Virus genome (UHGV): UHGV-1753993 | Origin: a virus | DNA: 25,078 bases | Direction: 5' to 3' (one strand) | In this document: piece after piece, positions 1 to 25,078 of the stretch | Layout of the letters: every line of letters begins with the position of its first letter | Position numbering within the stretch: the stretch's first letter is position 1 | Notes under the pieces: generated by a model | Database searches by the model: none | What the model was told of the DNA's origin: nothing | Seen by the model: only the letters and a program-made list of their open reading frames with translations | Translations under genes and position numbers: made by a program

Positions 1-36
1 ACTGTATCGTAGCGAACAGTTTACAGCAGAACTTGA

Positions 37-70
37 AAGAGCATCGGTTTTCAACCGATGCTCTTCTTTT
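37..70 (+). terminator. intrinsic-terminator-like hairpin (13-bp stem AAGAGCATCGGTT / AACCGATGCTCTT, 3-nt loop) followed by CTTTTT
   Basis: Perfect inverted repeat read directly from sequence, T-run at 66-70; presumably ends an upstream + strand gene lying outside the window. Confidence 0.5.
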
Positions 71-87
71 TGTGCGTATTGCTGCCT

Positions 88-198
88 GATATATAATATG
101 TCAATAAATTTCACATACAAAAGTCTTTTCGCTTATGAAAACTACTCAACTCTGGTTTGAACGCCAGCAGTCAATCGCGGGGGGGCTCTTCGTGACAC
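88..198 (+). repeat. Family 5' module copy 1: putative promoter, leader ORF MKTTQLWFERQQSIAGG and G7 tract (179-185)
   Basis: About 110 bp nearly identical to the reverse complement of 5232-5344 and about 75 bp identical to the reverse complement of 1727-1798. Confidence 0.8.
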
Positions 199-913
199 TA
201 TTATCAGCGGCACTATCAACAAAGCAGATGGTTCACTACTTGAAGCTGCATATGCAACTATGCAAGAAGTCGAATGCTATGATGCTGACACTGGTGAATT
301 CTTAGCAGGCTCGCCTATTACAGTGCAGTCAAATGGCGTGCCAACATATAAGTTGACAATTCCTGCAAACAGGCTTGGTGCAGGTGCATTGTCAATTTGT
401 TCAGTGTATCTTGATAATGTCAGCATAAATGACTGTCTACGTTATGGCACTGGCTCCACTTTATATTGCTACGCAGGTCAAGGCGAGACACTTGATAATG
501 TCAATTTGACATGTGGTGATGCACTTGCATGCTTGCCTTGGATTCATGAAATTCATAGAGGTGATTCAGAGACAAATGAGCAACGTGTAGCAATTGTGCT
601 TGATGGCATTAAATCGTCTTGCACAGATGAAGACATTCAGCTACTTGCATCTACATTGTCGCACCCATTTGAATCATTTGGAAATGATAAAGTATTTGCA
701 GGCAAGCCTGCGTACTATGACAACTGCTTTGCTGAATGGCTAATGCTAAATGATTTTCAAGCAGGCAACATGGTCGATGCTTCTGTCACTAACTGCATTT
801 TGCTTATAGCAAATGACCCTGTAGTTGGTGTGGACATCTTGACTACTCTTGGATACATCACATCAGCGTTCACGTTCAACATGTATGACATGACAAACTG
901 GAATATGCTGTAA
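135..913 (+). CDS. Variable family protein, member 1; leader ORF (ATG 135) and body ORF (260-913 in track) offset by -1 at the G7 tract
   Basis: ATG at 135 encodes MKTTQLWFERQQSIAGG; body frame opens just upstream of the G-run as ..GGALRDT.., matching in-frame member 4595-5296 (..SIAGVALRDT..); one extra G or a -1 shift joins them; body shares CLPWIHE and AEWLMLNDF motifs with other members. Confidence 0.55.
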
Positions 914-931
914 TGAACTGCAAATGCACAC

Positions 932-963
932 AAAAAGACTCAGCAATATTGCTGAGTCTTTTT
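932..963. terminator. Bidirectional terminator: 22-nt perfect palindrome GACTCAGCAATATTGCTGAGTC flanked by A5 and T5
   Basis: Read directly; lies between convergent family genes (135-913 on + and 1790-about 1000 on -). Confidence 0.65.
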
Positions 964-1206
964 GTGTGCACTGTGACGCGCTTAATTGATGCATTCTGAG
1001 TGTAACATAGTCTGGAAATGACAGACTATTGCATGCATTGTTTAGATACTGTGTGATGTCATTTGCTGTAGGACCAGTACAGAATATCAATACATGCGAT
1101 GAATGCGCAGTGTTAATAGACTGCTGACGTAAATAGTCATTAACTTGTGCCCACTCAAGCACTGAATAGGTGCCTGAACCTGATATATCATACATTGATG
1201 CATCGC

Positions 1207-1790
1207 CTATCCATAGTGTGTTAGGGAATGCTTCGTTAATATGCGACAGCGTTTCTGCAACAGTTTGCCAGTCTGCTCGAAGTGCTGATTGTGTATTGTT
1301 TGCAATGTTATACTATACAATACTACTGCATGCATATTATCTTCATATTGTGCAGCTTCATATATCCACGGCAAGCATACAGAAGTTCCACCACACTGCA
1401 GTGATATGTCATATGAATTGCCATCGCTAACATTCGTGAGTGTGCCGCTACAGGCAGTGCCGTAATCTAATGCGCCCCATTCAGGGTCATCTGATTCAGT
1501 CTCGTGTGATACGGTAGCAAATAGTTGCAGAGCAAGTTCAGATGTGTCTGGTGACAAGCCTTTAAGCGTCATTTGAAATGTGCAATCACCTGACATGACA
1601 GGCAACATCATTGAACCAAGCAATGTGTTAGATGACATATCATATGCCTCTATGCGCAAAGGCAATGGTATATCAATGTACAGAGGCTCAGATTCACCAG
1701 CACAATAGATAGCGCAGTTAAGTGTTGTATCACGAAGAGCCCCCCCGCGATTGACTGCTGGCGTTCAAACCAGAGTTGAGTAGTTTTCAT
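1207..1790 (-). pseudogene. Variable family member 3, multiply frame-disrupted (C7 tract at 1740-1746; second frame change near 1313-1340)
   Basis: ATG at 1790 gives MKTTQLWFERQQSIAGG; body ORF 1207-1665 is in the -1 frame (..GGALRDTTLN..CLPWIYE..HAVVL); conserved C-terminal motifs (ETLSHINEAF, VLEWAQVNDY) continue in a third frame (track ORF 863-1195) that reads through the 932-963 terminator with no stop. Confidence 0.45.
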
Positions 1791-1798
1791 AAGCGAAA
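1727..1798 (-). repeat. Family 5' module copy 3 (leader + C7/G7 tract)
   Basis: Reverse complement is identical to 131-198 apart from one base after the tract. Confidence 0.8.
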
Positions 1799-1883
1799 GA
1801 GCTGTTAAAAGTTTGTGAAAATGTTTACAAATTATTTATCAACTAAGTGCAAAATCTGTAAGTATATAGTTTTAATATACATC

Positions 1884-1924
1884 AAAAAAAAAACTCCACT
1901 GAGAATTCAGTGGAGTTTTTTTTT
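1884..1924. terminator. Bidirectional intrinsic terminator: A10, 9-bp stem CTCCACTGA / TCAGTGGAG, 4-nt loop, T9
   Basis: Read directly; immediately downstream of the stop of minus-strand gene 1945-2574. Confidence 0.75.
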
Positions 1925-1944
1925 GATGCTTCTAATGACAACTG

Positions 1945-2574
1945 TCAATAAATGCCAACTATGACATGACCACCAAGTCTATTGTTGATAGCTGTGCAAA
2001 TTGCATCAGCATCTTCATATTGCAAATTTGCAAACATAATATGTTCTGGTCCAGGTGAAGTTACACTGCCACTATTCATATGCAATTGGCGCCATTGTTC
2101 AAACATTGCAATTGCATCATCTTGGTAATCAAATCCGCCAACAAGATATGCATCAGGCGCGTATTGCCTCACATATGTTGTGGTGCCAAACTCTTCACCA
2201 AGTGCTGCTGCACCATATTCATCGCAGTCACTAATTCGAATTTGATTGCCATTTGGCAAATACTTGTTAGGATTTGCAGGATAAAACCATGGTAGCACAC
2301 CCAGTTTGTTGACACATATGTCAATGTTGTTTTTTGATGCAGGCTCACCAAATGTTACCAAACATGAGCCATTGCCCATCATGACAGTGTTTTCATGCAT
2401 GCCAACAACATATTTGGTGCCTTTTGGCTCATATGTGCTGAATGTCCATAAGCCTGTTTCAGCATCTGATTGCACTTGGTTGCTAATGTAGCCATCAACT
2501 GACCACATATTGACTGCTACAGATGGAATGTGAGCAACTTGTTCTGAGTCATAATCTCTGATGTAGCCAGACAC
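1945..2574 (-). CDS. Hypothetical protein, distant homolog of the variable family (shares LPWFY and FEQWRQLHMNSG-type motifs); start uncertain
   Basis: Track ORF (209 aa; listed start is GTG). A possible leader ATG at 2645 (MQIPRNWGGG) runs into the C11/G11 tract at 2616-2626 and is -1 out of frame with the body. Confidence 0.6.
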   Translation of the reverse strand: MSGYIRDYDSEQVAHIPSVAVNMWSVDGYISNQVQSDAETGLWTFSTYEPKGTKYVVGMHENTVMMGNGSCLVTFGEPASKNNIDICVNKLGVLPWFYPANPNKYLPNGNQIRISDCDEYGAAALGEEFGTTTYVRQYAPDAYLVGGFDYQDDAIAMFEQWRQLHMNSGSVTSPGPEHIMFANLQYEDADAICTAINNRLGGHVIVGIY

Positions 2575-2615
2575 TTCTTCTACGAATGTAGGTCCAGTTT
2601 GGAGGGCTTGTTGTG

Positions 2616-2626
2616 CCCCCCCCCCC
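2616..2626. repeat. Homopolymer C11 (G11 on the minus-strand mRNA), with adjacent AGTT forming an inverted-repeat arm
   Basis: Read directly; partner arm AACTGGGGGGGG at 2914-2925. Confidence 0.9.
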
Positions 2627-2650
2627 AGTTACGAGGGATTTGCATATGAA

Positions 2651-2836
2651 TTGAGTTTTTGAAATGAGTTGAGTTTTGATGCAAGATGCAAAAACTTTTG
2701 AGTTTTGATGCAAGATGCAAAACTTTTGAGTTTTGATGCAAGATGCAAAACTTTTGAGTTTTGATGCAAGATGCAAAACAACTAAGATGTTGTTTTGATG
2801 CAAGATGCAAAACAACTAAGATGTTGTTTTGATATG
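2651..2836. repeat. Tandem direct-repeat array: 3 units of about 28 bp (TTTTGATGCAAGATGCAAAACTTTTGAG) and 2 units of 34 bp (..AAAACAACTAAGATGTTG), plus partial units
   Basis: Read directly; each unit contains the internal duplication GATGCAA-GATGCAA; no spacers, so not a CRISPR array. Confidence 0.9.
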
Positions 2837-2913
2837 TACATATGGGCAGTCAAAATATATAAACAAACAATTTAATTTTTGAAAAACTCATAAGTTTTAT
2901 GACATTCAAATTG

Positions 2914-2925
2914 AACTGGGGGGGG
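2914..2925. repeat. AACT + homopolymer G8 (2918-2925); inverted partner of 2616-2630
   Basis: Read directly. Confidence 0.85.
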
Positions 2926-3034
2926 TCACATATCTGGCTCAATCTCTTGTTATAACGTAGGTGACATTGCATTCGATGAAAAGTTTGCAGTGTTGCTTTC
3001 ATGTCACATTGCATAACTTAAAACATCGAAACAT

Positions 3035-3463
3035 ATGGCAGTTCAAACACGTTCGGTACTCAAAACGTACTTTGAAACCGGAGATAAACCCACCTCAGCA
3101 CAATTTGGCGACCTCATTGATAGTGCGTTGATGGCTCGATATATTTGGGAGACTGCATCAACTTTTGCAGCAATGGGCAGCACAGTATATATGTCAAATG
3201 CTACTGCAGCGCAAACAATAGATATGCAAGCAGTAGAACTTGGTGAAAGCTTTGTATTCAATAGAGTTGGCGAAGCAGCTGGAATTAATTTGCTGCCAAC
3301 ATTTTCTGGCAGTGGAATTTCAAGACGTTTTGCAGCTAACTATTATGATGTATCTGCAGATTCACCAGGTGTAATGTCATATGCTGTATTGATGACAAAT
3401 ATGAGTCAAGAATTGCTGACATTAAAAGTCGCTCTTATCAACCGCGCTTTATACAACAACTAG
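3035..3463 (+). CDS. Hypothetical protein with conserved N-terminus MAVQTR.VLKTYFETGDKPT.AQFGDLIDS (tandem paralog A)
   Basis: Track ORF with ATG start; N-terminal 30 aa nearly identical to 3541-3951 at protein level but diverged at DNA level. Confidence 0.7.
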   Translation: MAVQTRSVLKTYFETGDKPTSAQFGDLIDSALMARYIWETASTFAAMGSTVYMSNATAAQTIDMQAVELGESFVFNRVGEAAGINLLPTFSGSGISRRFAANYYDVSADSPGVMSYAVLMTNMSQELLTLKVALINRALYNN

Positions 3464-3540
3464 CAGACATACTTGAATGATGAAATTGTTCGAGCTTGTC
3501 TGCAATACAATAACAGACAAACTTCAAACAATTTCATACT

Positions 3541-3951
3541 ATGGCTGTACAAACAAGAAATGTTCTCAAGACATATTTCGAGACAGGCGATAAGCCAACT
3601 GCTGCTCAATTTGGTGATTTGATTGATAGCATATTTGCTGCTAAGTTTATGATGGTATCAAGTACCAGCATTAATGCTGTGCCAAATACATTGTACAGCA
3701 TTAATGCTGGTACATCTACCGTGACAATTAATGCAAATGCGCTTGAACGCGGTGAATCATTTATAGTTGACCGTGGCACTAATGCAATTTATGCAAATGC
3801 TGACGTTGACTTTGTGCACAACAACATGGTTATGTACTCAAAAGGATATGCAAATGTCAGTGCGCCGCAAGATGATTGCATAATGTCGTACACTGCATTA
3901 CTGTGTAATGACTATGTGTTGCTTGTCAATAGGGCATACTATAGCATATAG
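3541..3951 (+). CDS. Hypothetical protein, tandem paralog B of 3035-3463
   Basis: Track ORF with ATG start; shared N-terminal domain. Confidence 0.7.
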   Translation: MAVQTRNVLKTYFETGDKPTAAQFGDLIDSIFAAKFMMVSSTSINAVPNTLYSINAGTSTVTINANALERGESFIVDRGTNAIYANADVDFVHNNMVMYSKGYANVSAPQDDCIMSYTALLCNDYVLLVNRAYYSI

Positions 3952-3975
3952 ATGTCTAAAATTGCCAAACAGCAC

Positions 3976-4010
3976 AAAAAATGCTCCACTGAGATTTCTC
4001 AGTGGAGCAT
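3976..4010. terminator. Terminator hairpin (14-bp stem ATGCTCCACTGAGA / TCTCAGTGGAGCAT) with A-run on the + side (T-run for the minus-strand transcript)
   Basis: Read directly; between convergent genes 3541-3951 (+) and 4036-4559 (-); stem core CTCCACTGAG is shared with the 1884-1924 terminator. Confidence 0.65.
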
Positions 4011-4035
4011 TGCTTATATGTGATGCATCTGTCAG

Positions 4036-4559
4036 TTAGCTGACTTTCTTTGCATTCTTAAGTATGATTGACACGATATCTCCATTGTTAATTTTGACAG
4101 ATGGATTTGACATTGGCAATGTAAGCTTATCACCAACGCCTAATGGATATTGCCATGCCATAGAAGTTAACAGTATGGGATTACCACCAGGGCTTGTGTT
4201 GTTAATGTTGGCATACACATTGATGTTGTAAACGTTGCCAGTACCACGGCCATCTGCTGCATAACAGCCAAAGCCAATTTTTGCAGCAAAGTTTGAGTAG
4301 TCATAAGCTTTTGGCATCATTAACGCACCAATGGCGTAAGTTTCACCACCGCGGCATTCCATCATTTTGATAGGAAAGCCTGACGTTGGTATGTTAACTG
4401 TAACATTGTCAAGCGATATTGTACCTTGTATCGCCATTGTTTCAGTAGTGCCAAAGTTGTACAATGAAGCGTCACCAATAACAAGCTGCAGGTAGACTAA
4501 TTTAGAGCCCCCCCCGCTAGCACTTGTTGACGCTCAAACCAAAATTGTGGAGTTTTCAT
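4036..4559 (-). CDS. Variable family member 4; leader MKTPQFWFERQQVLAGG (ATG 4559) offset by -1 from the body at the C8/G8 tract (4508-4515)
   Basis: Leader frame stops 3 codons after the tract; body frame opens at the tract (SGGGSKLVYLQ..) and continues to the stop at 4036; body is G/N-rich. Confidence 0.5.
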
Positions 4560-4594
4560 ATGCTATGTGTTTGAATATTGTAAGATATGTACAC

Positions 4595-5296
4595 TTAGCC
4601 AAGTGTTGTTTTATCTGTGATGAACACATGAAATATGTCAGATAGTGTTTTCACAATTATAGCGCCCTCATATATTGGCGAAACATAAGAAGCATTAGCA
4701 ATAGACCATATGCCGACATGTGTCAATTTTGCAGATAAGCTATTGCCAACTCTAAAATTAGCAGCCAAGCTATTTGCAGCTATGTTAACTGACACATTGA
4801 CATTAGATGCTACTGATGTATTGCAAATTGTTGACAGTTTAATTGCCACTGGCAACGCAGATTCAAGCATTGCGGTGCAAATGCATGTATTGCCACTGTT
4901 AGTTATTGTTACTTCGCATGATTTGAACGCTTCAATATTGACATTTAGTGTGTTGTTAGCAATATCTGCGCCATATATAAGTGTAAATGCTGCAGATGAC
5001 CAAGACATATCTGCAGCATCAGGCGTGTCAATAAGATAAAATTGTGCGTCTTTTGTTGAGCCGACTAATTGCTTATAGTCATCACCAGTTATGTAAAATG
5101 TGATGCCATCACCATTATTGCTTGTGTACAAGCCTCTTTGAAGTGTTCGCCCTGTTTCAATACAGTGTAAATAGCAAGTTAGTCCATTAACAATGTTATC
5201 AGCATTGTCACGCACGTATATGTGCACGCCTGTGTCACGAAGAGCCACCCCCGCGATTGACTGCTGGCGTTCAAACCAGAGTTGAGTAGTTTTCAT
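4595..5296 (-). CDS. Variable family member 2, intact in-frame copy (233 aa)
   Basis: Track ORF with ATG start; leader MKTTQLWFERQQSIAG then VALRDT..; tract is GGGGGTGG (T-interrupted), giving a continuous frame. Confidence 0.75.
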   Translation of the reverse strand: MKTTQLWFERQQSIAGVALRDTGVHIYVRDNADNIVNGLTCYLHCIETGRTLQRGLYTSNNGDGITFYITGDDYKQLVGSTKDAQFYLIDTPDAADMSWSSAAFTLIYGADIANNTLNVNIEAFKSCEVTITNSGNTCICTAMLESALPVAIKLSTICNTSVASNVNVSVNIAANSLAANFRVGNSLSAKLTHVGIWSIANASYVSPIYEGAIIVKTLSDIFHVFITDKTTLG

Positions 5297-5344
5297 AAGC
5301 GAAAAGACTTTTTGTATGTGAAATTTATTGACATATTATATATC
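5232..5344 (-). repeat. Family 5' module copy 2 (promoter + leader + interrupted G tract)
   Basis: Reverse complement nearly identical to 88-198 (differences: A5 vs A4 upstream of the ATG; GGGGGTGG vs GGGGGGG). Confidence 0.85.
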
Positions 5345-5416
5345 AAATCAGTGCAAATTTGATAAATTTGTAGTACAATTATCATATATCAATATAGTAT
5401 ACAAACCTCTACAACA

Positions 5417-5728
5417 ATGAATATAAACGCATTCAAAGCAATTGAAAAACAACTCAAGCATCTAAAATTTTATGACAGAATAAATCTGTCTCATCTTGAT
5501 ATTCATAGCAGCGTTAACAATGCACAAGTTAAGTTAATAAGCTGTCAATACATGGGTTGCCTTGGCTCGCCAAAAGAACTTCGGTTCGCAGTTAAACGAA
5601 CTGATATGCAGGCAGCGCCAACATCATGGTATCACTATTTAGCAGTGCCAGAATTGTTCTCACAAGATGCAATCGAACAAATTAAAGCAACAATTAAAGT
5701 AGCTATATCTGCAAAAACTCAGCATTAA
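5417..5728 (+). CDS. Hypothetical protein (103 aa)
   Basis: Track ORF with ATG start; start region CTCTACAACAATGAA shared with 5751. Confidence 0.6.
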   Translation: MNINAFKAIEKQLKHLKFYDRINLSHLDIHSSVNNAQVKLISCQYMGCLGSPKELRFAVKRTDMQAAPTSWYHYLAVPELFSQDAIEQIKATIKVAISAKTQH

Positions 5729-5750
5729 ACAACTCAAAATCTCTACAACA

Positions 5751-6230
5751 ATGAACATCAACGACATTAACAAAGAACTTCTTAAAATCTTCTTAGAGAA
5801 GCATGGAGAAGTTCGTCTTTCTAAGAAACATGACTTTCTTGCAATAGAACGCCAACGTACAGACACTCATGTTATTGTAGGCGTATCCTGCAATTTCTTT
5901 GACGATTGTCATACGACCATATCGCAATTTGAAATTCCTGTAAAAGACTGGGACAACCGCAGCAAGTTCATTGCAATGAAAGACTATGTTCGTCAGCCAA
6001 TTGTGCATGAGGACACTGATATGTTTCCGTGGCTGCATTGTATCAAATTTGACATGTCAGTCAAAGCATTCGAATATGTTCCGATTTCTGCACAGTCAAA
6101 TGCAATAGAGCTTGAATTGCTCAACAATCCGCCCTACAAATGGTGCAATAAAGAGCCTGAATTCGATGACTTTGATGACGACTTTGCAAGTCTTGAAGAT
6201 TGCATGGGATATGATGACGATAATGAATAA
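5751..6230 (+). CDS. Hypothetical protein with acidic C-terminus (159 aa)
   Basis: Track ORF with ATG start. Confidence 0.65.
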   Translation: MNINDINKELLKIFLEKHGEVRLSKKHDFLAIERQRTDTHVIVGVSCNFFDDCHTTISQFEIPVKDWDNRSKFIAMKDYVRQPIVHEDTDMFPWLHCIKFDMSVKAFEYVPISAQSNAIELELLNNPPYKWCNKEPEFDDFDDDFASLEDCMGYDDDNE

Positions 6231-6242
6231 AACGCGACTATC

Positions 6243-6533
6243 ATGACACCAGATTATACAGTAGCATTCAGTATTTGCGAAAACAACAAACAAGTCGCAT
6301 ATCGCAAAGCAGAAGTAGGTCCAGAACAATTTGCAGTCATGTCATCTATGCAGATTGGTGCAATCATCAATTTAACAGACAGTGTTAATGTACCTGCAGA
6401 ACGTCGTCAAGAAATGTCATCGCTGTGCGGCGCATATCGCATTATTGACATACAGTACAGTGTAAAAGTAGAAACAATATTGAGTACTTTTGCAGCTTGT
6501 CAGCATTGTGTCATCAAACTTGTGCGAGCATGA
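6243..6533 (+). CDS. Hypothetical protein (96 aa)
   Basis: Track ORF; ATG 12 nt after the preceding stop. Confidence 0.55.
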   Translation: MTPDYTVAFSICENNKQVAYRKAEVGPEQFAVMSSMQIGAIINLTDSVNVPAERRQEMSSLCGAYRIIDIQYSVKVETILSTFAACQHCVIKLVRA

Positions 6534-6670
6534 AATTGAACAAGTTGTTCAAATTGCGTCAACGTTTCATAACTTGTTCATTGATTCTAATGTTCGCATG
6601 GAACTGTGCAATGCTGCAAACAATGATATCGATTCTGTAGTCAAGCGAATTCTTAACATCTCAATGTAAC

Positions 6671-6967
6671 ATGCAAACTAATATGCAAACTAACACATTA
6701 TATCTTGCAAGGCTATCTAATGGTCAAGACATTGGCATAACAGAACTTGCACAGCCAGTATTTCCATGTTTTGTGTATGATGACACATCAAAGGTCTATC
6801 TTACACAAGCAGAACTTGAACAGCAGCCTCATGCAAGACATTGTCATGCAATACCAGATGCACATGCATTACATGTCAGTGGTGTTGGTTATGTACGAGG
6901 CTGGACTGAATTATTTGCCGCATGCAAATCATTAAGAACTGACATCATAAAACTTGAGCGTATATGA
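6671..6967 (+). CDS. Hypothetical protein, paralog of 7291-7551
   Basis: Track ORF; shared motifs ITEL.QPV..C and GYVR.W.EL with 7291-7551. Confidence 0.6.
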   Translation: MQTNMQTNTLYLARLSNGQDIGITELAQPVFPCFVYDDTSKVYLTQAELEQQPHARHCHAIPDAHALHVSGVGYVRGWTELFAACKSLRTDIIKLERI

Positions 6968-7260
6968 AAAACTTTCTGACAATTGTTGCATGCATTATGT
7001 TCATGCTGTTAGGCTATATTCTGAATGGCTGCATTATTATGAACTTCTGGGAGTGGTTTGTAATGCCTGTGTGGCCAGCATTGACTGCGTTATCGCTTAA
7101 GCATGCAATTGGGATATCATTTGTACTGACATTGTTCAAGAATCATGACACAATCAACAAGTTCAGTGAATTGCCGATTGCTGCGCAGTTCTTTATGTAT
7201 TGCATCATGCAGCCTGCAATAATTATGTTCTTGGGTTTTATGGTGCATTGCTTTTTGTAG
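6964..7260 (+). CDS. Small hydrophobic membrane protein (about 3 predicted TM segments)
   Basis: Track ORF; ATGA start/stop overlap with the preceding gene; sequence dominated by hydrophobic runs. Confidence 0.6.
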   Translation: MKNFLTIVACIMFMLLGYILNGCIIMNFWEWFVMPVWPALTALSLKHAIGISFVLTLFKNHDTINKFSELPIAAQFFMYCIMQPAIIMFLGFMVHCFL

Positions 7261-7290
7261 ATATCTTAACAATATCATAAATTGCAAGCA

Positions 7291-7551
7291 ATGGACAAAC
7301 AAGTACGATGCATATTGCGCAATGGCAAGAAAATCACAGTGACTGAATTGTCAGAGCCTGTGTATCATTGCGTATACACAAGTAACAACGCAGAAGTTTG
7401 GCTAACTGCCAAGCAAATCAAAGATGCTGCAGGTGCAGTCAAGTATGTTGACAGCAAGCCATACATGTTGCATGTCTTTATGACAGGCTACGTTCGTGAC
7501 TGGTCTGAATTGCATAAGCGATATGATATTGTAGAACTACAAAACGTCTAA
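7291..7551 (+). CDS. Hypothetical protein, paralog of 6671-6967
   Basis: Track ORF 7282-7551 starts at TTG; first in-frame ATG is 7291. Confidence 0.6.
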   Translation: MDKQVRCILRNGKKITVTELSEPVYHCVYTSNNAEVWLTAKQIKDAAGAVKYVDSKPYMLHVFMTGYVRDWSELHKRYDIVELQNV

Positions 7552-7555
7552 GAAT

Positions 7556-7918
7556 ATGAAACGATTTACATTGTTGTTCATTGCAATTGCATGCATTGCA
7601 TGTGCTGCAGTTAAGCCAACATATGTGTCAACTGTCACTTTGCAACCACGAGAATTTGTTGATAGTGTATGCAATGCACATAATACGCATTTGCCTGAAA
7701 TTGATGTGTGGCATGCTCAAGCGACTGATTCTACTTGTCTTGTTGCAAGAGTAGATACGACATTCAAACATGCTCGATACATTACTACTTCAGCGCCATA
7801 CATTAAGTCAAATGGCAAAGTCGACAACAAACGCTGGTATTTGATTGTTGCGTCAGTTTATCCTTATAGAGATTCTGTGCGTGTAGTGATGCGAATTGAG
7901 CCTCAATCAAATGAATGA
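7556..7918 (+). CDS. Putative secreted protein or lipoprotein (N-terminal signal MKRFTLLFIAIACIACAA with lipobox-like IAC)
   Basis: Track ORF; hydrophobic N-terminus followed by Cys, read by eye. Confidence 0.55.
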   Translation: MKRFTLLFIAIACIACAAVKPTYVSTVTLQPREFVDSVCNAHNTHLPEIDVWHAQATDSTCLVARVDTTFKHARYITTSAPYIKSNGKVDNKRWYLIVASVYPYRDSVRVVMRIEPQSNE

Positions 7919-8079
7919 CAATGCAATCTTGCTGGTTAAGCCCATCAGGTCAAGTCACCTACTGTGACTTTGCTGAACATAGCAAAACTGCTGACATATT
8001 GTTGCAAAAGCTCAAACCAGAGTTGTTGACGCATACAATATGCCAGTTAGTCTTGCGCATGACCAGTTGCAGAACTTGA
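7915..8079 (+). CDS. Small ORF (54 aa), not in ORF track
   Basis: ATG overlaps the preceding stop (ATGA); fills an otherwise gene-free gap; found by manual translation. Confidence 0.3.
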   Translation: MTMQSCWLSPSGQVTYCDFAEHSKTADILLQKLKPELLTHTICQLVLRMTSCRT

Positions 8080-8186
8080 GCAATTATGCTACATTCGATA
8101 TTACAGCTGTGGAAGGCACTACGAAATGCACAAAGGCGCAACGTGAAGCAATGTTTGACTTGACAAGGCACTGGCATGAGCAATAA
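8040..8186 (+). CDS. Small ORF (48 aa), not in ORF track
   Basis: Manual translation; ends 15 nt before the next gene; overlaps the 7915-8079 ORF in another frame. Confidence 0.25.
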   Translation: MPVSLAHDQLQNLSNYATFDITAVEGTTKCTKAQREAMFDLTRHWHEQ

Positions 8187-8201
8187 GATACATTATCTGA
8201 T

Positions 8202-8816
8202 ATGAAACATACAACATATGGACTGGGCTACATCCAGTCACCTAAAGATGACAGAGACTTGCGCTTTGACGCAAAAACTGATTTGCCACTTGTGTACAAG
8301 TTGGCTCAACTTCAAGTAGAAGACCAAGGCAGTACATCAATGTGTGCAGCTTACACAGCAGCAACAATGATTGACTGGTGGTCTTCTGTGCTGTCTATGC
8401 AAGGCAAGCTTGACATCAAAGCATTGTATGAGCGTCGTTCAAATAAGCCTCAAGAGGGCATGATTCCGCGTGACGTCTTTAAGCTGCTCAAAGCACAGCC
8501 AATCAAGATGTCAAAGGGCTCAGAACAATCGCCGATAACTGCATACAGACGTTGCTACACAATTGATGAAGTCAAATCTGCTATTGTAGCAAATGGGCCT
8601 GTATTTGTTGGCATGCTCGTAAAAGACATTGAAGCTGAGCATTTCTGGAAAGGCGATGGCAATTTTGGTGGTCATGCAGTGTCAATTGTCGGCTATACAA
8701 AAGACTCATTCATCATCAAGAATAGCTGGGGTATATCTTGGGGTGATTCCGGCTACACTACAATGCCCTTTGAAGATTTTTCAGCAATCATTGAAGCTTG
8801 GACCATTTTGAGATGA
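8202..8816 (+). CDS. Papain-like (C1-family-like) cysteine peptidase
   Basis: Catalytic-triad signatures by eye: QGSTSMCAAYT (Cys), GGHAVSIVGY (His), NSWGISWGDSGY (Asn/Trp); no signal peptide. Confidence 0.65.
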   Translation: MKHTTYGLGYIQSPKDDRDLRFDAKTDLPLVYKLAQLQVEDQGSTSMCAAYTAATMIDWWSSVLSMQGKLDIKALYERRSNKPQEGMIPRDVFKLLKAQPIKMSKGSEQSPITAYRRCYTIDEVKSAIVANGPVFVGMLVKDIEAEHFWKGDGNFGGHAVSIVGYTKDSFIIKNSWGISWGDSGYTTMPFEDFSAIIEAWTILR

Positions 8817-9553
8817 GCAGAGAATCAGAATTGGCTGCAGCAAATGCAATATTGGATGCTGCAGAAGTAAGTGATGCATTAGAAGTCTATAAGCAGTTTG
8901 ACCGAAGCAAACTTGACAAGACACTTGACAAGTGTTCAAAATACGTTGACGAAGTTCGCAAATTGTGCATAGCAGCAGATGTTAAGTCGCCATTTATCGA
9001 TGCTTCAATTGAGATGGAGAAGACGAACATCAATTTGCTTTGCAAACAAGTGTTTTATGCAATGCATGCACTTGATTCAGTATTCGAGCGCATTGATGCA
9101 CAAGGCGGGGGCATGGGTGAGTTTGCGTTTCTCATCAAACTGCAGAATGATGCAATGTCGTTGGTTCAGCAGTATATATCATATTGTCGAACTCTTCCCA
9201 ATGTACTTGCGTCACTCAATAATAATGTTCGAGCAACTCAAGCAGAATTGCAACAAGGCTCTGGTCAATCTGAACAACAGTCAGGCATCAATGGTGAACT
9301 CGTAACTCGTTCAATCGTTGACCTCATCAAAATTGCAGAAAAGCATAACAGCACATTTGAGCAACTCAAAGATGACAATGATGACAATCCACAGCCATTG
9401 TTTGAAGCAGATGATGAAGTTGCAAAACTGCTTGGTGATGACGTAGAACGTTACACTGATGAAAAGACTTATGCTGAAACAATGAAAGCTGAGGGCAAAG
9501 AGTTCAATGCTGAAGCTGAGTTGGCCAAGCAAGCAAAACCTGAAGTGAAATGA
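8813..9553 (+). CDS. Hypothetical acidic protein
   Basis: Track ORF 8798-9553 starts at TTG; ATG at 8813 overlaps the upstream stop (ATGA). Confidence 0.6.
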   Translation: MSRESELAAANAILDAAEVSDALEVYKQFDRSKLDKTLDKCSKYVDEVRKLCIAADVKSPFIDASIEMEKTNINLLCKQVFYAMHALDSVFERIDAQGGGMGEFAFLIKLQNDAMSLVQQYISYCRTLPNVLASLNNNVRATQAELQQGSGQSEQQSGINGELVTRSIVDLIKIAEKHNSTFEQLKDDNDDNPQPLFEADDEVAKLLGDDVERYTDEKTYAETMKAEGKEFNAEAELAKQAKPEVK

Positions 9554-9572
9554 CAGTTGTAAGTTTATATGC

Positions 9573-10696
9573 ATGAGTCGCTACAAGCAAGATACGCCAT
9601 TAACTGGCGCAGCTATTGAGAAAAGAATTGCAGAACTTGAAGCTGAAAGAGATGAATTGTTAAGGGTGACAGAGAATGTTAGATTAGGCAAACATAAGAC
9701 AGCTCATAGTGAAATTGCACGAAAGTACAACTACAAAATTGGGTGCTTAAAAAAGTATGGGTTTGAAAATGCGATGAAATGCACTGCGCTAAAAAAATCA
9801 AGCAATCAATACCAGACGTGCAAATAATGACGTTGATGCAATGATTGCAAAAATGCAAGCAACAAACTTAAAACGTTATGGCCACGCAAATGGCAATGTA
9901 GAAAAAATTACTGCAACTAAAGTACAGCGATTTGGCAATGGCTATGGCAACAAAGCAAAGGCAATTGATACCAAAAAAACGTAAATATGGCAATGCATGG
10001 GGTGACCGCTCAAAAATCTGTGCAACAAATTTAGAACGTTATGGTTATGCAAATGGCAATGTTGCTAAAATGTGTAAAACTAAACGTGCACGATGGGGCA
10101 ACGCGTTTGGCAATTTGACTTTGATTCGTGAACGTTTAGCAGACTTGTATGGCGCTGTATGCCATTTTAGCGTGCGCTCAAAGTCAAAGCCATGTTCAAA
10201 GCTTGAGTTATTTGTGCATGATAAGATATTACATGCTCTTGGCATTAACTTTGAATATTCACATTTAATAGGTGGCAGATTGTATGATTTGCGATATAAT
10301 GACATAGTTATAGAAATTAGCCCAACAATATCGCACAATAGCACGTACAGTTTTGCATATCTAAATAATAGAACACATAATAATGTGCCAATGCATACGC
10401 ATTATCATTTTGATAAGACTCAACTTGCTCTCAAACATGGCTACATATGCATAACAATTTTTGACTGGCATAACTTAAACGACGTTGTGTCAATTGTTGG
10501 TATGCATTTAGCAAAGCTATCAATAAACTCAACAGACTTCGCACTCAATCCGCAGTTGTCAGATGACAAGTCAACAATTCGCAAACACTGGTGTCATTTG
10601 AAGACAAAAGAGCATATTGAAGACTGCGGACAAGATGAGCAAGAGATGATTGACGCTGGTTATGTTGCAGTGTACGATTGCGGTCATGCAAGATAA
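9573..10696 (+). CDS. Repeat-containing protein (five or more units of about 18 aa, T-x-[KL]-x-R-[YFW]-G-x-[AG]-x-G-[NV]), interrupted by +1 frame breaks at two A7 tracts
   Basis: Track ORFs 9573-9827 and 9932-10696 plus an unlisted 9841-9984 ORF; the amino-acid repeat continues across frames 0, 1 and 2, switching at A7 9791-9797 and A7 9973-9979. Confidence 0.5.
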
Positions 10697-10722
10697 GTGC
10701 AAATGATATTCGCATGTTGTAT

Positions 10723-10804
10723 CATATTCATATACAATATGAATATGCATGTTGCACAATACATATACAAATAACAAATAAACTTCTGAAGATTTTCTGA
10801 AGAG
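10723..10804 (+). promoter_or_regulatory. Upstream region of the SSB gene: hairpin (11-bp stem CATATTCATAT / ATATGAATATG, 10723-10747), TGTTGCACAAT motif (10750-10760), direct repeat TTCTGAAGA x2
   Basis: Read directly; function inferred from position only. Confidence 0.35.
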
Positions 10805-10847
10805 TTCATTTCAAACTTTTTGTTAAACTTTCTAAAATTTTATTGCG

Positions 10848-11981
10848 ATGTCACAAATTGAAAATGGACAGACCAGCAATCAGCCTCTGTCAATCTTTGA
10901 TGTCCAGCCGGACAATGTAGCAAGCTTTGCTAAGCCGGAACGTTCTGCAGGACCCGAGTTCTTTAATCCTAAGCCGCAGGATTCGCCAAAGGACAAAGTT
11001 TATCGTGCAGTTATTCGCGTATTGCCGAATTTAGCAGACCCAGCAGTACCGATTTCAATCGTTCGTTATTACTGGTTTGCAACTGGCCATAATCAGGGCT
11101 TCCGCTACAATTCGCCGAGCTCGCCTAATCCGCATCCTGAAAATCCGGAAAATTTGATGAAACCCTACGGTTGGTGTCCCATTTCGGCATTCTACTGGGA
11201 ACTCATCAATACCAAGGATGCTCAGCAGGAAGCACTTGCAAAGCGAGAGTTCAGTATGCAGAGTCAGTACACTTGCCTCGTGCAAATCAAGGCTGATTCA
11301 GTGCACCCTGAGAACGTTGGGAAAGTACTCCCATATCGACTCCCTGCTGCATTGTATAAAAGAATGCTGAGCTCAATGAAGCCGACTGACGAAGACATCC
11401 AGATGGGCGCTCAGCCTATGGACATGTTCCATCCTGTTAAGGGCCATGACATTCTCTTGAAGATTACGCTTAAAGACGTCAATGGCGTTGAAATGCGTGA
11501 CTACGAGACTTCGACGATTTCGCCCAACGTATCGTCGATGCTGCTTGCAGATGGCAGCCTTGTTGACCAGGCGAAGTATGACACTGACCCTGCATACAAG
11601 CAGCAAATCATGCAGCAGATTGTCGACATGCTCAAGGAGTACCCGAATGTCGAAAAGGAGTGGGGCTACCACGAAGCTTCTGATGACATCAAGCGTCAGG
11701 TTAAGATGCGCCTTGCTAACTACAAGGATGTGTCGGATATCTGGCCTGACATTGTCATCAATCCGTCAGCAGCTCAGCAGGCACAGACTACTCAGCCTGC
11801 ACCAGCAGCAGCTCCGGCAGCTGCGCCTGCTACTGCACCAGCAGCTCAGACAGCCATTGACCCGTTTGCAGCAGCTTCAGCACCTGCAGCAGAGCCTGTA
11901 CCTGCAGCAGCTCCAGCAGCAGCGCCTACAGCAGCAACGATGGATGCTGAAACTGAAGCATTCATCAATGGGCTCAAGTAG
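10848..11981 (+). CDS. T4 gp32-like single-stranded DNA-binding protein with a Pro/Ala-rich C-terminal linker
   Basis: Matches to T4 gp32 recalled from memory (AVIRVLPN vs AVIRFLPS; ENVGKVLPYR vs ENEGKVFKYR); distinct codon usage and higher GC than neighbours. Confidence 0.75.
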   Translation: MSQIENGQTSNQPLSIFDVQPDNVASFAKPERSAGPEFFNPKPQDSPKDKVYRAVIRVLPNLADPAVPISIVRYYWFATGHNQGFRYNSPSSPNPHPENPENLMKPYGWCPISAFYWELINTKDAQQEALAKREFSMQSQYTCLVQIKADSVHPENVGKVLPYRLPAALYKRMLSSMKPTDEDIQMGAQPMDMFHPVKGHDILLKITLKDVNGVEMRDYETSTISPNVSSMLLADGSLVDQAKYDTDPAYKQQIMQQIVDMLKEYPNVEKEWGYHEASDDIKRQVKMRLANYKDVSDIWPDIVINPSAAQQAQTTQPAPAAAPAAAPATAPAAQTAIDPFAAASAPAAEPVPAAAPAAAPTAATMDAETEAFINGLK

Positions 11982-12003
11982 CACAAGCGCATCAAAGATG
12001 CTC

Positions 12004-12041
12004 GAGGCTCAGACAGACATTGTTTGTCTGAGCCTCTTTTT
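12004..12041 (+). terminator. Intrinsic terminator: 12-bp stem GAGGCTCAGACA / TGTCTGAGCCTC, 9-nt loop, TTTTT
   Basis: Read directly; 23 nt after the SSB stop codon. Confidence 0.75.
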
Positions 12042-12059
12042 CATTTAACAAGTCATGTC

Positions 12060-13655
12060 ATGAGACTCAAAGTCATAGGCGATTTGCTTCAGATTGTCGA
12101 AGCAAATGATTTGGAAGCCAAGCAATTATACGCTGAAGCTACTGCAGAAGTGCCAAACTTTGTTGCAGCAGCAGTCAATAAGCGCAAAGGGCGCAAAACA
12201 GATTGGAATGGGCAAATTTGCTATGTGTTTAATGGCATATACCTACCATTTGGCTTATGGAAGCGTATTTGGGACTTACAACTGCGTAAGCCAATTCCAT
12301 ACGAAGTCAAGATTGAGGGCCTCATTGACAACTTTGACCGCATTGTGTCGCTTGAAGAGCTTGAGCAATGGTCAGAATGTCTTGATATGCCATTTGACAT
12401 GCGTGACGACCAGCTCAAGTTTATTTTGACTGCTTGCAAATTCAAGAAATGTTGTTTACGCCTTGCGACTTCTTATGGCAAAACAGCTCTTGTTTATGTA
12501 ATTAGTCGCTTCTTAAAAGATAGCAAGAGAATTAATGGCAAGACGCTTATGATTGTGCCCTCGGTGCATCTCGTGTCACAAGCGTTTGACGATATTGTTG
12601 TCAGCTATCAACAAAATGAGTCAGATTTAGCAAACAAGAACTACAAACTCTACAAAATCCATTCAGGTGTTCGCAATGAGTACAAAATGCAAGATGCAGA
12701 TATGGTTGTTGGCACGTATCAAAGTCTTGTCAACATGCCGGCAGATTTTTTCGAACAGTTTGACTTCATTGTAACTGATGAAGCTCATGGTGCGCCTGCA
12801 GCGTCAATTCGTGAAATCTTTAGTCATTGCACAAAAGCTCATTATCGTCTTGGCGTATCTGGTTCATTGCCGCTTGAACATACAGCAGCTCGTTTGACAA
12901 TTGAATCATACATTGGTCCAATACTGGGCACATTTGGCGTAGCTCAAGCACTTGAAAAGAACATTGTGTCTGACTTCGAAATCAAACGAGTAGTCATTGA
13001 GCATTCAGCAGAATATGATGCGCCGTTTGTGCAGTATCTTGAAGAGCATCCTGAAGTGTTTGATAACACTGCAAGACTGCTTCCAGCAGAACAACATCAT
13101 TGCATGAACTACGTCGATGCTAACAAGCTCATTGCAAAAATTATTTGTTCGCTTGACAAAAATGCTCTTGTGCTTTGCAAACGACGAGACCATGTGCAGA
13201 ACATCTATGATGCTTGTCAAACATTCATACAGCAGTCTGGTGTTGACAAGGTTGTTCACATCATTAGAGGTGATGTACCCTTGCATGAACGCAAAGACAT
13301 GCTTGCAATGATGGAAGCAGAGCCTGACAGACACATCATGATTGCAACAACTGGCACATTATCTACAGGTGTATCTGTGCATGCTTGGTTTTACGCTGCA
13401 TTCTTGATGATTGGCAAATCTGACAACGTAACATTGCAGTCAATTGGGCGACTGTTGCGTAAGCATCCACTTAAGCAGAAAGCAATCATTCTTGATATTG
13501 CGCATAAGCTTACAATTCATAGTGACACGCTTGTCAAGCTTCGCAAAGGCTACTGCTACTGCAATTATGATATGCAGCATTTTGCTGCTCGAAAACGAAT
13601 CTATGACGCTGAAAAGATGCCAGTAGATACAAATGTGCAAAAATTCAAGCTTTGA
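12060..13655 (+). CDS. uvsW: UvsW-like SF2 DNA helicase (Walker A TSYGKT, DEAH box VTDEAHG)
   Basis: Helicase motifs read directly; N-terminal W.G.I...LPFGL and later blocks (MIVPS..SQAFDDI, VVGTYQS, LGVSGSL, QSIGRLLRKH) match T4 UvsW as recalled; start re-set from track TTG 12024 to ATG 12060. Confidence 0.8.
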   Translation: MRLKVIGDLLQIVEANDLEAKQLYAEATAEVPNFVAAAVNKRKGRKTDWNGQICYVFNGIYLPFGLWKRIWDLQLRKPIPYEVKIEGLIDNFDRIVSLEELEQWSECLDMPFDMRDDQLKFILTACKFKKCCLRLATSYGKTALVYVISRFLKDSKRINGKTLMIVPSVHLVSQAFDDIVVSYQQNESDLANKNYKLYKIHSGVRNEYKMQDADMVVGTYQSLVNMPADFFEQFDFIVTDEAHGAPAASIREIFSHCTKAHYRLGVSGSLPLEHTAARLTIESYIGPILGTFGVAQALEKNIVSDFEIKRVVIEHSAEYDAPFVQYLEEHPEVFDNTARLLPAEQHHCMNYVDANKLIAKIICSLDKNALVLCKRRDHVQNIYDACQTFIQQSGVDKVVHIIRGDVPLHERKDMLAMMEAEPDRHIMIATTGTLSTGVSVHAWFYAAFLMIGKSDNVTLQSIGRLLRKHPLKQKAIILDIAHKLTIHSDTLVKLRKGYCYCNYDMQHFAARKRIYDAEKMPVDTNVQKFKL

Positions 13656-13796
13656 TATTGTGCAAAAGTTGATGCTACGTAGTACATTAATCATATAACA
13701 AAAAACAATATGCAACCATACACTTCTACTGAAATCAAAGCAATGTTGCGGCCTATAGTATAGCAGCGAGACCTCAAAGGTGTATTTGACACTTAT

Positions 13797-14150
13797 TTGC
13801 TTGTCACAAAGCGAATTCAAGCTGCAGCAAATGCAACACAACAGCCTGCAACAAAAGTTGATTTTGACAGAGCGTCAAATCAGTTTGGCTTAGCATTGAC
13901 TGAGCTGTACAAAGAGCAGGGCATCAAAGCAGTAGATTTCGTAGAACTTGATATCTATAAGCGCATCTTTGCAGCACAAATTGCAAAAGCAATGCGTGCT
14001 GAAGATGTTGACATAGTCAAGTCTGCAAAGAAGCTTGAGCGCATCATGCAGTATGACCTTAAAAAGCTCATCAACGTCAAAGACAAGAACATCAGCAAAG
14101 GCACTGCAAGATTGCTTGAAGCTGTTCTTGCTGCAGAAGATGATGAGTAA
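13797..14150 (+). CDS. Hypothetical protein; no canonical ATG near the 5' end (track start is TTG)
   Basis: Open frame 13764-14150; an in-frame ATG at 13710 is separated from it by a single TAG at 13761-13763. Confidence 0.4.
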   Translation: MLVTKRIQAAANATQQPATKVDFDRASNQFGLALTELYKEQGIKAVDFVELDIYKRIFAAQIAKAMRAEDVDIVKSAKKLERIMQYDLKKLINVKDKNISKGTARLLEAVLAAEDDE

Positions 14151-14194
14151 TGCAAATATACATATATTGTCAACAAACAAACATAAAAAAAGAT

Positions 14195-14512
14195 ATGCTG
14201 CAACTCAAACATAAAGCCGAAATGGCTCGAGCACTTGCAAACAATCCACTCGTTGTAGTGAAGTTCAGTGCGCCATGGTGTGTGCCGTGTCAAGGTTATG
14301 CGCCAATTTTCGAGTCAACTGAAAAGAAATTCAATGGCAAGGTGACATTTGCTGAAGTGAATGTTGAAGAGTGCGATGAACTTGATAGCACTCACAATGT
14401 TCGTTCAGTACCAACGACAATTATCTTTCGTGATTGCATTGAAGTTGGCCGTGCAACTGGTGCATTGTCAGCTATTGCACTTGAACAACTGATTGTCGAC
14501 AATATGCAATAA
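14195..14512 (+). CDS. Thioredoxin
   Basis: Active site WCVPC, cis-Pro loop VPT, about 105 aa; start re-set to ATG 14195 (track start 14150 lies in an AT-rich leader). Confidence 0.85.
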   Translation: MLQLKHKAEMARALANNPLVVVKFSAPWCVPCQGYAPIFESTEKKFNGKVTFAEVNVEECDELDSTHNVRSVPTTIIFRDCIEVGRATGALSAIALEQLIVDNMQ

Positions 14513-14536
14513 CACACTACAAGCAGTTCATACGCT

Positions 14537-14971
14537 ATGGGCAAGTCGATATTTGACAATGAATGGCTATCTACGGAACTTGAGCGGTTTGAAATCAAAT
14601 ACGACAAGCTTTCAATCAATGACGACACTGTAGTAGCATCAGCAACATCTACAATAGAACAGTTTTTGCAAAAGTCTTCGTATCACAGGTACATTAGAAT
14701 AAGACTTCGCAAATACAAGTTCATTGAGCCAACAAAGTACAATGAGTGCATCGCAAAATGTGCCGCGTTAACAAAAAGCGCTTTGCAGCTTATCAATGTG
14801 TTTGATGCAATCAACACATACTATGAGCTTGACACAAAGCTTTGTTGGGACCAGTTGTCATACACAAACAAGCTCATCATAGCTAAAGACATGCTTGAAT
14901 CACAGGGTAATGACGCTTTGCTAAAATTTGTTATGCAGCAAAAAGCAGCTAATGACATGCTTGACCAATGA
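14537..14971 (+). CDS. Hypothetical protein (144 aa)
   Basis: Track ORF with ATG start. Confidence 0.6.
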   Translation: MGKSIFDNEWLSTELERFEIKYDKLSINDDTVVASATSTIEQFLQKSSYHRYIRIRLRKYKFIEPTKYNECIAKCAALTKSALQLINVFDAINTYYELDTKLCWDQLSYTNKLIIAKDMLESQGNDALLKFVMQQKAANDMLDQ

Positions 14972-15966
14972 AAGATTCACTGAACAGAGGCTCAGCTGAG
15001 CTGAAATCAGCTCAAGCTGCAATTAAACAGCAAGTCAATGCAAAAGACGTGACATTTCAGCACTTCTTTCGTAATGCATTTATTGGACTGCTGTCTGATT
15101 TGTATGCTCGTCTGAATATGCCGACATACATGCTGAGCACTGGTGACCAACGATATTGGTCGGGCGAACTTGTTGGCAAAGGCTCAAGTCCAGTTGGCAA
15201 TACACCAACAAATTCACTTGAAAATGCATTTGTTGACGCGAAAAACTTTGTTCAAACTGTGCCAAGATGCGTTGTTGAAATAGAGTCGCCTCGAATCAAC
15301 AAACAAGCGCTTGGCATGCAAGATACACAGATTCGTCTGATTGCTACAATTGACAGTGTACCTGTCGCATTGTATAGCACAATGAGACGAATACCAGTAG
15401 ATTTTGCTGTCAATGTGCAAGTATTTTCAACAGATTGGTTAACTGCGCTTGAGACTTACGAGTATTTGCTTAGCAAGCTGTATCAGTTGAATATGTATGG
15501 TTTTGTCTGGGCAGGTACCATGCATGGTGCATCATATGAATTCGATGTGTCTTCTATGGATGCTCAGCATGCAATTGTGCATGGCAAAGAAGACATTGAC
15601 ACAGTCATTAAGCTGCCATTGACACTGCACTTACAATATCCTGCAATCAATTCTGGTGATAACATTTGGGCTGGCGATGACATCATCACAGACTACGAGC
15701 ACAACATTGATATTGATAGTGATGATTCTGCACTTGACTTGAACATCACTTTTGGTGGCAACTATGATGAAGCCAGAATATCATTGCCAAGCAAATCAGG
15801 TTCGGCTAATGCAGGCTCTGCAATGTCTGACAGTAGACTCATAAGCATTGTCGGTTCATCTGGCAATGTTGGTCAAGCTGCTGGTAGTGGCAGCAATGCA
15901 AATCTTGCAAGCGTATCAGATGGCAATACAGGTTGTCAGAATGGCGCATGTCATCTTGAACATTGA
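14968..15966 (+). CDS. Hypothetical protein with Gly/Ser-rich C-terminus (332 aa)
   Basis: Track ORF; ATGA overlap with the upstream gene. Confidence 0.65.
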   Translation: MKDSLNRGSAELKSAQAAIKQQVNAKDVTFQHFFRNAFIGLLSDLYARLNMPTYMLSTGDQRYWSGELVGKGSSPVGNTPTNSLENAFVDAKNFVQTVPRCVVEIESPRINKQALGMQDTQIRLIATIDSVPVALYSTMRRIPVDFAVNVQVFSTDWLTALETYEYLLSKLYQLNMYGFVWAGTMHGASYEFDVSSMDAQHAIVHGKEDIDTVIKLPLTLHLQYPAINSGDNIWAGDDIITDYEHNIDIDSDDSALDLNITFGGNYDEARISLPSKSGSANAGSAMSDSRLISIVGSSGNVGQAAGSGSNANLASVSDGNTGCQNGACHLEH

Positions 15967-16514
15967 TGCGTATGAAATATAACACCATCCTCAACAATAT
16001 CAAATTGGCTTTATGGCCATTTGGTGTCATTCGACGTCTAAACAAGCTTGATGCAGAAGCTAACAAGTGGCATCAATATTTGCTTGACTATCTGAATGAC
16101 CCTGAACATGAGTACTTTTTGACATTTTTGAAGAACAGCGGCTTTGCATTGTTCAATGAGCAGCGATGCTTCATTGTGCATACTCAGCTTCCTGCAGAAG
16201 TCATTGCAACAATACAAGGTACAGAATTTGAAGCACTTGACTCAGTTGCAATTGTTGAGCACATCATGCATGAACGCATGGAACCAGTCTTCAATCAACT
16301 TGTGCAAAACAATCTGCTTGATGTCGTAACACTTCGACATAACTACACTGGCAATGGCATCATTAGAACAGTGATGTCAAATGTTGCTGAACTCGAATAT
16401 CTTGCATATGCAGAAGAACAGCCTTTACGATTGTTAAGATGTTCTGCTGCAATATGGAAGATTCTGTTAAGTGCATTGTGCTTAGCAGCATTAGCATTAG
16501 CAATCATCTCATAA
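15966..16514 (+). CDS. Hypothetical protein with hydrophobic C-terminal tail
   Basis: Track ORF 15963-16514 starts at TTG; ATG at 15966 overlaps the upstream stop (TGATG). Confidence 0.55.
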   Translation: MRMKYNTILNNIKLALWPFGVIRRLNKLDAEANKWHQYLLDYLNDPEHEYFLTFLKNSGFALFNEQRCFIVHTQLPAEVIATIQGTEFEALDSVAIVEHIMHERMEPVFNQLVQNNLLDVVTLRHNYTGNGIIRTVMSNVAELEYLAYAEEQPLRLLRCSAAIWKILLSALCLAALALAIIS

Positions 16515-16528
16515 CACAATTTATTCGT

Positions 16529-17074
16529 ATGGCAAAGAAAAATGCTGTTGCAGCAAAGCCTGCAACTGAACTCAAAGACATGACAATGGAGCAGCTGGAA
16601 GCACTCAAAAAGTCGCTCAGTGAAGCTCGAAAAGAACTCGAAGACAAATCGCAGTCAATGCAGATGATTGTCACGACTGATGGCGAATTGCTCAAGTTTG
16701 TTGCACGTAATGTGTGCGAACTTGTTTTGCCGCAACTTGAGTTTGATATGCGACTTATGCGTGATGTTGTCGCATTTGCTGCATGGGCTACGGACGCTGC
16801 AAAAGGACGACGCACCATGGGCATCTTCGAGTTCAAGTACATTGTTCGTGCTGTATCGACGACGAAGTTCAAGGGCGCTCAGGTTGCTGCAGCACTTGAT
16901 TCACTCAACAATCTGCTTGAGGCACCTGCAGCAGAAGTACAGAAGTTCGATGAGCAGTATCGTGAAAACGCCACTGCACTTGACGCATGCTTGCAGGAAA
17001 TTGACAAGCGCAAGCAAGCTGAGCTAGCTGAAAAGACTGCTGAAGCTGAATCGCAGGAAGCAGACGCAAACTAA
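16529..17074 (+). CDS. Hypothetical helical, acidic protein with G/C-ending codon usage
   Basis: Track ORF 16439-17074 re-set to ATG 16529 (MAKKNAVAAKPA); followed by a strong terminator. Confidence 0.6.
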   Translation: MAKKNAVAAKPATELKDMTMEQLEALKKSLSEARKELEDKSQSMQMIVTTDGELLKFVARNVCELVLPQLEFDMRLMRDVVAFAAWATDAAKGRRTMGIFEFKYIVRAVSTTKFKGAQVAAALDSLNNLLEAPAAEVQKFDEQYRENATALDACLQEIDKRKQAELAEKTAEAESQEADAN

Positions 17075-17119
17075 AATGACATTGACATAGTGTCATTGAT
17101 TTTAAGGGTTAGTAAAGTG

Positions 17120-17151
17120 CAAGCAGGCTGCAATTGCAGCCTGCTTGTTTT
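17120..17151 (+). terminator. Intrinsic terminator: 28-nt perfect palindrome CAAGCAGGCTGCAATTGCAGCCTGCTTG followed by TTTT
   Basis: Read directly. Confidence 0.75.
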
Positions 17152-17275
17152 GTGTACAATGACGATATTTTTAGCAACACAAAGTGCAAGTACGCACTTT
17201 ATGTTGTACAATGATGATATTTTAACAACATATGTTGTGCAAAAGCTCAATACATGTTGTACAATATATTCATAT
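17151..17275 (+). promoter_or_regulatory. Repeated 30-bp elements containing TGT(T)GTACAAT (17151-17180, 17203-17232, partial 17255-17275) upstream of gene 17295
   Basis: Direct repeats read directly; motif core TTGTACAA is palindromic; function inferred. Confidence 0.4.
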
Positions 17276-17294
17276 ATGATAAAACAATACGAAT

Positions 17295-18677
17295 ATGCAC
17301 AATGATTTGATTATAGCGCAATTAAATGCTTTGCAGCAGCAATATGAAATTGTGTTTGATGTTGATTGCATTGCATGGCTTCGAAACAGATGCTCAACAT
17401 TTATAGGCATTCCACTGCCATATAATGATTACGTTATTTGTGTGCATCCAATTGTGCGACAAACTGTCGTAGTTGACATAACAAATGCAACTGAACACGA
17501 GCTATTTGAATTGGAAGAGTACATTGCAATGATTCATGCATTGTTGCAATCATATGCACGACATCTGCATTCACAACGATGCAACACGGAGTTTGCTGCA
17601 GTAGATGCGCCCTATTCTGCAAAAACACATTTTGTGCCTGTAATACTTAAGCCTGCATATCCTGTACGAACACAAGACAAACCACGACAAGATAAGACAG
17701 ACATTCAAAGTAGAGAATGCTTTGCAATTGCTCGCATCATTGATGCAACAAAGCAGCATCAATACAAGGCGCATCTTATTGTAGATGATGCAGAAGTGCA
17801 TGACCCAAAACTTTTCGACAAAGATGTGCTATGCTGCTCAGTTGACTATGTGCAGCACTCAATTGACAAATATGGTGTGTTGTACATTGTATGCTCAGCA
17901 ATGAATGACTCGATGAGTCAGTCAGTCATCTACAAACAGCACAAGCAACTCATTGAATCATGGAAGGGCGACATTGTATGGCTATGGTATGATTTACGAC
18001 TCGTGCCGCACATTGCAAACTTTAGATTGCGCTGCAAAAAGATGACAGTTGTCACACAAGCACAGAACATGCATAATGCGTTGTCAATGCTGACAGAAAT
18101 CAATGTCAACACAATTCAGCATGCAAGACTGGAAGGCATTCCATTGTATGCATCACATAACGAAAAACGTTTAGCAAAATTGCAATCAGGCAAGTTGACT
18201 ACTGCAATGCCGATGGTTGCTTGGAATGACATGTGTGCTGAACGCAAACAAGAAGTCATTGATTTGCTTGGCTGCGCAGACATCGAAACTCATGTTGTCG
18301 GCAATATCGACATTGATATGCCACATGTCTATGATGGCACAATCAAGTATTTTGACATATTAACATACTTGTCGCAGTTCGACTTTGCATACATTGTGTG
18401 TGAAGAGAATATGAAACAATGCAACGCAATTACATTCAGAGCAACTGAATCAATGCTTGCAGGCTTGCCTTGTATGTACGTGAATAATTGTGTGTGTCCT
18501 GACTTTATCAAGTATCATAAAGTCGCACACATCAAAAATGCCAAGCATTGTGCAGAAGTCTTCAAGTCATTAAGTGTAGATGAACTTGATGAGCTTATGA
18601 CATTACAAGACAACTATCTCATTGAGTTGCATACAAACATTGTAACAGACTTTATCAAAATTATAAACTCACTGTAA
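17295..18677 (+). CDS. Hypothetical protein (460 aa); C-terminal region weakly resembles the GT-B glycosyltransferase nucleotide-sugar-binding motif
   Basis: Track ORF with ATG start; motif ..FRATESMLAGLPCMYV.. by eye only. Confidence 0.6.
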   Translation: MHNDLIIAQLNALQQQYEIVFDVDCIAWLRNRCSTFIGIPLPYNDYVICVHPIVRQTVVVDITNATEHELFELEEYIAMIHALLQSYARHLHSQRCNTEFAAVDAPYSAKTHFVPVILKPAYPVRTQDKPRQDKTDIQSRECFAIARIIDATKQHQYKAHLIVDDAEVHDPKLFDKDVLCCSVDYVQHSIDKYGVLYIVCSAMNDSMSQSVIYKQHKQLIESWKGDIVWLWYDLRLVPHIANFRLRCKKMTVVTQAQNMHNALSMLTEINVNTIQHARLEGIPLYASHNEKRLAKLQSGKLTTAMPMVAWNDMCAERKQEVIDLLGCADIETHVVGNIDIDMPHVYDGTIKYFDILTYLSQFDFAYIVCEENMKQCNAITFRATESMLAGLPCMYVNNCVCPDFIKYHKVAHIKNAKHCAEVFKSLSVDELDELMTLQDNYLIELHTNIVTDFIKIINSL

Positions 18678-18681
18678 GCAT

Positions 18682-19407
18682 ATGAAATGGCTAACTTGGT
18701 CTGAAACAAAGCGGTTTCAACGAAATCTCATATATCTTAAAATGGCTGAGCTTTGGTCATTAAATTCACATGCTCAGCGAGCAAAAGTTGGCGCATTGCT
18801 TGTAAAAGATGGTTGCATAATTTCAGATGGCTATAATGGCATGCCAACTGGTATGTCAAATTGTTGCGAACATGATACTTCAGCAGGCATCAAAACCAAC
18901 AAAGAAGTTTTGCATGCAGAATCAAACGCATTGATGAAGCTGTGCAAATATGGCAATGCGACCGCAAATGACGCAGTGCTGTATGTAACATACAGTCCAT
19001 GCATTGATTGCGCAAAGCTTATTTTGCAAGCAGGCGTTAAGCAAGTGCATTTTGTTGACTTGTATCATCACATAGATGGCTTGCGACTACTTAGTAGTGC
19101 TGGCATTGAGTTATATTGGTACCCAAGAAGCGCAGCAGATTATGAGGTTGCATGCAATCAAGTAGACTTTGATGATGCATTTCTTGCAAAGTGTGTCAAT
19201 ATCGTAGCAGTTAGTGACAATGTAGATGACATTGTGCATTGCAATTATGTGATATGCAATCTTGACGCAGCATTGTCATATGAGAAGATGCCAATGTATG
19301 ACACGTCATATGGTGTCATTGCAAATCACATCATAGATGAAGTACAATATCAACATGTAATAGATAATTGCAAAGCATATGAGCAAACTCTTCATTTTGA
19401 AATTTGA
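18682..19407 (+). CDS. dCMP deaminase-like (zinc-dependent cytidine/deoxycytidylate deaminase fold)
   Basis: Signature HAESNAL ... PCIDCAKLI read directly. Confidence 0.7.
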   Translation: MKWLTWSETKRFQRNLIYLKMAELWSLNSHAQRAKVGALLVKDGCIISDGYNGMPTGMSNCCEHDTSAGIKTNKEVLHAESNALMKLCKYGNATANDAVLYVTYSPCIDCAKLILQAGVKQVHFVDLYHHIDGLRLLSSAGIELYWYPRSAADYEVACNQVDFDDAFLAKCVNIVAVSDNVDDIVHCNYVICNLDAALSYEKMPMYDTSYGVIANHIIDEVQYQHVIDNCKAYEQTLHFEI

Positions 19408-20542
19408 CACATGTGTGCGTTCAGACATACAGCATCTTAAACATACAGAACCCATCGCATTTGCAGGGTTTGTGCAGACAATGTTTGATGCTGTGTATGT
19501 GTTTGGTGACCCTGAGAACAAACATGCAATACTTGATGAGCTTGTGCATGATAACGTGCATATCATCAATAACATACATGCATGGCAAGATATGCTGAAG
19601 TGCACAAAATCAGACGATTGCGCAATATTCTGGCAGGGCTCAAAGGCTGCTCTTGAACATTGCTCAGAATTTCAGCAAGATGTTCTGTGGAATGCATTCA
19701 AAGCATGGTGTTTGTCAAATGCTCGCAAATTTACGCTAACAACTGATTTGCGATTTGATTTTGACAAAGAGTGCACATTGACAAAGCGATTGCACAACTA
19801 CAAAGAGTACTTAGAATCACAAAAAGACAACATTACACATCTGTGTCAACATAAAAATCTCAAGTATGCTTGGCTTGATGAGTCTCAATGTGTGTTTGCA
19901 CCATTGCAAATCATTGCAGCAGTCAATGCATTGAAGCTTCAATATATAGAGCCAAGATTGCTTAAACGACAAGCAACAATGCAAAATGCAATTGAAGCTC
20001 ATGTGCGTAGCTTTGCTGACATAAAGCAGCAATATGCATGCTGTGCAAGTTGTGCAGGTTTCACATATCTTGACGAGTATCGTAGAAGCGTGATTGAACA
20101 ATTTGTCATACATATGCGTGATACATGTCTCATAACATCGTATATTGATGACACAATTTTGTCTGCGGTTAAATCAGCAGCACCAAACTTTACACTTAAA
20201 TACAAAGTCGCATATGACGCAATGCCTCATGTAATATCGAGGTCCGCGTACAATCTTGTAGTTGGTGATTCATTGTATGTGCAAGCAGGCTTGCTGCCAA
20301 ATCGATGGGTTGAAGGCGTACTTGCAAATTGCTGCAACATACTTGTAGATTATAAGCCAATTACCCTATTTGCTGACATTGTAGGCTTCGATGACTACGC
20401 GACATTTGCAACACTTAATAGCAAAACATGCGTACGCACTGCGCCCACAAATTTTGATGATTGCAAACAAGCACAGCAAAAAGCTCTTGCAGCAATGATT
20501 GTGCAGTGTTACACTATTCTTGAACAAACATTCAAATCATGA
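19379..20542 (+). CDS. Hypothetical protein (387 aa)
   Basis: Track ORF with ATG start; overlaps the upstream gene by 29 nt. Confidence 0.6.
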   Translation: MSKLFILKFDTCVRSDIQHLKHTEPIAFAGFVQTMFDAVYVFGDPENKHAILDELVHDNVHIINNIHAWQDMLKCTKSDDCAIFWQGSKAALEHCSEFQQDVLWNAFKAWCLSNARKFTLTTDLRFDFDKECTLTKRLHNYKEYLESQKDNITHLCQHKNLKYAWLDESQCVFAPLQIIAAVNALKLQYIEPRLLKRQATMQNAIEAHVRSFADIKQQYACCASCAGFTYLDEYRRSVIEQFVIHMRDTCLITSYIDDTILSAVKSAAPNFTLKYKVAYDAMPHVISRSAYNLVVGDSLYVQAGLLPNRWVEGVLANCCNILVDYKPITLFADIVGFDDYATFATLNSKTCVRTAPTNFDDCKQAQQKALAAMIVQCYTILEQTFKS

Positions 20543-22095
20543 GAACACATATAATTACTCAAACTGGCTACATAGACTTTTTCAATTCATTGACTTGGAA
20601 AAGTGCAGCAATGTTTGAACGAGCAAACAAAGATGACTTATTCATTGTGGTAGGCTTTGTGCCACAGATGAAAGATGTCGCAGATTGCTTGACTACATCA
20701 GGTCATCATGTCAAATATGTTGATGTGTCAGATTTTGCTCAATGTCGCATTGCTGACATTATGAAGCGTCTTGATATGTCAATGACATCTTGCAATATGA
20801 GCTACATTGCAACATTTAATATATTCAATGGCGCATGCAATTCATTTCAGCAGGCAGAACTTGATACATTTTCTGCATATTGCAAGACATTTGGTACTGC
20901 ATCAGTCAAACGTGATTTGCCGCTAATTGACGCAGCAGGCTCAGTCTACAAAGCACTCATGTATGTAGTGTATGAGATGCTGTCAGTCATTATGCAGTAC
21001 AATATTGCATTGAATGCTCGCAAGACTAATGACAAACAACAAGGCACAGTCATAAACAACTTTGTCGAAGACCCATTGCAGCACAAGCTCAATTACATTG
21101 ACTATCGCTATTCAGGACCATATGAAAGCGCATTTAGTGCATCAAAGATATTCAAAGTGCAACATTGGTACTTTCATGATTGCAATAATGTCAAAAAGCT
21201 TGGTCTTGAATACAATTCTGCATATGTATATGATGTTACAGCAGAACAAGATGCTATTGCATATTATGGATGGTGTCCATCACAGCAATACTGGTATTTG
21301 CATGGCAAAACTTGGAATGATATTGAAGTAACATTCGATGACAAGCGACTGAATTTTGTATTTGCATTGACAAATACTTGGCGAGACAAAACTGAACGCA
21401 CAGAACTCATCAACAAACTCATGCATCTGCACAATCAAGATGCAATTGACAAGGGTATTGTGTTCAGATTTTTCAGCAGAGATAAACAACAGCAGTCAAT
21501 GTCAGACAAGTTGCTGCCATATGACACATACCTTGAACTCATCAAGCATAGCAGATTCACATTGATTGTGCCGTCATATGATGCAAACTGTTTTAGTTTG
21601 CGTAGATTCTGTGAAAGCATTGTGCTTGGCTGTGTTCCACTTGTGCACAACTCATGCAAACTCTATATGTTTGACAGATGGCCACAGTTCAAACAGTTTG
21701 TCATTAAGAAGCTCATGATTAGCGATGATGACTTGCAGCATCTTGAAGACATTGTTCAGCCATATAGACATACACAATTGTTAAAAGAGTTGTGGCACAC
21801 TGATTTCATTCAGCAATATACGGGTGACTTTGTGTATGATATTGCATTGCATCTTGCATATATCAATAAAGATGTGCCAATCAAGAAGTCTTGTGACAAT
21901 TGCGACAATACACTTTCACATGAGCGCTGTGTAATTTGTGAAGCAAACAACTTTATGAGTCATGCATGGTCATGTTCATATTGCAAGTTCTGCAAGTCTG
22001 ATATGTCATGCGCACTTGATGCAGACGATGGCTCAGCCGCATGTTGCAATGGTGACAGCTTTGTGTTGAAAGAGCCATTCGTAGAAGTGCAATGA
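20539..22095 (+). CDS. Putative glycosyltransferase (exostosin/GT47-like motif) with Cys-rich C-terminal tail
   Basis: Motif YDTYLELIKHSRFTLIVPSYDANCFSLRRFCESIVLGCVPLV resembles the F[CT]LxP.G...R..E.L..GC[IV]P signature; C-terminal CDNCDN..CVIC..CSYCKFC cluster; ATGA overlap at start. Confidence 0.6.
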   Translation: MRTHIITQTGYIDFFNSLTWKSAAMFERANKDDLFIVVGFVPQMKDVADCLTTSGHHVKYVDVSDFAQCRIADIMKRLDMSMTSCNMSYIATFNIFNGACNSFQQAELDTFSAYCKTFGTASVKRDLPLIDAAGSVYKALMYVVYEMLSVIMQYNIALNARKTNDKQQGTVINNFVEDPLQHKLNYIDYRYSGPYESAFSASKIFKVQHWYFHDCNNVKKLGLEYNSAYVYDVTAEQDAIAYYGWCPSQQYWYLHGKTWNDIEVTFDDKRLNFVFALTNTWRDKTERTELINKLMHLHNQDAIDKGIVFRFFSRDKQQQSMSDKLLPYDTYLELIKHSRFTLIVPSYDANCFSLRRFCESIVLGCVPLVHNSCKLYMFDRWPQFKQFVIKKLMISDDDLQHLEDIVQPYRHTQLLKELWHTDFIQQYTGDFVYDIALHLAYINKDVPIKKSCDNCDNTLSHERCVICEANNFMSHAWSCSYCKFCKSDMSCALDADDGSAACCNGDSFVLKEPFVEVQ

Positions 22096-22140
22096 GCATA
22101 ACTACGTTGTACTGTAATCAAAAATCAAACATAATACACA

Positions 22141-22713
22141 ATGATAGCGATATTTGAAGGTGTAGAAGCTTCAGGCAAAACAACACTCATCAATGAATTG
22201 ATGAAGTGGCGCCCATGGTTTATCAATTGCAAACGAACATCTCGTTCTTGGTGGCAGCAGCATGAGTCAGGTGATGACCCAATGCCCGAACCTTGGGACC
22301 TCAATGAAGCGTTCTTTTATGATTGGCGCTTCTTCTTAGAGTTCATTGGAAATGACTCTCAAGGCTTTGGCAAAGCAACATTTTTGTGTGACCGTTCGTT
22401 CATCACACATCAAATCTTCAACACAACGCTTTACAAAGAGTTGCACACTGATAAGCATCAAGCATTCTTTGAAGCATATGAAAAGAAGCTTGCAACATTG
22501 CCGCACGTAGTGTTCTTATGCAAGCGTGATGTTGTGCCAGATTTTGTTGATAACTTTTGCGGTGATGTCAACATTGATGTCAGCAAACGCAATGAAATGA
22601 TTGCTGCATATGATGAGTGGCGAAAGAACTCACCATTGCATATTGTCGAAATCGACAACAATGCAAGTCTGCAAGACAATGTGCTAAAATGCTTAGCTGA
22701 ACTTGGTGCATGA
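22141..22713 (+). CDS. P-loop nucleoside-monophosphate kinase, thymidylate-kinase-like
   Basis: Walker A EGVEASGKTT at the N-terminus and a DRS motif (LCDRSF) by eye. Confidence 0.6.
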   Translation: MIAIFEGVEASGKTTLINELMKWRPWFINCKRTSRSWWQQHESGDDPMPEPWDLNEAFFYDWRFFLEFIGNDSQGFGKATFLCDRSFITHQIFNTTLYKELHTDKHQAFFEAYEKKLATLPHVVFLCKRDVVPDFVDNFCGDVNIDVSKRNEMIAAYDEWRKNSPLHIVEIDNNASLQDNVLKCLAELGA

Positions 22714-22925
22714 GTAGAGTAACACCACAGCAATTACAAATGATGACAGACAAGCATGTCGCGTCATCAGTCATATTGCATACAATTGAATCTGCGTTAG
22801 CTTGCGACATCAAAGCAAAACTCGTAGATATCTTGAAGCTTAACAATGTCGAAGCGTATCTTATTGAAGACATTATAGATGAATGCTTTGACAAAGATTT
22901 GATTGCCTCAGACTGTGCAAAATGA
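22710..22925 (+). CDS. Small acidic hypothetical protein (71 aa)
   Basis: Track ORF; ATGA overlap with the upstream gene. Confidence 0.5.
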   Translation: MSRVTPQQLQMMTDKHVASSVILHTIESALACDIKAKLVDILKLNNVEAYLIEDIIDECFDKDLIASDCAK

Positions 22926-22932
22926 CAATGTA

Positions 22933-22943
22933 TGTTGTACAAT
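22933..22943 (+). promoter_or_regulatory. TGTTGTACAAT motif copy
   Basis: Exact 11-mer identical to 17202-17212 and 17255-17265. Confidence 0.35.
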
Positions 22944-22998
22944 ATCAACATATAAAATCCATCCTTTATCCAAGCTTTACAAAGCAAGAAACCTGCCA

Positions 22999-23050
22999 GA
23001 TGGCTGCTGCACATGATTTCACAAAATGTAGCAGCAGCCATCATTTTTTT
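22999..23050 (+). terminator. Intrinsic terminator: 12-bp stem GATGGCTGCTGC / GCAGCAGCCATC with T7 tail
   Basis: Read directly. Confidence 0.6.
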
Positions 23051-23058
23051 GACTCAAG

Positions 23059-23196
23059 ATGAGACGAGACAAGTACCATAAGCTTAACATACCTGATAAG
23101 TGGAATACTGAATCAGATTACACTGCATCAATAGTCATATATGCAATTATGGCTGCACTTGCAGTAGCATTTGCTTTGTGTGTAGATATGATATAA
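23059..23196 (+). CDS. Small single-pass membrane protein (45 aa), not in ORF track
   Basis: Manual translation MRRDKYHKLNIPDKWNTESDYTASIVIYAIMAALAVAFALCVDMI; follows a terminator. Confidence 0.3.
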   Translation: MRRDKYHKLNIPDKWNTESDYTASIVIYAIMAALAVAFALCVDMI

Positions 23197-23202
23197 CGTT
23201 AT

Positions 23203-23934
23203 ATGTGTATGAAAGCACAATCAAATATCAAAAGCGGCATAGATGCACTTAGTAAAGTGCGTGTAGCCAACACATCTATTGTCAATAAACACTGGTATGA
23301 CAAGCTTAGCAATTCTATTGCAGACTTTCTGACAAGTGTGTTGCTCATTATGATTGTGACTATCACATTTCTTATTGGCATCACTACGCATATTTATGCA
23401 GTATTTGGTGACTATTGGCTTGCGATAGGCTATCAATTCGTGGTGTTGCTTACGTCAGTCAACTCTGATTTGTTGCCAAAATACAAGAACATTCCACTGA
23501 TTGCAGTGTTTATGTCATGCTTTACATGCGTGTTCGTGTTTTTGAGCTTTGATGGTCACTTATCAACTGGCATCATGCTTCTTGTCAATGCATTGAAGTC
23601 ACTTGCCATAGCACTTGTCGAATTCATCTTTGCGTATTTGTTCGTAGCTCGTAACAATCGCACAAAAGCAGAACAAGCAGGCATTCAGTTTGACTTTGAG
23701 GGCAATGTCATTGAGCTGCATGCACAACAAGATGCTGCACAAGTTGAAGACACCGAAGTGTTACCAGCAGACAATGAGCCTATACATGTTGAAGAAGAGC
23801 AGCCAACTGTAATCGAACCAGTTTGGCAGCCAAAACGCTGTCATTGTGGTTTTGTTGCAGACTCTGAAGATGCTTGGAATGACCACATTGCTAACTGCGA
23901 TGTCTACAAATTTTTTGAATCATCTGCAAAATGA
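23203..23934 (+). CDS. Multi-pass membrane protein (about 4 TM) with acidic, Cys/His-containing C-terminal domain
   Basis: Track ORF with ATG start; hydrophobic segments by eye; C-terminal C-x-C ... H ... C. Confidence 0.65.
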   Translation: MCMKAQSNIKSGIDALSKVRVANTSIVNKHWYDKLSNSIADFLTSVLLIMIVTITFLIGITTHIYAVFGDYWLAIGYQFVVLLTSVNSDLLPKYKNIPLIAVFMSCFTCVFVFLSFDGHLSTGIMLLVNALKSLAIALVEFIFAYLFVARNNRTKAEQAGIQFDFEGNVIELHAQQDAAQVEDTEVLPADNEPIHVEEEQPTVIEPVWQPKRCHCGFVADSEDAWNDHIANCDVYKFFESSAK

Positions 23935-25078
23935 GGCTCTTCATACACAAGCTTGATTGCATAATCGACCCATACTCAAACAACTTGGTATCACAAGAAC
24001 CCGTGCTGTTTGCAAAAGCACTTGTGTCATTTCCAGAGTCTCCGTTCAGTCAAGTCATTCTTATTGCAAATCAACGAAAGCATCTTGCAAGCATCAATGG
24101 GCATGACATCATTGCTGCAACAGTAGAAGACATATTGAGTTTGCAATTCAACATCTGTTCAAATGATGTTTGGATTTTGTGGGGCGGCTGGATTGATTTG
24201 CTAAATATGCTGCCTCGACCTCAAGCAGAAACAGTTGTTAAGCTGCATGCTATGTGGCGAATGTCTACTGCAGCAAGAATGACAATTTGTACTGACATGC
24301 GATTCCCATTTAAGCGTGTCAACTTTGTGCATGCAGGCAGAGTTGAGCTACATGGCGTGTATGATGAGCCAGTACTTGAACTTAGCCAGTGCATGAATTT
24401 GTCAAATGAGCATTCAGTGTTCAACAATGTCAAATGGCTGCCATTGTTTATGCTGCCAACATACAGCAATGTTGCGATAGAGCCTCGTCATATTGGCGCA
24501 AAAACAGTAGACTTGATATATGCTACAAGAGATTGGCATATGCTATCTGACAGTCGCATAAACAAAGTCATTCGATACTATGTAGATTCAGGTTGTCGCT
24601 CAAGTTTTCTTGGTGAGCACAAACATACAGGCAACTTGACAAGTAGATTGTCTGATGCACAAACGCAACTACTACAGTCAAATTGCTCATTTGATTTTAG
24701 TGTGCCATTCTATAGTGTGCCATATGCAATGTCATATGCAGCAGCACACATTGCTATCGGTGACCAACAATATGAGCAATATGGGTTGATACCAAATCGT
24801 GTTGGTGAAGCAATTGTTGCACGAATTGCGACTTTTGTTGATTGCGCAGTTGACAAAGACAGACGATTATTTGCAGATGATGCGTATTTGAGCAAAGTGT
24901 CATATGTGCATTCTGCAGAACAAGTACAGCAACGCATTGCAGCATTCAAACAGCACCCAGACATTTATGCAGCATTTTGTGAACGACAAGCAGCATATTT
25001 GAAAACTCGATATGACATTGCAAAGCACTTTTTTGCAGTGACATACGACTTCATAAATAAACACAAACATCAACATAA
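23931..25078 (+). CDS. Hypothetical protein, 3'-partial (at least 382 aa; runs off the window end); absent from ORF track
   Basis: Manual translation from ATG 23931 (ATGA overlap with upstream stop) shows no stop codon through 25078; the listed minus-strand ORFs here are antisense to it. Confidence 0.6.
   Translation, partial: MRLFIHKLDCIIDPYSNNLVSQEPVLFAKALVSFPESPFSQVILIANQRKHLASINGHDIIAATVEDILSLQFNICSNDVWILWGGWIDLLNMLPRPQAETVVKLHAMWRMSTAARMTICTDMRFPFKRVNFVHAGRVELHGVYDEPVLELSQCMNLSNEHSVFNNVKWLPLFMLPTYSNVAIEPRHIGAKTVDLIYATRDWHMLSDSRINKVIRYYVDSGCRSSFLGEHKHTGNLTSRLSDAQTQLLQSNCSFDFSVPFYSVPYAMSYAAAHIAIGDQQYEQYGLIPNRVGEAIVARIATFVDCAVDKDRRLFADDAYLSKVSYVHSAEQVQQRIAAFKQHPDIYAAFCERQAAYLKTRYDIAKHFFAVTYDFINKHKHQH

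Follow-up and report, generated by a model that had tools for sequence, protein, structure and literature searches.

The question raised by this locus is how phage genes are expressed when their start codons and their long reading frames, separated by a run of G residues, lie in different frames. The locus belongs to an uncultured human-gut phage of ~175 kb, the host of which is probably a member of the human-gut Bacteroidota, and consists of small orphan genes adjoining tail-fibre-like genes. We analysed a stretch of 25,078 nt of this genome (UHGV-1753993), hereafter the window. It contains five G/C runs of at least 7, all inside the first 4.5 kb, where independent bases would give 0.56 and a first-order Markov model 0.013 (Poisson P ~3e-12); the latter value reflects a roughly 2-fold avoidance of GG and CC. 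Run lengths from 1 to 6 occur 8165, 791, 100, 7, 2 and 0 times, and above them stand the five tracts (7, 7, 8, 8 and 11), outside of which the longest run is 5.

Four of the five tracts are situated at the junction between a short leader ORF and a long body, which lies in the -1 frame (frame 2 relative to the leader ATG). Our recalculation reproduced the tract coordinates and frames given for these four genes by the first-pass annotation, together with the X_XXY_YYZ phase of the G7 tracts of members 1 and 3 (G_GGG_GGG, read as GCG GGG GGG). The fifth tract (G8, plus strand, 2918-2925) was absent from that annotation; it follows a 6-codon leader. We consider it probable that these genes are contingency loci, in which hypermutable poly-G tracts toggle individual phage genes via slipped-strand mispairing in DNA replication.

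Organisation of the cluster

The features are compiled in Table 1. Each gene appears to be a separate transcription unit, in which a portable cassette, running from a conserved upstream region through a short leader ORF to the G-run, would be joined to a variable orphan body. Two leaders may be distinguished, leader A with its variant A' and leader B, of the form M-x4-NW.

Table 1. Coordinates of cluster features in the window
Feature	Position	Strand	Remarks
Switch cassette A of member 1	87..178	+	conserved upstream region and leader ORF (leader A), ATG at 135, MKTTQLWFERQQSIA
Poly-G tract of member 1	179..185	+	G7, body in -1 frame
Body of member 1	185..913	+	ALRDTIISG...NML, 242 codons
Body of member 3	863..1739	-	pseudogene with a further frame break (near 1308-1322)
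Poly-G tract of member 3	1740..1746	-	G7 (C7 on plus strand), -1 state
Switch cassette A of member 3	1747..1853	-	leader ATG at 1790
Body of gene 1945-2574, extended to tract	1945..2615	-	AQQALQTGPTF...
Poly-G tract of gene 1945	2616..2626	-	G11 (C11 on plus strand), -1 state
Leader B of gene 1945	2627..2647	-	ATG at 2645, MQIPRNW
Tandem repeat, divergent intergenic region	2669..2833		five units of 28-34 nt, TTTTGATGCAAGATGCAAAAC core
Leader-B-like mini-ORF and G8 tract, no long body	2899..2925	+	MTFKLNW, ~110 nt upstream of gene 3035
Two paralogous tail-fibre-like genes	3035..3951 (3035-3463 and 3541-3951)	+	mutual identity 43%
Body of member 4	4036..4509	-	GSKLVYLQ...
Poly-G tract of member 4	4508..4515	-	G8 (C8 on plus strand), -1 state
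Leader A' of member 4	4516..4567	-	ATG at 4559, MKTPQFWFERQQVLA
Member 5, in frame, 233 aa	4595..5296	-	tract GGGGGTGG at 5245-5252 (plus-strand positions)
Switch cassette A of member 5	5248..5345	-	inverted partner of 87-183

Cassette A of member 1 and the segment 5248-5345 form a perfect inverted repeat (100% identity). Arm 127-217 shows 90% complementarity to arm 1708-1798, and BLAST matches link the cassette of member 3 to the other cassettes. Leader A' shares 70% identity with cassette A and shows four synonymous differences within WFERQQ. The first-pass annotation had placed four of five family members in the -1 frame; the frames hold, and gene 1945-2574, having another leader and an unrelated body, shares the switch design but not the family. 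Leaders are swapped between bodies: that of member 4 follows leader B in L016, where it is in frame (P0101: MNITMNWGGSKLV), and leader A in L025. Cassettes may recombine at the tract, so that one body can gain another leader.

The region around the cluster is hyperplastic, and the units of the tandem repeat vary among otherwise near-identical strains. BACON/Ig-like repeat proteins flank the cluster on one side and tail-collar-type N-termini occur within it; the N-terminal 49 residues of the tail-fibre-like genes match, at 51% identity, the pre-Collar N-terminus of a PF07484-bearing 'phage tail protein' from Kordia. Pfam and PHROG searches with the cluster proteins returned no match, and AlphaFold models were poor. 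The genomic context suggests that the products act at the virion surface or in host recognition.

Tract lengths among related genomes

Compared with the remainder of the genome, the tracts are hypermutable. Three otherwise identical pairs, namely the window and L021 (15,130 nt, G11 vs G10), L019 and L020 (8,774 nt, G8 vs G7) and L022 and L023 (8,506 nt, G7 vs G6 and G10 vs G9), are each without mismatch; pooled, they comprise 32,410 nt with 4 indels, each of ±1 G and in a tract, and no substitutions. Furthermore, all three frame states were found in nature, with in-frame natural forms for all four intact genes. The tract of member 1 is G6 or G7 in related genomes (G6 in 3 strains), and its in-frame G8 form is P0026 (259 aa, ...SIAGGALRDTIISG). 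Member 4 has G7, the +1 state, in most strains. In orthologues of member 5 the tract is pure G7 (-1), G6TGG or G6 (both +1), or, in the in-frame form P0127 (233 aa, ...SIAGGALRDTGMH), pure G8. The tract of gene 1945 is G10 in L021, and the protein forms P0129, P0134 and P0140 point to lengths of G10, G12 and G13; P0134 is a natural in-frame form (MQIPRNWGGGAQQALQ...) on 3 contigs. Leader-B genes of related genomes have G9, G10 or G11, also TGGTG7 or TGGTG8 (G9 to G13 with protein forms included), with in-frame G9 alleles in L001/L023, and the bodiless tract at 2918 has G7, G8, G9 or G10. OFF alleles occur in both other frames: the 251-aa MNASSQSRGALRDT forms correspond to G6, P0129/P0132 to G10 and P0140 to G13.

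Slipped-strand phase variation, one of the explanations offered by the first-pass annotation, thus gains from lengths that differ in both directions, from otherwise identical sequences that differ solely at the tracts and from natural in-frame alleles, whereas the uniform -1 direction it described holds in the window and not across the lineage. Its expectation that one added G yields a continuous protein is borne out by the natural AGG-ALRDT junction of P0026 and P0127 (...SIAGGALRDT...). In member 3, one added G is insufficient because of the second frame break. Member 5 is indeed in frame in the window with its T-interrupted tract; to say that such a tract cannot slip was too strong, since G5TGG (in frame) here is G6TGG (out of frame) in a strain on >60 contigs. 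The G-to-T interruption may rather slow the switch and keep the gene ON.

Could the true tracts all be in frame and merely have been shortened by homopolymer miscalls? Homopolymers are prone to error, the longest tract reads G11 and G10 in two assemblies of essentially one genome, and four tracts of the window are each exactly one G short. We nevertheless regard a sequencing or assembly artefact as highly improbable. Contig names are those of short-read assemblers (k119_, k127_, k141_, NODE_..._cov_), and pipelines and cohorts differ, yet agree on G7; one strain assembled from four independent samples (L012-L015, Illumina-type assemblies) has identical tract lengths. Moreover, deviations are not uniformly -1, as G6 orthologues lack two bases, the prevalent G7 of member 4 lacks two or has one too many, and lengths of G10 and G13 occur. 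The T-interrupted allele varies too (G5T vs G6T), and A10 and T9 runs at 1884-1924, within a terminator, raise no frame problem. A systematic one-base undercall, as proposed earlier, is hard to reconcile with these lengths.

Constraint on the bodies and decoding of the tracts

The bodies of members 1, 4 and 5 and of gene 1945 have constant length and no stops in every strain, at dS of 0.09 to 0.24 and dN/dS of 0.05 to 0.42 overall. That of member 1 is intact with 723 nt in all eight strains compared (dN/dS 0.10-0.38) and that of member 4 has 468 nt in six of six (0.05-0.16); for gene 1945, comparison with L012 gave 0.09. The earliest start codon in the body frame of member 1 is codon 26, and the codons before it vary mostly synonymously; directly after the tract of member 4, all three changes are synonymous. 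Constraint on length and dN/dS, the synonymous bias in codons beyond the reach of body-frame starts, and the synonymous differences between leaders A and A' show that selection acts on the joined leader-body frame. The 29-codon ORF after the bodiless G8 tract varies, in our reading, mostly non-synonymously.

These data leave very little probability for the cluster being a graveyard of frameshifted paralogues with the G-runs as lesion sites. Such decay would suit the hyperplastic region and is real in member 3, a true pseudogene with additional independent lesions in two strains (a 5-nt insertion in the window, a separate 1-nt deletion in L012) and missing or replaced in others. However, in the four genes with constrained bodies the tract is the sole lesion site, and in-frame alleles exist. 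The earlier argument that a consistent direction speaks against random decay was overstated, as that direction is confined to the window and member 3 is decaying.

Programmed recoding as the main expression route is an unlikely alternative, though it deserves more weight than artefact or decay. The out-of-frame G7 would here be the selected wild type and DNA length variants by-products, with a fixed fraction of full-length protein arising when RNA polymerase slips on the G-run (G gained or lost in mRNA) or when the ribosome slips by -1 on G_GGG_GGG. Indeed, over paralogues and strains the commonest tract by far behind leader A is G7 (~16/20), set in the correct X_XXY_YYZ phase, so G7 itself could be a functional, selected state read by recoding; the bodies are under clear purifying selection though nearly always out of frame in consensus genomes, and transcriptional slippage could rescue -1 as well as +1 states. 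On the other hand, the heptamer phase varies: in 5 strains the G7 of member 4 gives the +1 state and a TAG closes the -1 frame, yet this member has the lowest dN/dS, and the G6 of member 1 and the G6TGG of member 5 likewise depart from it. Zero-frame leader products are arbitrary in length (20, 46 and 56 aa) with tails that are not conserved, and in-frame DNA alleles, one of them T-locked, exist and are evidently tolerated. Known cases of efficient transcriptional slippage among bacteria involve long A/T runs, not G7. No stable fold was found within 80 nt after any tract (z-scores -0.4 to +1.0), and Rfam gave no match. The case for -1 ribosomal frameshifting as a general mechanism, another earlier suggestion, is weakened accordingly: common +1 states and the lack of downstream RNA structure fit neither pure -1 frameshifting nor systematic undercall well.

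If the genes are contingency loci, a body would be translated only when tract length sets the frame shared with its leader. A given gene would be OFF in most genomes of the population and ON in a minority; a lysate would therefore mix up to 2^4-2^5 expression combinations, which may serve as bet-hedging. We infer that switching is frequent and reversible inside one clonal population. Among the listed cluster members of member 1 (~77 contigs), ~1 is in frame, ~9 have G6 and ~67 are called from an internal ATG, the in-frame share being far under the one-third expected for freely drifting lengths. Both this rarity of in-frame alleles at consensus level and the shortness of G7 for fast switching count against the contingency-locus reading.

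Comparison with known systems

Bacterial contingency families, such as Neisseria opa with its CTCTT repeats and the Helicobacter, Haemophilus and Campylobacter surface genes with 5'-near poly-C/G tracts, are multigene, with separately transcribed copies and the repeat just past the start in a conserved 5' module; independent switching of copies generates combinatorial repertoires. The cluster differs in being virus-encoded, in leaders that are not signal peptides and in bodies that have diverged widely from one another or are unrelated. In tail assembly chaperone genes of the lambda G/GT type, a programmed -1 frameshift gives two functional products, and heptamer and phase are conserved. The slippery heptamer in X_XXY_YYZ phase and the longer product in the -1 frame are common to both; here, phase differs among strains and zero-frame products are arbitrary.

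The T4 capsid targeting sequence is MKTYQEFIAE, which the leader here, starting with MKT-Q, resembles. Internal proteins of T4 carry a conserved capsid targeting sequence (PMC3012670), and both systems combine a short conserved N-terminal peptide with highly diverse bodies at a variable locus, in large phages whose replication genes are T4-like. Differences are that a protease-site motif is not established here, that the context is tail-fibre-like and not head, and that one body also stands behind the 7-residue leader B. PeSL cassettes of T4-type phages are mobile promoter/terminator units of ~100 bp, repeated in hyperplastic regions beside orphan genes and serving as recombination sites for gene shuffling (PMC2839356, PMC4122927). 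Our cassettes share these features, with a putative role in shuffling; unlike the purely intergenic PeSL, which ends at the start codon, they reach into the coding leader and bear the frame switch.

In coliphages T2/T4, contingency loci are homopolymers in phage genes at which polymerase slippage produces reversible frameshifts, a behaviour interpreted as bet-hedging; repeats of at least 6 bases are scattered over ordinary genes of all classes and under-represented in tail fibres (Gomez, Barrick and Waters 2025, bioRxiv 10.1101/2025.10.21.683753). Here, a dedicated cluster has long G-runs just past the start codon in a genome otherwise avoiding them. A close likeness is to the Fletchervirus phages of Campylobacter, whose receptor-binding protein genes vary in phase through hypermutable poly-G tracts (Sorensen et al. 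2021, Cell Rep 35:109214, as summarised in PMC11959909, PMC10877375 and 10.1101/2025.10.21.683753). According to these summaries, phage ORFs containing G-runs of 7 to 11, frame set by tract length, a mixed population with a minority ON and a position in or beside the host-recognition module are common to both, the mixed population being predicted in our case. Set against the same summaries, the cluster has no sequence relationship by PHROG/Pfam, a probable gut Bacteroidota host and not Campylobacter, putative receptor binding, and tracts whose place is fixed, at the leader/body junction, in a portable cassette that 5-6 genes share. The phage gene cluster is probably a new example of a switch type already known from Campylobacter and T-even phages.

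Genome setting and layout of the poly-G cluster

The window is a portion of a large phage genome. Near-identical or related contigs of 174-181 kb originate from human-gut metagenome assemblies and IMG/VR (gut origin of some cohorts was read off record names), relatives of the phage occur in dozens of independent metagenome samples, and the ENA contig k119_91679 (24,911 bp) represents the same genome, with 0 mismatches over 15,130 aligned bases. Whole-window megablast against 50,697 phage records and an Rfam search of the window both returned 0 matches. The Bacteroidota -7 promoter motif TAnnTTTG was counted 20 times in the window against 25 expected and is therefore uninformative on the host. 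Beyond 5.4 kb the window codes for a gp32-type single-strand DNA binding protein, UvsW/ResIII-type helicase, thioredoxin, dCMP deaminase, thymidylate-kinase-like protein and C1 peptidase. Left of the window, relatives carry genes for a 1,441-residue Ser/Thr-rich repeat protein, a 199-residue protein and a 204-residue BACON-domain protein (36.2 bits vs cut-off of 25), probably a virion-surface module, and the 5.3 kb region analysed here thus sits between this probable module and early/replication genes.

The four poly-G tracts of the first-pass annotation, with their leader start codons and bodies in the -1 frame, were all recovered when re-read from the sequence (see table of features). In members 1, 3 and 4 and in gene 1945 the sole long open frame past the tract is frame 2 (-1) relative to the leader ATG, and a single added G would make the two continuous; member 5 is in frame as annotated, reading GCG GGG GTG GCT. 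The notion of a single family stood in part: members 1, 3 and 5 do belong to one, very divergent family (31% identity between members 1 and 3, 29% between 3 and 5), to which member 4 is weakly tied, while gene 1945 has neither their leader nor their body and shares only the design.

Features of the poly-G cluster (leader peptides named A in members 1, 3 and 5, A' in member 4 and B, M-x4-NW, in gene 1945)
Feature	Position	Strand	Leader ATG	Tract	Leader peptide or remark
Member 1		+	135	G7, 179-185	MKTTQLWFERQQSIA
Member 3	863-1790	-	1790	G7, 1746-1740	MKTTQLWFERQQSIA, same as member 1
Gene 1945	1945-2574	-	2645	G11, 2626-2616	MQIPRNW
Tandem units	2669-2833				five units of 28-34 nt
Bodiless tract	2899-2925	+		G8, 2918-2925	leader-B-like 6-codon mini-ORF MTFKLNW
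Gene 3035	3035-3463	+			tail-fibre-like
Gene 3541	3541-3951	+			tail-fibre-like
Member 4		-	4559	G8, 4515-4508	MKTPQFWFERQQVLA
Member 5	5296..4595	-			in frame
Cassette copies	87-183, 1708-1798, 4511-4567, 5248-5345				upstream region, leader and tract
Hairpin terminator	~940-970				read off sequence by author
Hairpin terminator	1884-1924				read off sequence by author
Hairpin terminator	3980-4011				computed

G/C runs of lengths 1 to 6 number 8165, 791, 100, 7, 2 and 0 in the window and are followed by single runs of 7, 7, 8, 8 and 11. All five runs of at least 7 fall within 179-4515, all others in the 25 kb being at most 5, and the expected number of such long runs is 0.013 (Markov-1) to 0.56. 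The genome itself under-represents GG and CC about two-fold (strongly avoided, odds ratios of 0.54 and 0.49 over the whole window); TA and CG fall below expectation too, and GC, CA and TG above it (1.67-1.75). As in contingency loci, the repeats inside the ORFs are longer than composition predicts.

The fifth of these tracts, at 2918, was missing from the first-pass annotation. None of the three frames behind it contains a long ORF; it lies about 110 nt upstream of gene 3035, its length varies from G7 to G10 among strains, and changes in the 29-codon ORF that it could open are mostly non-synonymous. The element may be what is left of a cassette, or it may act on genes 3035 and 3541 as a switch of promoter/5'-UTR length. 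Five tandem units with the core TTTTGATGCAAGATGCAAAAC occupy the divergent intergenic stretch that separates it from gene 1945, and the unit type differs between the otherwise near-identical strains of contigs L023 and L024; one open frame runs through these repeats and, with the tract at G10, yields spurious fusion calls of 248-289 aa.

Upstream region, leader and tract together form a cassette present in four copies. The outermost copies, 87-183 and 5248-5345, constitute a perfect inverted repeat of about 97 bp, spanning promoter region, leader and tract start, and bracket the whole 5.1 kb cluster. Inversion between them was considered as an ON/OFF toggle (ON, body in frame with the leader; OFF, in the -1 or +1 frame) and rejected: the cluster would flip with its states unchanged, because a crossover upstream of the tract keeps each tract with its own body. 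Each gene is a separate predicted unit, with hairpin terminators between convergent pairs that stand apart from the cassettes. A sigma-70 consensus scan returned 16 promoter-like sites vs 20.3 in shuffles. The hairpins at 1884-1924 and 3976-4011 read as bidirectional terminators with a common stem core CTCCACTGAGA...TCAGTGGAG flanked by A/T runs (A10 and T9 at 1884-1924), which looks like a repeated terminator module.

Gene content behind the cassettes is variable. The member 4 body stands behind leader A' in most strains, leader A in L025 and leader B in L016, and the G-run is the exact point of junction. Another leader-B gene replaces member 3 and gene 1945 in L018, L019 and L001, and both are absent from L017. 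As with PeSL cassettes, a repeat of about 100 bp thus stands beside variable orphan genes whose content differs at the sites.

Several further rearrangements were observed. In L016 (9519-10520, minus strand, IMGVR_UViG_3300045988_152288) the place otherwise taken by most of the cluster holds a gene for a 333-aa lipoprotein-like product (MIKKMICIAVCAWMCASC...), in frame, with its own G8 tract encoding GGG directly after the lipobox cysteine and with weak, sub-threshold matches to BNR/DUF6242-type repeats. The same record carries a further leader-A gene with a G7 tract and the body ALRAPDYIDVRFTLVD... about 69 kb in, far from the cluster (L002, 68,918-70,014). In L019 and L020 the end of member 5 runs directly into the member 4 leader owing to a deletion, which has cost member 4 its upstream region and turned its ATG into ATA.

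Tract lengths and frame states in related genomes

The related cluster was gathered from about a dozen independent assemblies, the body frame was scored against the leader for each tract, and further states were taken from members of protein clusters. Three of the six matches of a metagenome pattern scan (L006, L008 and L010) were discarded as chance hits to unrelated sequences.

Comparison of the closest pairs, each derived from different assemblies or samples, demonstrated the mutability of the tracts. No substitutions separate the window from L021 over 15,130 nt (G11 vs G10), L019 from L020 over 8,774 nt (G8 vs G7), or L022 from L023 over 8,506 nt (member 1 G7 vs G6, leader-B gene G10 vs G9). 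In total, 32.4 kb contained 0 substitutions and 4 single-G indels, every one of them within a tract. The tracts thus mutate much faster than the remaining genome, and length polymorphism among close genomes is far above other mutations, as in contingency loci. It should be added that in the L012 strain tract lengths were identical in 4 samples, and the lengths are therefore reproducible consensus features and not noise.

Tract states by frame of the body relative to the leader (L, contigs or loci; P, protein forms)
Gene	In frame	-1	+1	Other states
Member 1	P0026	G7, 7 strains	G6, 3 strains	
Member 5	G5TGG (window); pure G8 (P0127)	pure G7, 5 strains	G6TGG, strain of L012-L015	G6 (P0122)
Member 4	behind other leader in L016	G8 (window); A+G7 (L018)	G7, 5 strains	
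Gene 1945 and alternative body	G9 (L001/L023); G12 (P0134, 3 contigs)			G10; G11; G13 (P0140); TGGTG7/TGGTG8 (T-interrupted)
Bodiless tract at 2918				G7, G8, G9 or G10

Natural ON alleles were seen for each intact gene, namely P0026, P0127, P0134, P0101, L023 and the window's own member 5, next to OFF alleles in both other frames; such toggling is a mark of contingency loci. The in-frame member 1 product that had been predicted does exist in nature, as the 259-residue protein form P0026 (MKTTQLWFERQQSIAGGALRDTIISG...). P0127 reads ...SIAGGALRDTGMH..., the in-frame member 4 body of L016 corresponds to P0101 (MNITMNWGGSKLV...), and the member 5 gene product of the L012-L015 strain, P0007, is found on 64 contigs. 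The uniform -1 direction, noted at first in four genes, holds for the window, but all three frame states are found among relatives, and the lineage as a whole does not share it. Consensus states are strongly biased towards OFF: among the cluster members listed, about 67 member 1 contigs were called from an internal ATG, 9 were G6 and 1 was in frame.

These lengths also bear on the suggestion that a systematic one-base homopolymer undercall in the assembly created the offset. It is not compatible with the data, since the states G6, G10 and G13 and the G7 of member 4 do not fit one missing base, and different pipelines agree on the lengths.

Selection on the joined frame and routes of expression

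The bodies of members 1, 4 and 5 and of gene 1945 have constant length and no indels in all strains. At dS of 0.09-0.24 their dN/dS is 0.05-0.42, member 4 being the most constrained (0.05-0.16), and these four genes are kept by selection. Member 3 is not: in the window 5 nt are inserted near 1308-1322, L012 has independently lost 1 nt from a G4 run, and in other strains the gene is absent; judging from these lesions, it is a pseudogene.

In the G7 state the body frame of member 1 is closed by a stop ahead of the tract and offers no start codon (ATG, GTG or TTG) before codon 26. Changes between strains within the first 25 body codons are mostly synonymous, and in the first 15 body codons of member 4 all 3 differences are (both alignments as read by the author). 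On the other side of the tract, four third-position changes in WFERQQ, all synonymous, separate leader A from leader A', along with conservative replacements elsewhere. The synonymous bias in the leader and just after the tract argues that both are translated, each in its own frame, and hence that they are joined there in a meaningful fraction of genomes or transcripts. Translation of the bodies from internal starts was considered and rejected, the 25-27 codons between tract and first start being conserved as coding.

Joining could also take place by -1 ribosomal frameshifting, a mechanism proposed in the first-pass annotation. The slippery heptamer X_XXY_YYZ is indeed in zero-frame phase (GC G_GGG_GGG) in members 1 and 3, as had been noted, and also in member 4 of this window. 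However, its phase is not conserved: with G6, G6TGG or the G7 of member 4, the body lies in +1 in many strains, and such +1 states are frequent in well-conserved genes. Moreover, the 80 nt past each tract fold no better than shuffles (z from -0.38 to +0.98), the sequences diverge about 14 nt past the tract, and the zero-frame leader products would end in arbitrary tails (20, 46 and 56 aa). Pure -1 frameshifting, as the sole mechanism, is not compatible with these observations.

RNA polymerase slippage would be able to rescue either OFF state, and both the rarity of in-frame consensus alleles among the listed member 1 contigs and the strongly modal G7 behind leader A speak in its favour; even so, we consider recoding rather unlikely as the main route of expression. 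Also rather unlikely is a version in which the out-of-frame G7 (G_GGG_GGG) would itself be the selected functional state, full-length protein being made at a low fixed rate via RNA polymerase or -1 ribosomal slippage without a stimulatory structure, and DNA length changes forming a second, heritable tier. Were it true, a two-tier (transcript and genome) dosage switch would reside on a portable cassette of promoter, leader and polyG, which reaches new orphan bodies by recombination.

Taken together, the tract states, the hypermutability confined to tract indels and the selection on the joined frame make slipped-strand mispairing, also among the first candidates, the simplest account. The loci are probably phage-borne contingency loci undergoing classical phase variation, as judged from consensus assemblies.

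Predicted function and comparison with known systems

Searches of the switched proteins against Pfam and PHROGs gave no match (PHROG E <= 0.1, bar one spurious 19-residue match), and those of genes 3035 and 3541 nothing usable. Relatives of the switched proteins among 5.8 billion clusters were all close, and a profile search with the member 1/3 alignment against 1.84 billion representatives yielded 6 matches, which look like fragments of the same family, and no distant annotated relatives. AlphaFold2 models of member 5 (pLDDT 33.6, mostly beta-strand) and member 1 (pLDDT 45.0) were too poor to interpret, and the best Foldseek E-value of the latter vs PDB (0.08) is meaningless.

More informative is the genomic context. 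The products of genes 3035 and 3541, in the middle of the cluster, begin with ~49 residues that are 51% identical to the start of a Kordia "phage tail protein", in which a Phage Tail Collar domain follows, and BACON/Ig-like repeat proteins adjoin the cluster. This context points to a possible role of the switched proteins in host recognition. Both genes encode small paralogues with the N-terminal motif MAVQTR-VLKTYFETGDKPT-AQFGDLIDS, which also heads Flavobacteriia 'phage tail protein' sequences with a Tail Collar domain; L012 carries a third copy and L017 only one. Alternatively, leader A could be a virion-targeting peptide: its MKT-Q... start presumably resembles the capsid targeting sequence of T4. 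The leader swaps speak against leader A being strictly required, and no protease or head genes were found in the window.

All public gene calls at the switched loci were N-terminally truncated or started from a spurious codon, so that the loci are mis-annotated in catalogues; variant callers working at strain level will take the switch for noise. Public assemblies nevertheless sufficed to reveal hypermutability, natural ON/OFF alleles and selection on the joined frame, and the four intact genes stand out as candidates for a role in host range or defence evasion.

Poly-G phase variation is established for receptor-binding proteins of Fletchervirus (Sorensen et al. 2021, as summarised in PMC11959909 and 10.1101/2025.10.21.683753), and for T2 and T4 there is a description of contingency loci based on homopolymers (10.1101/2025.10.21.683753). 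Every property of contingency loci that can be tested on sequence was found here, and the case is solid and testable, though of little surprise to a specialist. The locus is not homologous to the Campylobacter phage genes, with no PHROG match and no nucleotide match in the phage collection, and would extend poly-G contingency switching beyond Campylobacter and T-even phages to a widespread uncultured human gut phage of ~175 kb. The T4 capsid-targeted internal proteins (PMC3012670) are alike in having a conserved leader on diverse bodies. PeSL cassettes of T4-type phages (PMC2839356) likewise shuffle orphan genes, but the cassette described here enters the coding region and carries the frame switch. 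One promoter-leader-G-run cassette would in this way serve several unrelated orphan genes, exchangeable at the tract, and provide a combinatorial repertoire beside tail-fibre-like genes. The organisation around a common, exchangeable leader cassette is similar to that of bacterial opa-type families, and what is distinctive is the occurrence of such an opa-like family, with an OFF-biased consensus, in an uncultured human-gut phage.

Follow-up and report, generated by a model that had tools for sequence, protein, structure and literature searches.

Organization of the gene cluster

The window analyzed here, a stretch of 25,078 nucleotides, comes from an uncultivated T4-like phage of the human gut with a genome of about 175 kb, whose host probably belongs to the Bacteroidales. 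It contains a hyperplastic region of the phage genome in which five long genes are headed by short 5' cassettes; four of these (A, B, C and E) have a body that is out of frame with its leader, and the fifth (F) is in frame (Table 1).

Two types of cassette are present. The type-1 cassette, found in every related genome, comprises an AT-rich promoter-like stretch, a 15-codon leader ORF (MKTTQLWFERQQSIA), a G tract read as Gly codons and the linker ALRD. The copy at 87-198 recurs inverted at 5232-5345, 1708-1798 and 4509-4563, far above chance, which bears out the repeated module first recognized in a sequence-only reading of this DNA. The match to 5232-5345 is made up of two blocks of 100% complementarity (87-122 with 5310-5345, and 119-183 with 5248-5312) split by one indel in an A/T run; the pair 127-217 and 1708-1798 is 90% complementary over 91 nt, and the pair 131-185 and 4509-4563 is 75% complementary over 55 nt. 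The AT-rich half may act as a promoter; a search of this half found no sigma-70 promoter match. The version of the cassette at gene B also heads genes elsewhere in related genomes (L003 and L004).

The type-1 leader and its diverged type-1b form on gene E differ by four synonymous and four replacement codons, with codons 9-12 differing synonymously only. These differences show that the leader is translated and evolves as a peptide. The module had been described as a promoter plus leader from which each copy begins a gene. That description has to be corrected, and it omits the functional core of the module, a hypermutable poly-G tract on which the reading frame depends. A continuous ORF (4595-5296, minus strand) starts from the copy at 5296 only. 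At 135, 1790 and 4559 the leader ORF closes after 56, 46 and 20 codons, respectively, with the long body in a different frame just beyond a tract of G7, G7 and G8.

The type-2 cassette (M-x4-N-W, G7-11, AQQALQ) has the same build and heads two loci, C and D, separated by tandem repeats whose copy structure differs among genomes. Downstream of cassette D the ORFs reach at most 39 aa at any tract length, and it is probably a body-less cassette that now serves the genes at 3035 and 3541. These two genes, whose C-terminal parts are unrelated to each other, are a second family of the cluster with a shared 5' end, without a poly-G tract; in one relative (L002) one of them was lost via recombination between the common 5' ends.

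The bodies had been read as divergent but related, and this holds for the A/B pair only (26% identity across 222 aa by blastp, E = 1.5e-9). Among the other bodies, pairwise comparison found no similarity, nor did profile-profile comparison of the A and F families (hhalign probability 0.1%). Of the motifs proposed to unite the family, CLPWI, TLSH and EW..ND occur in the A/B pair, and ALRDT alone is common to A, B and F, where it is the 3' end of the cassette itself. Gene B carries a second frameshift near 1312-1316, outside any homopolymer, and is possibly decaying. The body of gene E has weak CARDB / DUF11 / PKD-type Ig-like similarity, the only hint toward the receptor-binding or surface role that had been suggested. 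Two AlphaFold models reached pLDDT values of 52.6 and 35.9. What stands is a multigene family defined by a common 5' module, in both orientations and with diversified bodies; the earlier observation is thus confirmed in part, and its interpretation is partly supported.

Table 1. Features of the cassette-headed gene cluster. Strand "." denotes no assigned strand.
Feature	Position	Strand	Basis
Terminator-like hairpin; ends upstream structural (BACON-like) block, 5' of first cassette copy	37..65	+	13-bp stem, then T run
AT-rich promoter-like half, type-1 cassette, A copy	87..134	+	100% inverted repeat with 5310-5345 / 5297-5312; intergenic, after terminator
Gene A leader ORF, MKTTQLWFERQQSI, running on through Ala and Gly codons into tract	135..178	+	ORF list, frame check
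Gene A poly-G tract, G7, out of frame; leader and body would be fused at G8 or G5	179..185	+	Homopolymer scan, frame check
Gene A body, 242 aa, ALRDTIISG...NML, -1 frame relative to leader	185..913	+	ORF list, frame check
Perfect palindrome, 23+23 nt; bidirectional terminator between convergent genes A and B	925..970	.	Inverted-repeat search
Gene B body, homologous to A	1004..1740	-	blastp
Gene B poly-G tract, C7 on + strand; out of frame, +1 required	1740..1746	-	Homopolymer scan
Type-1 cassette, B copy: leader ORF (ATG at 1790) and diverged promoter-like part	1747..1853	-	Inverted repeat
Body of gene C, 222 aa; not related to A, B, E or F	1945..2615	-	ORF list, pairwise comparison
Gene C poly-G tract, C11 on + strand; lengths of 9 or 12 are in frame	2616..2626	-	Homopolymer scan
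Type-2 leader of gene C, MQIPRNW...	2627..2645	-	Frame check
About 5 copies of a 28/34-nt tandem repeat with GTTTTGATGCAAGATGCAAAAC core, separating the divergent type-2 cassettes C and D	2669..2833	.	Repeat search
Type-2 cassette D: leader MTFKLNW and G8 (2918-2925)	2899..2925	+	Frame check
Two small genes, 3035-3463 and 3541-3951	3035..3951	+	Common 30-aa N-terminus MAVQTR.VLKTYFETGDKPT.AQFGDLIDS
Bidirectional terminator hairpin between 3541 gene and gene E	3980..4011	.	Hairpin
Gene E body, 156 aa	4036..4507	-	ORF list, frame check
Gene E poly-G tract, C8 on + strand; lengths of 9 or 6 are in frame	4508..4515	-	Homopolymer scan
Type-1b leader of gene E (MKTPQFWFERQQVLA), diverged module copy	4516..4563	-	Inverted repeat
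Gene F, 233 aa including leader; sole in-frame member in window	4595..5296	-	ORF list, frame check
Gene F tract, interrupted and in frame; coding strand reads GGGGGTGG (8 nt)	5245..5252	-	Frame check, relatives
Promoter-like half, type-1 cassette, F copy	5297..5345	-	Inverted repeats

Tract lengths, reading frames and selection

The 25 kb has five G or C runs of at least 7 nt, all of them confined to 179-4515 (shuffles predict 0.5) and each placed right behind a short leader ORF. One added G would give leader-body fusions of 259 (A), 233 (C) and 174 aa (E); in gene B the frameshift near 1312 would still need repair. We compared the cluster across about ten related genomes from gut metagenomes, which are about 95% identical to one another. 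Orthologous tract lengths span 6-11: gene A has 6 or 7 (G7 in seven lineages including the window, G6 in two), gene E 7 or 8 (G7, G8, TG7 or AG7), cassette D 7, 8, 9 or 10, and gene C, the most mutable, 11, 10, 10, 9, 11, 8 and 7. Over 15,130 nt the window differs from L017 in the gene C tract alone (C11 versus C10), and over 6,774 nt L023 differs from L024 in the same tract alone (TG8 versus TG7), which marks such tracts as the sites that change fastest. For gene F the forms are 7, G5TGG, G6TGG and G11A, with G7, G6TGG and G11A out of frame in relatives. Illumina assemblies made independently, in different studies and with different assemblers (MEGAHIT, SPAdes, IMG), show the same lengths.

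All three phases of genes A and F are found in public data, including an in-frame allele of A (P0030) and uninterrupted in-frame alleles of F (P0044, P0045, P0064); the in-frame proteins begin MKTTQLWFERQQSIAGGALRDT. In L001 the body of gene E is in frame behind a type-2 leader, while its type-1b copy was never seen in frame in the compared genomes. In-frame alleles account for 3 of 36 gene-by-lineage observations (binomial p = 5e-4 against neutral three-state switching, the observations not being phylogenetically independent). Among type-1 leaders, 22 of 30 lie in the frame that is one G short and a single one is in frame.

The body ORFs are intact and full length in every genome, with dN/dS of 0.09-0.31 (E, 0.09; A, intact in eight genomes, 0.19; F, 0.31). 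Between the tract and the first internal ATG, all six variable sites of gene E are synonymous, and gene A shows eight synonymous and four replacement changes. Since this segment evolves as coding sequence in the body frame, translation enters at the tract.

The cassettes also turn over. Bodies B and C are missing from several related genomes, L003 and L004 have different bodies behind the same module at one locus, and L025 has extra type-2 cassettes.

Proposed phase variation and its alternatives

We propose, with a probability of roughly 0.6, that the repeat serves as the 5' cassette of a family of phase-variable (contingency) genes, in which promoter, leader and poly-G tract form a mobile unit. 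The beta-rich bodies of 150-260 aa differ from cassette to cassette and are mostly unrelated. A body has no start codon of its own where it joins the cassette and would be made from the leader ATG only if the length of the tract sets the frame. Slipped-strand mispairing in phage DNA replication would add or remove G residues, and each gene would toggle reversibly and independently of the others. Cassette copies also recombine by homology, which moves, replaces, deletes and possibly inverts bodies. We infer that it is DNA slippage that sets the expression of the bodies. If this is the case, phage populations would mix virions or infections carrying different subsets of the cassette proteins, which may act in host interaction, either as Ig-like modules on the virion surface or as packaged effectors like the internal proteins of T4.

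Four observations speak against phase variation. Neutral three-state switching predicts far more in-frame alleles than are seen; gene E is under strong purifying selection, yet its type-1b form was never seen in frame; the G7 tracts are stable, being identical in four near-identical genomes (L018-L021); and in L025 the gene F tract grew by 6 nt and kept its out-of-frame phase. These observations would fit either out-of-frame decoding, through slippage of RNA polymerase or the ribosome, or strong selection against constitutive expression.

The first of these leads to a less likely but still live alternative, namely programmed recoding, in which the cassette is deliberately one nucleotide off and the bodies are made constitutively at a low level. 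RNA polymerase would add or drop a G, or ribosomes would slip on the GGG codons (-1 on G_GGG_GGG, +1 or -2 for the other class); the tract would be an attenuator setting low stoichiometry, and DNA length polymorphism a side effect. Sites of programmed -1 frameshifting or transcriptional slippage are familiar from dnaX, IS elements and the phage tail chaperone G/GT. Here, as there, a perfect X_XXY_YYZ heptamer (G7 read in the leader frame, GCG GGG GGG) is followed by an ORF in the -1 frame. Also in favor of recoding, most type-1 observations need exactly a -1 frameshift or one more G, bodies that are almost always out of frame remain under strong purifying selection, and the L025 expansion preserved its phase. 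However, the shift needed is not constant. Genes A (G7 and G6) and E (8-nt and 7-nt classes) each fall into two classes, so that both directions of shift are called for, and alleles needing +1 and +2 persist under the same selection. Recoding sites are normally fixed in length, whereas lengths here run from 6 to 11. A conserved stimulatory structure is absent downstream, where the bodies diverge 14 nt past the tract and fold z-scores of -0.6 to -2.5 include no shared fold. Genes A and F, in addition, have alleles that are fully in frame and evidently viable. G/C runs are, moreover, poor transcriptional slippage sites in the systems studied so far.

A recombinational switch, in which the cassettes at 87-198 and 5232-5345 are arms of an invertible segment or donors for gene conversion, with the variation lying in which bodies stand behind a fixed expression site, or in what order, as in Mu G, P1 C and the shufflons, is in our view very improbable. 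Inversion or gene conversion through these near-identical inverted repeats of about 110 bp had been suggested from the sequence, and recombination through the module does shuffle cassettes, with bodies swapped in several genomes. In L013, the A body and its own 3' flank are joined via the cassette to the early-gene side, the junction expected from inverting approximately 200-5230; this is a SPAdes contig at 5x coverage, and its junction crosses a repeat longer than the usual k-mer and may be chimeric. All other genomes with enough flanking sequence keep the order and orientation of the window, and the window ORFs that were scanned against Pfam include no invertase or recombinase, which makes inversion at most an occasional by-product and not the switch. 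Inversion would also leave the frame problem unchanged, because each arm has its own promoter, leader and tract.

The least probable reading, that these are mobile regulatory cassettes like the PeSLs, terminator-promoter cassettes that mediate modular shuffling in T4-like phages (PMC2839356, PMC4122927), with G runs of no regulatory role and cargo that is decaying or misassembled at homopolymers, so that the frameshifts reflect pseudogenization or sequencing error, could draw on the second frameshift of gene B, a GGGTGGG tract locked out of frame in L004 and an IS element in place of the 5' half of gene F in L027, but it is contradicted by tract lengths that recur across independent assemblies, by full-length bodies under purifying selection, by tracts placed exclusively behind leader ORFs and by the in-frame alleles.

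Relationship to known systems

Poly-G switching is already known from Campylobacter phages, and the form proposed here would be a new one. In Fletchervirus, two receptor-binding proteins are phase-variable via poly-G tracts (Sorensen 2021, Cell Rep 35:109214, summarized in PMC8713573), and homopolymer contingency loci have been reported in T2 and T4 (PMC12633550). As far as that summary describes them, the Fletchervirus phages are, like the present one, lytic T4-related phages of the myovirus type with poly-G tracts inside several switchable genes per genome, and changes in tract length give phenotypically mixed populations, as we propose here. By the same account, the present system differs in that its tract belongs to a repeated mobile promoter-leader-tract cassette common to unrelated bodies and lies 15 (type 1) or 7 (type 2) codons past the ATG, in that the lineage is from the human gut with a probable Bacteroidales host and not Campylobacter, in that its proteins are small ORFans and not demonstrated receptor-binding proteins, and in that its consensus alleles are nearly always out of frame.

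Bacterial contingency families offer a second parallel, with many paralogous loci that have their own promoters, a slippery repeat just past the start codon and independent translational switching that leaves most copies off at once. The Neisseria opa genes, with CTCTT repeats in the leader-coding region, are one such multigene family. The 5' poly-G genes of Campylobacter jejuni are another (PMC8713573, PMC9311878). The present family is virus-encoded, and its paralogues have only the 5' cassette in common, not the mature protein.

With the promoter-early stem-loop (PeSL) cassettes of T4-like phages (Arbiol 2010, PMC2839356; Comeau 2014, PMC4122927), the cluster shares short repeated regulatory cassettes, hyperplastic regions between conserved blocks, ORFan cargo, cassettes that bound insertions, deletions and replacements between close relatives, and flanking terminator hairpins (here 37-65, 925-970 and 3980-4011). 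Here, unlike in PeSLs, the repeat unit reaches into coding sequence (leader, tract and linker), the terminator lies outside it and no sigma-70 consensus was detected; PeSLs are without a frame-switching element. Mu G (Gin), P1 C (Cin) and the shufflons likewise have inverted repeats flanking alternative variable phage genes, but their repeats are crossover sites inside one gene and not whole promoter-leader cassettes.

The leader MKTTQLWFE appears to resemble MKTYQEFIAE, which we take to be the capsid targeting sequence of T4. The T4 internal proteins have only an N-terminal capsid targeting sequence in common (PMC3012670), and here too highly diverse small proteins have in common only an N-terminal peptide of about 10-16 residues. 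The T4 genes are without a poly-G switch, and in L001 the 7-residue type-2 leader replaces the 16-residue leader on the body of gene E, which argues against a strict targeting role.

Repeated cassettes end in homopolymeric G tracts

The repeated module reported in the sequence-only reading is real, and is more interesting than was described there. The two most similar copies match in inverted orientation in two blocks, 87-122 with 5310-5345 and 119-183 with 5248-5312, both of which are 100% complementary; 127-217 and 1708-1798 are 90% complementary over 91 nt, and 131-185 and 4509-4563 are 75% complementary over 55 nt. A feature that had been overlooked is the homopolymeric G run at the end of each copy; two more loci carry such a tract behind another short leader. 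The five uninterrupted tracts are the only G or C runs of seven or more in the 25-kb window, where shuffled sequences give 0.5.

Genes and loci headed by a leader and poly-G tract; tracts are given on the coding strand.
Locus	Strand	Leader ATG	Tract	Tract position	State as sequenced
A	+	135	G7	179-185	out of frame
B	-	1790	G7	1740-1746	out of frame
C	-	2645	G11	2616-2626	out of frame
D	+	2899	G8	2918-2925	without long body
E	-	4559	G8	4508-4515	out of frame
F	-	5296	GGGGGTGG	5245-5252	in frame (4595-5296), the sole such member in the window

The tract directly follows a leader ORF of 15 codons (type 1, MKTTQLWFERQQSIA; gene E has the variant 1b, MKTPQFWFERQQVLA) or 7 codons (type 2). In the alleles of the window, the leader ORF reaches a stop after 56 codons in A, 46 in B and 20 in E, and the long open frame, or body, of each gene starts within the tract in a frame other than that of the leader. 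One additional G would give continuous proteins of 259 aa for A, 233 aa for C and 174 aa for E, and would also connect the B leader with the B body. Locus D lacks a long body whatever its tract length, and lies 110 nt upstream of the gene at 3035. Terminator hairpins are found between the units at 37-65, 925-970 and 3980-4011. The type 1 and 1b leaders differ by four synonymous changes in the consecutive codons 9-12 (E-R-Q-Q) and by four replacements, so that the leader is read as a conserved peptide.

A sigma-70 scan returned no site in the cassette (87-134 and 5297-5345) and no overall excess; inspection by eye suggests a possible Bacteroidota-type -7/-33 promoter. An Rfam search of the whole window gave no match, and the predicted RNA folds of five cassette transcripts have no common structure. 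In the minimum-free-energy folds of A and B (110-200 and 1720-1815) the pyrimidine stretch CUUUUCGC 5' of the AUG pairs with the tract, as GCGGGGGG, with the start codon enclosed; these z-scores fall short of significance, and neither E nor F shows the pairing. When the two leaders were concatenated as a query, no cluster representative bearing them was found.

Between the divergent type-2 cassettes of C and D, at 2669-2833, there are about five tandem repeats of 28/34 nt with the core GTTTTGATGCAAGATGCAAAAC (GATGCAA twice), and the types and numbers of copies vary between genomes; a role as iterons or as binding sites for a regulator is possible. At a tract length of 10, as in the related genome L017, the gene caller reads straight through the repeats and produces a spurious call of 289 aa. 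Tracts are also seen in other contexts. On the minus strand of the related genome L001, a lipoprotein-like ORF beginning MIKKMICIAVCAWMCASCEKND is followed by G8 (12515-12522) and then FDEP..., giving 333 aa in frame; here the tract lies just after the signal peptide, which makes this a third leader type built in the same way. In the replication-gene region of two other relatives, a gene of 291 aa is preceded, 8-15 nt upstream of its ATG, by C7ACCCCC (L003, 4615-4621) or C6 (L004, 4366-4371), and this tract may possibly act on translation initiation, not on frame.

Tract lengths vary between close relatives

Comparison of genomes that are ~95% identical showed that the tracts are hypermutable and that every orthologous tract varies. 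The A tract is G7 in seven lineages, the window included, and G6 in two; the F tract occurs as G7, G5TGG, G6TGG and G11A, and the E tract as G7, G8, TG7 and AG7, while lengths of 7, 8, 9, 10 and 11 are found for C and of 7, 8, 9 and 10 for D. Over 15,130 nt, the sole difference between the window and L017 is C11 versus C10 in gene C; over 6,774 nt, L023 and L024, taken from separate samples, differ by nothing but one G in that gene's tract. Other uncompensated 1-nt coding indels are essentially absent from the alignments. A sequencing artefact was considered and rejected, since identical lengths reappear in independent Illumina assemblies from different assemblers.

In-frame proteins, in which the leader runs into ...SIAGGALRDT..., are present in the protein collection for A (P0030) and F (P0044, P0045 and P0064); P0030 has 259 aa, the exact length predicted for a G8 allele of A, the tracts of P0030 and P0044 being deduced from the protein sequence. 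Further in-frame alleles are P0031 (F), P0049 (E, with a type-2 leader) and a G9 variant of gene C in L005. The majority of alleles in the collection are out-of-frame forms of the G6 and G7 types. These genes show three of the features by which contingency loci are recognized: a homopolymer in the 5' coding region, length polymorphism far above the background of indels, and natural ON and OFF alleles.

The bodies are constrained and largely unrelated

The sequence-only reading also proposed a variable gene family with a conserved 5' end. This holds in outline, with the switch missed; the claimed relatedness of the bodies does not extend beyond A and B, which are 26% identical over 222 aa (E 1.5e-9). 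No similarity was seen in any other pair of bodies, and searches of all of the bodies against PHROGs and Pfam (E up to 5) gave no usable match. The A and F families, compared profile to profile, gave a probability of 0.1%, so that a fold shared across all bodies is unsupported. AlphaFold2 models of A (5 sequences, pLDDT 52.6) and F (11 sequences, pLDDT 35.9) were too poor for a fold search. Body E weakly matches repeat units in large proteins that bear CARDB, DUF11/DUF7507, PKD-like and T9SS sorting domains; these matches are significant library-wide (E 2.6e-8 to 1e-5) and suggest an Ig-like beta-sandwich.

The bodies behave as functional genes: no genome has a truncated body ORF, and dN/dS is 0.19 for A, 0.31 for F and 0.09 for E. 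In the stretch from the tract to the first internal ATG, 6 of 6 variable sites in E are synonymous in the body frame, and in A there are 8 synonymous and 4 replacement changes. Since this segment changes in the manner of coding sequence read in the body frame, internal ATGs are rejected as the true starts, and translation must enter the body at the tract. Gene B requires a second frame change near 1312-1316, where there is no homopolymer, and is probably a decaying copy; its last frame runs through the 925-970 terminator into the 3' end of gene A (863-1195).

The adjacent small genes at 3035-3463 and 3541-3951 have almost identical N-terminal 30 aa (MAVQTR.VLKTYFETGDKPT.AQFGDLIDS) and unrelated C-terminal parts, and form a second family with a conserved 5' end and variable bodies, without a poly-G tract.

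Cassettes and bodies are exchanged

The content of the cluster differs between relatives. Genes B and C are missing from several genomes; L002 has lost one MAVQTR gene by recombination between the shared 5' ends; in L001 body E lies behind a type-2 leader, in frame; and L025 and L018 have two additional type-2 cassettes and two additional genes in the cluster, respectively. Elsewhere in the genome, L003 and L004 carry an identical cassette at the same locus with different bodies. In L027, an IS1595-family transposase gene (319-1239) takes the place of the 5' half of F and its cassette.

One 3,538-nt contig, L013, joins gene A and its own 3' flank via the cassette to the early-gene side; compared with window positions 87-1020 and 5232-7812, its junction is that expected from inversion of ~200-5230. 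L013 is the sole contig of this kind, assembled by SPAdes at 5x coverage, and could be chimeric at the 110-bp repeat. All other genomes retain the order of the window.

Proposed DNA-level phase variation and alternative explanations

We propose, with a probability of about 0.6, that these genes form a contingency family subject to phase variation at the DNA level. In this reading, a mobile cassette of promoter, leader and poly-G tract is joined to small proteins of unrelated sequence; whether a given body is translated would depend on tract length, as altered by slipped-strand events, and recombination between cassettes would shuffle the cargo.

The strongest alternative, which we consider unlikely, is that the tract is an obligatory recoding site on the mobile cassette, by which a family of unrelated genes, kept out of frame with the one start codon they have, is set to low expression. 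Recoding may proceed by transcriptional slippage, by ribosome slippage on GGG codons, or by slippage in the replicating DNA pool of one cell, and the in-frame alleles may then be rare over-expressing variants. This explanation accords with the strong constraint on E and with the frame states, where, in counts that are not independent owing to common ancestry and gene conversion, in-frame alleles make up 3 of 36 DNA-based gene-by-lineage observations against 12 expected (p = 5e-4) and 22 of 30 type-1 observations are in the 'one G short' frame. The slippery heptamer X_XXY_YYZ is also present, as GCG GGG GGG, in A, B, relatives of F and L003. Against a classical programmed frameshift, both shift directions would be needed, as alleles requiring +1 and alleles requiring +2 both occur; tract length is not conserved, ranging from 6 to 11; there is no common downstream structure, and the sequences diverge 14 nt past the tract; and the in-frame alleles are viable. 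Programmed -1 frameshifting in particular differs in having a conserved site and phase and a stimulator, neither of which is seen here. If recoding were nevertheless the function of the tract, the cassette would amount to a portable 'attenuator leader', of which no example is known to us among viruses of bacteria.

For the shuffling, the closest precedent is the PeSL cassettes in hyperplastic regions of T4-like phages (PMC2839356, PMC4122927), and here too cassette-bounded indels and replacements occur between close relatives in a hyperplastic region. The repeat itself is different, as in the window it consists of promoter-like DNA, leader and tract, with the hairpins outside the repeat and no sigma-70 match. 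Inversion between the repeats, which the earlier reading had suggested, would match the L013 junction; no dedicated invertase of the kind that serves Gin, Cin and shufflon systems was found, as the 20 window ORFs scanned, a set without the small ORFs in 5417-8200, gave no recombinase Pfam match.

To our knowledge, experimental proof of phase variation through poly-G tracts in phages has so far come from Campylobacter phages only. For DNA-level phase variation the closest precedents are the poly-G-switched receptor-binding proteins of Campylobacter Fletchervirus phages (Sorensen 2021, as summarized in PMC8713573), and the homopolymer contingency loci recently proposed for T2 and T4 (PMC12633550).

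In capsid targeting of the T4 type, an N-terminal peptide of ~10 aa is cut by the prohead protease after (L/I)-x-E and the protein is packaged in the head; the leader MKTTQLWFE|R appears to resemble the T4 capsid targeting sequence. Against a strict targeting role, a 7-residue leader can replace the 16-residue leader on E. That diverse small proteins here have a short N-terminal peptide in common is reminiscent of the T4 internal proteins, whose one common part is a capsid targeting sequence (PMC3012670).

If phase variation is correct, the strategy would operate in a new setting, a prevalent and uncultivated ~175-kb phage lineage of the human gut, through a portable switch of promoter, leader and tract that recombination attaches to unrelated genes. 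The resulting phage 'phasome' would comprise at least 10 different bodies and offer gut phages a cheap means of varying the make-up of virions or effectors against Bacteroidales hosts, whose own surfaces are phase-variable. It would also carry a practical warning: gene callers would miss every true 5' end, and assembled tract lengths would be arbitrary. The excess of out-of-frame alleles despite strong purifying selection is a testable puzzle of expression.

The phage lineage and its host

The window matches ENA contig ERZ27261429:k119_91679, and its relatives at ~95% identity comprise two IMG/VR contigs, each about 175 kb long, together with numerous contigs from human-gut metagenomes; one F homologue has index entries in 65 blocks of the assembly collection, and 64 contigs were seen to carry it. 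Megablast with 1-6000 and tblastn with protein A against 50,697 phage records gave no match, and the UvsW-like helicase has relatives at 31% identity or less only, so that no cultured relative was found. Since a gp32-like protein, this helicase and a dCMP deaminase are encoded in the genome, the phage is distantly T4-like.

Several features point to a Bacteroidales host: BACON-like repeat proteins are encoded just upstream of the window, no Shine-Dalgarno sequence is seen by eye before the ATGs, and the IS1595-family element in F of L027 has its best genome match in an Alistipes MAG (79%), followed by Dysgonomonas, Myroides and Prevotella. The lack of Shine-Dalgarno-like sequence extends to every gene start examined, and the first two early-type genes have a common start region, AAAyCTCTACAACAATGAAyATmAACG (5403-5429 and 5737-5763).

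In L002, the region upstream of window position 1 (L002 13191-18863) has three genes of 204, 199 and 1442 aa with a common N-terminal MAKP.W...P..G.GN...HTGR domain, a faint BACON match and Ig-like repeats, adjoining a 601-aa protein with a weak head-closure match. Given these neighbors, the poly-G cluster lies where a structural block meets small genes of early type.

Among other genes in the window, those at 18682-19407, 20539-22095 and 8202-8816 encode the dCMP deaminase, a protein with a weak GT47-like glycosyltransferase domain, possibly linked to DNA modification, and a papain-like C1 peptidase. In L003 (14167-17448), a 1093-aa ORF similar to ribonucleotide reductase seems, on inspection by eye, to carry an intein-like insertion.

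Follow-up and report, generated by a model that had tools for sequence, protein, structure and literature searches.

Bacterial contingency loci whose repeats lie within the 5' part of the coding sequence are well described, among them the poly-G genes of Campylobacter, Neisseria and Haemophilus. In the opa genes of Neisseria, CTCTT repeats lie in a conserved leader that precedes variable bodies, and the gene is present as many paralogues. In phages, the inversions of Mu (Gin/G) and P1 (Cin/C) and the diversity-generating retroelements (DGRs) of Bordetella phage BPP-1 and the Quimbyviridae (PMC8008677) supply a population with alternative host-recognition proteins that have constant N-terminal and variable C-terminal parts. 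Hypermutable poly-G tracts were found in genes of Campylobacter (Fletchervirus) phages, including those for receptor-binding proteins (Sorensen et al. 2021, Cell Rep 35:109214; as related in PMC10877375). Contingency loci were also reported in coliphages T2 and T4, where slippage at homopolymers in phage genes is put forward as a form of bet-hedging, as it would be here (Gomez, Barrick and Waters 2025, bioRxiv 10.1101/2025.10.21.683753).

The present locus lies in a stretch of 25,078 nucleotides from the virus genome UHGV-1753993 (the window). The source is an uncultivated, lytic-looking gut phage of ~175 kb and ~40% GC, with Bacteroidota as its probable host phylum. One minus-strand gene of the window, at 1945-2645, is with good confidence a slipped-strand phase-variable contingency gene with a probable host-interaction role, OFF in the window. 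Contingency-locus switching is already known in bacteria and a few phages; here it would act on a leader module common to several different genes. In architecture the opa genes are closest, with a conserved short N-terminal leader, a slippage-prone repeat, a variable body and independently switching paralogues, most of them off. Unlike opa, the genes described here are virus encoded, and their repeat is a homopolymer, where that of opa is a pentamer. Their leaders fall into two classes and do not act as signal peptides, and the repeat is the point at which bodies have been exchanged. With the Fletchervirus genes, the gene shares a phage-encoded poly-G tract in the coding region, on/off control by length change, mixed progeny and a host-recognition context. 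There is, however, no sequence relationship, the Bacteroidota-like lineage is a different one, and the tract here is found 7-17 codons into the gene, in a conserved leader that is portable and common to an array of unrelated bodies, with switching predicted from sequence. The T2/T4 abstract describes simple-sequence repeats across genes of every functional class, whereas here long G7-G13 tracts occupy a dedicated leader position within an array. The Mu and P1 systems invert DNA and the DGRs work by mutagenic retrohoming, whereas switching here would be a matter of reading frame; the window showed neither a recombinase nor a reverse transcriptase.

Leader, tract and reading frames

The gene is composed of the following elements, given in the direction of reading.
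2646-2668, minus strand: conserved upstream part of the portable module, ctcatttcaaaaactcaattcat; present in related locus L012, where the tandem repeats are absent
2627-2645, minus strand: class II leader before the tract, ATG CAA ATC CCT CGT AAC T(GG), encoding MQIPRNW in seven codons
2629-2631, minus strand: TAA closing the body frame directly 5' of the tract in the G11 state (direct read)
2616-2626, minus strand: poly-G tract, G11 in the window (C11 on the plus strand), the putative gate; begins in codon 7 after ATG 2645
2599-2615, minus strand: leader extension 3' of the tract, CACAACAAGCCCTCCAA, AQQALQ in the body frame; 17 nt identical before three unrelated bodies
2580-2582, minus strand: TAG at which the leader ORF stops after 21 codons when the tract is G11; 5 nt separate it from GTG 2574 downstream
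2572-2574, minus strand: GTG, first canonical start within the body frame and an alternative, leader-independent start
1945-2628, minus strand: body frame, open for 227 codons from the tract onward (209 aa if counted from GTG 2574) and closed by TGA 1947-1945

On direct reading of the minus strand, ATG 2645-2643 opens MQIPRNWGGG..., which bears out the claim of an earlier note that the gene has a leader of its own running into G11 at 2616-2626. The body frame was likewise found where that note had placed it, at -1 relative to the leader, with TAA 2631-2629 immediately upstream of the tract and the frame open from 2628 to TGA 1947-1945. The tract is a long uninterrupted G run inside a reading frame and near its 5' end, as in homopolymer contingency loci. 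A conserved ATG, found fused in frame to three bodies, precedes it by 18 nt, which is not the arrangement of a promoter-spacer switch. Related loci (the L001-L019 type) were recovered through the DNA patterns of leaders, and the 19 nt of this leader recur, with one P-to-T variant, in L001-L004, L007, L012, L013 and L016-L019; protein-based locus searches of IMG/VR and the JGI metagenomes found nothing.

In the proposed mechanism, translation would start at ATG 2645 and run through the seven-codon leader into the poly-G tract, the AQQALQ linker and then the body, and slipped-strand mispairing during phage DNA replication would alter the number of G residues. In silico, the number of G residues decides whether the product is full length or truncated. 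At G9 (two G removed) or G12 (one added), leader and body become a single ORF, the ON state, with a predicted fusion of ~233 aa and a predicted junction peptide NWGG(G)AQQALQTGPTFVEEVSGYIR. At G11, as in the window, the body is at -1, the leader frame reads MQIPRNWGGGHNKPSKLDLHS, and the ribosome would terminate at TAG 2582-2580 after 21 codons. At G10 or G13 the body is in the third frame, also OFF, and termination would occur at TGA 2549, giving a 31-aa peptide at G10. The switch would be heritable and, as we infer, reversible, so that a burst of phage would contain both ON and OFF genotypes.

No Shine-Dalgarno sequence was found at ATG 2645 nor at any other gene start in the window, and its absence at ATG 2645 is therefore no counter-evidence. 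A sigma-70 promoter scan returned 16 sites against 20.3 expected, that is, no enrichment, with a model ill-suited to a Bacteroidota host, and no Bacteroidota-type promoter could be placed by eye.

Variation in tract length

Five distinct G/C runs of 7 or more were present in the window, against 0.03 G7-pattern matches expected from 100 dinucleotide-preserving shuffles. All five fall within 1-5300, and each has a nearby ATG upstream of it on the strand that carries the G residues. A chance origin of the tracts is excluded.

Tract length was polymorphic between identical or nearly identical genomes. ENA contig k119_91679 aligned with window positions 167-8463 (8.3 kb) with 0 mismatches and 1 gap, which was G10 versus G11 in this tract. 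Where the same leader precedes a second body, three samples gave G9 (L017), G10 (L016) and G10 (L018), with 0/600 and 0/60 mismatches in the flanks. The length of the tract was thus, in two cases, the sole difference between otherwise identical flanks. Across contigs the range was G9-G13, with 9, 10, 11 and 12 seen in DNA and G10, G12 and G13 implied by proteins P0001, P0006 and P0013, respectively; these lengths come from short-read assemblies, in which homopolymer calls are error-prone to some degree. The earlier note had named, as the outcome that would speak against its reading, translation from GTG 2574 or an internal ATG combined with a tract of constant length, and the tract was found to vary. 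A natural in-frame G12 allele of the gene (P0006) was observed on 3 contigs and begins MQIPRNWGGGAQQALQ... / MQIPRNWGGGAQQALQTGPTF... / MQIPRNWGGGAQQALQTGPTFVEEV... from the leader ATG.

In consensus sequences, ON alleles accounted for 3 of ~60 contigs for this body and ~15% over all cassettes. Random phase would predict one-third ON, more than was observed, and a single slip would turn the commonest states ON. This pattern would also fit selection for OFF, or a recoding mechanism in which the G run is a fixed slippery site and a full-length product is made at low ratio by -1 ribosomal frameshifting or by RNA-polymerase slippage of one G in either direction. RNA polymerase is prone to slip at runs of at least 9 identical bases. 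The commonest state could be corrected by a -1 shift or a +1-nt transcript insertion, the class I leaders described below carry G7 in most loci, and in ~37 of 60 contigs the gene was called from the GTG or from a Met inside the body, which is what the G11 phase would give. In the leader frame, the sequence of the class I tract is GC G_GGG_GGG C, from which a -1 slip yields exactly ...AGGALRD, and the G_GGG_GGG within the tract of this gene matches the X_XXY_YYZ heptamer in the leader frame, formally at least. Against this, the tract is not fixed, varying from 9 to 13 in near-identical genomes and covering all three phases; some of these states need two slips to reach ON. Alleles that are in frame and others that are interrupted, or "locked", both exist, and neither the sequence nor the phase of the site is conserved among relatives. 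The 86 nt downstream (2530-2615) contained no stimulatory structure (minimum free energy of -12.9 kcal/mol, z = +0.65 versus shuffles). Recoding could coexist with a DNA switch as a source of leakiness; as the whole story it is unlikely.

The same assemblies could also be taken to reflect a decaying pseudogene, its tract a mutational accident and its length differences assembly or sequencing noise. Most assemblies have the gene out of frame, homopolymer calls from short reads are error-prone, and gene b of the window has an additional 5-nt frameshifting indel. All 14 cluster members, which are 96-98% identical, however, have an intact body ORF without internal stops, and at least five long G tracts lie at the same leader position across many divergent phages, though unselected uninterrupted runs decay quickly. 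Length differences reach 4 nt, and the lengths include exactly in-frame alleles on three different bodies. Decay was accordingly judged highly improbable, and the contingency-gene reading was retained.

The cassette array and exchange of leaders and bodies

The gene lies among further leader-tract cassettes and intergenic elements of the window.
135-185, plus strand: class I leader MKTTQLWFERQQSIA with G7, putative gate of gene a (body 182-913); G6 alleles in L007/L017/L018 and P0016
1740-1790, minus strand: class I leader with G7, putative gate of gene b; L002 has G6
1885-1924, no strand assigned: bidirectional terminator-like hairpin, A9 CTCCACTGA ... TCAGTGGAG T9, with 18-nt arms 100% complementary, 21 nt past the body stop
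2669-2833, no strand assigned: tandem repeats, 22-nt core GTTTTGATGCAAGATGCAAAAC, 5 copies with periods of 28 and 34 nt, between two divergent leaders; 0.01 copies expected
2899-2925, plus strand: sister class II leader D, ATG ACA TTC AAA TTG AAC T plus G8 (MTFKLNW), 110 nt upstream of gene d (3035-3463)
4508-4559, minus strand: class I leader MKTPQFWFERQQVLA with G8, putative gate of gene f (body 4036-4512)
5245-5296, minus strand: class I leader of gene g with interrupted tract GGGGGTGG, in frame; 233-aa protein, 4595-5296

The tandem repeats that the earlier note had set at 2651-2836 are real, with bounds slightly narrower than given there. In related phages the repeat core occurs in 2 or 5 copies and in this intergenic region only, and the repeats presumably act as a control region shared by both leaders. 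Leader D has the same geometry as the MQIPRNW leader (ATG, 12 nt, AACT, Gn), and its tract has 7, 8, 9 or 10 G in relatives. The inverted C(n)AGTT...AACTG(n) pair at 2616-2630 / 2914-2925 was considered as an invertible promoter; no inverted arrangement was found in any locus, and the idea was dropped because the arms are better explained as two homologous leaders. An alternative genetic code was likewise rejected as the origin of split ORFs: TGA, TAA and TAG all end well-supported genes, and the split of gene b is due to its indel.

Gene g is in frame through GGGGGTGG, which proves that a class I leader and its body form one protein. Because this tract is interrupted and in frame, the gene is locked ON, while its relatives carry an uninterrupted G6 or G7 and are off.

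The MQIPRNW leader, with its tract and AQQALQ, was also observed before two other, unrelated bodies, in frame in both: with G9 in L007/L017, giving a 118-aa ORF from the leader ATG, and with G12 in L012, giving a 127-aa ORF. Divergence among the different bodies starts at 2598. Body f was found behind three different leaders. In the window it follows MKTPQFWFERQQ, in L013 it follows MKTTQLW-G7, and in L010 it follows MNITMNW-G7, where MNITMNWGG and the f body are in frame at G7 (165 aa); leaders of both classes are therefore interchangeable on this body. In L014 the leader ends in AACT, without tract and without body. The module of leader, tract and linker thus heads at least three unrelated bodies, bodies sit behind different leaders, and the breakpoints between leader and body fall at the tract. 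The in-frame fusions and the shared leader modules therefore mark the leader as a real, portable translational start and the tract as both gate and exchange point. The earlier note's statement that the gate is kept even where the leader differs agrees with these arrangements and with the G9-G13 tracts in relatives.

These fusions also bear on the start site. With the tract out of phase, gene callers choose GTG 2574 or ATG 2511 as the start (P0003 and P0002), and the stretch from the tract to GTG 2574 is short and invariant. The body might be translated independently from either of these codons, the leader being a regulatory upstream ORF (uORF) whose end is set by tract length and which tunes expression. 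The position of TAG 2582-2580 at G11, 5 nt before GTG 2574, could permit termination-reinitiation. Leader D, moreover, is followed by no body in any of the frames; its phase in 10 of 12 loci (G7, G10 or interrupted GGGGGAGGGG) is the one that gives an ORF of 38-39 codons, which closes 18 nt short of the gene d ATG, a pattern that makes uORF-type use of such leaders plausible in the source phage. For the MQIPRNW leader, fusion in frame to three bodies argues otherwise, as does the open frame beginning directly at the tract. The first internal Met of L007 and L012 lies at 42-57 codons of the 118-127-aa ORFs, the AQQALQ linker is conserved with the leader and not with the bodies, and every other gene in the cluster starts at ATG. 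Independent translation of the body is thus very unlikely, and a start at ATG 2645 through the gated leader is preferred.

Body protein and tail-associated context

The earlier note had called the gene a cryptic family member lacking the family leader. The class I leader, MKT[TP]Q[LF]WFERQQ..A, is the mark of the MKTTQLWFERQQ-leader cassette family (a, b, f and g) and is not carried by the gene at 1945-2645, whose leader is MQIPRNW; the second part of the statement therefore stood, with some residual likeness possible. When G9 sets the ON frame, an ungapped alignment of MQIPRNWGGAQQALQTG with MKTPQFWFERQQVLAGG matches at 7 of 17 positions, and W is residue 7 in every leader. This alignment is suggestive of a relationship between the class II and class I leaders. 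A poly-G gate at the leader-body junction, within the same array, is common to the gene and the MKTTQLWFERQQ-leader family.

Family membership of the body itself was less clear. The LPW and EW motifs named earlier exist and are collinear with those of bodies a and b, which are homologous to each other (E of 1e-11). BLASTP of the body against family bodies gave E values of 0.02-0.6, and hhalign against a/b gave a probability of 1.1% and an E value of 0.048 over 115 collinear columns. In shuffle tests, the score of the real body against a and b was reached by 1-12 of 1000 shuffles (P of ~0.001-0.012), compared with ~400-700 of 1000 against g, f, d and e, and the real body ranked 6th of 2001 against the a/b HMM. 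Homology to the MKTTQLW-family bodies is accordingly marginal by sequence comparison.

Homologues of the body were confined to its own 90% cluster in a word-indexed search of 5.8 billion proteins and in phmmer against 1.84 billion representatives. One extra match (P0015) was spurious, a translated tandem repeat whose six copies inflated the score. This one gene has been called in 14 versions that differ in N-terminus or length. For none of the variable genes, this one included, was a Pfam or PHROG match obtained. The single-sequence AlphaFold2 model of the body was unusable (pLDDT of 37). At the level of the phage, megablast of the window against 50,697 phage records gave no match. The class I leader DNA pattern was absent from 185,579 species genomes, which thus gave no sign of a prophage or of a host. 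No tRNAs were found, and an Rfam scan gave sub-threshold hairpin matches only.

The d/e family beside the gene comprises 60 variants, and its model (pLDDT of 86) matched T4 gp9, the N terminus of CBA120 TSP4 and T4 gp10, plus 127 viral tail-fibre, receptor-binding protein (RBP) or minor-tail models (E of ≤0.001). Genes d and e are therefore predicted to fold like tail-fibre or baseplate proteins. Matches of this kind were obtained for d and e only; the gene at 1945-2645 had no Pfam, PHROG or HMMER relatives. In relatives the array is flanked by BACON-like proteins and a 1442-aa protein. Since at least six apparently gated cassettes adjoin these tail-fibre/baseplate-like genes, the product is most likely a virion-associated host-interaction protein whose display would be bet-hedged.

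A wider reading is put forward tentatively, namely, that the array consists of contingency cassettes in which a mobile leader with a poly-G gate can be placed before any body. The tract would serve both as a switch and as a recombination or deletion joint that shuffles leaders and bodies. With the array mostly one slip from ON, each burst would sample combinations of tail-associated proteins, a virus-encoded, Opa-like combinatorial variation directed against the phase-variable surfaces of gut Bacteroidota. Behind this reading stand the three leaders found with body f, the three bodies found with the MQIPRNW leader and a single deletion that stops exactly at the tract.

Gut Bacteroidota escape phages through phase-varying capsules and surface proteins. 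To our knowledge, the counter-measures of their phages are largely unknown beyond diversity-generating retroelements. If the interpretation is true, a phage array of independently switching, leader-gated genes beside a tail-fibre module would be a simple counter-strategy, a bet-hedging of host recognition. It would also explain why such genes look "broken" and are miscalled in metagenome assemblies. In annotation pipelines and in genome screens for phage therapy, out-of-frame genes behind G tracts would then have to be counted as switchable rather than as pseudogenes.

Leader, tract and reading frames of gene c

Gene c, one of the genes a to g of the window, was read on the minus strand with the following features.

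2645 (minus): leader ATG, followed by CAA ATC CCT CGT AAC TGG
2631-2629 (minus): TAA shutting the body frame, which is open from 2628, precisely the tract position
2626-2616 (minus): G11 tract
2582-2580 (minus): TAG ending the leader frame
1945-2574 (minus): listed ORF of 209 aa with a GTG start (body)
1947-1945 (minus): TGA, body stop
1885-1924: perfect 18-bp hairpin with A9/T9 flanks, 3' of the body stop
2669-2833: tandem repeats of a 22-nt core, GTTTTGATGCAAGATGCAAAAC

With G11, the leader frame reads MQIPRNWGGGHNKPSKLDLHS, and the body lies in the -1 frame relative to it. In silico, gain of one G (G12) or loss of two (G9) produced a leader-body fusion, MQIPRNWGG(G)AQQALQTGPTFVEEVSGYIRDYD…; these states are referred to as ON, and the out-of-frame states (G10, G11, and G13) as OFF. 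The earlier note had placed the leader ATG, G11 tract, -1 body frame and TAA at these positions, and all of them were correct on reading the sequence except the tandem repeats, for which it had claimed 2651-2836. The 22-nt core, a GATGCAA doublet flanked by GTTTT and AAAAC arms, was present in 5 copies in the window and in 2 or 5 in relatives. These repeats were confined to the interval between the two divergent class II leaders (MQIPRNW and MTFKLNW), and a related locus, L012, used the same leader elsewhere without them. They probably serve both leaders as an operator or promoter region whose copy number varies.

The minus-strand RNA of 2560-2700 was predicted to fold at -33.7 kcal/mol (z = -2.25; 3 of 200 shuffles equally stable), with C-rich UCCCUC on the 5' side and GCCCUCC in the AQQALQ linker pairing with the G tract (window 2599-2640).

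Contig k119_91679 of ENA ERZ27261429 aligned to window 167-8463 with 0 mismatches and a single gap, G10 against the window G11. The sole protein cluster of gene c comprised 14 members from about 60 contigs, with N-termini derivable from differing tract lengths only; part of the tract lengths were read from gene-call N-termini, not from DNA.

N-termini in the protein cluster of gene c
Members; N-terminus; reading; contigs
P0001, P0004, P0007, P0010; …FICKSLVTGGGAQQ; implies G10; 16
P0013; …TGGGGAQQ; implies G13
P0006; MQIPRNWGGGAQQALQ…; implies G12, the predicted ON fusion; 3
P0003, P0002, others; start called at GTG 2574 or at an internal Met; gene-caller behaviour at G11 phase; about 37

The P0006 N-terminus indicates that the ON fusion exists in nature, and on these sequences the tract is hypervariable. 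Classical slipped-strand phase variation on a coding poly-G tract is the best-supported model, with the window allele OFF, one insertion short of ON. We infer its reversibility, and likewise where transcription begins, what the protein does and where it resides. ON alleles were under-represented among the consensus sequences, and the modal states, G7 for class I (MKTTQLW-type) leaders and G11 for gene c, would be brought into frame by a -1 ribosomal slip on G_GGG_GGG or by a transcript slip of +1. This makes leaky expression through recoding a rival to be taken seriously as part of the explanation, although no stimulatory structure was found downstream of the tract (z = +0.65) and tract length is not fixed. 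Reinitiation at GTG 2574 is also conceivable, since the G11 leader stop lies only 5 nt upstream, but in-frame fusions on three bodies point to the fusion as the functional product.

Portable leaders and exchange of bodies

In DNA-pattern scans, the 19-nt leader, the tract, and the next 17 nt (CACAACAAGCCCTCCAA, AQQALQ) were found to head two other unrelated bodies as well.

Other bodies behind the gene c leader
Locus; source; tract; product
L007/L017; IMG/VR UViG 3300045988_152288; G9; 118-aa ORF from the leader ATG
Same body in L013, L016, L018; G10
Same body in L019; G11
L012 (other genomic neighbourhood); JGI contig OGNF01031789.1; G12; third body, 127-aa ORF from the leader

Flanks were identical among L016, L017, and L018. 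In L010, a class II sister leader, MNITMNW-G7, had the same geometry and was fused in frame to body f (165 aa), which followed MKTPQFWFERQQVLA-G8 in the window (body 4036-4512) and MKTTQLWFERQQSIA-G7 in L013. In L014, which is without cassettes a to c, the MQIPRNW leader (3470-3510) ended at AACT and continued into unrelated sequence with no tract and no body, placing a deletion endpoint exactly at the tract position. Judged from this distribution, the leader is a real, portable translational start.

The leaders found across bodies thus form two classes, class I with the pattern MKT[TP]Q[LF]WFERQQ..A-Gn-ALRD and class II with MxxxxNW-Gn, and leader/body joints coincide with the tract. The proposal that the gate is kept where the leader differs was borne out. 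The ON-frame leader MQIPRNWGGAQQALQTG resembled class I, its ungapped alignment to MKTPQFWFERQQVLAGG matching at 7 of 17 positions, and Trp was at residue 7 in 5/5 leader types; this resemblance is suggestive only.

A G7 pattern scan found more tracts than chance would give, with five separate ones against 0.03 expected in the shuffled window, all within the first 5.3 kb and each poly-G on the same strand as an ATG 18-44 nt upstream.

Poly-G tracts in the window
179-185
1740-1746
2616-2626
2918-2925
4508-4515

The whole 5-kb array was flanked by ∼97-nt inverted repeats, 100% identical (87-183 and 5248-5345), each consisting of a promoter region and a class I leader. Array gene content and order differed among L001, L010, L013, L014, and L016, a pattern that, together with the repeats, suggests that leaders often recombine or invert with one another. 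L010 also encoded a 333-aa lipoprotein-like protein (10514-11515, minus; MIKKMICIAVCAWMCASCEKNDGGGFDEP…, GNGKFV-type repeats), absent from the window, with an in-frame G8 run directly after the lipobox that is possibly a further gate.

Relationships of the bodies and sister cassettes

Body a (182-913) and the frame-corrected body b (1790-863) were clearly homologous to each other (E 1e-11). Family motifs shared with body c had been claimed, and a collinear alignment was obtained through the YD, C…LPW, and EW motifs; statistical support for membership was marginal (BLASTP E 0.02-0.6; hhalign probability 1.1%, E 0.048). The real score was reached by 1-12 of 1,000 shuffles against a and b and by about 400-700 of 1,000 against g, f, d, e, and two BACON-like controls, and the real sequence ranked 6th of 2,001 against an a/b HMM. 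Distant homology of body c to a and b is plausible but unproven. Family and homologue searches detected no relatives or domains outside its own cluster, and a single-sequence structure model of the protein was unusable.

In gene g (4595-5296, minus), GGGGGTGG replaces the tract at 5245-5252 in frame, which shows for the class I family that leader and body form one protein; the interrupted tract fixes the gene in frame as a "locked ON" allele. Its relatives were off, with GGGGGGTGG in L001 and plain G6 or G7 in L008, L010, L014, and L015. Gene b (1790-863, minus) carried, besides its G7 gate, a 5-nt insertion at about 1310-1317 relative to L001 (GTATTGTATAGTATAACATTG versus GTGTTGCGCAACATTG), by which the body is broken up into two ORFs, 1207-1665 and 863-1195; as this insertion is non-homopolymeric, the gene looks like a pseudogene in the window genome.

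Leader D (2899-2955, plus; MTFKLNW and G8) had no body in any frame. Among 12 related loci its tract was G10 in 8, with G7, G8, G9, and one interrupted form (GGGGGAGGGG, L014) also seen; 10/12 were in a phase giving a 38-39-codon ORF ending 18 nt before the gene d ATG, the window (G8, 18 codons) being in the minority phase. Leader D may gate the tail-fibre-like gene d in the manner of a uORF, or it may be a relic cassette.

Genome context and known switching systems

The d/e family (window 3035-3463 and 3541-3951; L001 3887-5746), of which each genome has 2-4 paralogues and the databases contain 60 variants, combined a near-invariant 30-aa N-terminus, MAVQTRSVLKTYFETGDKPTxAQFGDLIDS, with highly variable C-terminal beta-domains. 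The gene d model (pLDDT 86; 41 input sequences) matched best in the PDB to T4 gp9, the CBA120 TSP4 N-terminal attachment domains, and T4 gp10, and matched 127 viral tail-fibre, RBP, or minor-tail models at E<=0.001. This predicted tail-like fold puts the array at the host-recognition end of the structural module.

The rest of the window encoded a gp32-like single-strand DNA-binding protein, a papain-like peptidase, and a UvsW/DEAD-type helicase, whose best tblastn relatives (26-31% identity) included huge uncultured phages and Chryseobacterium, Tenacibaculum, Synechococcus, and Sphingomonas phages. Related contigs measured 174.6-176.4 kb, one labelled gut metagenome. Across the window, no Shine-Dalgarno sequence preceded any start codon examined and all three stop codons were in use, which fits Bacteroidota-type initiation and the standard genetic code. 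Neighbouring genes gave faint BACON matches, and the d/e N-terminal motif matched structural or tail proteins of Flavobacterium phages, Kordia, and a crAss-like phage. The lack of Shine-Dalgarno sequences and these matches make a Bacteroidota host likely.

Contingency loci are known in bacteria and share the principle of the window's gated genes. The same principle applies to the poly-G tracts in Campylobacter phages (Sorensen 2021, cited in PMC10877375) and to the contingency loci that a recent preprint claims for T2 and T4 (10.1101/2025.10.21.683753). A literature search found no description of a gut phage with six or more gated cassettes in an array, of two interchangeable short leader classes, or of tracts at the joints of cassette exchange.

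Follow-up and report, generated by a model that had tools for sequence, protein, structure and literature searches.

In Haemophilus influenzae the number of short repeats in promoter regions acts as a rheostat, as in the case of the TA repeats between the divergent hifA and hifB promoters and the 7-bp repeats upstream of hmw. Among phages, homopolymer contingency switching has been recognised only recently, namely in Campylobacter phages and in T2/T4. The Campylobacter phages (Fletchervirus) carry hypermutable polyG tracts in their genes (Sorensen et al. 2021, Cell Rep 35:109214, as reported in PMC10877375), and the coliphages T2 and T4 possess contingency loci with reversible homopolymer frameshifts, which were proposed to serve bet-hedging (Gomez, Barrick & Waters 2025 preprint, PMC12633550). 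The contingency repeats of T2/T4 are scattered runs of at least 6 bases in ordinary genes and are under-represented in tail-fibre genes (PMC12633550). The PeSL cassettes represent a further related system, in which small variable-region ORFans are accompanied by a repeated upstream regulatory module and common stem-loop terminators, and undergo insertion, deletion and replacement at the module borders between close relatives (Arbiol et al. 2010, PMC2839356).

The stretch of DNA analysed here (the window; 25,078 nucleotides) comes from a ~175-kb T4-like phage of gut metagenomes, whose host is probably a gut member of the Bacteroidota. This phage is uncultured and has been met in several gut metagenomes of humans or animals, and its contingency-type runs show an organised arrangement. 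The first 5.4 kb, which are an accessory-gene (hyperplastic) region, contain six cassettes in which a short conserved leader meets its downstream frame at a poly-G run, and two divergent leaders flank a tandem array. Like the H. influenzae rheostats, this array is a repeat of varying unit number in what appears to be a promoter region, lies near putative host-interaction genes and coexists with coding switches; those rheostats, however, have units of 2-7 bp that change promoter spacing, whereas the present units of 28-34 bp combine an internal direct doublet with hairpin junctions. The likeness to the Campylobacter phages lies in a lytic myovirus with coding poly-G runs, whose changes in length reportedly toggle proteins and yield mixed progeny there and may do so here. 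The present runs differ in being fixed at the junction of a portable leader with unrelated cargo and in forming six cassettes clustered in 5.4 kb, one of them paired with a tandem array; the host too is a different one, probably a gut member of the Bacteroidota, while Campylobacter itself uses polyG switching. With the T2/T4 loci the window shares the T4-type phage background, homopolymer slippage and an enrichment in hypothetical or accessory genes (PMC12633550), but in place of scattered runs it has a module of leader and run that recurs, with run lengths reaching 11-12 bases, and a run-bearing mini-ORF before tail-fibre-like genes. As in the PeSLs, a repeated module and stem-loop terminators (the common CTCCACTGAG...CTCAGTGGAG hairpins at 1885-1925 and 3980-4011) surround small accessory ORFs in a variable region, and close relatives of the phage likewise differ by insertions, deletions and replacements at the borders of modules; here, however, the module reaches into the coding sequence as leader and poly-G, whereas PeSLs have neither a homopolymer switch nor a tandem array (PMC2839356).

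The reading that we favour, with slightly better than even confidence, is that the locus is a shared control region of the two divergent leader cassettes, in which the poly-G runs act as switches and the array as a cis-acting dial. The features on which it is built are collected in Table 1.

Table 1. Features of the proposed divergent control region and of the neighbouring cassettes (positions in the window)
Feature	Position	Strand	Remarks
MKT-type leader MKTTQLWFERQQSIAGG with G7	135-185	+	out of frame; 259 aa with G8
MKT-type leader with G7	1740-1790	-	out of frame; 194 aa with G8
Leftward cargo ORF	1945-2615	-	ORFan; open from run to stop codon
Poly-G run (C11 on + strand)	2616-2626	-	leftward leader/cargo junction; left arm
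Leftward NW-type leader	2627-2645	-	ATG CAA ATC CCT CGT AAC T(GG) = MQIPRNW
Short 5' flank of leftward leader	2646-2672	-	only in lineages with the leftward cassette
Tandem array	2673-2833	.	order A' A A B B plus half unit; unit = core GTTTTGATGCAAGATGCAAAAC plus spacer
Array unit, 29 bp	2673-2701		
Array unit, 28 bp	2702-2729		
Array unit, 28 bp	2730-2757		
Array unit, 34 bp	2758-2791		
Array unit, 34 bp	2792-2825		
Array half unit GTTTTGAT	2826-2833		after last full unit
Perfect 12-bp palindrome ATATGTACATAT	2832-2843	.	overlaps terminal half unit of array
Invariant block GCAGTCAAAATATATAAAC with TATATAA	2846-2864	+	promoter-like; ~40 nt upstream of rightward leader ATG
Rightward NW-type leader ORF MTFKLNW-GG...	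2899-2955	+	18 aa in window
Poly-G run G8	2918-2925	+	right arm
First tail-fibre-like/receptor-binding-like small protein (MAVQTR...)	3035-3463	+	invariant 34-aa N-terminus, variable head
Second tail-fibre-like paralogue	3541-3951	+	44% identity to 3035-3463
MKT-type leader MKTPQFWFERQQVLAGG with G8	4508-4559	-	out of frame; 174 aa with G9
MKT-type leader, interrupted run GGGGGTGG	4595-5296	-	in frame with 233-aa cargo; natural 'locked-on' control

The original prediction had described an array bracketed by complementary homopolymer arms in the intergenic region between genes at 1945-2574 and 3035-3463, with the arms as a possible large stem or as recombination or slippage sites. Both arms are indeed present, and their 12-mers CCCCCCCCAGTT (2619-2630) and AACTGGGGGGGG (2914-2925) pair perfectly across 283 nt; C/G runs of at least 8 bases have an expectation of 0.00 in shuffles. 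A non-coding divergent stretch does separate the genes, but the limits assigned to it do not hold: leader ORFs begin at ATGs 2645 (-) and 2899 (+) and cross both homopolymers, so that the non-coding part shrinks to 2646-2898 (253 bp, 28.5% GC). Read along its coding strand, each arm is a poly-G that follows an ATG at a distance of 19 nt and joins a short conserved leader of 7 aa (xxxxxNW) to the downstream frame (MQIPRNW-GGG leftward, MTFKLNW-GGG rightward). The two are homologous modules of the form ATG-N12-AACT-Gn-(T)CACA in opposite orientation, and a third copy of this NW type, MNITMNW-GGG, occurs at another locus in the relative L048. The C11 and G8 arms are one leader module in two divergent copies rather than a structural bracket, and the locus illustrates how a coding module, when present as two divergent copies, can incidentally produce what looks like an inverted-repeat bracket.

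The alternative, that the C-run and G-run function as inverted repeats, either in a long-range stem or cruciform or as the ends of a promoter segment flipped by a recombinase, appears exceedingly improbable. Bacteroides possess invertible promoters flipped by a recombinase, and the probable host phylum is one known for them; the perfect 12-bp match can be extended to 13/14, and the arms are paired in the single-strand minimum-free-energy fold. The stem or bracket nevertheless fails as an explanation because the array and the right arm are kept where the left arm is missing (L013 and L045, in which the 2646-2672 flank is absent as well and the array directly abuts other sequence) or lacks a homopolymer (L056). 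Furthermore, the segment between the arms is inverted in none of the assemblies of ~13 loci, the two arms change length independently of each other (C9-11 versus G7-10), a scan of the neighbouring ORFs detected no recombinase, and the arms are fully accounted for by the two copies of the coding leader module.

As junctions of recombination, on the other hand, the runs bear out the prediction: the leader is swapped exactly at the run. In L012/L059 the MQIPRNW leader and the following GCACAACAAGCCCTCCAA (AQQALQ) are joined to a different cargo. The length of the run determines the reading frame. With G11 the frame from ATG 2645 ends in a 21-aa product, whereas G9 or G12 would give 232/233 aa; hence the leftward cargo gene is switched off in the window. 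The left run is C9, C10 or C11 in the relatives, and the cassette of L059 with G9 is in frame (118 aa), whereas that of L058 with G10 encodes 35 aa. On the right, where the relatives have G7, G8, G9, G10 or GGGGGAGGGG, the leader with G7 or G10 is extended to 38-39 aa, with a stop at 3012-3014, leaving 20 nt to the start of the following gene, and this long frame is present in most lineages (G7, G10 or the interrupted G5AG4).

That the runs are sites of slippage is borne out by comparison of ~13 related loci, all consensus assemblies from lineages of low divergence (2-8% in the flank); the scaffold L061, which contains Ns, was left out as uninformative. In stretches of 4-5.5 kb that otherwise match perfectly, single G/C run indels are all that differs. 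Thus the window and L064 show 0 mismatches and 1 gap (C11/C10) over 5430 bp, neither L049/L051 nor L049/L050 has a mismatch, the 1 gap of each pair falling in a run, and L058/L059 are likewise free of mismatches, with 2 gaps that each fall in a run, while L059 and L060 differ by a run indel and the loss of two B units of the array. Changes in run length shift real ORFs in or out of frame, as in the left arm (21 versus 232/233 aa) and in L059/L058 (118 versus 35 aa). Since run indels and unit number alone separate these otherwise identical stretches, the runs appear to behave as hypermutable contingency-type frame switches, as far as consensus assemblies can be read in this respect. They slip by single bases, far faster than the rest of the genome mutates, and every slip places the downstream ORF in or out of frame and so would act as an on/off switch.

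Homopolymers are error-prone and all of the differences are single-base run indels, as would be expected if they were sequencing or assembly artefacts and all cassettes were truly intact. This explanation is nonetheless highly unlikely: identical out-of-frame lengths recur in independent samples, interrupted in-frame variants exist, A/T runs of 7 lie within intact ORFs, and long genes are unbroken. The contig names (k119_, k127_, k141_, scaffold_) moreover suggest short-read assemblers, which are reliable for runs of 6-8 nt.

Including the two arms, all five G/C runs of at least 7 bases in the window lie in its first 5 kb, and all are in the same kind of leader. The G/C runs in the window have lengths of 5, 5, 7, 7, 8, 8 and 11 and thus skip 6, so that they constitute a designed class rather than a product of chance. 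Copies of a module of ~110-130 bp, with 86-98% identity, lie at about 87-198, 1726-1853 and 5231-5357. Several observations bear on the coding nature of the leaders. All cargo frames stay open upstream as far as their runs, in-frame examples are seen in L059 with G9 and in L048 with G7, and between two MKT leaders four consecutive synonymous differences preserve the residues ERQQ. The interrupted run GGGGGTGG keeps the frame in 4595-5296, which indicates that leader and cargo form one protein, and the orthologues of this cassette in L013 and L048 have G7 and are out of frame. On these coding signatures, the leaders are apparently translated together with their cargo.

About 24 uninterrupted MKT-type runs were observed in at least 8 lineages, and all of them (about 24/24) are out of frame. 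This is unexpected of a freely switching locus, and therefore another mechanism of expression may operate at the MKT-type runs. Most of them are off by exactly -1 (G7 where G8 is needed), and these -1 runs sit in the X_XXY_YYZ phase (GC G GGG GGG), a configuration that could be construed as a working design that is one G short and is recoded by -1 ribosomal frameshifting (G_GGG_GGG) or by RNA-polymerase slippage. We regard recoding as decidedly unlikely, given that the same cassette has G7 and G6, or G8 and G7, in near-identical genomes and would require different shifts. Moreover, the sequence diverges ~12 nt past the run, so that there is no conserved downstream stimulatory structure, the NW-type runs, including both arms, occur in all three phases, among them the in-frame one, and a frame-restoring interrupted run exists.

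Among the genes under this putative control, the leftward cargo has no Pfam or PHROG match, and searches of 5.8 and 1.8 billion proteins recovered only the P0001 cluster (98% identity) and one weak match. The first rightward gene encodes a protein with 60 homologues, and an alignment, in which the second paralogue was included, revealed the invariance of the N-terminus. Its AlphaFold2 model has a pLDDT of 88.8, and there are 76 matches in BFVD at E<=1e-3, those that carry a name being tail fibre, RBP or minor tail proteins; the products of the genes downstream of the array thus resemble tail fibres or receptor-binding proteins. Among the ORFs neighbouring the array, none was recognised as encoding a DNA-binding protein. 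Further into the window (8202-8816) a papain-like peptidase is encoded; it was considered as a protease for Gly-Gly leaders, but its match is only a generic one to the papain family.

The tandem array itself, including the duplication of GATGCAA inside its units and the variation in unit number that the original prediction anticipated between strains, is fully corroborated. The window has five copies of a 22-nt core at 2673-2825, with unit lengths of 29/28/28/34/34 bp, followed by a half unit, and the heptamer is present twice per core. Tandem Repeats Finder reports a period of 28 at 2669-2812 (4.9 copies, score 208) and a period of 34 at 2758-2833 (2.2 copies, 100% match), and the core GTTTTGATGCAAGATGCAAAAC occurs 5 times at up to 1 mismatch against 0.01 expected in shuffles. 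Spacers are TTTTGA in type A and AACTAAGATGTT in type B, and together with the core ends they form palindromes, CAAAACT-TTTG-AGTTTTG in A and CAAAACAAC-TAAGAT-GTTGTTTTG in B; the array-containing region folds far better than shuffles (z = -6.3). Across the ~13 related loci there are 2-5 units in differing type order and three to four spacer types, with the palindrome kept in all, and the spacer Binv AACATCTTAGTT of L057 is an exact hairpin-loop inversion of B. The array is a non-coding, unstable, hairpin-forming minisatellite, whose units have been gained, lost and reshuffled and whose loop has been inverted in one lineage.

Other identities of the array were considered and rejected. Translation on the + strand is precluded by 2 TGA per unit and by the 28-bp period, which is not a multiple of 3 and rotates the frame, and on the - strand the A units are free of stops but lack an ATG; gene calls of 248 and 289 aa with their starts inside the array (P0001, L064) are apparently artefacts that the G10 frame induces in the gene caller. 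A CRISPR array is rejected on account of spacers of 6-12 nt in three to four recurring types and the absence of an Rfam match; in the window as a whole, nothing reached the gathering score of an Rfam family, and neither tRNA nor tmRNA was found. GATGCAA occurs 23 times in the 25 kb against 15.3 expected, with 10 of the 23 inside the array, and is not enriched outside it, which rejects a genome-wide operator; the doublet occurs nowhere in the 25 kb but in the array. A core 20-mer gave two single matches in 596 Gb of genomes, about the chance expectation, and hence no clue to the host; megablast of 1900-3500 found no match among 50,697 phage records, and pattern scans of other viral contigs added single chance matches only.

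In every related lineage examined the array is kept in the same orientation and always beside the rightward module, attached just upstream of the conserved promoter-like block, whatever lies to the left. It belongs to this rightward module, in which the array is followed by the invariant TATATAA block, the poly-G mini-ORF and the two tail-fibre-like genes. The block GCAGTCAAAATATATAAAC is unchanged in every aligned lineage, and of the four occurrences of TATATAA in the 25 kb, three lie 38-41 nt upstream of leader ATGs, from which we infer that the block has promoter activity. A scan for promoters of the sigma-70 type found 18 against 20.6 expected from shuffles, the conserved TATATAA(T) being without a clear -35, and no Bacteroidota-type -7/-33 promoter was evident. 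The perfect palindrome at the end of the array is changed to ATAAGTATATATG in the L049-L052 lineage; this alteration weakens it as an operator, and it is probably dispensable.

Given its position at about -45 to -210 from the promoter-like block, the array would most likely exert a cis effect on transcription of the flanking cassettes, either as repeated binding sites for a regulator or as an element of spacing or structure. Unit number would then be a 'dial' alongside the poly-G 'switches', and the outcome would be a varied expression of host-recognition and accessory proteins within the phage population. If the array comprises protein-binding sites, as the original prediction had suggested, these would serve regulation rather than replication. 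Counting against such a role in cis are the low yield of the sigma-70-type scan, the confinement of the GATGCAA doublet to the array, the lack of an identified DNA-binding protein among the neighbouring ORFs and the substituted cores of L062 and L063.

A somewhat unlikely but weightier alternative to this switch-and-dial arrangement is that the array is a neutral or selfish minisatellite, which persists by regenerating itself through palindromic slippage or template switching, with only the poly-G runs being functional. Near-identical genomes differ in the number and order of units, the exact hairpin-loop inversion is a signature of template switching, the heptamer lacks a second site in the 25 kb, and an array was found upstream of the homologous tail-fibre-like genes, identified by their N-terminal family, in 0 of 30 more distant viral loci. 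Degenerate cores are present in L062 and L063, where substitutions indicate that the constraint on the core sequence is not strict. Set against this, the array is never lost, as at least 2 units persist at a fixed position and orientation in every lineage examined, and most of the ~35 units seen across lineages share an identical core, although indels occur in the adjacent stretch from the TATATAA block to the leader ATG. Conservation alone proves little in this case, since the divergence between lineages is low (2-8% in the flank).

The original prediction also raised a replication origin. At oriE of T4 there are iteron-like 12-nt repeats of unproven role (Kreuzer & Brister 2010, PMC3016281), and by analogy an initiator would bind the cores of the present array and open an AT-rich neighbour. 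The five direct repeats of the 22-nt core do adjoin a 65-bp stretch (2834-2898) of 21.5% GC, against 40.4% in the window, and transcription diverges in the zone of the array, as it does at T4 oriE/F/G (PMC3016281). Moreover, the phage is T4-like, with a gp32-like SSB and a UvsW-like helicase encoded 8-10 kb from the array, and the cumulative GC skew of L013 has a broad minimum ~1.3 kb to the left of the array. The resemblance to oriE is thus one of a direct-repeat cluster near divergent transcription in a T4-type genome; however, the T4 repeats are evenly spaced, whereas the present units of 28-34 bp are irregular, with palindromic junctions and a strain-variable number. An iteron-type origin is quite improbable in view of this irregular spacing (28, 29 and 34 bp), which differs between lineages, and of a copy number of 2-5. 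No initiator lies adjacent, the flanks being variable or absent ORFan cargo on the left and tail-fibre-like genes on the right, there is no inflection of skew at the array within the 20-25 kb covered, and even at T4 oriE the repeats are not tied to origin activity (PMC3016281).

If the runs and the array together set the proteins of individual virions, a single genotype could keep a mixed population ready for varied hosts and defences. The portable module of leader and poly-G is found on at least six unrelated accessory genes and upstream of a diversified tail-fibre-like family, and a more far-reaching interpretation of it may be entertained. In T4 the internal proteins bear a capsid targeting sequence, MKTYQEFIAE (PMC8442874; PMC3012670). 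Such a sequence is an N-terminal signal of ~10 aa that the prohead protease cleaves, and its cargo ends up inside the capsid. The leaders here might likewise be sorting or processing signals to the virion or tail, with the poly-G as both gate and splice point between leader and cargo and the array as dial, in a dedicated modular form of bet-hedging that an abundant gut phage lineage would keep mostly off at the population level; we consider this elaboration unlikely. It draws on a short N-terminal MKT.Q leader that is placed, as in T4, on unrelated and diverse accessory proteins, and on the Gly-Gly(-Gly) with which both leader types end. The similarity of MKTTQLWFER to MKTYQEFIAE, however, amounts to ~5/10 residues, with neither an L/I-x-E cleavage motif nor a prohead protease seen here, and would apply to the MKT-type leaders only and not to the NW-type arms. 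Under such a scheme a hypermutable (or slippage-decoded) gate would let progeny differ in their subset of cargo and tail fibres, the poly-G would provide a universal splice point for recombining leaders with cargos, and the array would be a copy-number dial for the one cassette driving receptor-binding genes. For genome annotation it is of practical note that the genes of the leader cassettes are systematically mis-called as truncated or as having odd-codon starts.

Hypermutable poly-G runs, whose length fixes the reading frame, sit where leader and cargo meet and make up the arms that bracket the repeats upstream of the tail-fibre-like genes. The array between them is an unstable, hairpin-forming minisatellite that goes with the rightward module. 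Cut at each GTTTTGAT, the array resolves into units of 29, 28, 28, 34 and 34 bp that share a 22-nt core, GTTTTGATGCAAGATGCAAAAC (5 copies against 0.01 expected), containing GATGCAA twice, and differ solely in a spacer that is either TTTTGA (type A) or AACTAAGATGTT (type B). The array is non-coding, matched no Rfam family and has no second copy in the 25 kb or in the compared parts of relatives. At the C11 and G8 arms the 12-mers CCCCCCCCAGTT and AACTGGGGGGGG are perfectly complementary and 283 nt apart; the original prediction had thus described units, doublet and arms accurately.

No C/G runs of 8 or more are expected in shuffled sequence. The window has five of at least 7, all inside 5 kb (the run lengths are 5, 5, 7, 7, 8, 8 and 11, with 6 absent), and each run, read on its poly-G strand, lies shortly downstream of an ATG that opens a leader of either the MKT or the NW type. 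In every long cassette the ORF past the run is open back to the run, and the right run length joins it to the leader ATG. Three natural controls establish that leader and cargo make a single protein: gene 4595-5296(-), which pairs an MKT leader with an interrupted run, GGGGGTGG, encodes 233 aa in frame, whereas the G7 orthologues are out of frame; in the leftward cassette of the related loci L059 and L012, G9 reads through to 118 aa; and in locus L048 MNITMNW-G7 is in frame (165 aa). Four consecutive synonymous changes across ERQQ separate the two MKT leaders, so selection acts on the leader peptide. The arms themselves are a single module, ATG-N12-AACT-Gn-(T)CACA, present twice in outward-pointing orientation, and this by itself accounts for their inverted repeat. 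In the window G11 leaves the left cargo, an ORFan, out of frame with a product of 21 aa (232/233 aa with G9 or G12), and the right leader ORF has a short form of 18 aa; in most lineages, including one with an interrupted run, the latter is in a long frame of 38-39 aa with its stop 20 nt before the next gene.

The arms had also been suggested to form a long-range stem. The leftward cassette and its C-run are absent in L013 and L045, and L056 retains a left leader remnant with CTCCACACTC where the run would be, while the array and right-hand module persist in all three. An invertible segment was likewise rejected, as the left arm is not conserved and no inversion of the array was seen in about 13 loci. 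Either reading of the arms is therefore unsupported and essentially excluded.

The clearest result emerges when near-identical loci drawn from different samples or assemblies are compared in pairs: the runs and the array stand out as hypervariable. Over 5430 bp the window and L064 have no mismatches, and their single gap falls in the left arm, which is C11 in the window and C10 in L064; L049 shows no mismatches and one gap each, in an MKT run, over about 5.4 kb against L051 and against L050; and L058 and L059 show no mismatches and two gaps (G7/G6 and C10/C9) over 4006 bp. Run-length indels are the sole differences in these sets, bearing out the suggestion that the homopolymers are slippage sites, and it is very unlikely that they are sequencing artefacts. 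The left arm takes the forms C9, C10, C11 and C7AC2 in different lineages, and the right arm G7, G8, G9, G10 and G5AG4. None of the uninterrupted MKT-type runs in the window, L012, L013 and L045-L060 (about 24, in 8 lineages or more) keeps its cargo in frame, and the usual shortfall is exactly one G (G7 instead of G8); about one third would be expected in frame under random switching. The "off" state may be favoured, with G7 as a mutational sink. Alternatively, this pattern might mean that the cargo is expressed via -1 frameshifting on G_GGG_GGG or polymerase slippage; however, G6, G7 and G8 coexist at the same cassette, which argues against fixed recoding, and we regard this as rather improbable. 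Frame switching by the runs is, in our assessment, highly probable.

The array varies in unit number between strains, as anticipated: L059 and L060 differ by a run indel and the loss of two B units, and the unit strings are A' A A B B (window and L064), B' B B A A (L058/L059), B' A A (L060), B B (L013), A A B... (L045, whose contig ends within the array), C B (L049-L052), B A'' (L055), A A' (L056), A Binv A (L057) and A* B B* (L063), with degenerate units in L062. Each type of spacer completes a palindrome together with the adjoining core ends (CAAAACT-TTTG-AGTTTTG and CAAAACAAC-loop-GTTGTTTTG), and as a single strand the region has a far more stable predicted fold than shuffled sequences (z = -6.3). 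Reverse-complementing the hairpin loop of B gives exactly Binv (AACATCTTAGTT), and dropping one base from Binv gives C, a footprint of template switching inside a hairpin; this suggests that such hairpins arise during DNA replication and cause the array's instability. The leading rival reading of the array is a minisatellite with no function, which is somewhat unlikely.

Directly downstream of the array there is always an invariant block, GCAGTCAAAATATATAAA; of the four TATATAA in the window, three precede a leader ATG by 38-41 nt. The block is probably the -10 promoter element for cassettes of this class; a generic sigma-70 scan was uninformative. Run slippage would generate progeny differing in expressed cassettes. 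The array, which spans about -45 to -210 relative to the promoter-like block, could modulate transcription of one or both cassettes, either as a set of repeated factor-binding sites or by way of structure and spacing, and the number of units would then serve as a dial. In addition, the rightward mini-ORF may, through its run, tune translation of the tail-fibre-like genes, the upstream ORF ending 20 versus about 80 nt before their start. We favour this combination of frame switches and regulatory array slightly over even chance; a regulatory role for the array, taken separately, is somewhat less likely than not. An iteron origin had also been envisaged, and T4 oriE would be its analogue (PMC3016281), but spacing is irregular, repeat number is variable, and there is neither an adjacent initiator gene nor a local skew signal within the 20-25 kb analysed, making it improbable.

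Coordinates of features in the window or, where named, in related loci
Feature	Coordinates	Strand	Remark
MKT-type leaders	135; 1790; 4559	+; -; -	MKTTQLWFERQQSIAGG or MKTPQFWFERQQVLAGG
MKT leader peptides	135-164; 1761-1790; 4530-4559; 5267-5296		MKTTQLWFER / MKTPQFWFER
MKT runs compared	135-185; 1740-1790; 4508-4559
Module copies, ~110-130 bp	~87-198; 1726-1853; 5231-5357	both	86-98% identity
NW-type leader MQIPRNW	2645	-	carries left arm (C11, 2616-2626)
NW-type leader MTFKLNW	2899	+	carries right arm (G8, 2918-2925)
Period-28 array	2669-2812		Tandem Repeats Finder
Period-34 array	2758-2833		Tandem Repeats Finder
Five units	2673-2825
Terminal half unit	2826-2833
Tail-fibre-like proteins	3035-3463; 3541-3951		diversified family
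Near-identical paralogue 5' ends	3035-3136; 3541-3642		encode invariant N-terminus
Bidirectional terminator hairpins	1884-1925; 3980-4011		first flanked by A10 and T9
Papain-family (C1/C39-like) cysteine peptidase	8202-8816		among early or replication genes
gp32-like SSB	10848-11981
SSB C-terminal repeat	11795-11936		GC about 50%
UvsW-like helicase	12024-13655		relatives in T4-type phages of many hosts
518-aa protein	20539-22095		weak exostosin/GT47 match
Public call, leftward cargo	L049 3001-3747		248 aa
Public call, leftward cargo	L064 1412-2281		289 aa
Public call, leftward cargo	L060 2813-3304		163 aa

The tail-fibre-like family comprises 60 homologues (39-91% identity), in which an N-terminus of 34 residues is invariant and a head of about 100 residues varies. 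A confident AlphaFold2 model (pLDDT 88.8) matches 76 predicted viral proteins at E<=1e-3, the named ones being tail fibres, receptor-binding and minor tail proteins; its best PDB match, T4 gp10, is weak (E = 0.12), and distant sequence relatives carry a phage tail-collar domain. Both genes probably encode host-recognition proteins. The independent assemblies of L059, L060 and L058 break at the paralogue 5' ends, probably because these ends are repeated.

Annotated relatives of this DNA are almost absent. The SSB, helicase and peptidase genes, the close relatives among ~175-kb gut metagenome contigs and the BACON-like domains of neighbouring genes in those relatives identify a T4-like phage, whose host is probably a gut member of the Bacteroidota. 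Every gene rightward of 5.4 kb reads on the + strand; up to that point small genes in opposed orientations form a patchwork with strong bidirectional hairpin terminators between them, two of which have a common stem, CTCCACTGAG / CTCAGTGGAG, seen again in relatives.

Homopolymer frame switches are known from Campylobacter phages (Sorensen 2021, as cited in PMC10877375) and from T2/T4 (PMC12633550), and in the hyperplastic regions of T4-type phages accessory genes are shuffled by repeated regulatory cassettes, the PeSLs (PMC2839356). The module TATATAAT...AATAAATTT...TTTCGCTT-ATG-leader-run is reminiscent of these mobile cassettes. In contrast to both kinds of system, here the run belongs to a portable leader module at the leader-cargo junction, the modules are clustered, and one is coupled to an array of variable copy number that lies ahead of receptor-binding-like genes. 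In sequence alone, the MKT leader resembles the T4 capsid-targeting sequence MKTYQEFIAE, common to diverse T4 internal proteins (PMC8442874); it likewise precedes unrelated cargos, except that cargos 1 and 2 are homologous (37% identity).

The cargo SKLVYLQLVIGDAS... (SKLVY...) has an MKT-type leader in the window (4440-4620, minus strand) and the NW-type MNITMNW in L048 (9600-9760). The poly-G run doubles as a recombination joint because the replaced leader segment ends exactly at it. Relative to L045 (1565-1680, compared with window 914-1010), the window has a ~1.66-kb insertion of two leftward cassettes at about 1010-2672; it fits precisely between the terminator region on its upstream side and the array's left edge, where other lineages have different inserts. 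The public calls for the leftward cargo have non-ATG starts inside the array; in the G10 state the cargo frame is open into the array minus strand, where A units are stop-free in every frame. The papain-family peptidase is an unusual gene for a phage, and the exostosin/GT47 glycosyltransferase match (E = 1.2e-5) falls below the Pfam cut-off. The imperfect tandem repeat in the SSB gene, with GCAGCAGC-type codons, encodes an Ala/Pro-rich low-complexity tail.

Follow-up and report, generated by a model that had tools for sequence, protein, structure and literature searches.

It is already well documented, and in this sense ordinary, that Bacteroidota and their phages initiate translation without Shine-Dalgarno (SD) sequences. 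A general lack of SD was found across about 40 Bacteroidetes genomes (PMC3155529), phages of Cellulophaga (Bacteroidetes) have previously been reported without it (bioRxiv 10.1101/2021.04.21.440840), and in Flavobacterium johnsoniae translation is raised by adenines at positions -12 and -13 and by weak structure (PMC6847099). Sequestration of the anti-SD is described for the Bacteroidia in three reports (PMC7797042, PMC13000453, PMC9976891). For huge phages above 634 kb, replication in Bacteroidetes has been predicted (PMC7162821), and the host of phage PAU, HER1398, is actually a Sphingobacterium (PMC3738902). The window analysed here, the whole 25,078-nt stretch of virus genome UHGV-1753993, represents about a seventh of a tailed, uncultured human-gut phage of roughly 175 kb; 99%-identical 175-kb IMG/VR contigs exist, and their source is a co-assembly of human faecal samples. 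Very probably, this phage is a gut member of the group of large Bacteroidota phages and lacks SD since the ribosomes of its host make no use of it.

The ORF list, ENA gene calls and SD scans revealed a co-directional array of about 30 genes (5417-25078; this and all features below on the + strand) in which no start carries an SD. The sequence-only reading had seen no SD purine tract at about 12 inspected starts and proposed a systematic scan for anti-SD complementarity. Our scan of 35 start codons curated in the window, 29 of these within 5417-23934, found no SD enrichment and extends that observation to all of them: none has GGAG, GAGG or AGGA in positions -20 to -1, and none pairs with the anti-SD (ACCUCCUUA) at a duplex energy of -4 kcal/mol or below (mean -0.2, strongest -3.9). 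With a uniform naive ORF caller applied to 45 kb of the phage, 4% of the starts scored -4 or stronger against a background of 5.3%, whereas the same scan and caller gave 70% for a T4-like phage of E. coli and 68% for a T4-like Synechococcus phage, so that a normal SD signal would be visible here. Were 70% expected, the probability of 0/29 SD starts would be about 1e-15. On the other hand, SD-like words are rare across the window because GG/CC dinucleotides are two-fold depleted; the SD core occurs in only 3% of all 20-mers of its DNA, and about 0.9 of 29 starts would have it by chance. Therefore, zero means no enrichment and not extra avoidance, with anti-SD binding at starts slightly weaker than background (p about 0.03-0.05), and this genome-wide depletion makes the bare absence of SD weaker evidence than in an ordinary genome.

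The start regions carry a further signature, in which they resemble the initiation of Bacteroidia such as F. johnsoniae and Prevotella bryantii, which likewise lack SD enrichment (PMC6847099, PMC7797042, PMC3155529). Adenine occupies -13 in 25 of the 35 starts (p=1.4e-6), -12 in 19 (p=0.004) and one or both positions in 29, inside an A-rich stretch from -14 to -11 as in that system. The enriched upstream words are exclusively A-rich (TAAAA, AAAC), AAAC beginning at -14/-13 in eight starts; the region 17275-17297, tgaTAAAACaatacgaatATG, is an example, with A at -15 to -12 and without a purine-rich SD. Also shared are low G (13.5% upstream of starts versus 21% within genes), weak structure around the start (folding energy of -5.8 kcal/mol in start windows versus -11.0 in intragenic ones, p=2e-12) and the nearly exclusive use of AUG (ATG in 34/35 curated starts). 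Unlike in the Bacteroidia, the signal is here carried by the mRNAs of a phage with a putative host, and neither the A at -3 and -6 nor the depletion of AUG near starts is evident in this small set: among the 35 starts A at -3 (11/35) and -6 (16/35) showed no clear enrichment, and AUG was not clearly depleted around the starts of the window. The A-12/-13 peak is also less sharp than in phages of Flavobacteriia (54-71% versus 70-87%). The likely host group, Bacteroidota, initiates without SD, which would explain phage genes devoid of it; we infer the ribosomal mechanism from the work on F. johnsoniae. In ribosomes of this class (Bacteroidia), proteins bS21, bS18 and bS6 would sequester the anti-SD tail of the 16S rRNA at the 30S platform, the start would be chosen as an AUG within an unstructured, G-poor and A-rich leader, the adenines at -12/-13, near protein bS1, would act as positive determinants, and the phage mRNAs would be adapted to this rule.

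Gene content points to the same hosts. A gp32-like single-strand DNA-binding protein (SSB; 10848-11981; Pfam PF08804, 6.9e-16; phrog_224), with Chryseobacterium phages MA9V-1/2 as best tblastn matches, is followed by a UvsW-like SF2 DNA helicase (12060-13655), an order common to MA9V-2, pT24 and PAU. A fused SbcD-SbcC-like protein of 1308 aa, encoded 2 kb outside the window, has matches in only 11 of 50,697 phage records, namely Chryseobacterium and Tenacibaculum phages, PAU and a 735-kb huge phage. As judged from these comparisons, the phage belongs to the large-Bacteroidota-phage group that includes Sphingobacterium PAU, Chryseobacterium MA9V-1/2 and Tenacibaculum PTm1, PTm5 and pT24, with which it shares the SSB-helicase pair, an SbcD-SbcC-like fusion of about 1300 aa that is nearly confined to this group, and SD-less starts; pT24 and PTm1 also have zero or near-zero GATC, as here, where there are no GATC sites. 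It differs from them in a protein identity of only 25-31%, a genome of about 175 kb versus 213-235 kb, and an origin in the human gut versus soil, sea or insect. The papain-like (C1) peptidase (8202-8816) finds its best phage matches in the Prevotella Lak phages, which account for 15 of 23 matching phage records. Lak megaphages share the gut origin. They and the huge phages above 634 kb (PMC7162821) also resemble this phage in their SD-less starts and in having relatives of its helicase and its papain-like peptidase (27-36% identity), but both have genomes three to four times as large and a GC content of 24-26% versus 40% here. In Lak phages TAG is a sense codon, while the genes of the window stay intact with the standard code, and four of them end in TAG. 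Although relatives are distant (25-37% protein identity), every cultured or curated one found has a known or predicted Bacteroidota host, and in the same SD scan each scored at or below its own background (MA9V-2 6%, pT24 0%, PTm1 6%, PAU 10%, LR756500 10%, Lak-A1 3%). Searches of 185,579 species genomes, one with the helicase and one with the peptidase, found no relative. A putative Bacteroidota host is thus supported by the A-12/A-13 signal and weak structure at starts, by Bacteroidota-linked relatives and by their SD-less starts. The remaining assignable genes encode a thioredoxin with a WCVPC active site (14150-14512), a dCMP deaminase extended by about 90 aa at its C-terminus (18682-19407), which together with the SSB and the helicase marks the window as phage DNA, a protein of 518 aa whose glycosyltransferase (GT47-like) match is weak and below threshold (20539-22095), a P-loop protein whose N-terminus is weakly dTMP-kinase-like (22141-22713) and the 5' part of a 391-aa protein weakly matching T4 beta-glucosyltransferase (23931-25078; phrog_7922, 5e-8).

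The nine ATGA, TAATG or TGATG junctions reported earlier are all present in the sequence, and represent ordinary prokaryotic gene packing. Sequence and gene calls place ATGA overlaps at 6964-6967 (genes 6671-6967 and 6964-7260, with an A-tract at -15 to -12 within the upstream gene), 7915-7918 (where the downstream ORF has only 54 aa and looks like what a frameshift has left of a 98-aa gene that the related contig L009 has intact), 8813-8816 (peptidase gene and 8813-9553), 14968-14971 (14537-14971 and 14968-15966), 20539-20542 (19379-20542 and 20539-22095, with A at -13 to -11 within the upstream gene), 22710-22713 (22141-22713 and 22710-22925) and 23931-23934 (23209-23934 and an ORF of at least 382 codons that leaves the window end), a TAATG at 14148-14152 (13797-14150 and the thioredoxin gene) and a TGATG at 15964-15968 (14968-15966 and 15966-16514). 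A terminating ribosome could restart at the adjacent AUG of such overlaps with no need of SD; most of the overlapped starts keep an A-tract within the preceding gene, so that these starts could probably also initiate independently. T4-type coupling in SD-using hosts likewise involves dense co-directional genes, ATGA/TAATG overlaps and a related replication module, but in T4-like phages an SD for the downstream start is as a rule present within the gene before it (70% of starts). No start has one here, and coupling, if any, would therefore operate via termination-reinitiation or A-rich unstructured leaders.

Transcription units would be delimited by hairpin-plus-T terminators and a repeated phage promoter-like element. 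An intrinsic terminator at 12004-12046 (hairpin 12004-12036, 15-bp stem with 8 GC pairs, then TTTTTCATTT) lies 23 nt past the SSB stop codon, and a similar, terminator-like hairpin at 17119-17158 (hairpin 17119-17148, 13-bp stem, then TTTGTGT) lies 45 nt past the stop at 17074. The terminators claimed before hold for these two sites, both very strong and just 3' of genes, and not as a general excess, since the 22 terminator-like sites in total do not exceed shuffled sequences (17.7 +/- 4.4). A promoter-like element of sigma-70 geometry, GTGCAA-N17-TACAAT, recurs six times: 5351-5388, upstream of gene 5417; 10697-10734, upstream of the SSB gene (TATCAT); 13660-13697, directly past the helicase stop codon (TACATT); 17184-17212 and 17237-17276, a tandem pair 3' of the 17119 terminator, the second ending 19 nt before ATG 17295; and 22915-22954. 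All but the first of the pair are followed by CATATA. TAnnTTTG, the promoter consensus of Bacteroidota, shows no enrichment (20 sites versus 25 +/- 5 expected, few of them intergenic); the six elements may be phage-specific and add no support to the host assignment.

A host from another SD-poor lineage (such as cyanobacteria, Mycoplasmatota or candidate phyla), mirrored by its phage, would leave the same absence, given that this alone cannot separate such lineages, and would accommodate the hundreds of weak cyanophage matches of the helicase and a promoter-like motif not of Bacteroidota type. We consider it improbable: the clade-restricted SbcCD-like fusion matches Bacteroidota-linked phages only, cyanophages are absent among the closest relatives once clade-restricted proteins are compared, the peptidase is closest to Prevotella Lak phages, and the relatives were sampled from human faeces, in which the abundant group without SD is the Bacteroidales. 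Moreover, it is for Bacteroidia that the position-specific A-12/A-13 signal has been described (PMC6847099). Of the Bacteroidota- or cyanobacteria-like host proposed by the sequence-only reading, the first half is thus supported by this signal and by the SD-less relatives, whereas a cyanobacterial host is disfavoured by the 68% SD starts of the Synechococcus phage and by the clade-restricted proteins. The proposal that this is not a eukaryotic virus stands. Scanning-type initiation would fit the missing SD and the A-rich context before AUG, but the overlaps in polycistronic arrays (nine, of 1 or 4 nt), the intrinsic terminators, T4-type gp32 and UvsW-like genes in the order of cultured phages, and database relatives that are all tailed phages make such a virus exceedingly improbable; gene content and relatives refute it.

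The loss of SD could also follow secondarily from a purge of GG/CC at the DNA level, through defence evasion or mutational bias for instance, in a phage whose host may well use SD. Besides the rarity of the SD core in 20-mers, AGGA, GGAG and GAGG are 4-6 fold below mononucleotide expectation window-wide, in agreement with trinucleotide-based expectation, and NCC, GGG, GGA, AGG and CGG hardly ever serve as codons. Nevertheless, a two-fold dinucleotide depletion would not block selection from keeping about 30 needed SDs, relatives without this bias (observed/expected 0.8-1.05) are equally SD-less, and the A-13/A-12 signal and weak start structure are left unexplained, which renders the purge a very doubtful cause. 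Just as doubtful is a phage-encoded factor (such as S1, bS21 or an initiation factor) reading (T/C)AAAAC at -16 to -11 as a strategy of the phage and not a mirror of the host. SD is rare in huge phages that carry possible rpS1 genes (PMC7162821), bS21 is encoded by some phages (PMC9723584) and the inspected part covers only about 45 of 175 kb; yet no ribosomal-protein or initiation-factor gene was found in these 45 kb, and the same A signal is already a property of uninfected Bacteroidia (PMC6847099), so that such a factor is not needed as an explanation.

Some features of this genome are possibly of greater interest than the absence of SD. Apart from the promoter-like motif and the zero GATC count, these are the avoidance of GG/CC, which stand at about 0.5 of expectation, and four paralogous genes carrying variable poly-G tracts; strong GG/CC avoidance and a poly-G gene family set this phage apart from the PAU, MA9V and Tenacibaculum comparators.

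The start set was built from the six-frame ORF list, the gene calls of the public record and inspected alternative starts, and comprised 35 starts (29 of them within 5417-23934), including those of four genes whose true starts were placed upstream of poly-G tracts. None of these starts has a Shine-Dalgarno (SD) core (GGAG, GAGG or AGGA) at positions -20 to -1, and none forms a duplex of -4 kcal/mol or stronger with the anti-SD sequence (ACCUCCUUA), the mean being -0.2 and the strongest -3.9 kcal/mol; anti-SD binding is slightly weaker at starts than in the background of the window. For the controls a single naive ORF caller (longest ATG ORFs, greedy removal of overlaps) was applied identically to every sequence. 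In this uniform scan 70% of the starts of an E. coli T4-like phage and 68% of those of a Synechococcus phage reached -4 kcal/mol or stronger, each against an own background of 15%, whereas the corresponding figure for this phage, represented by the window plus 10 kb per side from 99%-identical contigs (48 starts), was 4% against an own background of 5.3%. Therefore, the missing SD, which the sequence-only reading had claimed from the inspection of about 12 start regions, is real and quantitative. An SD core occurs in merely 3% of all 20-mers of the window, SD-like words being scarce throughout this DNA because GG and CC dinucleotides are found at half their expected frequency, and the correct wording is thus "no enrichment at starts" rather than "special avoidance at starts". 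An alternative anti-SD was ruled out, the sole enriched upstream words being A-rich, and a word-enrichment search returned no alternative purine-rich or otherwise complementary motif upstream of the starts. Stop-codon recoding was likewise discarded, as the genes are intact under code 11 with TGA, TAA and TAG all serving as stops. In this phage, SD-based gene callers will set starts at wrong positions.

What marks the starts instead is adenine at a fixed distance and open structure. An A stands at -13 in 25 of the 35 starts (p=1.4e-6) and at -12 in 19 (p=0.004), one or both positions being occupied in 29, and the only enriched upstream words are TAAAA and AAAC, the latter beginning at -14 or -13 in 8 starts. 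G content is 13.5% upstream of starts versus 21% within genes, 60-nt windows with a start at their centre have a folding energy of -5.8 kcal/mol, intragenic ones one of -11.0 kcal/mol (p=2e-12), and ATG is the start codon in 34 of 35 cases. In Flavobacterium johnsoniae A is over-represented from -14 to -11, ribosome density correlates with A-12 and A-13, which also increase the expression of reporters, and initiation is favoured by weak structure (PMC6847099). The starts of this phage resemble those of F. johnsoniae and other Bacteroidia in the lack of SD enrichment, in A at -13/-12 and in weak structure. For A at -3 (11/35, p=0.56) or -6 (16/35, p=0.05) and for local AUG depletion, minor traits of the F. 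johnsoniae pattern, our small sample gives no clear picture; ATG/GAT counts were 15/8 upstream, 11/12 downstream and 34/16 mid-gene, with GAT distorted by the total avoidance of GATC. In the same F. johnsoniae study A at -3/-6 tunes efficiency and is not a mark of every gene (PMC6847099). SD sequences are generally missing across some forty Bacteroidetes genomes (PMC3155529), and three further papers describe the anti-SD of Bacteroidia as present yet sequestered by bS21, bS18 and bS6 (PMC7797042, PMC13000453, PMC9976891).

The nine stop/start overlaps that had been read as prokaryote-style coupling (6964, 7915, 8813, 14150, 14968, 15966, 20539, 22710 and 23931) were all found. Of about 30 co-directional junctions they account for 9, and they are ordinary in kind; the ORF from 23931 extends past the window end. 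Coupling of the SD-dependent type known from E. coli and T4 has the SD within the upstream gene, whereas no SD core for the downstream gene lies inside the upstream 3' end at any of the nine overlapped starts. Having terminated at TGA or TAA, a ribosome would presumably restart at the overlapping AUG; alternatively, it could load independently on the open A-rich stretch upstream, which is plausible too because 7 of the 9 overlapped starts keep A at -13 inside the upstream coding sequence. Leaderless initiation was rejected: most starts are operon-internal, and between the end of a promoter-like element and the following AUG lie ~19 to 115 nt. What remains of the gene at 7915 is an ORF of 54 aa; its 98-aa version is intact in the related contig L009, whereas in the window it is disrupted by two 1-nt deletions and one 23-nt deletion (7915-8186 compared with L009 16337-16633).

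The window encodes a gp32-like SSB, a UvsW-like SF2 helicase, a dCMP deaminase, a thioredoxin and a papain-like peptidase, the remaining proteins being mostly ORFans. It is 99% identical to two IMG/VR contigs, IMGVR_UViG_3300045988_152288 and _149023, from co-assembly of human faecal samples, one of which appears circularly permuted relative to it; their sizes (174.6 and 175.6 kb) set this phage apart from the PAU/MA9V/PTm1-like phages, which exceed 200 kb. Megablast of the whole window found no nucleotide-level relative among 50,697 phage records, 185,579 species genomes scanned with the helicase and then with the peptidase yielded no relative, and neither tRNA genes nor Rfam families were detected in the window. 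At the protein level (tblastn), the SSB is closest to the Chryseobacterium phages MA9V-1/2 and the helicase to a 462-kb uncultured phage, MA9V-2, huge phages of >634 kb, PAU and the Tenacibaculum phage pT24; the SSB is followed by the helicase in the same order in the window, MA9V-2, pT24 and PAU, at 27-31% identity. About 2 kb past the right window end, on a 99%-identical contig (L007 12818-16744), lies the gene for a fused SbcD-SbcC-like protein of 1308 aa (phrog_35725 match, 6e-114) whose full-length tblastn matches are confined to 11 of the 50,697 records, namely Chryseobacterium and Tenacibaculum phages, PAU and a 735-kb phage. The papain-like peptidase is nearest to Prevotella Lak phages of human faecal origin, and Bacteroidetes are the predicted hosts of the genomes of >634 kb (PMC7162821). 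Although PAU is listed under Sphingomonas, work on the host strain, HER1398, has shown that this is a Sphingobacterium (PMC3738902), a correction that PAU's SD-less starts and 31% GC fit and that rules the phage out as an SD-less phage of an alphaproteobacterium; the GenBank host field of NC_019521.1 reads Sphingomonas paucimobilis. Judged by the host placements of these Chryseobacterium, Tenacibaculum, PAU, huge and Lak phages, every placeable relative points to Bacteroidota, and the faecal source to gut Bacteroidales.

The relatives share the start phenotype as well. In the same scan SD-scoring starts amounted to 6% in MA9V-2, 0% in pT24, 6% in the Tenacibaculum phage PTm1, 10% in PAU, 10% in LR756500 and 3% in Lak-A1, all six at or below their own background, and the phages of Flavobacteriia show a sharp A peak at -14 to -11. 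The earlier suggestion of a Bacteroidota-type host with SD-independent initiation is thereby supported by the A-13/-12 signature, the placeable relatives and their SD-less starts, all of them indirect as links to a host. That Bacteroidia and their phages initiate without SD is established knowledge, the missing SD feature having been noted before in phages of a Bacteroidetes host (bioRxiv 10.1101/2021.04.21.440840), and this phage is a new uncultured case adding no new biology to it. Nonetheless, the combination of missing SD, A at -13/-12 and open structure points to a Bacteroidota host cheaply and without culture, which helps to assign a host to a gut phage that could not be placed otherwise.

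A cyanobacterial or other SD-poor host, the former also proposed from the sequence alone, is disfavoured, for the cyanophage control does use SD and both the position-specific A signal and the relatives speak against it, and a eukaryotic virus is excluded, in agreement with the sequence-only reading. The scarcity of GG and CC could in principle account for SD loss as a mere by-product; this too is disfavoured because relatives lacking such a purge are equally SD-less and because the purge leaves the positive start signals unexplained. Nor is a phage-encoded factor directing initiation needed, no initiation factor gene having been seen in 45 kb. Beyond a passive mirror of the host, the GG/CC purge and the fixed (T/C)AAAAC at -16 to -11 might form an adaptive, phage-specific expression strategy, which we consider very improbable. 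Under it the genome-wide purge, which removes all SD-like words from both strands, synonymous sites included, would serve a purpose, possibly that of avoiding residual anti-SD pairing on host ribosomes devoid of bS21, or possibly that of evading a defence or PAM that reads GG/CC.

Besides the starts, the sequence-only reading had described terminators of the hairpin-plus-T type. Two strong sites, each after a gene, stand at 12004-12036 and 17119-17148, and this part of the description holds, whereas the overall count of terminator-like structures is not above shuffles. The same applies to a generic sigma-70 scan of the window, and the Bacteroidota promoter (-33 TTTG/-7 TAnnTTTG) is not enriched, as 20 sites were counted where 25 +/- 5 would be expected, and of the 7 on the plus strand a single one is intergenic; the Tenacibaculum phages do carry it (8-11 intergenic sites). 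A GTGCAA-N17-TACAAT element of sigma-70 geometry occurs in six copies in the window (5351, 10697, 13660, 17184, 17237 and 22915, plus strand), all intergenic and on the coding strand, with further copies at L007 9002 and 12749, and is usually followed after 3-5 nt by CATATA. It was absent from 100 shuffles, although the pattern had been derived from the same data. This element may represent a phage-specific promoter class serving the region; in PAU a comparable ATACATAT element stands about 25-35 nt ahead of starts, and the element is neutral on the host question.

Together with this element, several features of this DNA are less ordinary than the absence of SD: the avoidance of GATC and of GG/CC, possible modification genes and a poly-G gene family. 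Counted over the whole window plus L007 and L009 (45 kb), GATC occurs 0 times versus about 117 expected, CTAG 3 versus 54 and CATG 249 versus 446, GG/CC have an observed/expected ratio of about 0.5, and TGCA exceeds its mononucleotide expectation 4.9-fold. GG/CC avoidance reaches synonymous sites (GCC 16 versus GCA 405; TCC 4 versus TCA 185; CC at codon positions 2-3, 0.18) and also non-coding DNA. It is a feature of this phage not common to the compared relatives, with restriction or PAM avoidance, mutational bias and DNA modification as candidate causes of the composition bias. Coding regions fold unusually strongly for 40% GC (mean -11 kcal/mol per 60 nt), perhaps because their composition is GC/TGCA-rich and prone to palindromes, and the C-terminal part of the SSB (11794-11951) is an Ala/Pro-rich low-complexity repeat (GCAGCAGC-type) with local GC up to 0.51.

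A possible nucleotide/DNA-modification module spans 14968-25078 and L007 11164-12396, comprising the dCMP deaminase with an extra C-terminal domain, a P-loop kinase-like protein, weak GT47-like and T4 beta-glucosyltransferase-like proteins and several large ORFans; all matches except that of the deaminase are weak. The five large ORFans (14968-15966, 17295-18677, 19379-20542, 20539-22095 and the ORF from 23931) gave nothing, or weak glycosyltransferase hints only, against Pfam, PHROGs, NCBIfam and PDB sequences, and three of them had no tblastn match in phages. In the corresponding region PAU has glycosyltransferases and dTDP-sugar genes.

The poly-G family consists of four paralogous genes, 135-913 on the plus strand and 1207-1790, 4036-4559 and 4595-5296 on the minus strand, with a common N-terminus (MKTTQLWFERQQSIAG) followed by the poly-G tract. 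Three are out of frame (G7, G7 and G8), one additional G yielding proteins of 259, 193 and 173 aa, and the fourth (G5) is intact with 233 aa. Tract lengths vary among near-identical contigs (G7 versus G6; C8 versus C7), and the family resembles the phase-variable contingency genes that have been described for phages of Campylobacter (Sorensen 2021, as cited in PMC10877375); alternatively, the length differences could be homopolymer assembly errors. Single-sequence AlphaFold2 of the member at 4595-5296 gave an unusable model (pLDDT 36). All five G/C runs of at least 7 nt in the window lie within 1-4600. Between divergent genes, a C11 tract (2616-2626) and a G8 tract (2918-2925) flank a tandem array (2669-2833) of five 28-34-nt copies of GTTTTGATGCAAGATGCAAAAC, each with 6-bp inverted ends. 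The C tract has 11, 10 or 9 nt, depending on which of three near-identical contigs is considered; its length determines whether a minus-strand ORF of 289 aa is intact, and it is the sole difference (one base) between the window and the ENA metagenome contig record; the G tract has 8 or 10 nt. The segment from the first poly-G gene to the gene at 3541 is much shorter in contig 149023 (913-3500 versus L009 10654-11164), which makes it a variable cassette region. This area contains the tandem paralogs 3035-3463 and 3541-3951 (MAVQTRxVLKTYFETGDKPT...), and farther right the leaders and first codons of the genes at 5417 and 5751 are nearly identical.

Follow-up and report, generated by a model that had tools for sequence, protein, structure and literature searches.

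A protein whose amino acid repeats continue from one reading frame into the next raises the question of whether its frames are joined during expression or were broken by mutation. Such a protein is encoded at positions 9573-10696 (+ strand) of the window, by which we mean the whole 25,078-nt stretch of virus genome UHGV-1753993 that was analysed. One protein is split there over three frames, with a frame change at each of two A7 runs, exactly where a preliminary description of the locus had placed the switches (9791-9797 and 9973-9979). The features of the gene are arranged as follows.

9573-9827, + strand: ORF in frame 0, 84 aa, with its stop at 9825-9827
9841-9984, + strand: ORF in frame 1, 47 aa, with a TAA stop at 9982-9984
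9932/9944-10696, + strand: ORF in frame 2, 254/250 aa
9573-9797, + strand: segment 1 of the split gene, frame 0, with the start codon, an N-terminal coiled coil (residues 13-32) and the first repeat unit, KIGCLKKYGFENAMKCTA
9791-9797, + strand: A7 run 1; A6 in the intact sister allele (GCG CTA AAA AAT CAA = A L K N Q), A3 in an ortholog of 76% identity
9798-9979, + strand: segment 2, frame 1, with a degenerate unit followed by units TNLKRYGHANGNVEKITA and TKVQRFGNGYGNKAKAID
9973-9979, + strand: A7 run 2; A6 in the intact sister allele (ACC AAA AAA CGT = T K K R), A4 in the ortholog of 76% identity
9980-10696, + strand: segment 3, frame 2, with 3 more repeat units, the C-terminal nuclease domain and the stop codon
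9735-10126, + strand: 18-aa repeat array across all three frames, T-x-x-x-[KR]-[YFW]-G-x-x-x-G-[ND]-x-x-K-x-x-x
10199-10693, + strand: Vsr-like (EDxHD-type) nuclease domain, residues about 209-373 of the repaired protein

The proposal that a repeat protein continues across the three frames is borne out by the ORF layout, by three-frame translation and by a tblastn search with P0001, the intact protein of a sister genome, which matches the window at 9573-9803, 9736-9978 and 9902-10693 in three successive frames (E-values of 0 to 4e-35). The three-frame pattern of 9573-10696 is far beyond chance. In silico removal of one A per run restores an ORF of 1122 nt encoding 373 aa, so that each A7 is equivalent to A6, as had been suggested, and A6 is what the DNA encoding P0001 carries at both sites. 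The repaired ORF contains six [KR][YFW]G units with an 18-aa spacing (residues 61, 101, 119, 137, 155 and 173) and a degenerate unit between the first two (residues 61 and 101). At the DNA level, the copies of CGTTATGG at 9874 and 10037 are indeed 163 nt apart (3 x 54 + 1), which is not a multiple of 3, while the two A7 insertions are spaced by 182 nt. The statement that these are the only two coding A7 runs of the window stands only in part: both runs are present, but a third A7 (14185-14191) falls within an ENA-called ORF (14150-14512). Judging from the sister genome, which has A5 there and starts the corresponding gene downstream of the run, this third A7 is probably non-coding.

Uninterrupted orthologs of the gene exist, as single ORFs, and the ancestral product appears as the single protein of about 370 aa that had been anticipated, with 373 aa in both P0001 and P0125. 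P0001, retrieved by protein search with 99% identity and 100% coverage relative to the repaired protein, is encoded by an uninterrupted gene with A6 at both sites on ena:ERZ27260843:k119_20060 (181,037 bp). The window gene differs from it by 10 substitutions in 1122 nt, about 6 non-synonymous and 4 synonymous, which are too few to show relaxed selection. P0125, a second intact 373-aa allele found on a 116-kb contig, belongs to the 90% cluster of P0001; in that cluster, the split products (84-aa and 250-aa fragments) were seen on the window's contig only. The window itself corresponds to ena:ERZ27261429:k119_91679 (24,911 bp) extended by 166 nt at its 5' end and by one C within a poly-C run. 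A7/A7 is found in both the window and this ENA contig, two versions that may share the same reads. In ortholog P0002 (76% identity), the two sites read CT-AAAGCA and ACT-AAAATA, i.e., A3 and A4. From these comparisons, the A6 runs appear particular to this lineage and the A7 state particular to this contig.

About 25 other full-length homologs share 31-76% identity with the repaired protein. All close homologs (26/26) are single ORFs with coil, repeats and nuclease in one chain, their main length difference being the number of repeat units, and none of these 26 displays an architecture of three small genes. The 12 closest IMG/VR loci are also uninterrupted, with the exception of L011, which covers query residues 124-372 only, and of L012 (IMGVR_UViG_3300045988_149023), whose in-frame stop at 3955-3957 may reflect nonsense mutation or codon reassignment. 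Locus L014 (4011-5147) was considered as another split family member and rejected: its intact member precedes a distinct nuclease-like gene, which has the same INPTFSHNS nuclease core without the 18-aa repeats. Two Logan contigs of the P0001 cluster encode short products (P0123 and P0124, 127 and 135 aa) that contain an extra glycine (RWGGNAFG), probably through expansion of a DNA G4 to G7, and end at IFDWL; they may represent further variant or broken alleles. An exact-pattern scan for either run context with run lengths of 6 to 8 gave no match in the JGI metagenome contigs or IMG/VR. Likewise, neither the region nor the full window had a megablast match among 50,697 phage records, and tblastn of P0001 against the phage records returned one weak match, in an unannotated record.

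What the intact gene would encode was approached from the repaired protein. Its AlphaFold2 model (mean pLDDT 76.8) comprises a long N-terminal helix (13-32), a helix-loop run (44-192) in which each repeat unit forms one 12-residue helix and a 6-residue loop, and an alpha/beta domain (209-368). The 18-aa helix-loop repeats probably bind DNA; several RAP domains are listed alongside the model. The candidate catalytic residues are D238 (10286-10288), E247, S249, H254 and D280. Across the 26 homologs, D238 and H254 are invariant and E247 is nearly so. Searches of the repaired protein against Pfam, PHROGs and NCBIfam gave only noise and a sub-threshold match to Pfam DUF7487 (17 bits for the window copy vs a curated cut-off of 27), a domain that is matched by 21 of the 26 homologs (best E-value 2.9e-11) and for which no literature was found under that name. 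The family profile gave no meaningful match against PDB sequences.

Phage Hef-type homing endonucleases belong to the EDxHD family, which is defined by a Vsr-like D196, an acidic residue at the position of Vsr F62, N208, H213 and D222 (PMC3239194); the free-standing Hef-type enzymes of T4-like phages were reported by Sandegren et al. 2005, as cited in PMC3239194. While the preliminary description rightly recognized a repeat protein, it did not give the protein's identity. We conclude from fold, motif and transitive similarity that the product is a putative compact Hef-like, Vsr-fold homing endonuclease. The catalytic domain presents the Vsr-like variant of the PD-(D/E)xK nuclease fold, and a MAFFT alignment with 3r3p, the best PDB sequence match of the Hef-like protein of Acinetobacter phage Acj9, and with Acj9 Hef itself places D238, E247, S249 and H254 on D196, E206, N208 and H213 with identical spacing. 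The composite catalytic motif of I-Bth0305I (D196, E206, N208, H213, D222) can thus be followed through the family, its last position being partly conserved: D280 corresponds to D222 only when the D-K ... G-Y motif is read by eye, the MAFFT alignment placing the two apart. This position is D in the window copy and D or N across most of the family. The transitive link passes through P0031, a DUF7487-bearing intermediate that matches the repaired protein with an E-value of 1.1e-13 and the Acj9 Hef-like protein with 4e-24, and that also matches "homing endonuclease" genes of many T4-like, Campylobacter, Vibrio and Dickeya phages. Membership in the Hef type rests on these three lines because direct profile similarity to Hef is weak: tests against Acj9 Hef gave 6e-06 with hmmsearch at a database size of 1 and a non-significant probability of 7% with hhalign.

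Comparison with characterized or annotated relatives reveals both shared and distinct traits. Acj9p227, annotated as a "putative Hef-like homing endonuclease", is a free-standing gene between nrdA and nrdB, while the window gene lies upstream of gp32; both are thus wedged among conserved DNA-metabolism genes of a T4-like phage. The two proteins share N-terminal K-x-G / R-Y-G repeats and the succession D...IE-x-N-[GP]-x-x-x-H, K-T, hh-I-F-[DE]-x-W and a C-terminal [YW]DCG. Like the window family, the Hef type is found in multiple copies in some genomes, e.g., those of Campylobacter phages (11 places per record). Unlike Acj9 Hef (533 aa), the window protein has only 373 aa, lacks an insert of about 130 aa between the nuclease core and the C-terminal motif, and combines a more regular 18-aa array with an N-terminal coiled coil, its copy in the window being frameshifted. 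I-Bth0305I, the EDxHD prototype (PDB 3R3P), likewise carries its DNA-binding region N-terminal to the nuclease, and D238, E247, S/N249, H254 and D280 are alignable with its motif; unlike the window family, it comes from a group I intron of recA and carries two NUMOD2/HTH motifs in place of 18-aa repeats. The window family further differs from it by having S, N or C at the N208 position and D or N at the D222 position.

The gene is located directly upstream of the gene for the gp32 ssDNA-binding protein (10848-11981). Its neighbours (C1-type peptidase, gp32, helicase, thioredoxin and dCMP deaminase) form a T4-like replication module, and the genome that hosts the gene belongs to an uncultured T4-like phage. 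At least 6 family members are scattered around the genome in each of two IMG/VR contigs (175.6 and 174.6 kb), and the listing of P0001, P0005 and P0015 with a 181,037-bp contig suggests that the three are common to one 181-kb contig. Both of these IMG/VR genomes (compared as L067 and L068) align collinearly with the window, at about 95% identity, as far as 9554 and from 10403 on. Between these positions, they carry another allele, of about 51% aa identity, also directly upstream of gp32. The locus can consequently be divided as follows.

9555-10402, + strand: variable cassette, corresponding to L067 2718-3555 and L068 2723-3560
10403-10847, + strand: 3' 294 nt of the gene and intergenic region, shared at about 95% identity with the phages that carry the other allele

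Judged by this alignment, the 5' three-quarters of the gene behaves as a cassette that can be exchanged, and the conserved flank includes the last 294 nt of the gene; gp32 of the L067/L068-type phages is 94-99% identical to that of the window. Because these 294 nt are shared with the flank, the C-terminal 55 aa are identical among proteins otherwise 50% identical. Gene conversion was considered for this identity and rejected for the P0003/P0004-type proteins, for which alternative alleles of the same locus sharing a 3' flank fit better. Relative to the 181-kb sister genome, the gene and its downstream spacer are 99% identical and the flanks 93-97%, with divergence peaking in the first 250 nt of gp32 (87.7% identity). 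Over 10800-11400, identity per 300 nt is 87.7% and 92.3%, vs about 96% elsewhere, with compensating indels inside; this stretch could be a co-conversion tract or a nuclease target region. Such an identity pattern around the gene, with divergence of the 5' end of gp32, would be expected near a mobile nuclease gene. The signs that bear on putative homing are the placement between conserved genes, the cassette swap, the presence of at least 6 copies in some genomes and the 99% vs 93-97% identity; the encoded protein would be a candidate for DNA cleavage and homing. Elsewhere in the window, the sister genome differs by the presence of an extra gene of 307 aa and unknown function between a 96-aa and a 98-aa gene (window 6533-6671 vs L003 3599-4522), a presence/absence polymorphism.

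Homopolymer runs of another kind are found at the beginning of the window. Four paralogs (135-913 on the + strand; 1790-1207, 4559-4036 and 5296-4595 on the - strand) share the near-identical leader MKT(T/P)Q(L/F)WFERQQ(S/V)(I/L)AGG, directly followed by a poly-G run: G7 at 179-185, G7 (C7) at 1740-1746, G8 (C8) at 4508-4515, and G5 at 5248-5252. The sole in-frame copy is the one with G5 (233 aa); each of its three paralogs would have to gain one G to be joined to its long ORF. The run at 4508 is C8 in the window and C7 in the sister genome. From its sequence, this phage gene family seems to be phase-variable. Inverted and direct repeats of 36-91 nt, 90-100% identical, extend over the promoters and leaders of the family (87-217, 1708-1798 and 5248-5345), the arms 87-122 and 5310-5345 being perfectly complementary. 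Further on, the C run at 2616-2626 is C11 in the window vs C10 in the contig's ENA copy. The minus-strand ORF at this run encodes 289 aa in the C10 version (window 1945-2815) and is split into products of 209 and 88 aa in the C11 version. Just upstream of the run on the minus strand, five tandem copies of a 28-34-nt unit, GTTTTGATGCAAGATGCAAAAC, occupy 2673-2825.

Homing endonuclease genes follow a cycle of invasion, fixation and decay, and truncated or frameshifted seg, mob and I-Tev genes are found in T-even phages. Recent mutational inactivation of a homing endonuclease gene by two A6-to-A7 insertions is the best explanation of the three-frame layout, and we hold it to be probable. According to this explanation, a single gene for a free-standing Hef-like homing endonuclease, with coiled coil, 18-aa repeat array and Vsr-fold nuclease, would have lost its function through independent insertions of one A into each of two lysine-codon runs (A6 to A7), both of which would be replication-slippage hot spots. 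Standard translation would then yield the 84-aa N-terminal fragment and possibly internally initiated pieces, with no full-length enzyme, an outcome corresponding to the decay phase of a selfish homing endonuclease gene. Of the traits of a pseudogene, an intact ortholog and uncompensated disruptions are seen, the 10 substitutions being too few to judge relaxed selection, and the broken copy is presumably non-functional. Lesions also occur in another family member (the in-frame stop of L012) and in a 90-aa accessory gene of this contig, whose large replication genes are intact, which agrees with decay. Since the gene is less diverged from the sister genome than its flanks are, the inactivation would be very recent, or the copy recently acquired. 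Like degenerate homing endonuclease genes, this selfish nuclease gene is broken by frameshifts and intact in close relatives; like their loci, this one is mosaic, with an adjacent essential gene that has diverged (87.7% at the 5' end of gp32 vs about 96%). Unlike in such genes, both lesions are +1 A in A6 runs, 182 nt apart. These paired insertions are the reason why the gene looked like a recoding candidate, and two of them in one 1.1-kb gene could reflect a non-random process.

We infer that both A7 runs arose by mutation and are not errors of the assembly. The opposite view, that the gene is intact in the true genome and at least one of the two sites is really A6, is unlikely, even if homopolymer length is the commonest type of indel error. 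The C10/C11 discrepancy between the two versions of the same contig means that at least one homopolymer length is unstable between them, and 4 of the 5 coding A/T runs of at least 6 in the compared stretch fall in the endonuclease gene, where run errors would mostly land. A third frameshift in the contig points in the same direction: a 90-aa accessory gene (window 7915-8190), intact in the sister genome (L003 5768-6040), is broken by an indel at 8063, which makes a third frame-breaking indel within 2 kb of the split gene. This third lesion, however, is at a CC/CCC site (CC instead of CCC) with no long homopolymer, and gp32, helicase and other large replication genes are intact in the contig. 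Moreover, 7-A runs are rarely miscalled in short-read, k119 (MEGAHIT-style) assemblies, and the contig names (k119_...) presumably denote MEGAHIT (short-read) output. Both contig versions agree on A7/A7, and ERZ27260843 and ERZ27261429 are neighbouring accessions, one with A6 and the other with A7, which argues against a systematic platform bias. The window has the longer run in 5/5 A-run differences from the sister genome. Among these, the intergenic runs at 13700-13705 (A6 vs A4) and 14185-14191 (A7 vs A5) differ by 2 nt between strains, revealing a real A-run polymorphism. That the fragments are functional on their own, with the 250-aa C-terminal ORF initiated at ATG 9944 acting as a short nuclease and the 84-aa coil as a subunit or inhibitor, is highly improbable. 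Frame 2 preserves the nuclease domain with every candidate catalytic residue, the 250-aa ORF keeps two to three repeats as well, and the gene caller used on the ENA contig predicted genes of 84, 47 and 250 aa. Yet the split architecture is found in no database homolog (26/26 close homologs are one chain), the breaks are unique to the window's contig, and ATG 9944 lies inside the frame 1 ORF with no ribosome-binding motif seen upstream by eye.

The runs could alternatively act as a leaky or reversible switch, cutting expression of a potentially toxic nuclease to a trace, with the frame restored by polymerase or ribosome slippage or by A7-to-A6 reversion. A7 is slippery, and on AAA AAA A, tRNA-Lys can pair anew in frame +1; the run length is polymorphic between close strains (A6 vs A7); and the seemingly phase-variable poly-G family lies in the same window. 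Known precedents are programmed +1 frameshifting of the prfB type and transcriptional slippage on A/T runs, as in dnaX of Thermus and IS elements (PMC5009743). For herpesvirus thymidine kinase, an indel in a G7 run is also documented to be compensated by frameshifting at a low level (PMC5009743). A low-level rescue resembling a "savior indel" combined with compensatory slippage is possible but unsupported here. As in prfB-type or dnaX slippage, a homopolymer run lies exactly at each frame junction and the direction of the shift is the same at both. We nevertheless consider a switch to be quite unlikely. Unlike in these systems, the runs are of 7 nt, below the 9 A or T described for efficient bacterial transcriptional slippage (PMC5009743), the shift site is not conserved and coincides with neither a stop nor a rare codon (each run is followed by AAA or ACG), and two independent +1 events would be needed per mRNA. 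No Shine-Dalgarno-like (GGAGG-like) element was seen by eye just upstream of either run, and no stimulatory structure was found downstream, the RNA 3' of the runs folding no better than shuffled sequence (z of -1.15 and +0.94). Relatives are simply in frame, with A6/A6 in the closest one, the runs missing (A3, A4) in the ortholog of 76% identity and single ORFs in the 26 homologs. A reading of the +1 shifts as a decoding feature yielding a full-length product is therefore not upheld. With regard to phase variation, A6 and A7 states are both seen, but the tracts are short, two in number, both off and unconserved, and the off-allele is known from one contig. An even bolder form of the switch, in which the A7 runs are a deliberate double throttle such that a Hef-like nuclease otherwise harmful to phage or host is made only upon slippage at both runs or reversion in a subpopulation, strikes us as very improbable; if true, it would amount to a bet-hedging on/off homing endonuclease beside a gene family with poly-G switches.

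Inactivation by two insertions thus being the preferred reading, the window copy appears, from these comparisons, to be a frameshifted allele and not a recoded gene. Because its three-frame layout is explained by two one-base insertions missing in sister genomes, it should not be counted as an instance of recoding. It has little weight as a decoding phenomenon and its overall value is modest, the broken state being ordinary for what is a new, divergent member of the Hef/EDxHD homing endonucleases. For annotation, it provides an example of a locus where one frameshifted pseudogene, and not three small genes, should be recorded. The analysis also documents a cassette-like allele swap upstream of gp32, and it ties a compact, unannotated, multi-copy family of uncultured T4-like phages, matched weakly by DUF7487, to the Hef/EDxHD Vsr-fold endonucleases.

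Follow-up and report, generated by a model that had tools for sequence, protein, structure and literature searches.

A codon-biased gp32-family SSB gene in an uncultured phage genome is probably native and shaped by codon selection

The window analysed here is the whole 25,078-nucleotide stretch of virus genome UHGV-1753993, which derives from an uncultured phage of ~175 kb that probably infects Bacteroidota. A gene at positions 10848..11981 on the plus strand (377 amino acids plus stop) encodes a gp32-family single-stranded DNA-binding protein (SSB) and is a compositional and codon outlier. On the same strand, it is preceded directly by a variable two-ORF cassette (9573..10696) and an A+T-rich intergenic region that carries no Shine-Dalgarno sequence (10697..10847), and is followed by an intrinsic terminator (12004..12046) and a DEAD/ResIII helicase gene (12060..13655; Pfam ResIII/DEAD, phrog_16), which is the syntenic partner of the SSB gene in all relatives. 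An overlapping +1-frame ORF (11482-12048) was rejected as a gene because its frame is closed in two of the related loci examined, L003 and L004.

The SSB scores 59.3 bits with Pfam family PF08804 (gp32; cut-off 26.8 bits) in an alignment that spans positions 5-205 of the 208-position model, and it matches phrog_224 with an E-value of 1.9e-16. The family profile (alignment A1) matches the gp32 proteins of T4 (1gpc, 8gme) and RB69 (2a1k, 2atq) with E-values of ~1e-16. An AF2 model of moderate confidence (mean pLDDT 61) has significant Foldseek matches in the PDB solely to T4 and RB69 gp32 (E 1e-11 to 1e-8), with a TM-score of ~0.55 to 1gpc/gp32 when normalised to the target. Taken together, these results establish, at the level of sequence and modelled fold, that the SSB is a gp32-family ssDNA-binding protein. 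N-terminal residues 1-50 have a net charge of -2, lack a basic cluster, are predicted to be disordered up to residue 35 and include a conserved PLSIFDV motif. The folded OB-fold core (~aa 50-290; 10995..11717, plus strand) is modelled with pLDDT values mostly of 60-90. Only two Cys residues are present in the whole protein, and of the zinc-ligand positions of T4 gp32 only the Cys87 equivalent is retained (GWCP, C110); Ser replaces Cys90, and neither of the remaining positions holds His or Cys.

The C-terminal part reads ...QPAPAAAPAAAPATAPAAQTAIDPFAAASAPAAEPVPAAAPAAAPTAATMDAETEAFINGLK, in keeping with the Pro/Ala linker before a short C-terminal tail noted in a preliminary description of this DNA. 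An Ala/Pro/Gln-rich disordered linker (aa 305-363; 11760..11936, plus strand), with pLDDT below 50 at aa 306-365, contains cryptic tandem repeats that Tandem Repeats Finder (TRF) detects in the DNA with periods of 30, 18 and 9. Within it, an I-D-P-F-A motif (aa 337-341; 11856..11870, plus strand) includes residues P339 and F340, which are nearly invariant in alignment A1. Among 148 family proteins longer than 280 aa, only 10 have a (D/N)PF sequence in the tail; the carriers among the rows listed (P0001-P0007, P0010 and P0012) are the closest relatives, and the D-P-F motif is terminal or near-terminal in P0005-P0007. The protein ends in an amphipathic, mildly acidic helix, TMDAETEAFINGLK (aa 364-377; 11937..11978, plus strand; helix predicted at 363-376), in which T369 and F372 are nearly invariant in the same alignment. 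A linker with an acidic/hydrophobic tip is found across the 148 family members, and the linker plus terminal helix of the SSB is the usual gp32 tail architecture, equivalent to the T4 gp32 C-terminal domain. The C-terminal helix of T4 gp32 binds Dda helicase (PMC11551737). The helix of the phage SSB is a probable partner-docking tip, and linker and helix probably tether other replication proteins, for example the product of the adjacent helicase gene.

The hairpin and direct repeats that had been noted upstream of the gene are both present. A perfect 11-bp A+T-rich inverted repeat with a 3-nt loop (10723-10733/10737-10747) spans 10723-10747; it was ruled out as a conserved element, its sequence being different in L003 and even in L002, a relative whose SSB is 94% identical in amino acid sequence. 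A tandem direct repeat, TTCTGAAGATT / TTCTGAAGAGT, lies on the plus strand at 10784..10805, 43-64 nt 5' of the start codon. L001, L002 and L003 retain both copies, with a 23-nt spacing in L003, and L004 carries a different tandem repeat, of 13 nt, at the equivalent position. More generally, the proximal part of the intergenic region (from ~10770) is conserved out to L003, whereas the distal part is not. A candidate promoter motif, TGTTGYACAAT, is found at 10750..10760 (plus strand); exact copies start at 10750, 17202, 17255 and 22933 and variants at 5369 and 17149, all of them intergenic. Predicted RNA folding of the SSB leader is not significant (z -0.12), and the leader matches no Rfam family, T4-like pseudoknot or other known RNA. 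On the 3' side, the strong terminator of the preliminary description is a 15-bp stem with eight G-C pairs and a 3-nt loop (stem 12004-12036), followed by the T-run TTTTTCATTT. This stem is the longest in the window and is conserved in L001 and L003.

The GC content of the SSB gene is 0.504, the highest among the 34 ORFs of the window (window GC 0.404), which bears out its earlier designation as an outlier at ~50% GC. The neighbours had been put at ~35% GC, a figure that holds for the 600 nt immediately 5' of the gene (0.347-0.357) but not for the genes downstream (0.41-0.43). Raw GC3 is 0.493, compared with 0.34 expected from the SSB amino acids, and values equally high occur in two very short ORFs (0.53 and 0.50). 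When the amino-acid content and length of each gene are controlled, the SSB gene is the sole strong outlier among the 34 ORFs, with a GC3 z-score of +6.9 and a codon log-likelihood z-score of -6.0; all remaining genes of the window have |z| <= 3.3 by the same scoring. This per-gene comparison places the SSB gene outside the distribution of the other genes in the window. Among the three codons previously singled out as typical of the gene, CCG (13 codons; 0.33 of Pro versus 0.10 elsewhere) and TCG (9 codons; 0.36 of Ser versus 0.07 elsewhere) are enriched, whereas GCG is not (0.06 versus 0.10).

The excess of G+C has two independent causes, namely the amino acids of the tail and the synonymous codons of the core. 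Of the 73 residues of the tail (aa 305-377), 31 are Ala and 12 are Pro, and the tail is GC-rich because GCN and CCN codons raise GC whatever synonymous codon is used: its amino acids predict a GC of 0.567, which explains the 0.589 observed, and its codon use is ordinary, with a GC3 of only 0.274. Amino-acid composition (Ala/Pro) accounts for ~45% of the GC excess of the gene and for all of that in the tail. The synonymous shift is located in the core: over aa 2-304, GC3 reaches 0.545 where 0.367 is expected (z 7.1), and A at the third position is half as frequent as expected along the whole core (0.16 versus 0.33). The core avoids the A-ending codons CAA, AAA, ACA, CCA, TCA, AGA and ATA (the last being absent) and prefers CAG, AAG, ACT/ACG, CCG/CCT, TCG, CTC, CGT, ATC, TAC and TTC.

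One explanation for this pattern is selection on the mRNA itself, by which fewer A-ending codons and higher G+C would make the message more structured or more stable, shield it from a ribonuclease that prefers A/U, or prevent the SSB from coating its own coding region. The halved third-position A is in line with this idea, as is the leader, which is A+T-rich, unstructured and equipped with conserved tandem repeats. Any autoregulation by the SSB would then be limited to this leader, as with T4 gene 32. An Akashi-type test comparing preferred codons at conserved and variable SSB residues gave a null result (odds ratio 0.91, z -0.33); selection for translational accuracy gains no support from it, and an equal bias at both classes of residue is what an mRNA-wide property should produce. 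However, the shift is codon-specific rather than a uniform rise in GC3. GCA and GAA are unchanged, GTA is likewise not avoided and AAT is increased, contrary to a simple rule of avoiding A or raising GC, and some changes are GC-neutral (ACA to ACT) or GC-lowering (AAC to AAT). In addition, the two-codon pyrimidine-ending families move toward C (TAC, TTC, ATC and GAC), as classical translational selection predicts, and no T4-like pseudoknot or Rfam element was found in the leader. We consider selection on the mRNA unlikely as the source of the bias, with host codon preferences bearing on it as well.

These preferences were approximated from the tuf loci of 80 genomes, located with a Bacteroides-like EF-Tu probe (92% identity to Phocaeicola), and shifts were sampled in 71 bacterial genomes. 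In 66 of these 71, the SSB shift points the same way as the difference between tuf and background, with a mean r of only 0.17-0.19, and this weak match also fits selection acting on the message. In agreement with Bacteroidota tuf shifts, the SSB gene ranks 4th of 23 phage genes (mean r 0.17). The best agreement with bacterial tuf shifts (r 0.42) belongs to a gene for a BACON-domain protein of virion type that shares the codon shift, which speaks against an mRNA-level cause. The best direct tuf matches to the SSB (r 0.47-0.58) are of mixed origin and do not point clearly to any taxon. Tuf genes of Prevotella (L033) and Bacteroides (L019) share AAG, CAG, CTC, ACT and partly CCG/CCT with the SSB, whereas its AAT, GGC, GCA and GAA choices mismatch otherwise similar Prevotella/Bacteroidaceae-like tuf genes (Asn, Gly and Ala differ). 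The likelihood measure used in this comparison is dominated by host GC. A host call from tuf codon shifts was dropped because the correlations are weak and not taxon-specific. A search of genome contigs with the SSB family profile gave no match, nor did exact-sequence searches with the genes at the window's ends. A scan for phage tRNA genes that covered L003, L004 and ~55 kb of this phage was likewise negative.

Comparison with relatives bears directly on the proposal of recent horizontal acquisition made in the preliminary description. Under such a reading, the donor would have had a higher GC, and the gene would not have had time to adopt the composition of its recipient. In support of such a transfer, the SSB gene is the strongest single compositional outlier in the window, a variable and possibly mobile cassette lies directly 5' of it, and its nucleotide identity to L002 is patchy in the 5' half (0.80-0.98 per 100 nt). 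The patchiness suggests, as far as sequence can tell, recombination among close relatives. Against transfer, the helicase gene also follows the SSB gene in L003, L004 and Chryseobacterium phage MA9V-2, so that relatives at 74%, 60% and 30% identity carry the gene in the same position and with the same helicase beside it. The SSB is 94, 74 and 60% identical in L002, L003 and L004, respectively, compared with 91-99, 63-73 and 30-53% for its neighbours; by this measure it diverges in step with them.

The orthologues also retain the bias. Each is a codon outlier of its own locus, with a GC3 z-score (z3) of +6.7 and a log-likelihood z-score (zLL) of -10.7 in L003 and corresponding values of +2.9 and -5.8 in L004, and their codon shift vectors correlate with that of the window SSB (r 0.88 and 0.50, respectively). 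The same codon is kept at 0.53 of synonymous sites versus 0.45 expected in L003, and at 0.46 versus 0.41 expected in L004. Synonymous sites are therefore nearly saturated between orthologues, yet the bias persists, and it does so in lineages whose background GC differs. This retention favours selection over recent transfer.

The SSB gene also carries the TGCA-rich, GATC-free DNA signature of its clade. Its core has 11 TGCA sites versus 5.4 +/- 1.4 in synonymous shuffles, which is twice the shuffle mean and 3.1x the base-composition expectation; GATC has zero occurrences in the whole window; and the dinucleotide ratios of the gene are attenuated but point in the same direction as those of the genome. 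The clade-wide enrichment of TGCA is itself odder than the codon bias of the SSB. Given the shared synteny, co-divergence, retained bias and oligonucleotide signature, and a shift that is no uniform rise in GC, recent horizontal acquisition appears largely refuted, and we assign it only a marginal probability.

A gene-specific neutral process might also be proposed, either GC-biased repair of frequent recombination or gene-conversion tracts initiated by the neighbouring endonuclease-like cassette, or an old, partly ameliorated transfer. The upstream cassette is indeed hypervariable: it is 51-57% identical in L002, versus 91-99% for all other genes, it is absent in L003, and positions 9555-10402 have no nucleotide match even in L001. 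The cassette as a whole aligns collinearly with one 447-aa paralogue, which adjoins a terminase-like gene and thus also neighbours an essential gene, and the mosaic identity to L002 in the 5' half of the SSB gene could be read in the same way. However, L003 lacks the cassette and has the strongest bias, the helicase gene directly 3' of the SSB gene (12060-13655) is not biased, and the two other biased genes described below lie 5 and 11 kb away without such a neighbour. The codon-specific changes, including those that leave GC unaltered or lower it, are likewise poorly explained by GC-biased repair. We therefore regard a neutral origin as highly improbable.

An SSB-like codon score is positive in only three of ~70 ORFs (~84 kb scored). 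The second of these genes, at 16529..17074 on the plus strand (score +0.134), encodes a 181-aa all-helical protein and had been described as similarly biased. This proved correct, with the bias weaker than in the SSB gene (GC3 z +2.6, log-likelihood z -2.6), and its L004 orthologue is a mild codon outlier too. The protein has no Pfam or PHROG family and only two homologues, and its all-helical model has no significant PDB match. The third is the BACON-domain gene (PF13004, 34 bits; score +0.108, GC3 0.478), which ends just left of the window (L006:9113-9727) and probably encodes a virion-surface protein. Four long-stem terminators occur in the window, and each of the three biased genes precedes one: besides that of the SSB gene, a 13-bp stem with eight G-C pairs followed by TTTG lies after gene 16529-17074 (17119..17152, plus strand), and a 13-bp stem lies after the BACON-domain gene (37..65, plus strand). 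Such terminators 3' of biased genes are no more than suggestive of high expression. The major capsid gene was not encountered in a walk through ~59 kb beyond the window, which yielded only baseplate, sigma-factor, tape-measure-like and terminase-like genes, none of them biased. On the strength of three genes, abundant proteins of this phage may share the bias.

The reading we prefer, with a probability of about 0.68, is that the SSB gene is native and that its core codon bias reflects sustained, expression-linked codon selection. The protein would be required in very large, stoichiometric amounts, and preferred codons may be read faster or more efficiently, such that long-term selection would maintain the preference in the core. 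Meanwhile, the rest of the genome would drift under a strong clade-specific pressure at the DNA level (TGCA/GCA-rich, CC/GG-poor). High expression of the SSB, and a link of its codons to tRNAs and translation, would be parts of this mechanism. Codon optimisation of a highly expressed gene, as offered in the preliminary description, is hence favoured by the comparative evidence, with the amendments that nearly half of the GC excess is due to amino acids and that the shift is codon-specific. The direction that the SSB shift shares with most of the sampled tuf shifts also speaks for this reading. Counting against selection on codons are the low strength of that tuf agreement, the null Akashi-type test and the surveyed baseplate, tape-measure-like and terminase genes, which are unbiased. 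The SSB gene of MA9V-2 and gene 32 of a T4-like phage are not codon outliers either, which means that strong bias is not general in the gp32 family.

Dividing a GC excess into amino-acid and synonymous parts, and then examining orthologues for the bias, separates selection from transfer without expression data. The most abundant proteins of the phage are candidate products of the three codon-shifted genes, whose preferred codons could aid host assignment. The SSB itself widens the range of gp32 proteins: it is a divergent member that has DPF motifs in an Ala/Pro linker but neither a zinc site nor a basic N-terminus, and it comes from large phages, probably of Bacteroidota, that as a group are poorly known.

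A published precedent for the preferred reading is that, in many phages, the genes for head and tail proteins favour the codons preferred by the host (Lucks et al. 2008, PMC2266997). As in that study, few genes here depart from the bulk codon usage after amino-acid control; in contrast, the strongest case is a replication protein rather than a head or tail protein, and its adaptation to host-preferred codons is hypothetical.

T4 and RB69 gp32 have in common with the phage SSB the PF08804 domain and OB-fold core, as recovered by sequence profile and fold search, at ~25% identity. T4 gp32 has the same three-part layout, in which the core lies between a flexible N-terminus and a disordered C-terminal region that bears a partner-binding helix (PMC11551737), and gene 32 of T4 and RB69 likewise resides among replication genes, with a helicase-related neighbour and a strong hairpin that ends the transcript. 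In contrast, the SSB keeps one of the four zinc ligands of T4 gp32 (His64, Cys77, Cys87 and Cys90), a site that is a feature of the T4 protein and is not required for Pfam membership. The basic N-terminal domain of T4 gp32 (residues 1-20, KRKST), which serves cooperative binding, has no counterpart, and PLSIFDV is found there instead. The tail is Ser/Asp-rich in T4 gp32 but Ala/Pro/Gln-rich with an internal DPF motif in the phage SSB, and the pseudoknot-type leader of T4 has no counterpart upstream of the SSB gene, where there is neither an Rfam match nor a significant fold.

The closest cultured relatives are the SSBs of Chryseobacterium phages MA9V-1 and MA9V-2, with 30% identity over 76% of the protein. 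In MA9V-2, the SSB gene is followed by a DEAD/DEAH helicase gene, the same order as here, and the SSB has a similar low-complexity, A/P/Q/V-rich C-terminal tail. Unlike the gene described here, the MA9V-2 SSB gene is no codon or GC3 outlier in its own genome (z3 -1.7, zLL +1.2), and that genome lacks a strong TGCA/GATC signature. Gene 32 of one T4-like phage is not a codon outlier either, and these two cases rule out that gp32 genes are codon outliers in general.

SSBs of the E. coli type are homotetrameric and carry a disordered linker plus a C-terminal ...DDDIPF tip. They belong to a different OB-fold family, and no sequence relationship to the phage SSB was detected. By analogy, the (D/N)PF motifs of the phage protein might mimic the D-I-P-F tip of host SSB and recruit its clients, in addition to the helicase bound through the C-terminal helix, with the codon bias providing the dosage to out-compete host SSB; we regard this scenario as improbable. 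The D-I-P-F tip resembles the D-P-F motif of the phage SSB relatives, and both types of protein appear to follow a shared principle in which an OB-fold binder is joined by a Pro/Gln/Ala-rich disordered linker to short docking motifs.

The gp32-like single-stranded-DNA-binding protein gene (SSB; 10848-11981, plus strand), which encodes a 377-amino-acid product, had been described as about 50% GC among neighbours of about 35%. Its measured GC content is 0.504, compared with 0.404 for the window; the 35% value holds for the 600 nt just upstream only and does not represent the background otherwise. For every ORF, an expected GC3 was derived from its amino-acid sequence together with codon usage in the remaining genes. 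By this per-gene comparison, SSB lies outside the distribution as the sole strong outlier among 34 ORFs, with a GC3 of about 0.49 versus an expected 0.340 (z +6.9) and a codon log-likelihood z of -6.0. The outlier is real and strong, and it has an ordinary explanation: G+C is raised by an Ala/Pro tail and by codon usage that selection keeps in place.

These two causes, tail amino acids and core codons, are cleanly separable. Of the 73 residues in the tail (305-377), 31 are Ala and 12 are Pro. The GC content of the tail is 0.589, with 0.567 predicted by amino acids alone; codon use there is ordinary, with a GC3 of only 0.274. The core (residues 2-304) has a GC3 of 0.545 versus an expected 0.367 (z 7.1), and its third codon positions carry A half as often (0.16 versus 0.33). 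For SSB overall, amino-acid composition lifts expected GC from 0.404 to approximately 0.447-0.449, and the remainder reflects synonymous choice. This shift is codon-specific. Codons used more often in SSB than in the rest of the genome include CAG (0.88 versus 0.35), AAG (0.77 versus 0.40), TAC (0.67 versus 0.35), ATC (0.50 versus 0.23), TCG (0.36 versus 0.07) and CTC (0.35 versus 0.09), while ATA (0 versus 0.25), ACA (0.12 versus 0.58) and CCA (0.15 versus 0.57) are used less. The fractions of GCA and GAA are the same as elsewhere, and AAT is higher in SSB. CCG, TCG and GCG had all been named as favoured, but only the first two are enriched.

The bulk of the genome, from which SSB departs, is itself of extreme composition. 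TGCA occurs at 445 sites in the 25-kb window (17.7 per kb), 4.9-fold above the base-composition expectation, and is enriched 4.5- to 6.1-fold across the clade, both in relatives whose SSBs are 94, 74 and 60% identical (L002, L003 and L004) and in loci elsewhere in the same phage (L009, L011 and L095). The ratio is 2.2 in the Chryseobacterium phage MA9V-2 and about 0.5-1.4 in a T4-like phage, a relative with a 28%-identical SSB (L005) and the Bacteroidales loci checked. Density is equal in intergenic DNA (17.0 per kb), all three codon phases carry TGCA, and bulk genes hold 356 sites versus 244.5 +/- 9.1 in synonymous shuffles (12 sd above). Window dinucleotide ratios are near 1.7 for CA/TG and GC, and 0.5 for CC/GG. 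The NCA-codon preference of bulk genes is part of this TGCA-type signature. TGCA could be a target of modification or a site bound by a protein, or its excess could come from mutational bias. The SSB core and a BACON-domain gene adjoining the window show an attenuated form of the signature.

Recent transfer, which the preliminary description offered as a source of the odd composition, is rejected on several grounds. In L003 and L004, SSB keeps its position upstream of the same helicase, and the SSB-helicase pair is retained even in MA9V-2. Its identities of 94, 74 and 60% to L002, L003 and L004 are in step with those of its neighbours (91-99, 63-73 and 30-53%). SSB is also the codon outlier of its own locus in L003 (GC3 z +6.7, codon log-likelihood z -10.7) and in L004 (+2.9 and -5.8), and the codon shifts of these SSBs correlate with that of the window gene (r 0.88 and 0.50). 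Moreover, the SSB core carries 11 TGCA sites versus 5.4 +/- 1.4 in synonymous shuffles, the enrichment peculiar to this clade, and SSB shares in the complete lack of GATC across the window. Identical-residue sites use the same codon between lineages in 53% (45% by chance) and 46% (41% by chance) of cases, such that synonymous sites are almost randomised. A residue of transfer would decay at an equal pace to these sites, and therefore the SSB bias is being maintained.

Some further compositional features were observed. The absence of GATC compares with approximately 90 expected sites, and there are 0-1 per 20 kb elsewhere in the phage (L009, L011 and L095); L003 does not avoid it (18 sites). 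CTAG occurs at three sites in the window (0.03-fold), with CCGG and GGCC likewise depleted. The pattern looks like restriction-site avoidance that varies by lineage. Within the SSB 5' half (10901-11400), nucleotide identity to L002 is patchy, at 0.80-0.86 in some 100-nt windows and 0.95-0.99 in others, which suggests recombination tracts among close relatives.

We considered whether the bias is a general trait of gp32 genes. This is ruled out by gene 32 of a T4-like phage (GC3 z +1.6, codon log-likelihood z -0.8) and the MA9V-2 SSB (GC3 z -1.7), neither of which is an outlier, and by L005, in which the raised GC is wholly accounted for by amino acids. The strong bias is therefore clade-specific.

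Approximately 70 ORFs, from the window plus about 59 kb fetched from both sides, were scored for SSB-likeness (the log-likelihood ratio of SSB versus bulk codon usage). Only three are positive: SSB (+0.198), gene 16529-17074 (+0.134), for which a similar bias had been proposed, and the BACON-domain gene (+0.108), which ends 14 nt before the window. Three of the four terminators in the window with stems of at least 13 bp directly follow these genes (37-65 after the BACON-domain gene, 12004-12036 after SSB and 17119-17148 after gene 16529-17074). Judged from this sequence pattern, the arrangement fits discrete, strongly expressed units. The L004 orthologue of gene 16529-17074 is a mild outlier as well. 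The gene's product (181 amino acids) is all-helical, with a high content of Ala, Glu and Lys, and may be abundant; it yielded no family or fold match, and only two homologues among 5.8 billion proteins.

The window comes from an uncultured phage of approximately 175 kb, for which IMG/VR includes contigs at protein identities of 99% and 94%. Among cultured phages, the jumbo Chryseobacterium phages MA9V-1 and MA9V-2 come closest (30% identity). A Bacteroidota host is likely, though not proven, because Shine-Dalgarno sequences are absent from all genes in the window, a BACON-domain gene adjoins it, and CTAG is nearly missing, as in Bacteroidales genomes.

As a test of host codon preference, tuf loci were taken from 80 genomes, mostly Bacteroidota. 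In 66 of 71 genomes, the SSB shift and the tuf-minus-background shift agree in sign, with a weak correlation (mean r 0.17-0.19) that ranks SSB fourth among 23 phage genes (BACON-domain gene, 0.42; gene 16529-17074, 0.23). Direct comparison with tuf gives r values up to 0.58, from mixed genomes without a clear taxon. AAG, CAG, CTC, ACT and partly CCG/CCT are common to the SSB core and the tuf genes of one Prevotella (L033) and one Bacteroides (L019) genome (r ~0.47-0.49), but the Asn, Gly and Ala codons differ. The shift takes in near-universal preferences (C-ending Tyr, Phe, Ile and Asp codons, CGT, and no ATA or AGA), as translational selection predicts. In an Akashi-type test on SSB, preferred codons were not in excess at conserved residues. 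Any selection on decoding would favour its speed or efficiency, not its accuracy. An mRNA-level explanation of the codon shift is a live rival.

The upstream hairpin and direct repeats, the terminator and the Pro/Ala tail were all found as first described. Conservation of the 11-bp hairpin (10723-10747) does not extend even to the 94% relative. That of the TTCTGAAG tandem repeat and an A+T-rich leader reaches as far as L003, L004 has another tandem repeat at that position, and the terminator stem is conserved. No significant fold or Rfam match was found for the leader. Two ORFs immediately upstream of SSB (9573-10696) align to the N- and C-terminal parts of a single 447-amino-acid paralogue (L095:5126-6469), which adjoins a terminase-like gene. 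This cassette has no family match. L003 lacks segment 9555-10402, and not even the 99%-identical relative offers a nucleotide match to it. The cassette has the look of a mobile element, possibly homing-endonuclease-like, that is split here.

Other elements of the window were also noted. An intergenic motif, TGTTGYACAAT, often preceded by GTGCAAA, recurs at 5369, 10750, 17149, 17202, 17255 and 22933. It is a candidate promoter element of the phage, whose genes include one for a sigma-factor-like protein (L009:2530-3423). Clustered genes at 18682-19407, 20539-22095 and 22141-22713 encode a dCMP deaminase, a weak GT47-like glycosyltransferase match and a P-loop nucleotide-kinase-like ORF, labelled from N-terminal sequence only. 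Together these genes may constitute a module for DNA base modification, with a possible connection to the TGCA signature. A 460-nt stretch (2575-3034) is without a convincing gene, and its minus-strand ORF translates to repeated CILHQN-type peptides, suggestive of direct DNA repeats. The adjacent genes 3035-3463 and 3541-3951 have near-identical N-termini, MAVQTR(S/N)VLKTYFETGDKPT(S/A)AQFGDLIDS, and look like a tandem fibre- or receptor-binding-type pair with swapped C-termini; a bidirectional long-stem terminator (3980-4011) follows them.

SSB is a native gp32-family gene. Its product matches Pfam gp32 (59.3 bits, cut-off 26.8) and PHROG 224 (single-strand DNA binding protein), and a profile of SSB and nine relatives matched the T4 and RB69 gp32 chains in a PDB search at E ~1e-16. 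In the AlphaFold model the core is moderately confident, residues 1-35 and 306-365 are disordered, and residues 363-376 form a helix; a fold search with this model returned gp32 structures only. Exhaustive search of 1.84 billion representative proteins yielded 252 relatives. In 148 of these the protein closes with a linker of low complexity, which is acidic or rich in Ala, Pro and Gln and often consists of tandem peptide repeats, and then with an acidic/hydrophobic tip resembling DDLLNDL; in the window SSB this tip is TMDAETEAFINGLK. An internal IDPFA motif is present in only 10 of the 148, and the nine visible in the output are the closest relatives. The linker DNA of SSB consists of cryptic tandem repeats. 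Compared with T4 gp32, SSB retains one of the four zinc ligands and is without the basic N-terminal motif. The C-terminal helix of T4 gp32 (residues 248-270) docks onto Dda helicase (PMC11551737), and by analogy the conserved C-terminal helix of SSB may dock onto the adjacent helicase.

What the first reader, a model, noticed from the sequence alone, without database searches (positions are those of the whole stretch)
17151..17275. Recurring palindrome-containing motif TGTTGTACAAT in intergenic regions
Exact 11-mer at 17202-17212, 17255-17265 and 22933-22943, with close variants at 17151-17160, 5369-5379 (upstream of 5417), 10750-10760 (upstream of the SSB gene), 22107-22120 (upstream of the kinase gene) and inside coding sequence at 4456-4465. 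The core TTGTACAA is a perfect palindrome, which suggests a dimeric DNA-binding regulator or a phage-specific promoter element. Two 30-bp copies are arranged in tandem upstream of gene 17295.
Basis: seen in the sequence. Interest (0 to 1): 0.5.

Follow-up and report, generated by a model that had tools for sequence, protein, structure and literature searches.

The report
Phage promoter family, not a palindromic operator
The recurring TGTTGTACAAT is the -10 end of a 29-bp two-part promoter, (G/A/T)TGCAA-17 bp-TACAAT, that an uncultured T4-like phage from the human gut places in front of its DNA-replication and other pre-replicative genes; it is an ordinary kind of element with a new consensus.

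Summary
The exact 11-mer occurs 3 times against 0.09 expected. But it is only half of the motif. Every good copy has GTGCAA exactly 17 bp upstream of TACAAT. GTGCAA-N17-TAnnnT occurs 8 times against 0.88 expected, always on the + strand.

A matrix trained on sites outside the window finds 8 window hits against 0.06 expected. In 88 kb sampled from a 175-kb relative (~95% DNA identity) there are 24 sites, all on one strand. They sit directly upstream of the SSB, topoisomerase II, DNA polymerase, tRNA and gp55-like late-sigma genes. The capsid/sheath block has none.

Relatives with 53-74% SSB identity keep nTGCAA-N17-TAnAAT in intergenic DNA. Indels between close relatives always restore the 17-bp spacing.

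The palindrome TTGTACAA is present in only 13 of 24 sites and is probably a by-product. The best reading is a lineage-specific sigma-dependent early/middle promoter, often placed after a terminator, like the PeSL cassettes of T4-like phages.

The factor that reads it is unknown. The host may be Bacteroidota (no Shine-Dalgarno sequences, nearest relatives), and their promoters look different. That is the one potentially novel angle.

The parts
17119..17148 (+). Intrinsic terminator hairpin ending the upstream operon (13-bp stem, T-run), immediately before the promoter cluster
   Evidence: Terminator scan. A compensatory G-C to A-T change in the stem is seen in the two ~95% DNA identity relatives.
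17150..17160 (+). Partial promoter copy (P0): TTGTGTACAAT, a -10 region with no nTGCAA box 17 bp upstream. Probably a degraded or duplicated half-promoter.
   Evidence: Sequence. The positions 17 bp upstream read AATTGC, inside the terminator. The 3' flank GACGATATTTTTAGCAACA parallels the flank of P1, which indicates slippage duplication.
17184..17212 (+). Promoter P1: GTGCAA (-35, 17184-17189), 17-bp spacer, TACAAT (-10, 17207-17212). Contains the 11-mer at 17202-17212.
   Evidence: 24.8 bits with the independent matrix. All substitutions in the relatives fall in the spacer or flanks, none in the boxes.
17237..17265 (+). Promoter P2: GTGCAA-N17-TACAAT followed by ATATTCATATA (likely start region), 30 nt before the ATG at 17295.
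   Evidence: 30.6 bits. Identical in both relatives.
5351..5379 (+). Promoter heading the long + strand run of small genes that starts at 5417. It sits back to back with the upstream region of the minus-strand gene ending at 5296.
   Evidence: 30.5 bits. The ortholog in 152288 keeps both boxes with a changed spacer (L137 position 529).
10697..10725 (+). Promoter of the gp32-like SSB gene (10848-11981): GTGCAA-N17-TATCAT, starting right after the stop codon of the upstream gene.
   Evidence: 30.0 bits. Relatives with 58-97% SSB identity carry a site at the same place: GTGCAA/TTGCAA-N17-TACAAT/TAATAT/TAAAAT.
10732..10760 (+). Second, weaker copy in the same intergenic region: ATACAA-N17-CACAAT.
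   Evidence: 16.2 bits. Absent from relative 152288, which has a single promoter here.
13660..13688 (+). Promoter after the helicase gene: GTGCAA-N17-TACATT. A leftover GTGCAA lies at 13635-13640.
   Evidence: 22.7 bits. A 26-bp indel relative to 149023 restores a GTGCAA exactly 17 bp from the same TACATT.
22087..22115 (+). Possible weak promoter before the P-loop kinase gene (22141): GTGCAA-N17-TACTGT. The -35 box lies in the last codons of the upstream gene.
   Evidence: Fits the pattern but scores only 2.6 bits. Identical in the relatives, so there is no conservation test.
22915..22943 (+). Promoter GTGCAA-N17-TACAAT with the downstream cassette ATATCAACATATAA, which recurs elsewhere in the genome.
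   Evidence: 30.4 bits. The relatives carry a 30-47-bp insertion (30 bp in 149023, 47 bp in 152288) that puts an ATGCAA 17 bp from the same TACAAT. The same cassette is found at four other places in the 175-kb relative.
22999..23050 (+). Strong hairpin plus U7 about 55 nt downstream of the 22915 promoter. It is a terminator or attenuator, implying a ~100-nt RNA or regulated read-through into the gene at 23059.
   Evidence: Fold energy -30.1 kcal/mol, z = -5.5. Fully conserved in the relatives. No Rfam family matches.
1847..1875 (+). Degenerate copy: an intact GTGCAAAA box with a decayed -10, followed directly by a bidirectional terminator.
   Evidence: 16.4 bits. A closely similar copy (paralog or ortholog) elsewhere in the 175-kb relative is intact: GTGCAAAATCTGCAAGTGTGTAGTATTAT, 36.7 bits.

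Best explanation
The 11-mer is the -17 to -7 segment of a sigma-dependent bipartite promoter with this consensus: (G/A/T)TGCAAA (-35 to -29), 10 variable bases, (a/t)TGT(T/A)G (-17 to -13), TACAAT (-12 to -7), then 3-5 bases and (C)ATATA (probable start region).

The phage is an uncultured, distantly T4-like myovirus of about 175 kb from human faecal metagenomes. It uses this promoter for its pre-replicative (early and/or middle) genes: small early ORFs, SSB, topoisomerase II, DNA polymerase, a tRNA cluster, a nucleotide/DNA-modification cluster, and the gene for its gp55-like late sigma factor.

Inferred mechanism: an RNA polymerase holoenzyme carrying a sigma70-family factor contacts TAnnnT through sigma region 2. 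Either sigma region 4 or a phage factor that replaces its specificity contacts the TGCAA box 17 bp upstream. The invariant G at -13 and the TGT at -17 to -15 add upstream contacts, as an extended -10 does.

Upstream of gene 17295, two full promoters and one half copy follow a terminator. Transcription ending at 17148 is therefore restarted strongly for the modification-gene cluster.

The promoters behave as repeated cassettes. They duplicate, slip and recombine, as described for the promoter-early stem-loop (PeSL) elements of T4-like phages.

Shown: motif, spacing, strand, position, conservation and gene-class specificity. Inferred: that it is transcribed from, where the start site lies, and which factor reads it.
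For: 1. Enrichment. GTGCAA-N17-TAnnnT occurs 8 times against 0.88 expected, all on the + strand. A matrix trained only on six sites from other genome regions gives 8 window hits above 15 bits against 0.06 in shuffles, again all on the + strand.

2. Geometry. The spacer is exactly 17 bp in every site. TGCAA, G-13, T-12, A-11 and T-7 are invariant in 24 of 24 sites.

3. Position and direction. The sites lie in intergenic DNA, or start at the stop codon of the upstream gene, 26-125 nt before the next start codon. There are 24 sites in 88,167 bp of the 175-kb relative, all on the coding strand.

4. Footprinting. Among the ~95% DNA identity relatives, substitutions fall in spacers and flanks and not in the boxes. 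Indels of 26-47 bp always leave an nTGCAA 17 bp from the -10. Relatives with 53-74% SSB identity keep GTGCAA/ATGCAA/TTGCAA/ATGTAA-N17-TACAAT/TAATAT/TATAAT in intergenic regions.

5. Gene class. Directly downstream lie the gp55-like late sigma factor, two topoisomerase II subunits, the DNA polymerase C-terminal part and a homing endonuclease, six tRNAs and the SSB. The 7.1-kb block with sheath, prohead protease and major head protein has no hit above 12 bits.

6. Terminator-promoter arrangement. It is seen at 17119-17265, with compensatory stem changes, and at the orthologous place in a 60%-identity relative.

7. Precedent. T4-like phages have lineage-specific early consensus sequences with N17 spacing (TTGACA..TATAAT, TTTACW..TAYWAT, TTGYVH..TAWWAT). 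Degraded or duplicated copies are attributed to recombinational slippage (PMC4122927).
Against: - There is no transcript 5'-end data, so promoter activity is inferred.
- The -35 box matches TTGACA at only 3 of 6 positions. The generic sigma70 scan therefore did not list any of these sites, and canonical sigma70-like sites are not enriched in the scanned region 8000-25078 (45 against 44.7 expected).
- The upstream TGTTG is not a canonical extended -10. The G bases are at -16 and -13, not -14.
- If the host is a Bacteroidota, its housekeeping sigma prefers TTTG/TAnnTTTG (PMC6847099). These sites lack that, so 'read by unmodified host polymerase' is uncertain.
- The invariance of TGCAA is partly imposed by how the sites were collected, that is by pattern or matrix.
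- Conservation within the 8-bp palindrome is roughly symmetric, so an additional protein binding over the -10 is not excluded.
Confidence: 0.85

Rival explanations
1. Activator- or phage-sigma-dependent 'middle' promoter. The TGCAAA box is not read by the host sigma. It is read either by a phage-encoded specificity factor, functionally like T4 MotA/AsiA sigma appropriation, or by a phage sigma. That factor retargets the host polymerase to an E. coli-like -10 that the host, possibly a Bacteroidota, would not normally use. This is a sub-variant of the promoter reading and differs only in who recognises the site.
For: - The genes served (late sigma, topoisomerase II, polymerase, SSB, tRNAs) are of the replication and nucleotide-metabolism kind that, from my recollection of the T4 literature (not tested here), T4 expresses at least partly in middle mode.
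- TGCAA is invariant in 24 of 24 sites, stricter than usual for a -35.
- No gene has a Shine-Dalgarno sequence. The nearest cultured relatives infect Chryseobacterium (30-37% identity, gp32-helicase synteny). The source is human faeces. Together these suggest a Bacteroidota host.
- The Bacteroidota -7 box TAHHTTTG is at chance level in this phage's intergenic DNA (0.78 per kb), against 4.08 per kb in Chryseobacterium phage MA9V-1.
- 8 of 24 sites carry an inverted TGCAAA...TTTGCA pair.
Against: - No MotA, AsiA or sigma70-family domain was found among about 100 proteins scanned, covering roughly half the genome. PDB sequence searches of five unknown window proteins found nothing.
- The box differs from the T4 MotA box (TGCTT, centred at -30) in both sequence and position.
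- The same promoter also heads the run of small ORFs that look like immediate-early genes (5351). A factor-dependent promoter there would need an earlier promoter class, and none was seen in the 88 kb sampled.
- The host identity is only inferred. Both bacterial-genome scans found nothing.
Confidence: 0.3
2. Palindromic operator. TTGTACAA is bound by a dimeric phage or host regulator, for example a repressor that shuts off early genes. The recurrence would reflect regulator sites rather than promoters.
For: - The core is a perfect 8-bp palindrome, enriched 4 against 1.04 expected.
- Conservation across the two halves is roughly symmetric: 22/18/24/24 against 24/18/19/23 of 24 sites.
- It overlaps the -10, a classical operator position.
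Against: - 11 of 24 sites lack the palindrome yet keep G-13, T-12, A-11 and T-7.
- The symmetry stops at 8 bp: G-16 opposes T-7.
- The element is directional, with TGCAA on one side only at a fixed 17 bp and 24 of 24 sites on one strand. A symmetric operator does not require that.
- The right half is explained by a -10 hexamer.
- The one palindrome copy without the -35 partner (4457-4464) lies inside a gene on the other strand.
Confidence: 0.07
3. The repeats are conserved mainly as recombination substrates (mobile promoter-terminator cassettes that shuffle genes), or as replication or packaging signals, with transcription secondary.
For: - Cassette-like copies share flanks beyond the promoter. 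TACAATATCAACATATAA occurs at five places, and TATCAAAAnnGTGCAAA-N4-TTTTGCATGTTGTACAAT-(T/A)ATATAGGAA at two.
- Tandem duplication and half copies occur at 17150-17265 and 13635-13688.
- Indels between close relatives sit at promoters.
- PeSLs are proposed to mediate such shuffling (PMC4122927).
Against: - Recombination alone does not explain exact maintenance of the 17-bp spacing after indels.
- It does not explain invariance of only the positions a sigma factor contacts while spacers diverge by up to 9 of 17 bases.
- It does not explain strand and gene-class specificity.
- At least one large indel nearby (about 0.8 kb at window position ~6552) is not bounded by a promoter.
Confidence: 0.08

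Closest known systems
PeSL (promoter-early stem-loop) cassettes and early promoters of T4-like myoviruses (Arbiol et al. 2010; Comeau et al. 2014, PMC4122927)
   Same: - A stem-loop/terminator sits directly upstream of a -35/N17/-10 promoter.
- Many near-identical copies per genome, with a lineage-specific consensus.
- Degraded half copies and mis-spaced duplicates are attributed to slippage.
- Copies are associated with indels between close relatives.
- The genome background is T4-like: gp23, sheath, gp32, topoisomerase II, gp55-like protein.
   Different: - The -35 consensus is nTGCAA(A), not TTGACA, TTTACW or TTGYVH.
- There is an invariant G at -13 with TGT at -17 to -15.
- No Shine-Dalgarno sequence follows, whereas PeSLs end with one.
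- Only some copies are preceded by a stem-loop.
- The phage is very distant from Tequatrovirus-type phages (25-37% identity for core proteins), and its host is probably not a proteobacterium.
T4 middle promoters (MotA box (a/t)(a/t)(a/t)TGCTTtA centred at -30, plus a sigma70 -10, read after AsiA/MotA sigma appropriation)
   Same: - A good TAnnnT -10 is combined with a non-canonical, very strictly conserved upstream box containing TGC.
- It is located in front of replication, recombination and nucleotide-metabolism genes, tRNAs and the late-sigma gene.
   Different: - The box sequence is TGCAA rather than TGCTT. It sits about 3 bp further upstream, at the classical -35 position with a 17-bp spacer.
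- No MotA or AsiA homolog was detected in the ~100 proteins scanned.
- The same promoter also heads presumptive immediate-early small ORFs.
Bacteroidota housekeeping promoter (sigma-ABfr: -33 TTTG / -7 TAnnTTTG; PMC6847099)
   Same: - T-12 and A-11 start the downstream element.
- The overall spacing between the upstream TG and the downstream TA (20 nt) is compatible.
- The phage, like Bacteroidota, lacks Shine-Dalgarno sequences.
   Different: - The nearly invariant T-8, T-6 and G-5 of the host element are A, A/T and T/A here.
- TAHHTTTG is at chance frequency in this phage's intergenic DNA but about five times denser in Chryseobacterium phage MA9V-1.
- MA9V-1 intergenic regions do not carry the nTGCAA-N17-TAnnnT motif.
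Extended -10 (TGnTATAAT) and Gram-positive '-16 region' (TRTGnTATAAT) promoters
   Same: A conserved T/G-rich block lies immediately upstream of the -10 hexamer. T-17, G-16 and T-15 match the TRT of TRTG.
   Different: The G is at -13, abutting the hexamer, instead of -14. A strongly conserved -35-position box is also present, whereas extended -10 promoters typically dispense with one.

Membership tests
Sigma70-family bipartite promoter | -10 hexamer of the form TAnnnT, with A at -11 and T at -7 | tested here: met
   24 of 24 sites have T-12, A-11 and T-7. 17 of 24 are TACAAT.
Sigma70-family bipartite promoter | Second element 16-18 bp upstream of the -10 | tested here: met
   The spacer is exactly 17 bp in all sites, and it is restored after indels.
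Sigma70-family bipartite promoter | -35 hexamer resembling TTGACA | tested here: inconclusive
   GTGCAA matches 3 of 6 positions and TTGCAA matches 4 of 6. The T and G at the second and third positions are invariant. The standard scan, which needs 4 of 6, did not list these sites.
Sigma70-family bipartite promoter | Intergenic, co-directional with and upstream of genes | tested here: met
   All window sites are on the + strand, ahead of + strand genes. 24 of 24 sites are on the coding strand in 88 kb of the relative.
Sigma70-family bipartite promoter | Transcription starts 5-9 nt downstream of the -10 | not testable with these tools
   No transcript data are available. A conserved (C)ATATA lies 3-5 nt after the -10.
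PeSL cassette of T4-like phages | Stem-loop immediately upstream of an early promoter | tested here: inconclusive
   Present at 17119-17148 and at orthologous or other sites in two relatives. Absent at 5351, 10697, 13660 and 22915.
PeSL cassette of T4-like phages | Shine-Dalgarno sequence and start codon at the 3' end of the cassette | tested here: not met
   No AGGAG-like sequence precedes any of the 29 genes examined.
PeSL cassette of T4-like phages | Association with indels and degraded copies between close relatives | tested here: met
   Indels lie at three promoters. Half copies lie at 17150, 13635 and 1847.
T4 MotA-dependent middle promoter | MotA box TGCTT(t/c)A centred at about -30, 11-13 bp from the -10 | tested here: not met
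   The box is TGCAA(A) at -34 to -29, 16-17 bp from the -10.
T4 MotA-dependent middle promoter | The phage encodes MotA and AsiA | tested here: inconclusive
   There are no Pfam or PHROG hits to MotA, AsiA or sigma70 domains among about 100 proteins. Only about half of the genome was sampled.
Bacteroidota sigma-ABfr promoter | -7 element TAnnTTTG (T-8, T-7, T-6 and G-5 nearly invariant) | tested here: not met
   The sites read TACAAT(A/T)(T/A). TAnnTTTG occurs 20 times against 25 expected in the window, and at 0.78 per kb in intergenic DNA against 4.08 per kb in MA9V-1.
Palindromic operator for a dimeric regulator | Dyad symmetry conserved across sites | tested here: not met
   TTGTACAA is intact in only 13 of 24 sites. 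The symmetry does not extend beyond 8 bp.
Palindromic operator for a dimeric regulator | Binding of a regulator protein | not testable with these tools
   This needs EMSA or footprinting.

The most novel reading that the evidence does not exclude
The host of this gut phage lineage is a Bacteroidota, whose housekeeping polymerase reads TTTG/TAnnTTTG and does not express E. coli-type promoters. The phage nevertheless drives all its pre-replicative genes from nTGCAAA-N17-TACAAT sites. It would then have to supply its own promoter-specificity factor. That could be a new sigma, or a MotA/AsiA-like appropriation system with no detectable sequence similarity. The factor would be either injected or made from a still unseen host-type promoter. 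The invariant TGCAAA box, sometimes doubled as an inverted repeat, would be its binding site.
Probability: 0.3. Interest if true: 0.7.

Novelty: new member of a known kind. Interest (0 to 1): 0.38.

Why it matters
The result gives a usable promoter model for an uncultured lineage of ~175-kb T4-like phages from the human gut: nTGCAAA-N10-TGTTG-TACAAT-N3-5-ATATA.

- It lets one delimit the transcription units of this lineage and separate pre-replicative from late genes without culture.
- Generic sigma70 predictors miss these sites.
- The sites mark recombination-prone junctions between close relatives.
- If the host proves to be a Bacteroidota, the mismatch with the host promoter type would point to an undiscovered phage transcription-takeover factor. 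It would also offer orthogonal promoter parts for Bacteroides engineering.

As it stands, this is an ordinary type of element with a new consensus.

Tried and rejected
- Megablast of 5 kb against cultured phages found no match. tblastn of the 460-aa protein and of a 1068-aa protein also found nothing.
In the strict 17-base scan, five of the thirteen hits were one unrelated conserved sequence in other contigs.
- Sigma54 reading (TGGCAC-N5-TTGCA): rejected. There is no GG, the spacing is wrong, and a -10 is present.
- T4 late promoter TATAAATA: 0 matches in the window.
- Bacteroidota TAnnTTTG: not enriched.
- MA9V-1, the nearest cultured relative, does not share the motif.
- Host identification through bacterial genomes failed twice.
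- Literature searches for GTGCAA promoters and for the sample accessions gave nothing relevant.
- PDB sequence searches of five unknown window proteins for MotA, AsiA or sigma-like relatives found nothing.
- Rfam found no family in the window.
- A divergent promoter using the reverse complement of GTGCAA was checked at 5297-5360 and at one palindromic site in the relative. No properly spaced -10 was found.

Full report
**1. Observation**

TGTTGTACAAT occurs exactly at 17202, 17255 and 22933, all on the + strand: 3 matches against 0.09 expected. The 8-bp palindrome TTGTACAA occurs 4 times against 1.04 expected.

Allowing two mismatches gives 31 hits against 23 expected. So 'close variants' cannot be recognised by similarity to the 11-mer alone.

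**2. What the motif really is**

Reading the flanks shows that each good copy has GTGCAA upstream, separated from TACAAT by exactly 17 bp. The pattern GTGCAA-N17-TAnnnT has 8 matches against 0.88 expected, all on the + strand.

- Seven lie at gene boundaries: 5351, 10697, 13660, 17184, 17237, 22087 and 22915.
- One, at 20043, lies inside a gene with a poor context and is probably chance.

To avoid circularity I trained a 39-column matrix only on six sites from other parts of a related genome.

- It finds 8 window hits above 15 bits (shuffles give 0.06), all on the + strand.
- The six strongest, at 22.7-30.6 bits, are exactly the intergenic sites.

The copy inside coding DNA at 4455-4465 has no partner box and lies in a minus-strand gene. 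The copy at 17150-17160 is a -10-only fragment abutting the terminator at 17119-17148.

Downstream of the -10 most sites have (C)ATATA after 3-5 nt. This is the likely start region.

**3. Where the window comes from**

The window is an ENA metagenome contig of 24.9 kb. Two IMG/VR contigs of 174.6 and 175.6 kb are about 95% identical in DNA. A paper that cites the same IMG dataset describes it as co-assembled from human faecal samples.

About 100 proteins were scanned across the window and the sampled parts of the 175-kb relative.

- Found: a gp32-like SSB, a DEAD-box helicase, topoisomerase II subunits, a family-B polymerase split by homing endonucleases, RNR, dNMP kinase, polynucleotide kinase, a gp23-type major head protein, tail sheath, a DNA end protector, and a gp55-like late sigma factor.
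- Conclusion: this is a distant T4-like myovirus.
- Nearest cultured phages: Chryseobacterium phages MA9V-1 and MA9V-2, at 30% (gp32) and 37% (topoisomerase II) identity, with gp32-helicase synteny. Next come uncultured megaphages, a Xanthomonas jumbo phage and Prevotella Lak phages.

**4. Genome-wide behaviour**

I stitched together 88,167 bp (50%) of contig 149023. The matrix finds 24 sites above 20 bits between 23 and 140 kb, all on the same strand, which is the coding strand.

| Position | Bases in the 24 sites |
|---|---|
| -35 | G 17, A 4, T 3 |
| -34 to -30 (TGCAA) | 24/24 |
| -29 | A 21 |
| -17 | T 21 |
| -16 | G 23 |
| -15 | T 22 |
| -14 | T 18 |
| -13 | G 24 |
| -12, -11 | T 24, A 24 |
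| -10 | C 18 |
| -9 | A 19 |
| -8 | A 23 |
| -7 | T 24 |

Only 13 of 24 sites contain TTGTACAA, and only 11 contain the exact 11-mer.

Genes immediately behind sites include:
- the gp55-like late sigma factor and two topoisomerase II subunits
- the C-terminal polymerase part and a homing endonuclease
- a six-tRNA cluster
- the SSB, and the cluster at 17295-22713: an unknown protein, dCMP deaminase, another unknown protein, a GT47-like protein and a P-loop kinase

The 7.1-kb block with tail sheath, prohead protease and major head protein has no hit above 12 bits. So the motif marks pre-replicative genes and not late ones.

**5. Evolutionary evidence**

*Close relatives.*
- At P1 and P2 every substitution lies in a spacer or flank. 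None lies in the boxes. The preceding terminator shows a compensatory G-C to A-T change.
- At 13660 a 26-bp indel creates a new GTGCAA exactly 17 bp from the same TACATT. The single-promoter relative has 9 different spacer bases but identical boxes.
- At 22915 the relatives have a 30-47-bp insertion that places ATGCAA 17 bp from the same TACAAT.

*Distant relatives.* Contigs whose SSB is 53-74% identical carry the following sites in intergenic DNA, several of them just after terminators:
- GTGCAA-N17-TAATAT (twice)
- GTGCAA-N17-TACAAT
- GTGCAA-N17-TATTTT
- ATGCAA-N17-TATAAT
- TTGCAA-N17-TAAAAT
- ATGTAA-N17-TACAAT

Selection therefore acts on two boxes and on their spacing, which is the signature of a sigma-dependent promoter.

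**6. Mechanism**

The most likely mechanism is a sigma70-family holoenzyme promoter. TACAAT is one base from TATAAT and keeps A-11 and T-7. The TGCAA box occupies the -35 position.

The block TGT(T/A)G directly upstream of the hexamer probably adds contacts, as an extended -10 does. However, its G bases are at -16 and -13 rather than -14.

Upstream of 17295 the arrangement is a terminator, then a half copy, then P1, then P2, with a 53-bp period. This restarts transcription for the modification-gene cluster.

The promoter at 22915 is followed after about 55 nt by a conserved hairpin with a U7 run (-30.1 kcal/mol, z = -5.5). That suggests a ~100-nt RNA or an attenuated leader.

**7. Comparison with known systems**

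The closest published analogue is the PeSL of T4-like phages.
- These are stem-loop plus early-promoter cassettes with lineage-specific -35/N17/-10 consensus sequences.
- They have degraded or duplicated copies and are associated with indels (PMC4122927).
- This element behaves the same way, but it has a new consensus and lacks the Shine-Dalgarno part.

It resembles T4 middle promoters in the genes it serves and in having a strict non-canonical upstream box. But the box sequence and position differ, and no MotA or AsiA homolog was found.

It does not fit the Bacteroidota TTTG/TAnnTTTG promoter (PMC6847099). MA9V-1 does not share it.

**8. The palindrome**

The right half of TTGTACAA is the start of the -10 hexamer, and the left half is the upstream block. 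Eleven of 24 sites break the palindrome without losing any promoter-critical base.

The whole element is asymmetric and strand-specific. I therefore regard the palindrome as incidental.

Conservation is roughly symmetric within the 8 bp, so a regulator binding over the -10 cannot be excluded.

A different dyad appears in the -35/spacer region of 8 of 24 sites: TGCAAA...TTTGCA, for example GTGCAAATTTGCAC. My rough estimate of the chance expectation is well under one site in 24. The spacing between its arms varies, and several of these sites are clearly paralogous cassettes, so its meaning is open.

**9. Who reads it**

Unknown.
- None of 29 genes has a Shine-Dalgarno sequence. That, the nearest relatives and the faecal origin suggest a Bacteroidota host.
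- In such a host these promoters would not match the housekeeping sigma.
- Canonical sigma70-like sites are not enriched in the scanned region 8000-25078.
- No phage sigma70, MotA or AsiA homolog was found in about half of the genome.
- Two attempts to tie the phage to bacterial genomes failed.

Hence the main claim, a promoter family, carries high confidence. The identity of the recognising factor is the open, and potentially interesting, part.

**10. Verdict**

- It is a new member of a known kind.
- Interest is moderate to low. It would rise if the host proves to be a Bacteroidota.

Noticed in passing
window 2669-2833: A tandem array of 28/34-bp units, GTTTTGATGCAAGATGCAAAAC plus a spacer, lies in a divergent intergenic region upstream of a tail-fibre-like gene (3035). 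Each unit has inverted GTTTTG/CAAAAC ends and two ATGCAA copies, the same hexamer used as the -35 box in some promoters. The unit's core 16-mer occurs 5 times in the window, 2 times in 149023 and 3 times in 152288. It could be iterons or an origin, or a cluster of binding sites.
   Followed up: partly
window 87-217 (+), 1708-1798 (-), 4509-4567 (-), 5248-5345 (-): Four paralogous genes have near-identical 5' ends (MKTTQLWFERQQSIAGG...). Two of them (87-217 and 5248-5345) also share an identical 36-bp upstream block, TGATATATAATATGTCAATAAATTTCACATACAAAA. Each ORF has a G7-G10 homopolymer about 15 codons in, and there are further runs at 2616-2627 and 2919-2926. These could reflect phase variation, frameshifting or recombination hot spots. 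Similar AT-rich blocks (ATATGATATATAACATG, TATACATATTATACAG) precede a 429-aa structural-block gene and the major head gene in the relative, so this may be the late (gp55-type) promoter.
   Followed up: partly
window 913-2743: This ~1.8-kb segment carries three minus-strand genes. It is absent from contig 149023, and its ends lie near the repeated gene-start blocks, suggesting recombination between paralog 5' ends.
   Followed up: partly
window 10780-10815: The SSB leader contains the repeated motif CTTCTGAAG...TTCTGAAGAG, conserved in relatives down to 58% SSB identity while the surrounding leader diverges. It is a candidate translational operator for gp32-type autoregulation.
   Followed up: no
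window 5403-5419 and 5737-5753; also L140 13358 and 20120, L139 2040: The recurrent leader (A)ACCTCTAC(A/T)ACAATG ends in the start codon of genes just behind promoters. It is present only in loci of this phage among the 141 loci held. ACCUC has the same sense as the anti-Shine-Dalgarno sequence, not its complement.
   Followed up: partly
window 17295-22713: A gene cluster encodes an unknown 460-aa protein, dCMP deaminase, an unknown 387-aa protein, a GT47-like glycosyltransferase (518 aa) and a P-loop (thymidylate-kinase-like) kinase. It may be a DNA base hypermodification module. The 460-aa protein has no homolog among cultured phages.
   Followed up: no
window 1889-1925 and 3975-4010: Two related bidirectional terminators share the core CTCCACTGAGA-TTC-(T)CAGTGGAG. 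The first, at 1889-1925, has A-runs and T-runs on both sides.
   Followed up: no
L020 1283-1400: Six tandem 19-bp repeats (GTTGAACCAGTTTGCTTA-) lie directly after the SSB gene of a 56%-identity relative, ahead of a terminator-promoter pair.
   Followed up: no
L135 (Chryseobacterium phage MA9V-1, record positions 38-57 kb): MA9V-1 intergenic regions share a ~70-bp block: (T/A)TGCAAA..TTTTTGC(C/T)AAAAT(A/G)TTTTC..TGTC...TA(T/A)ATTT(G/A). It contains a Bacteroidota-type -7 box and an upstream dyad. A second motif, TTTGTGTAT(A)T(A)AT, follows terminators.
   Followed up: partly
L138 4761-11080 (contig 149023, about 83.4-89.7 kb): The family-B DNA polymerase appears split into an N-terminal part (501 aa) and a C-terminal part (430 aa), separated by a homing-endonuclease-like gene and small ORFs. 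The C-terminal part has its own promoter.
   Followed up: no
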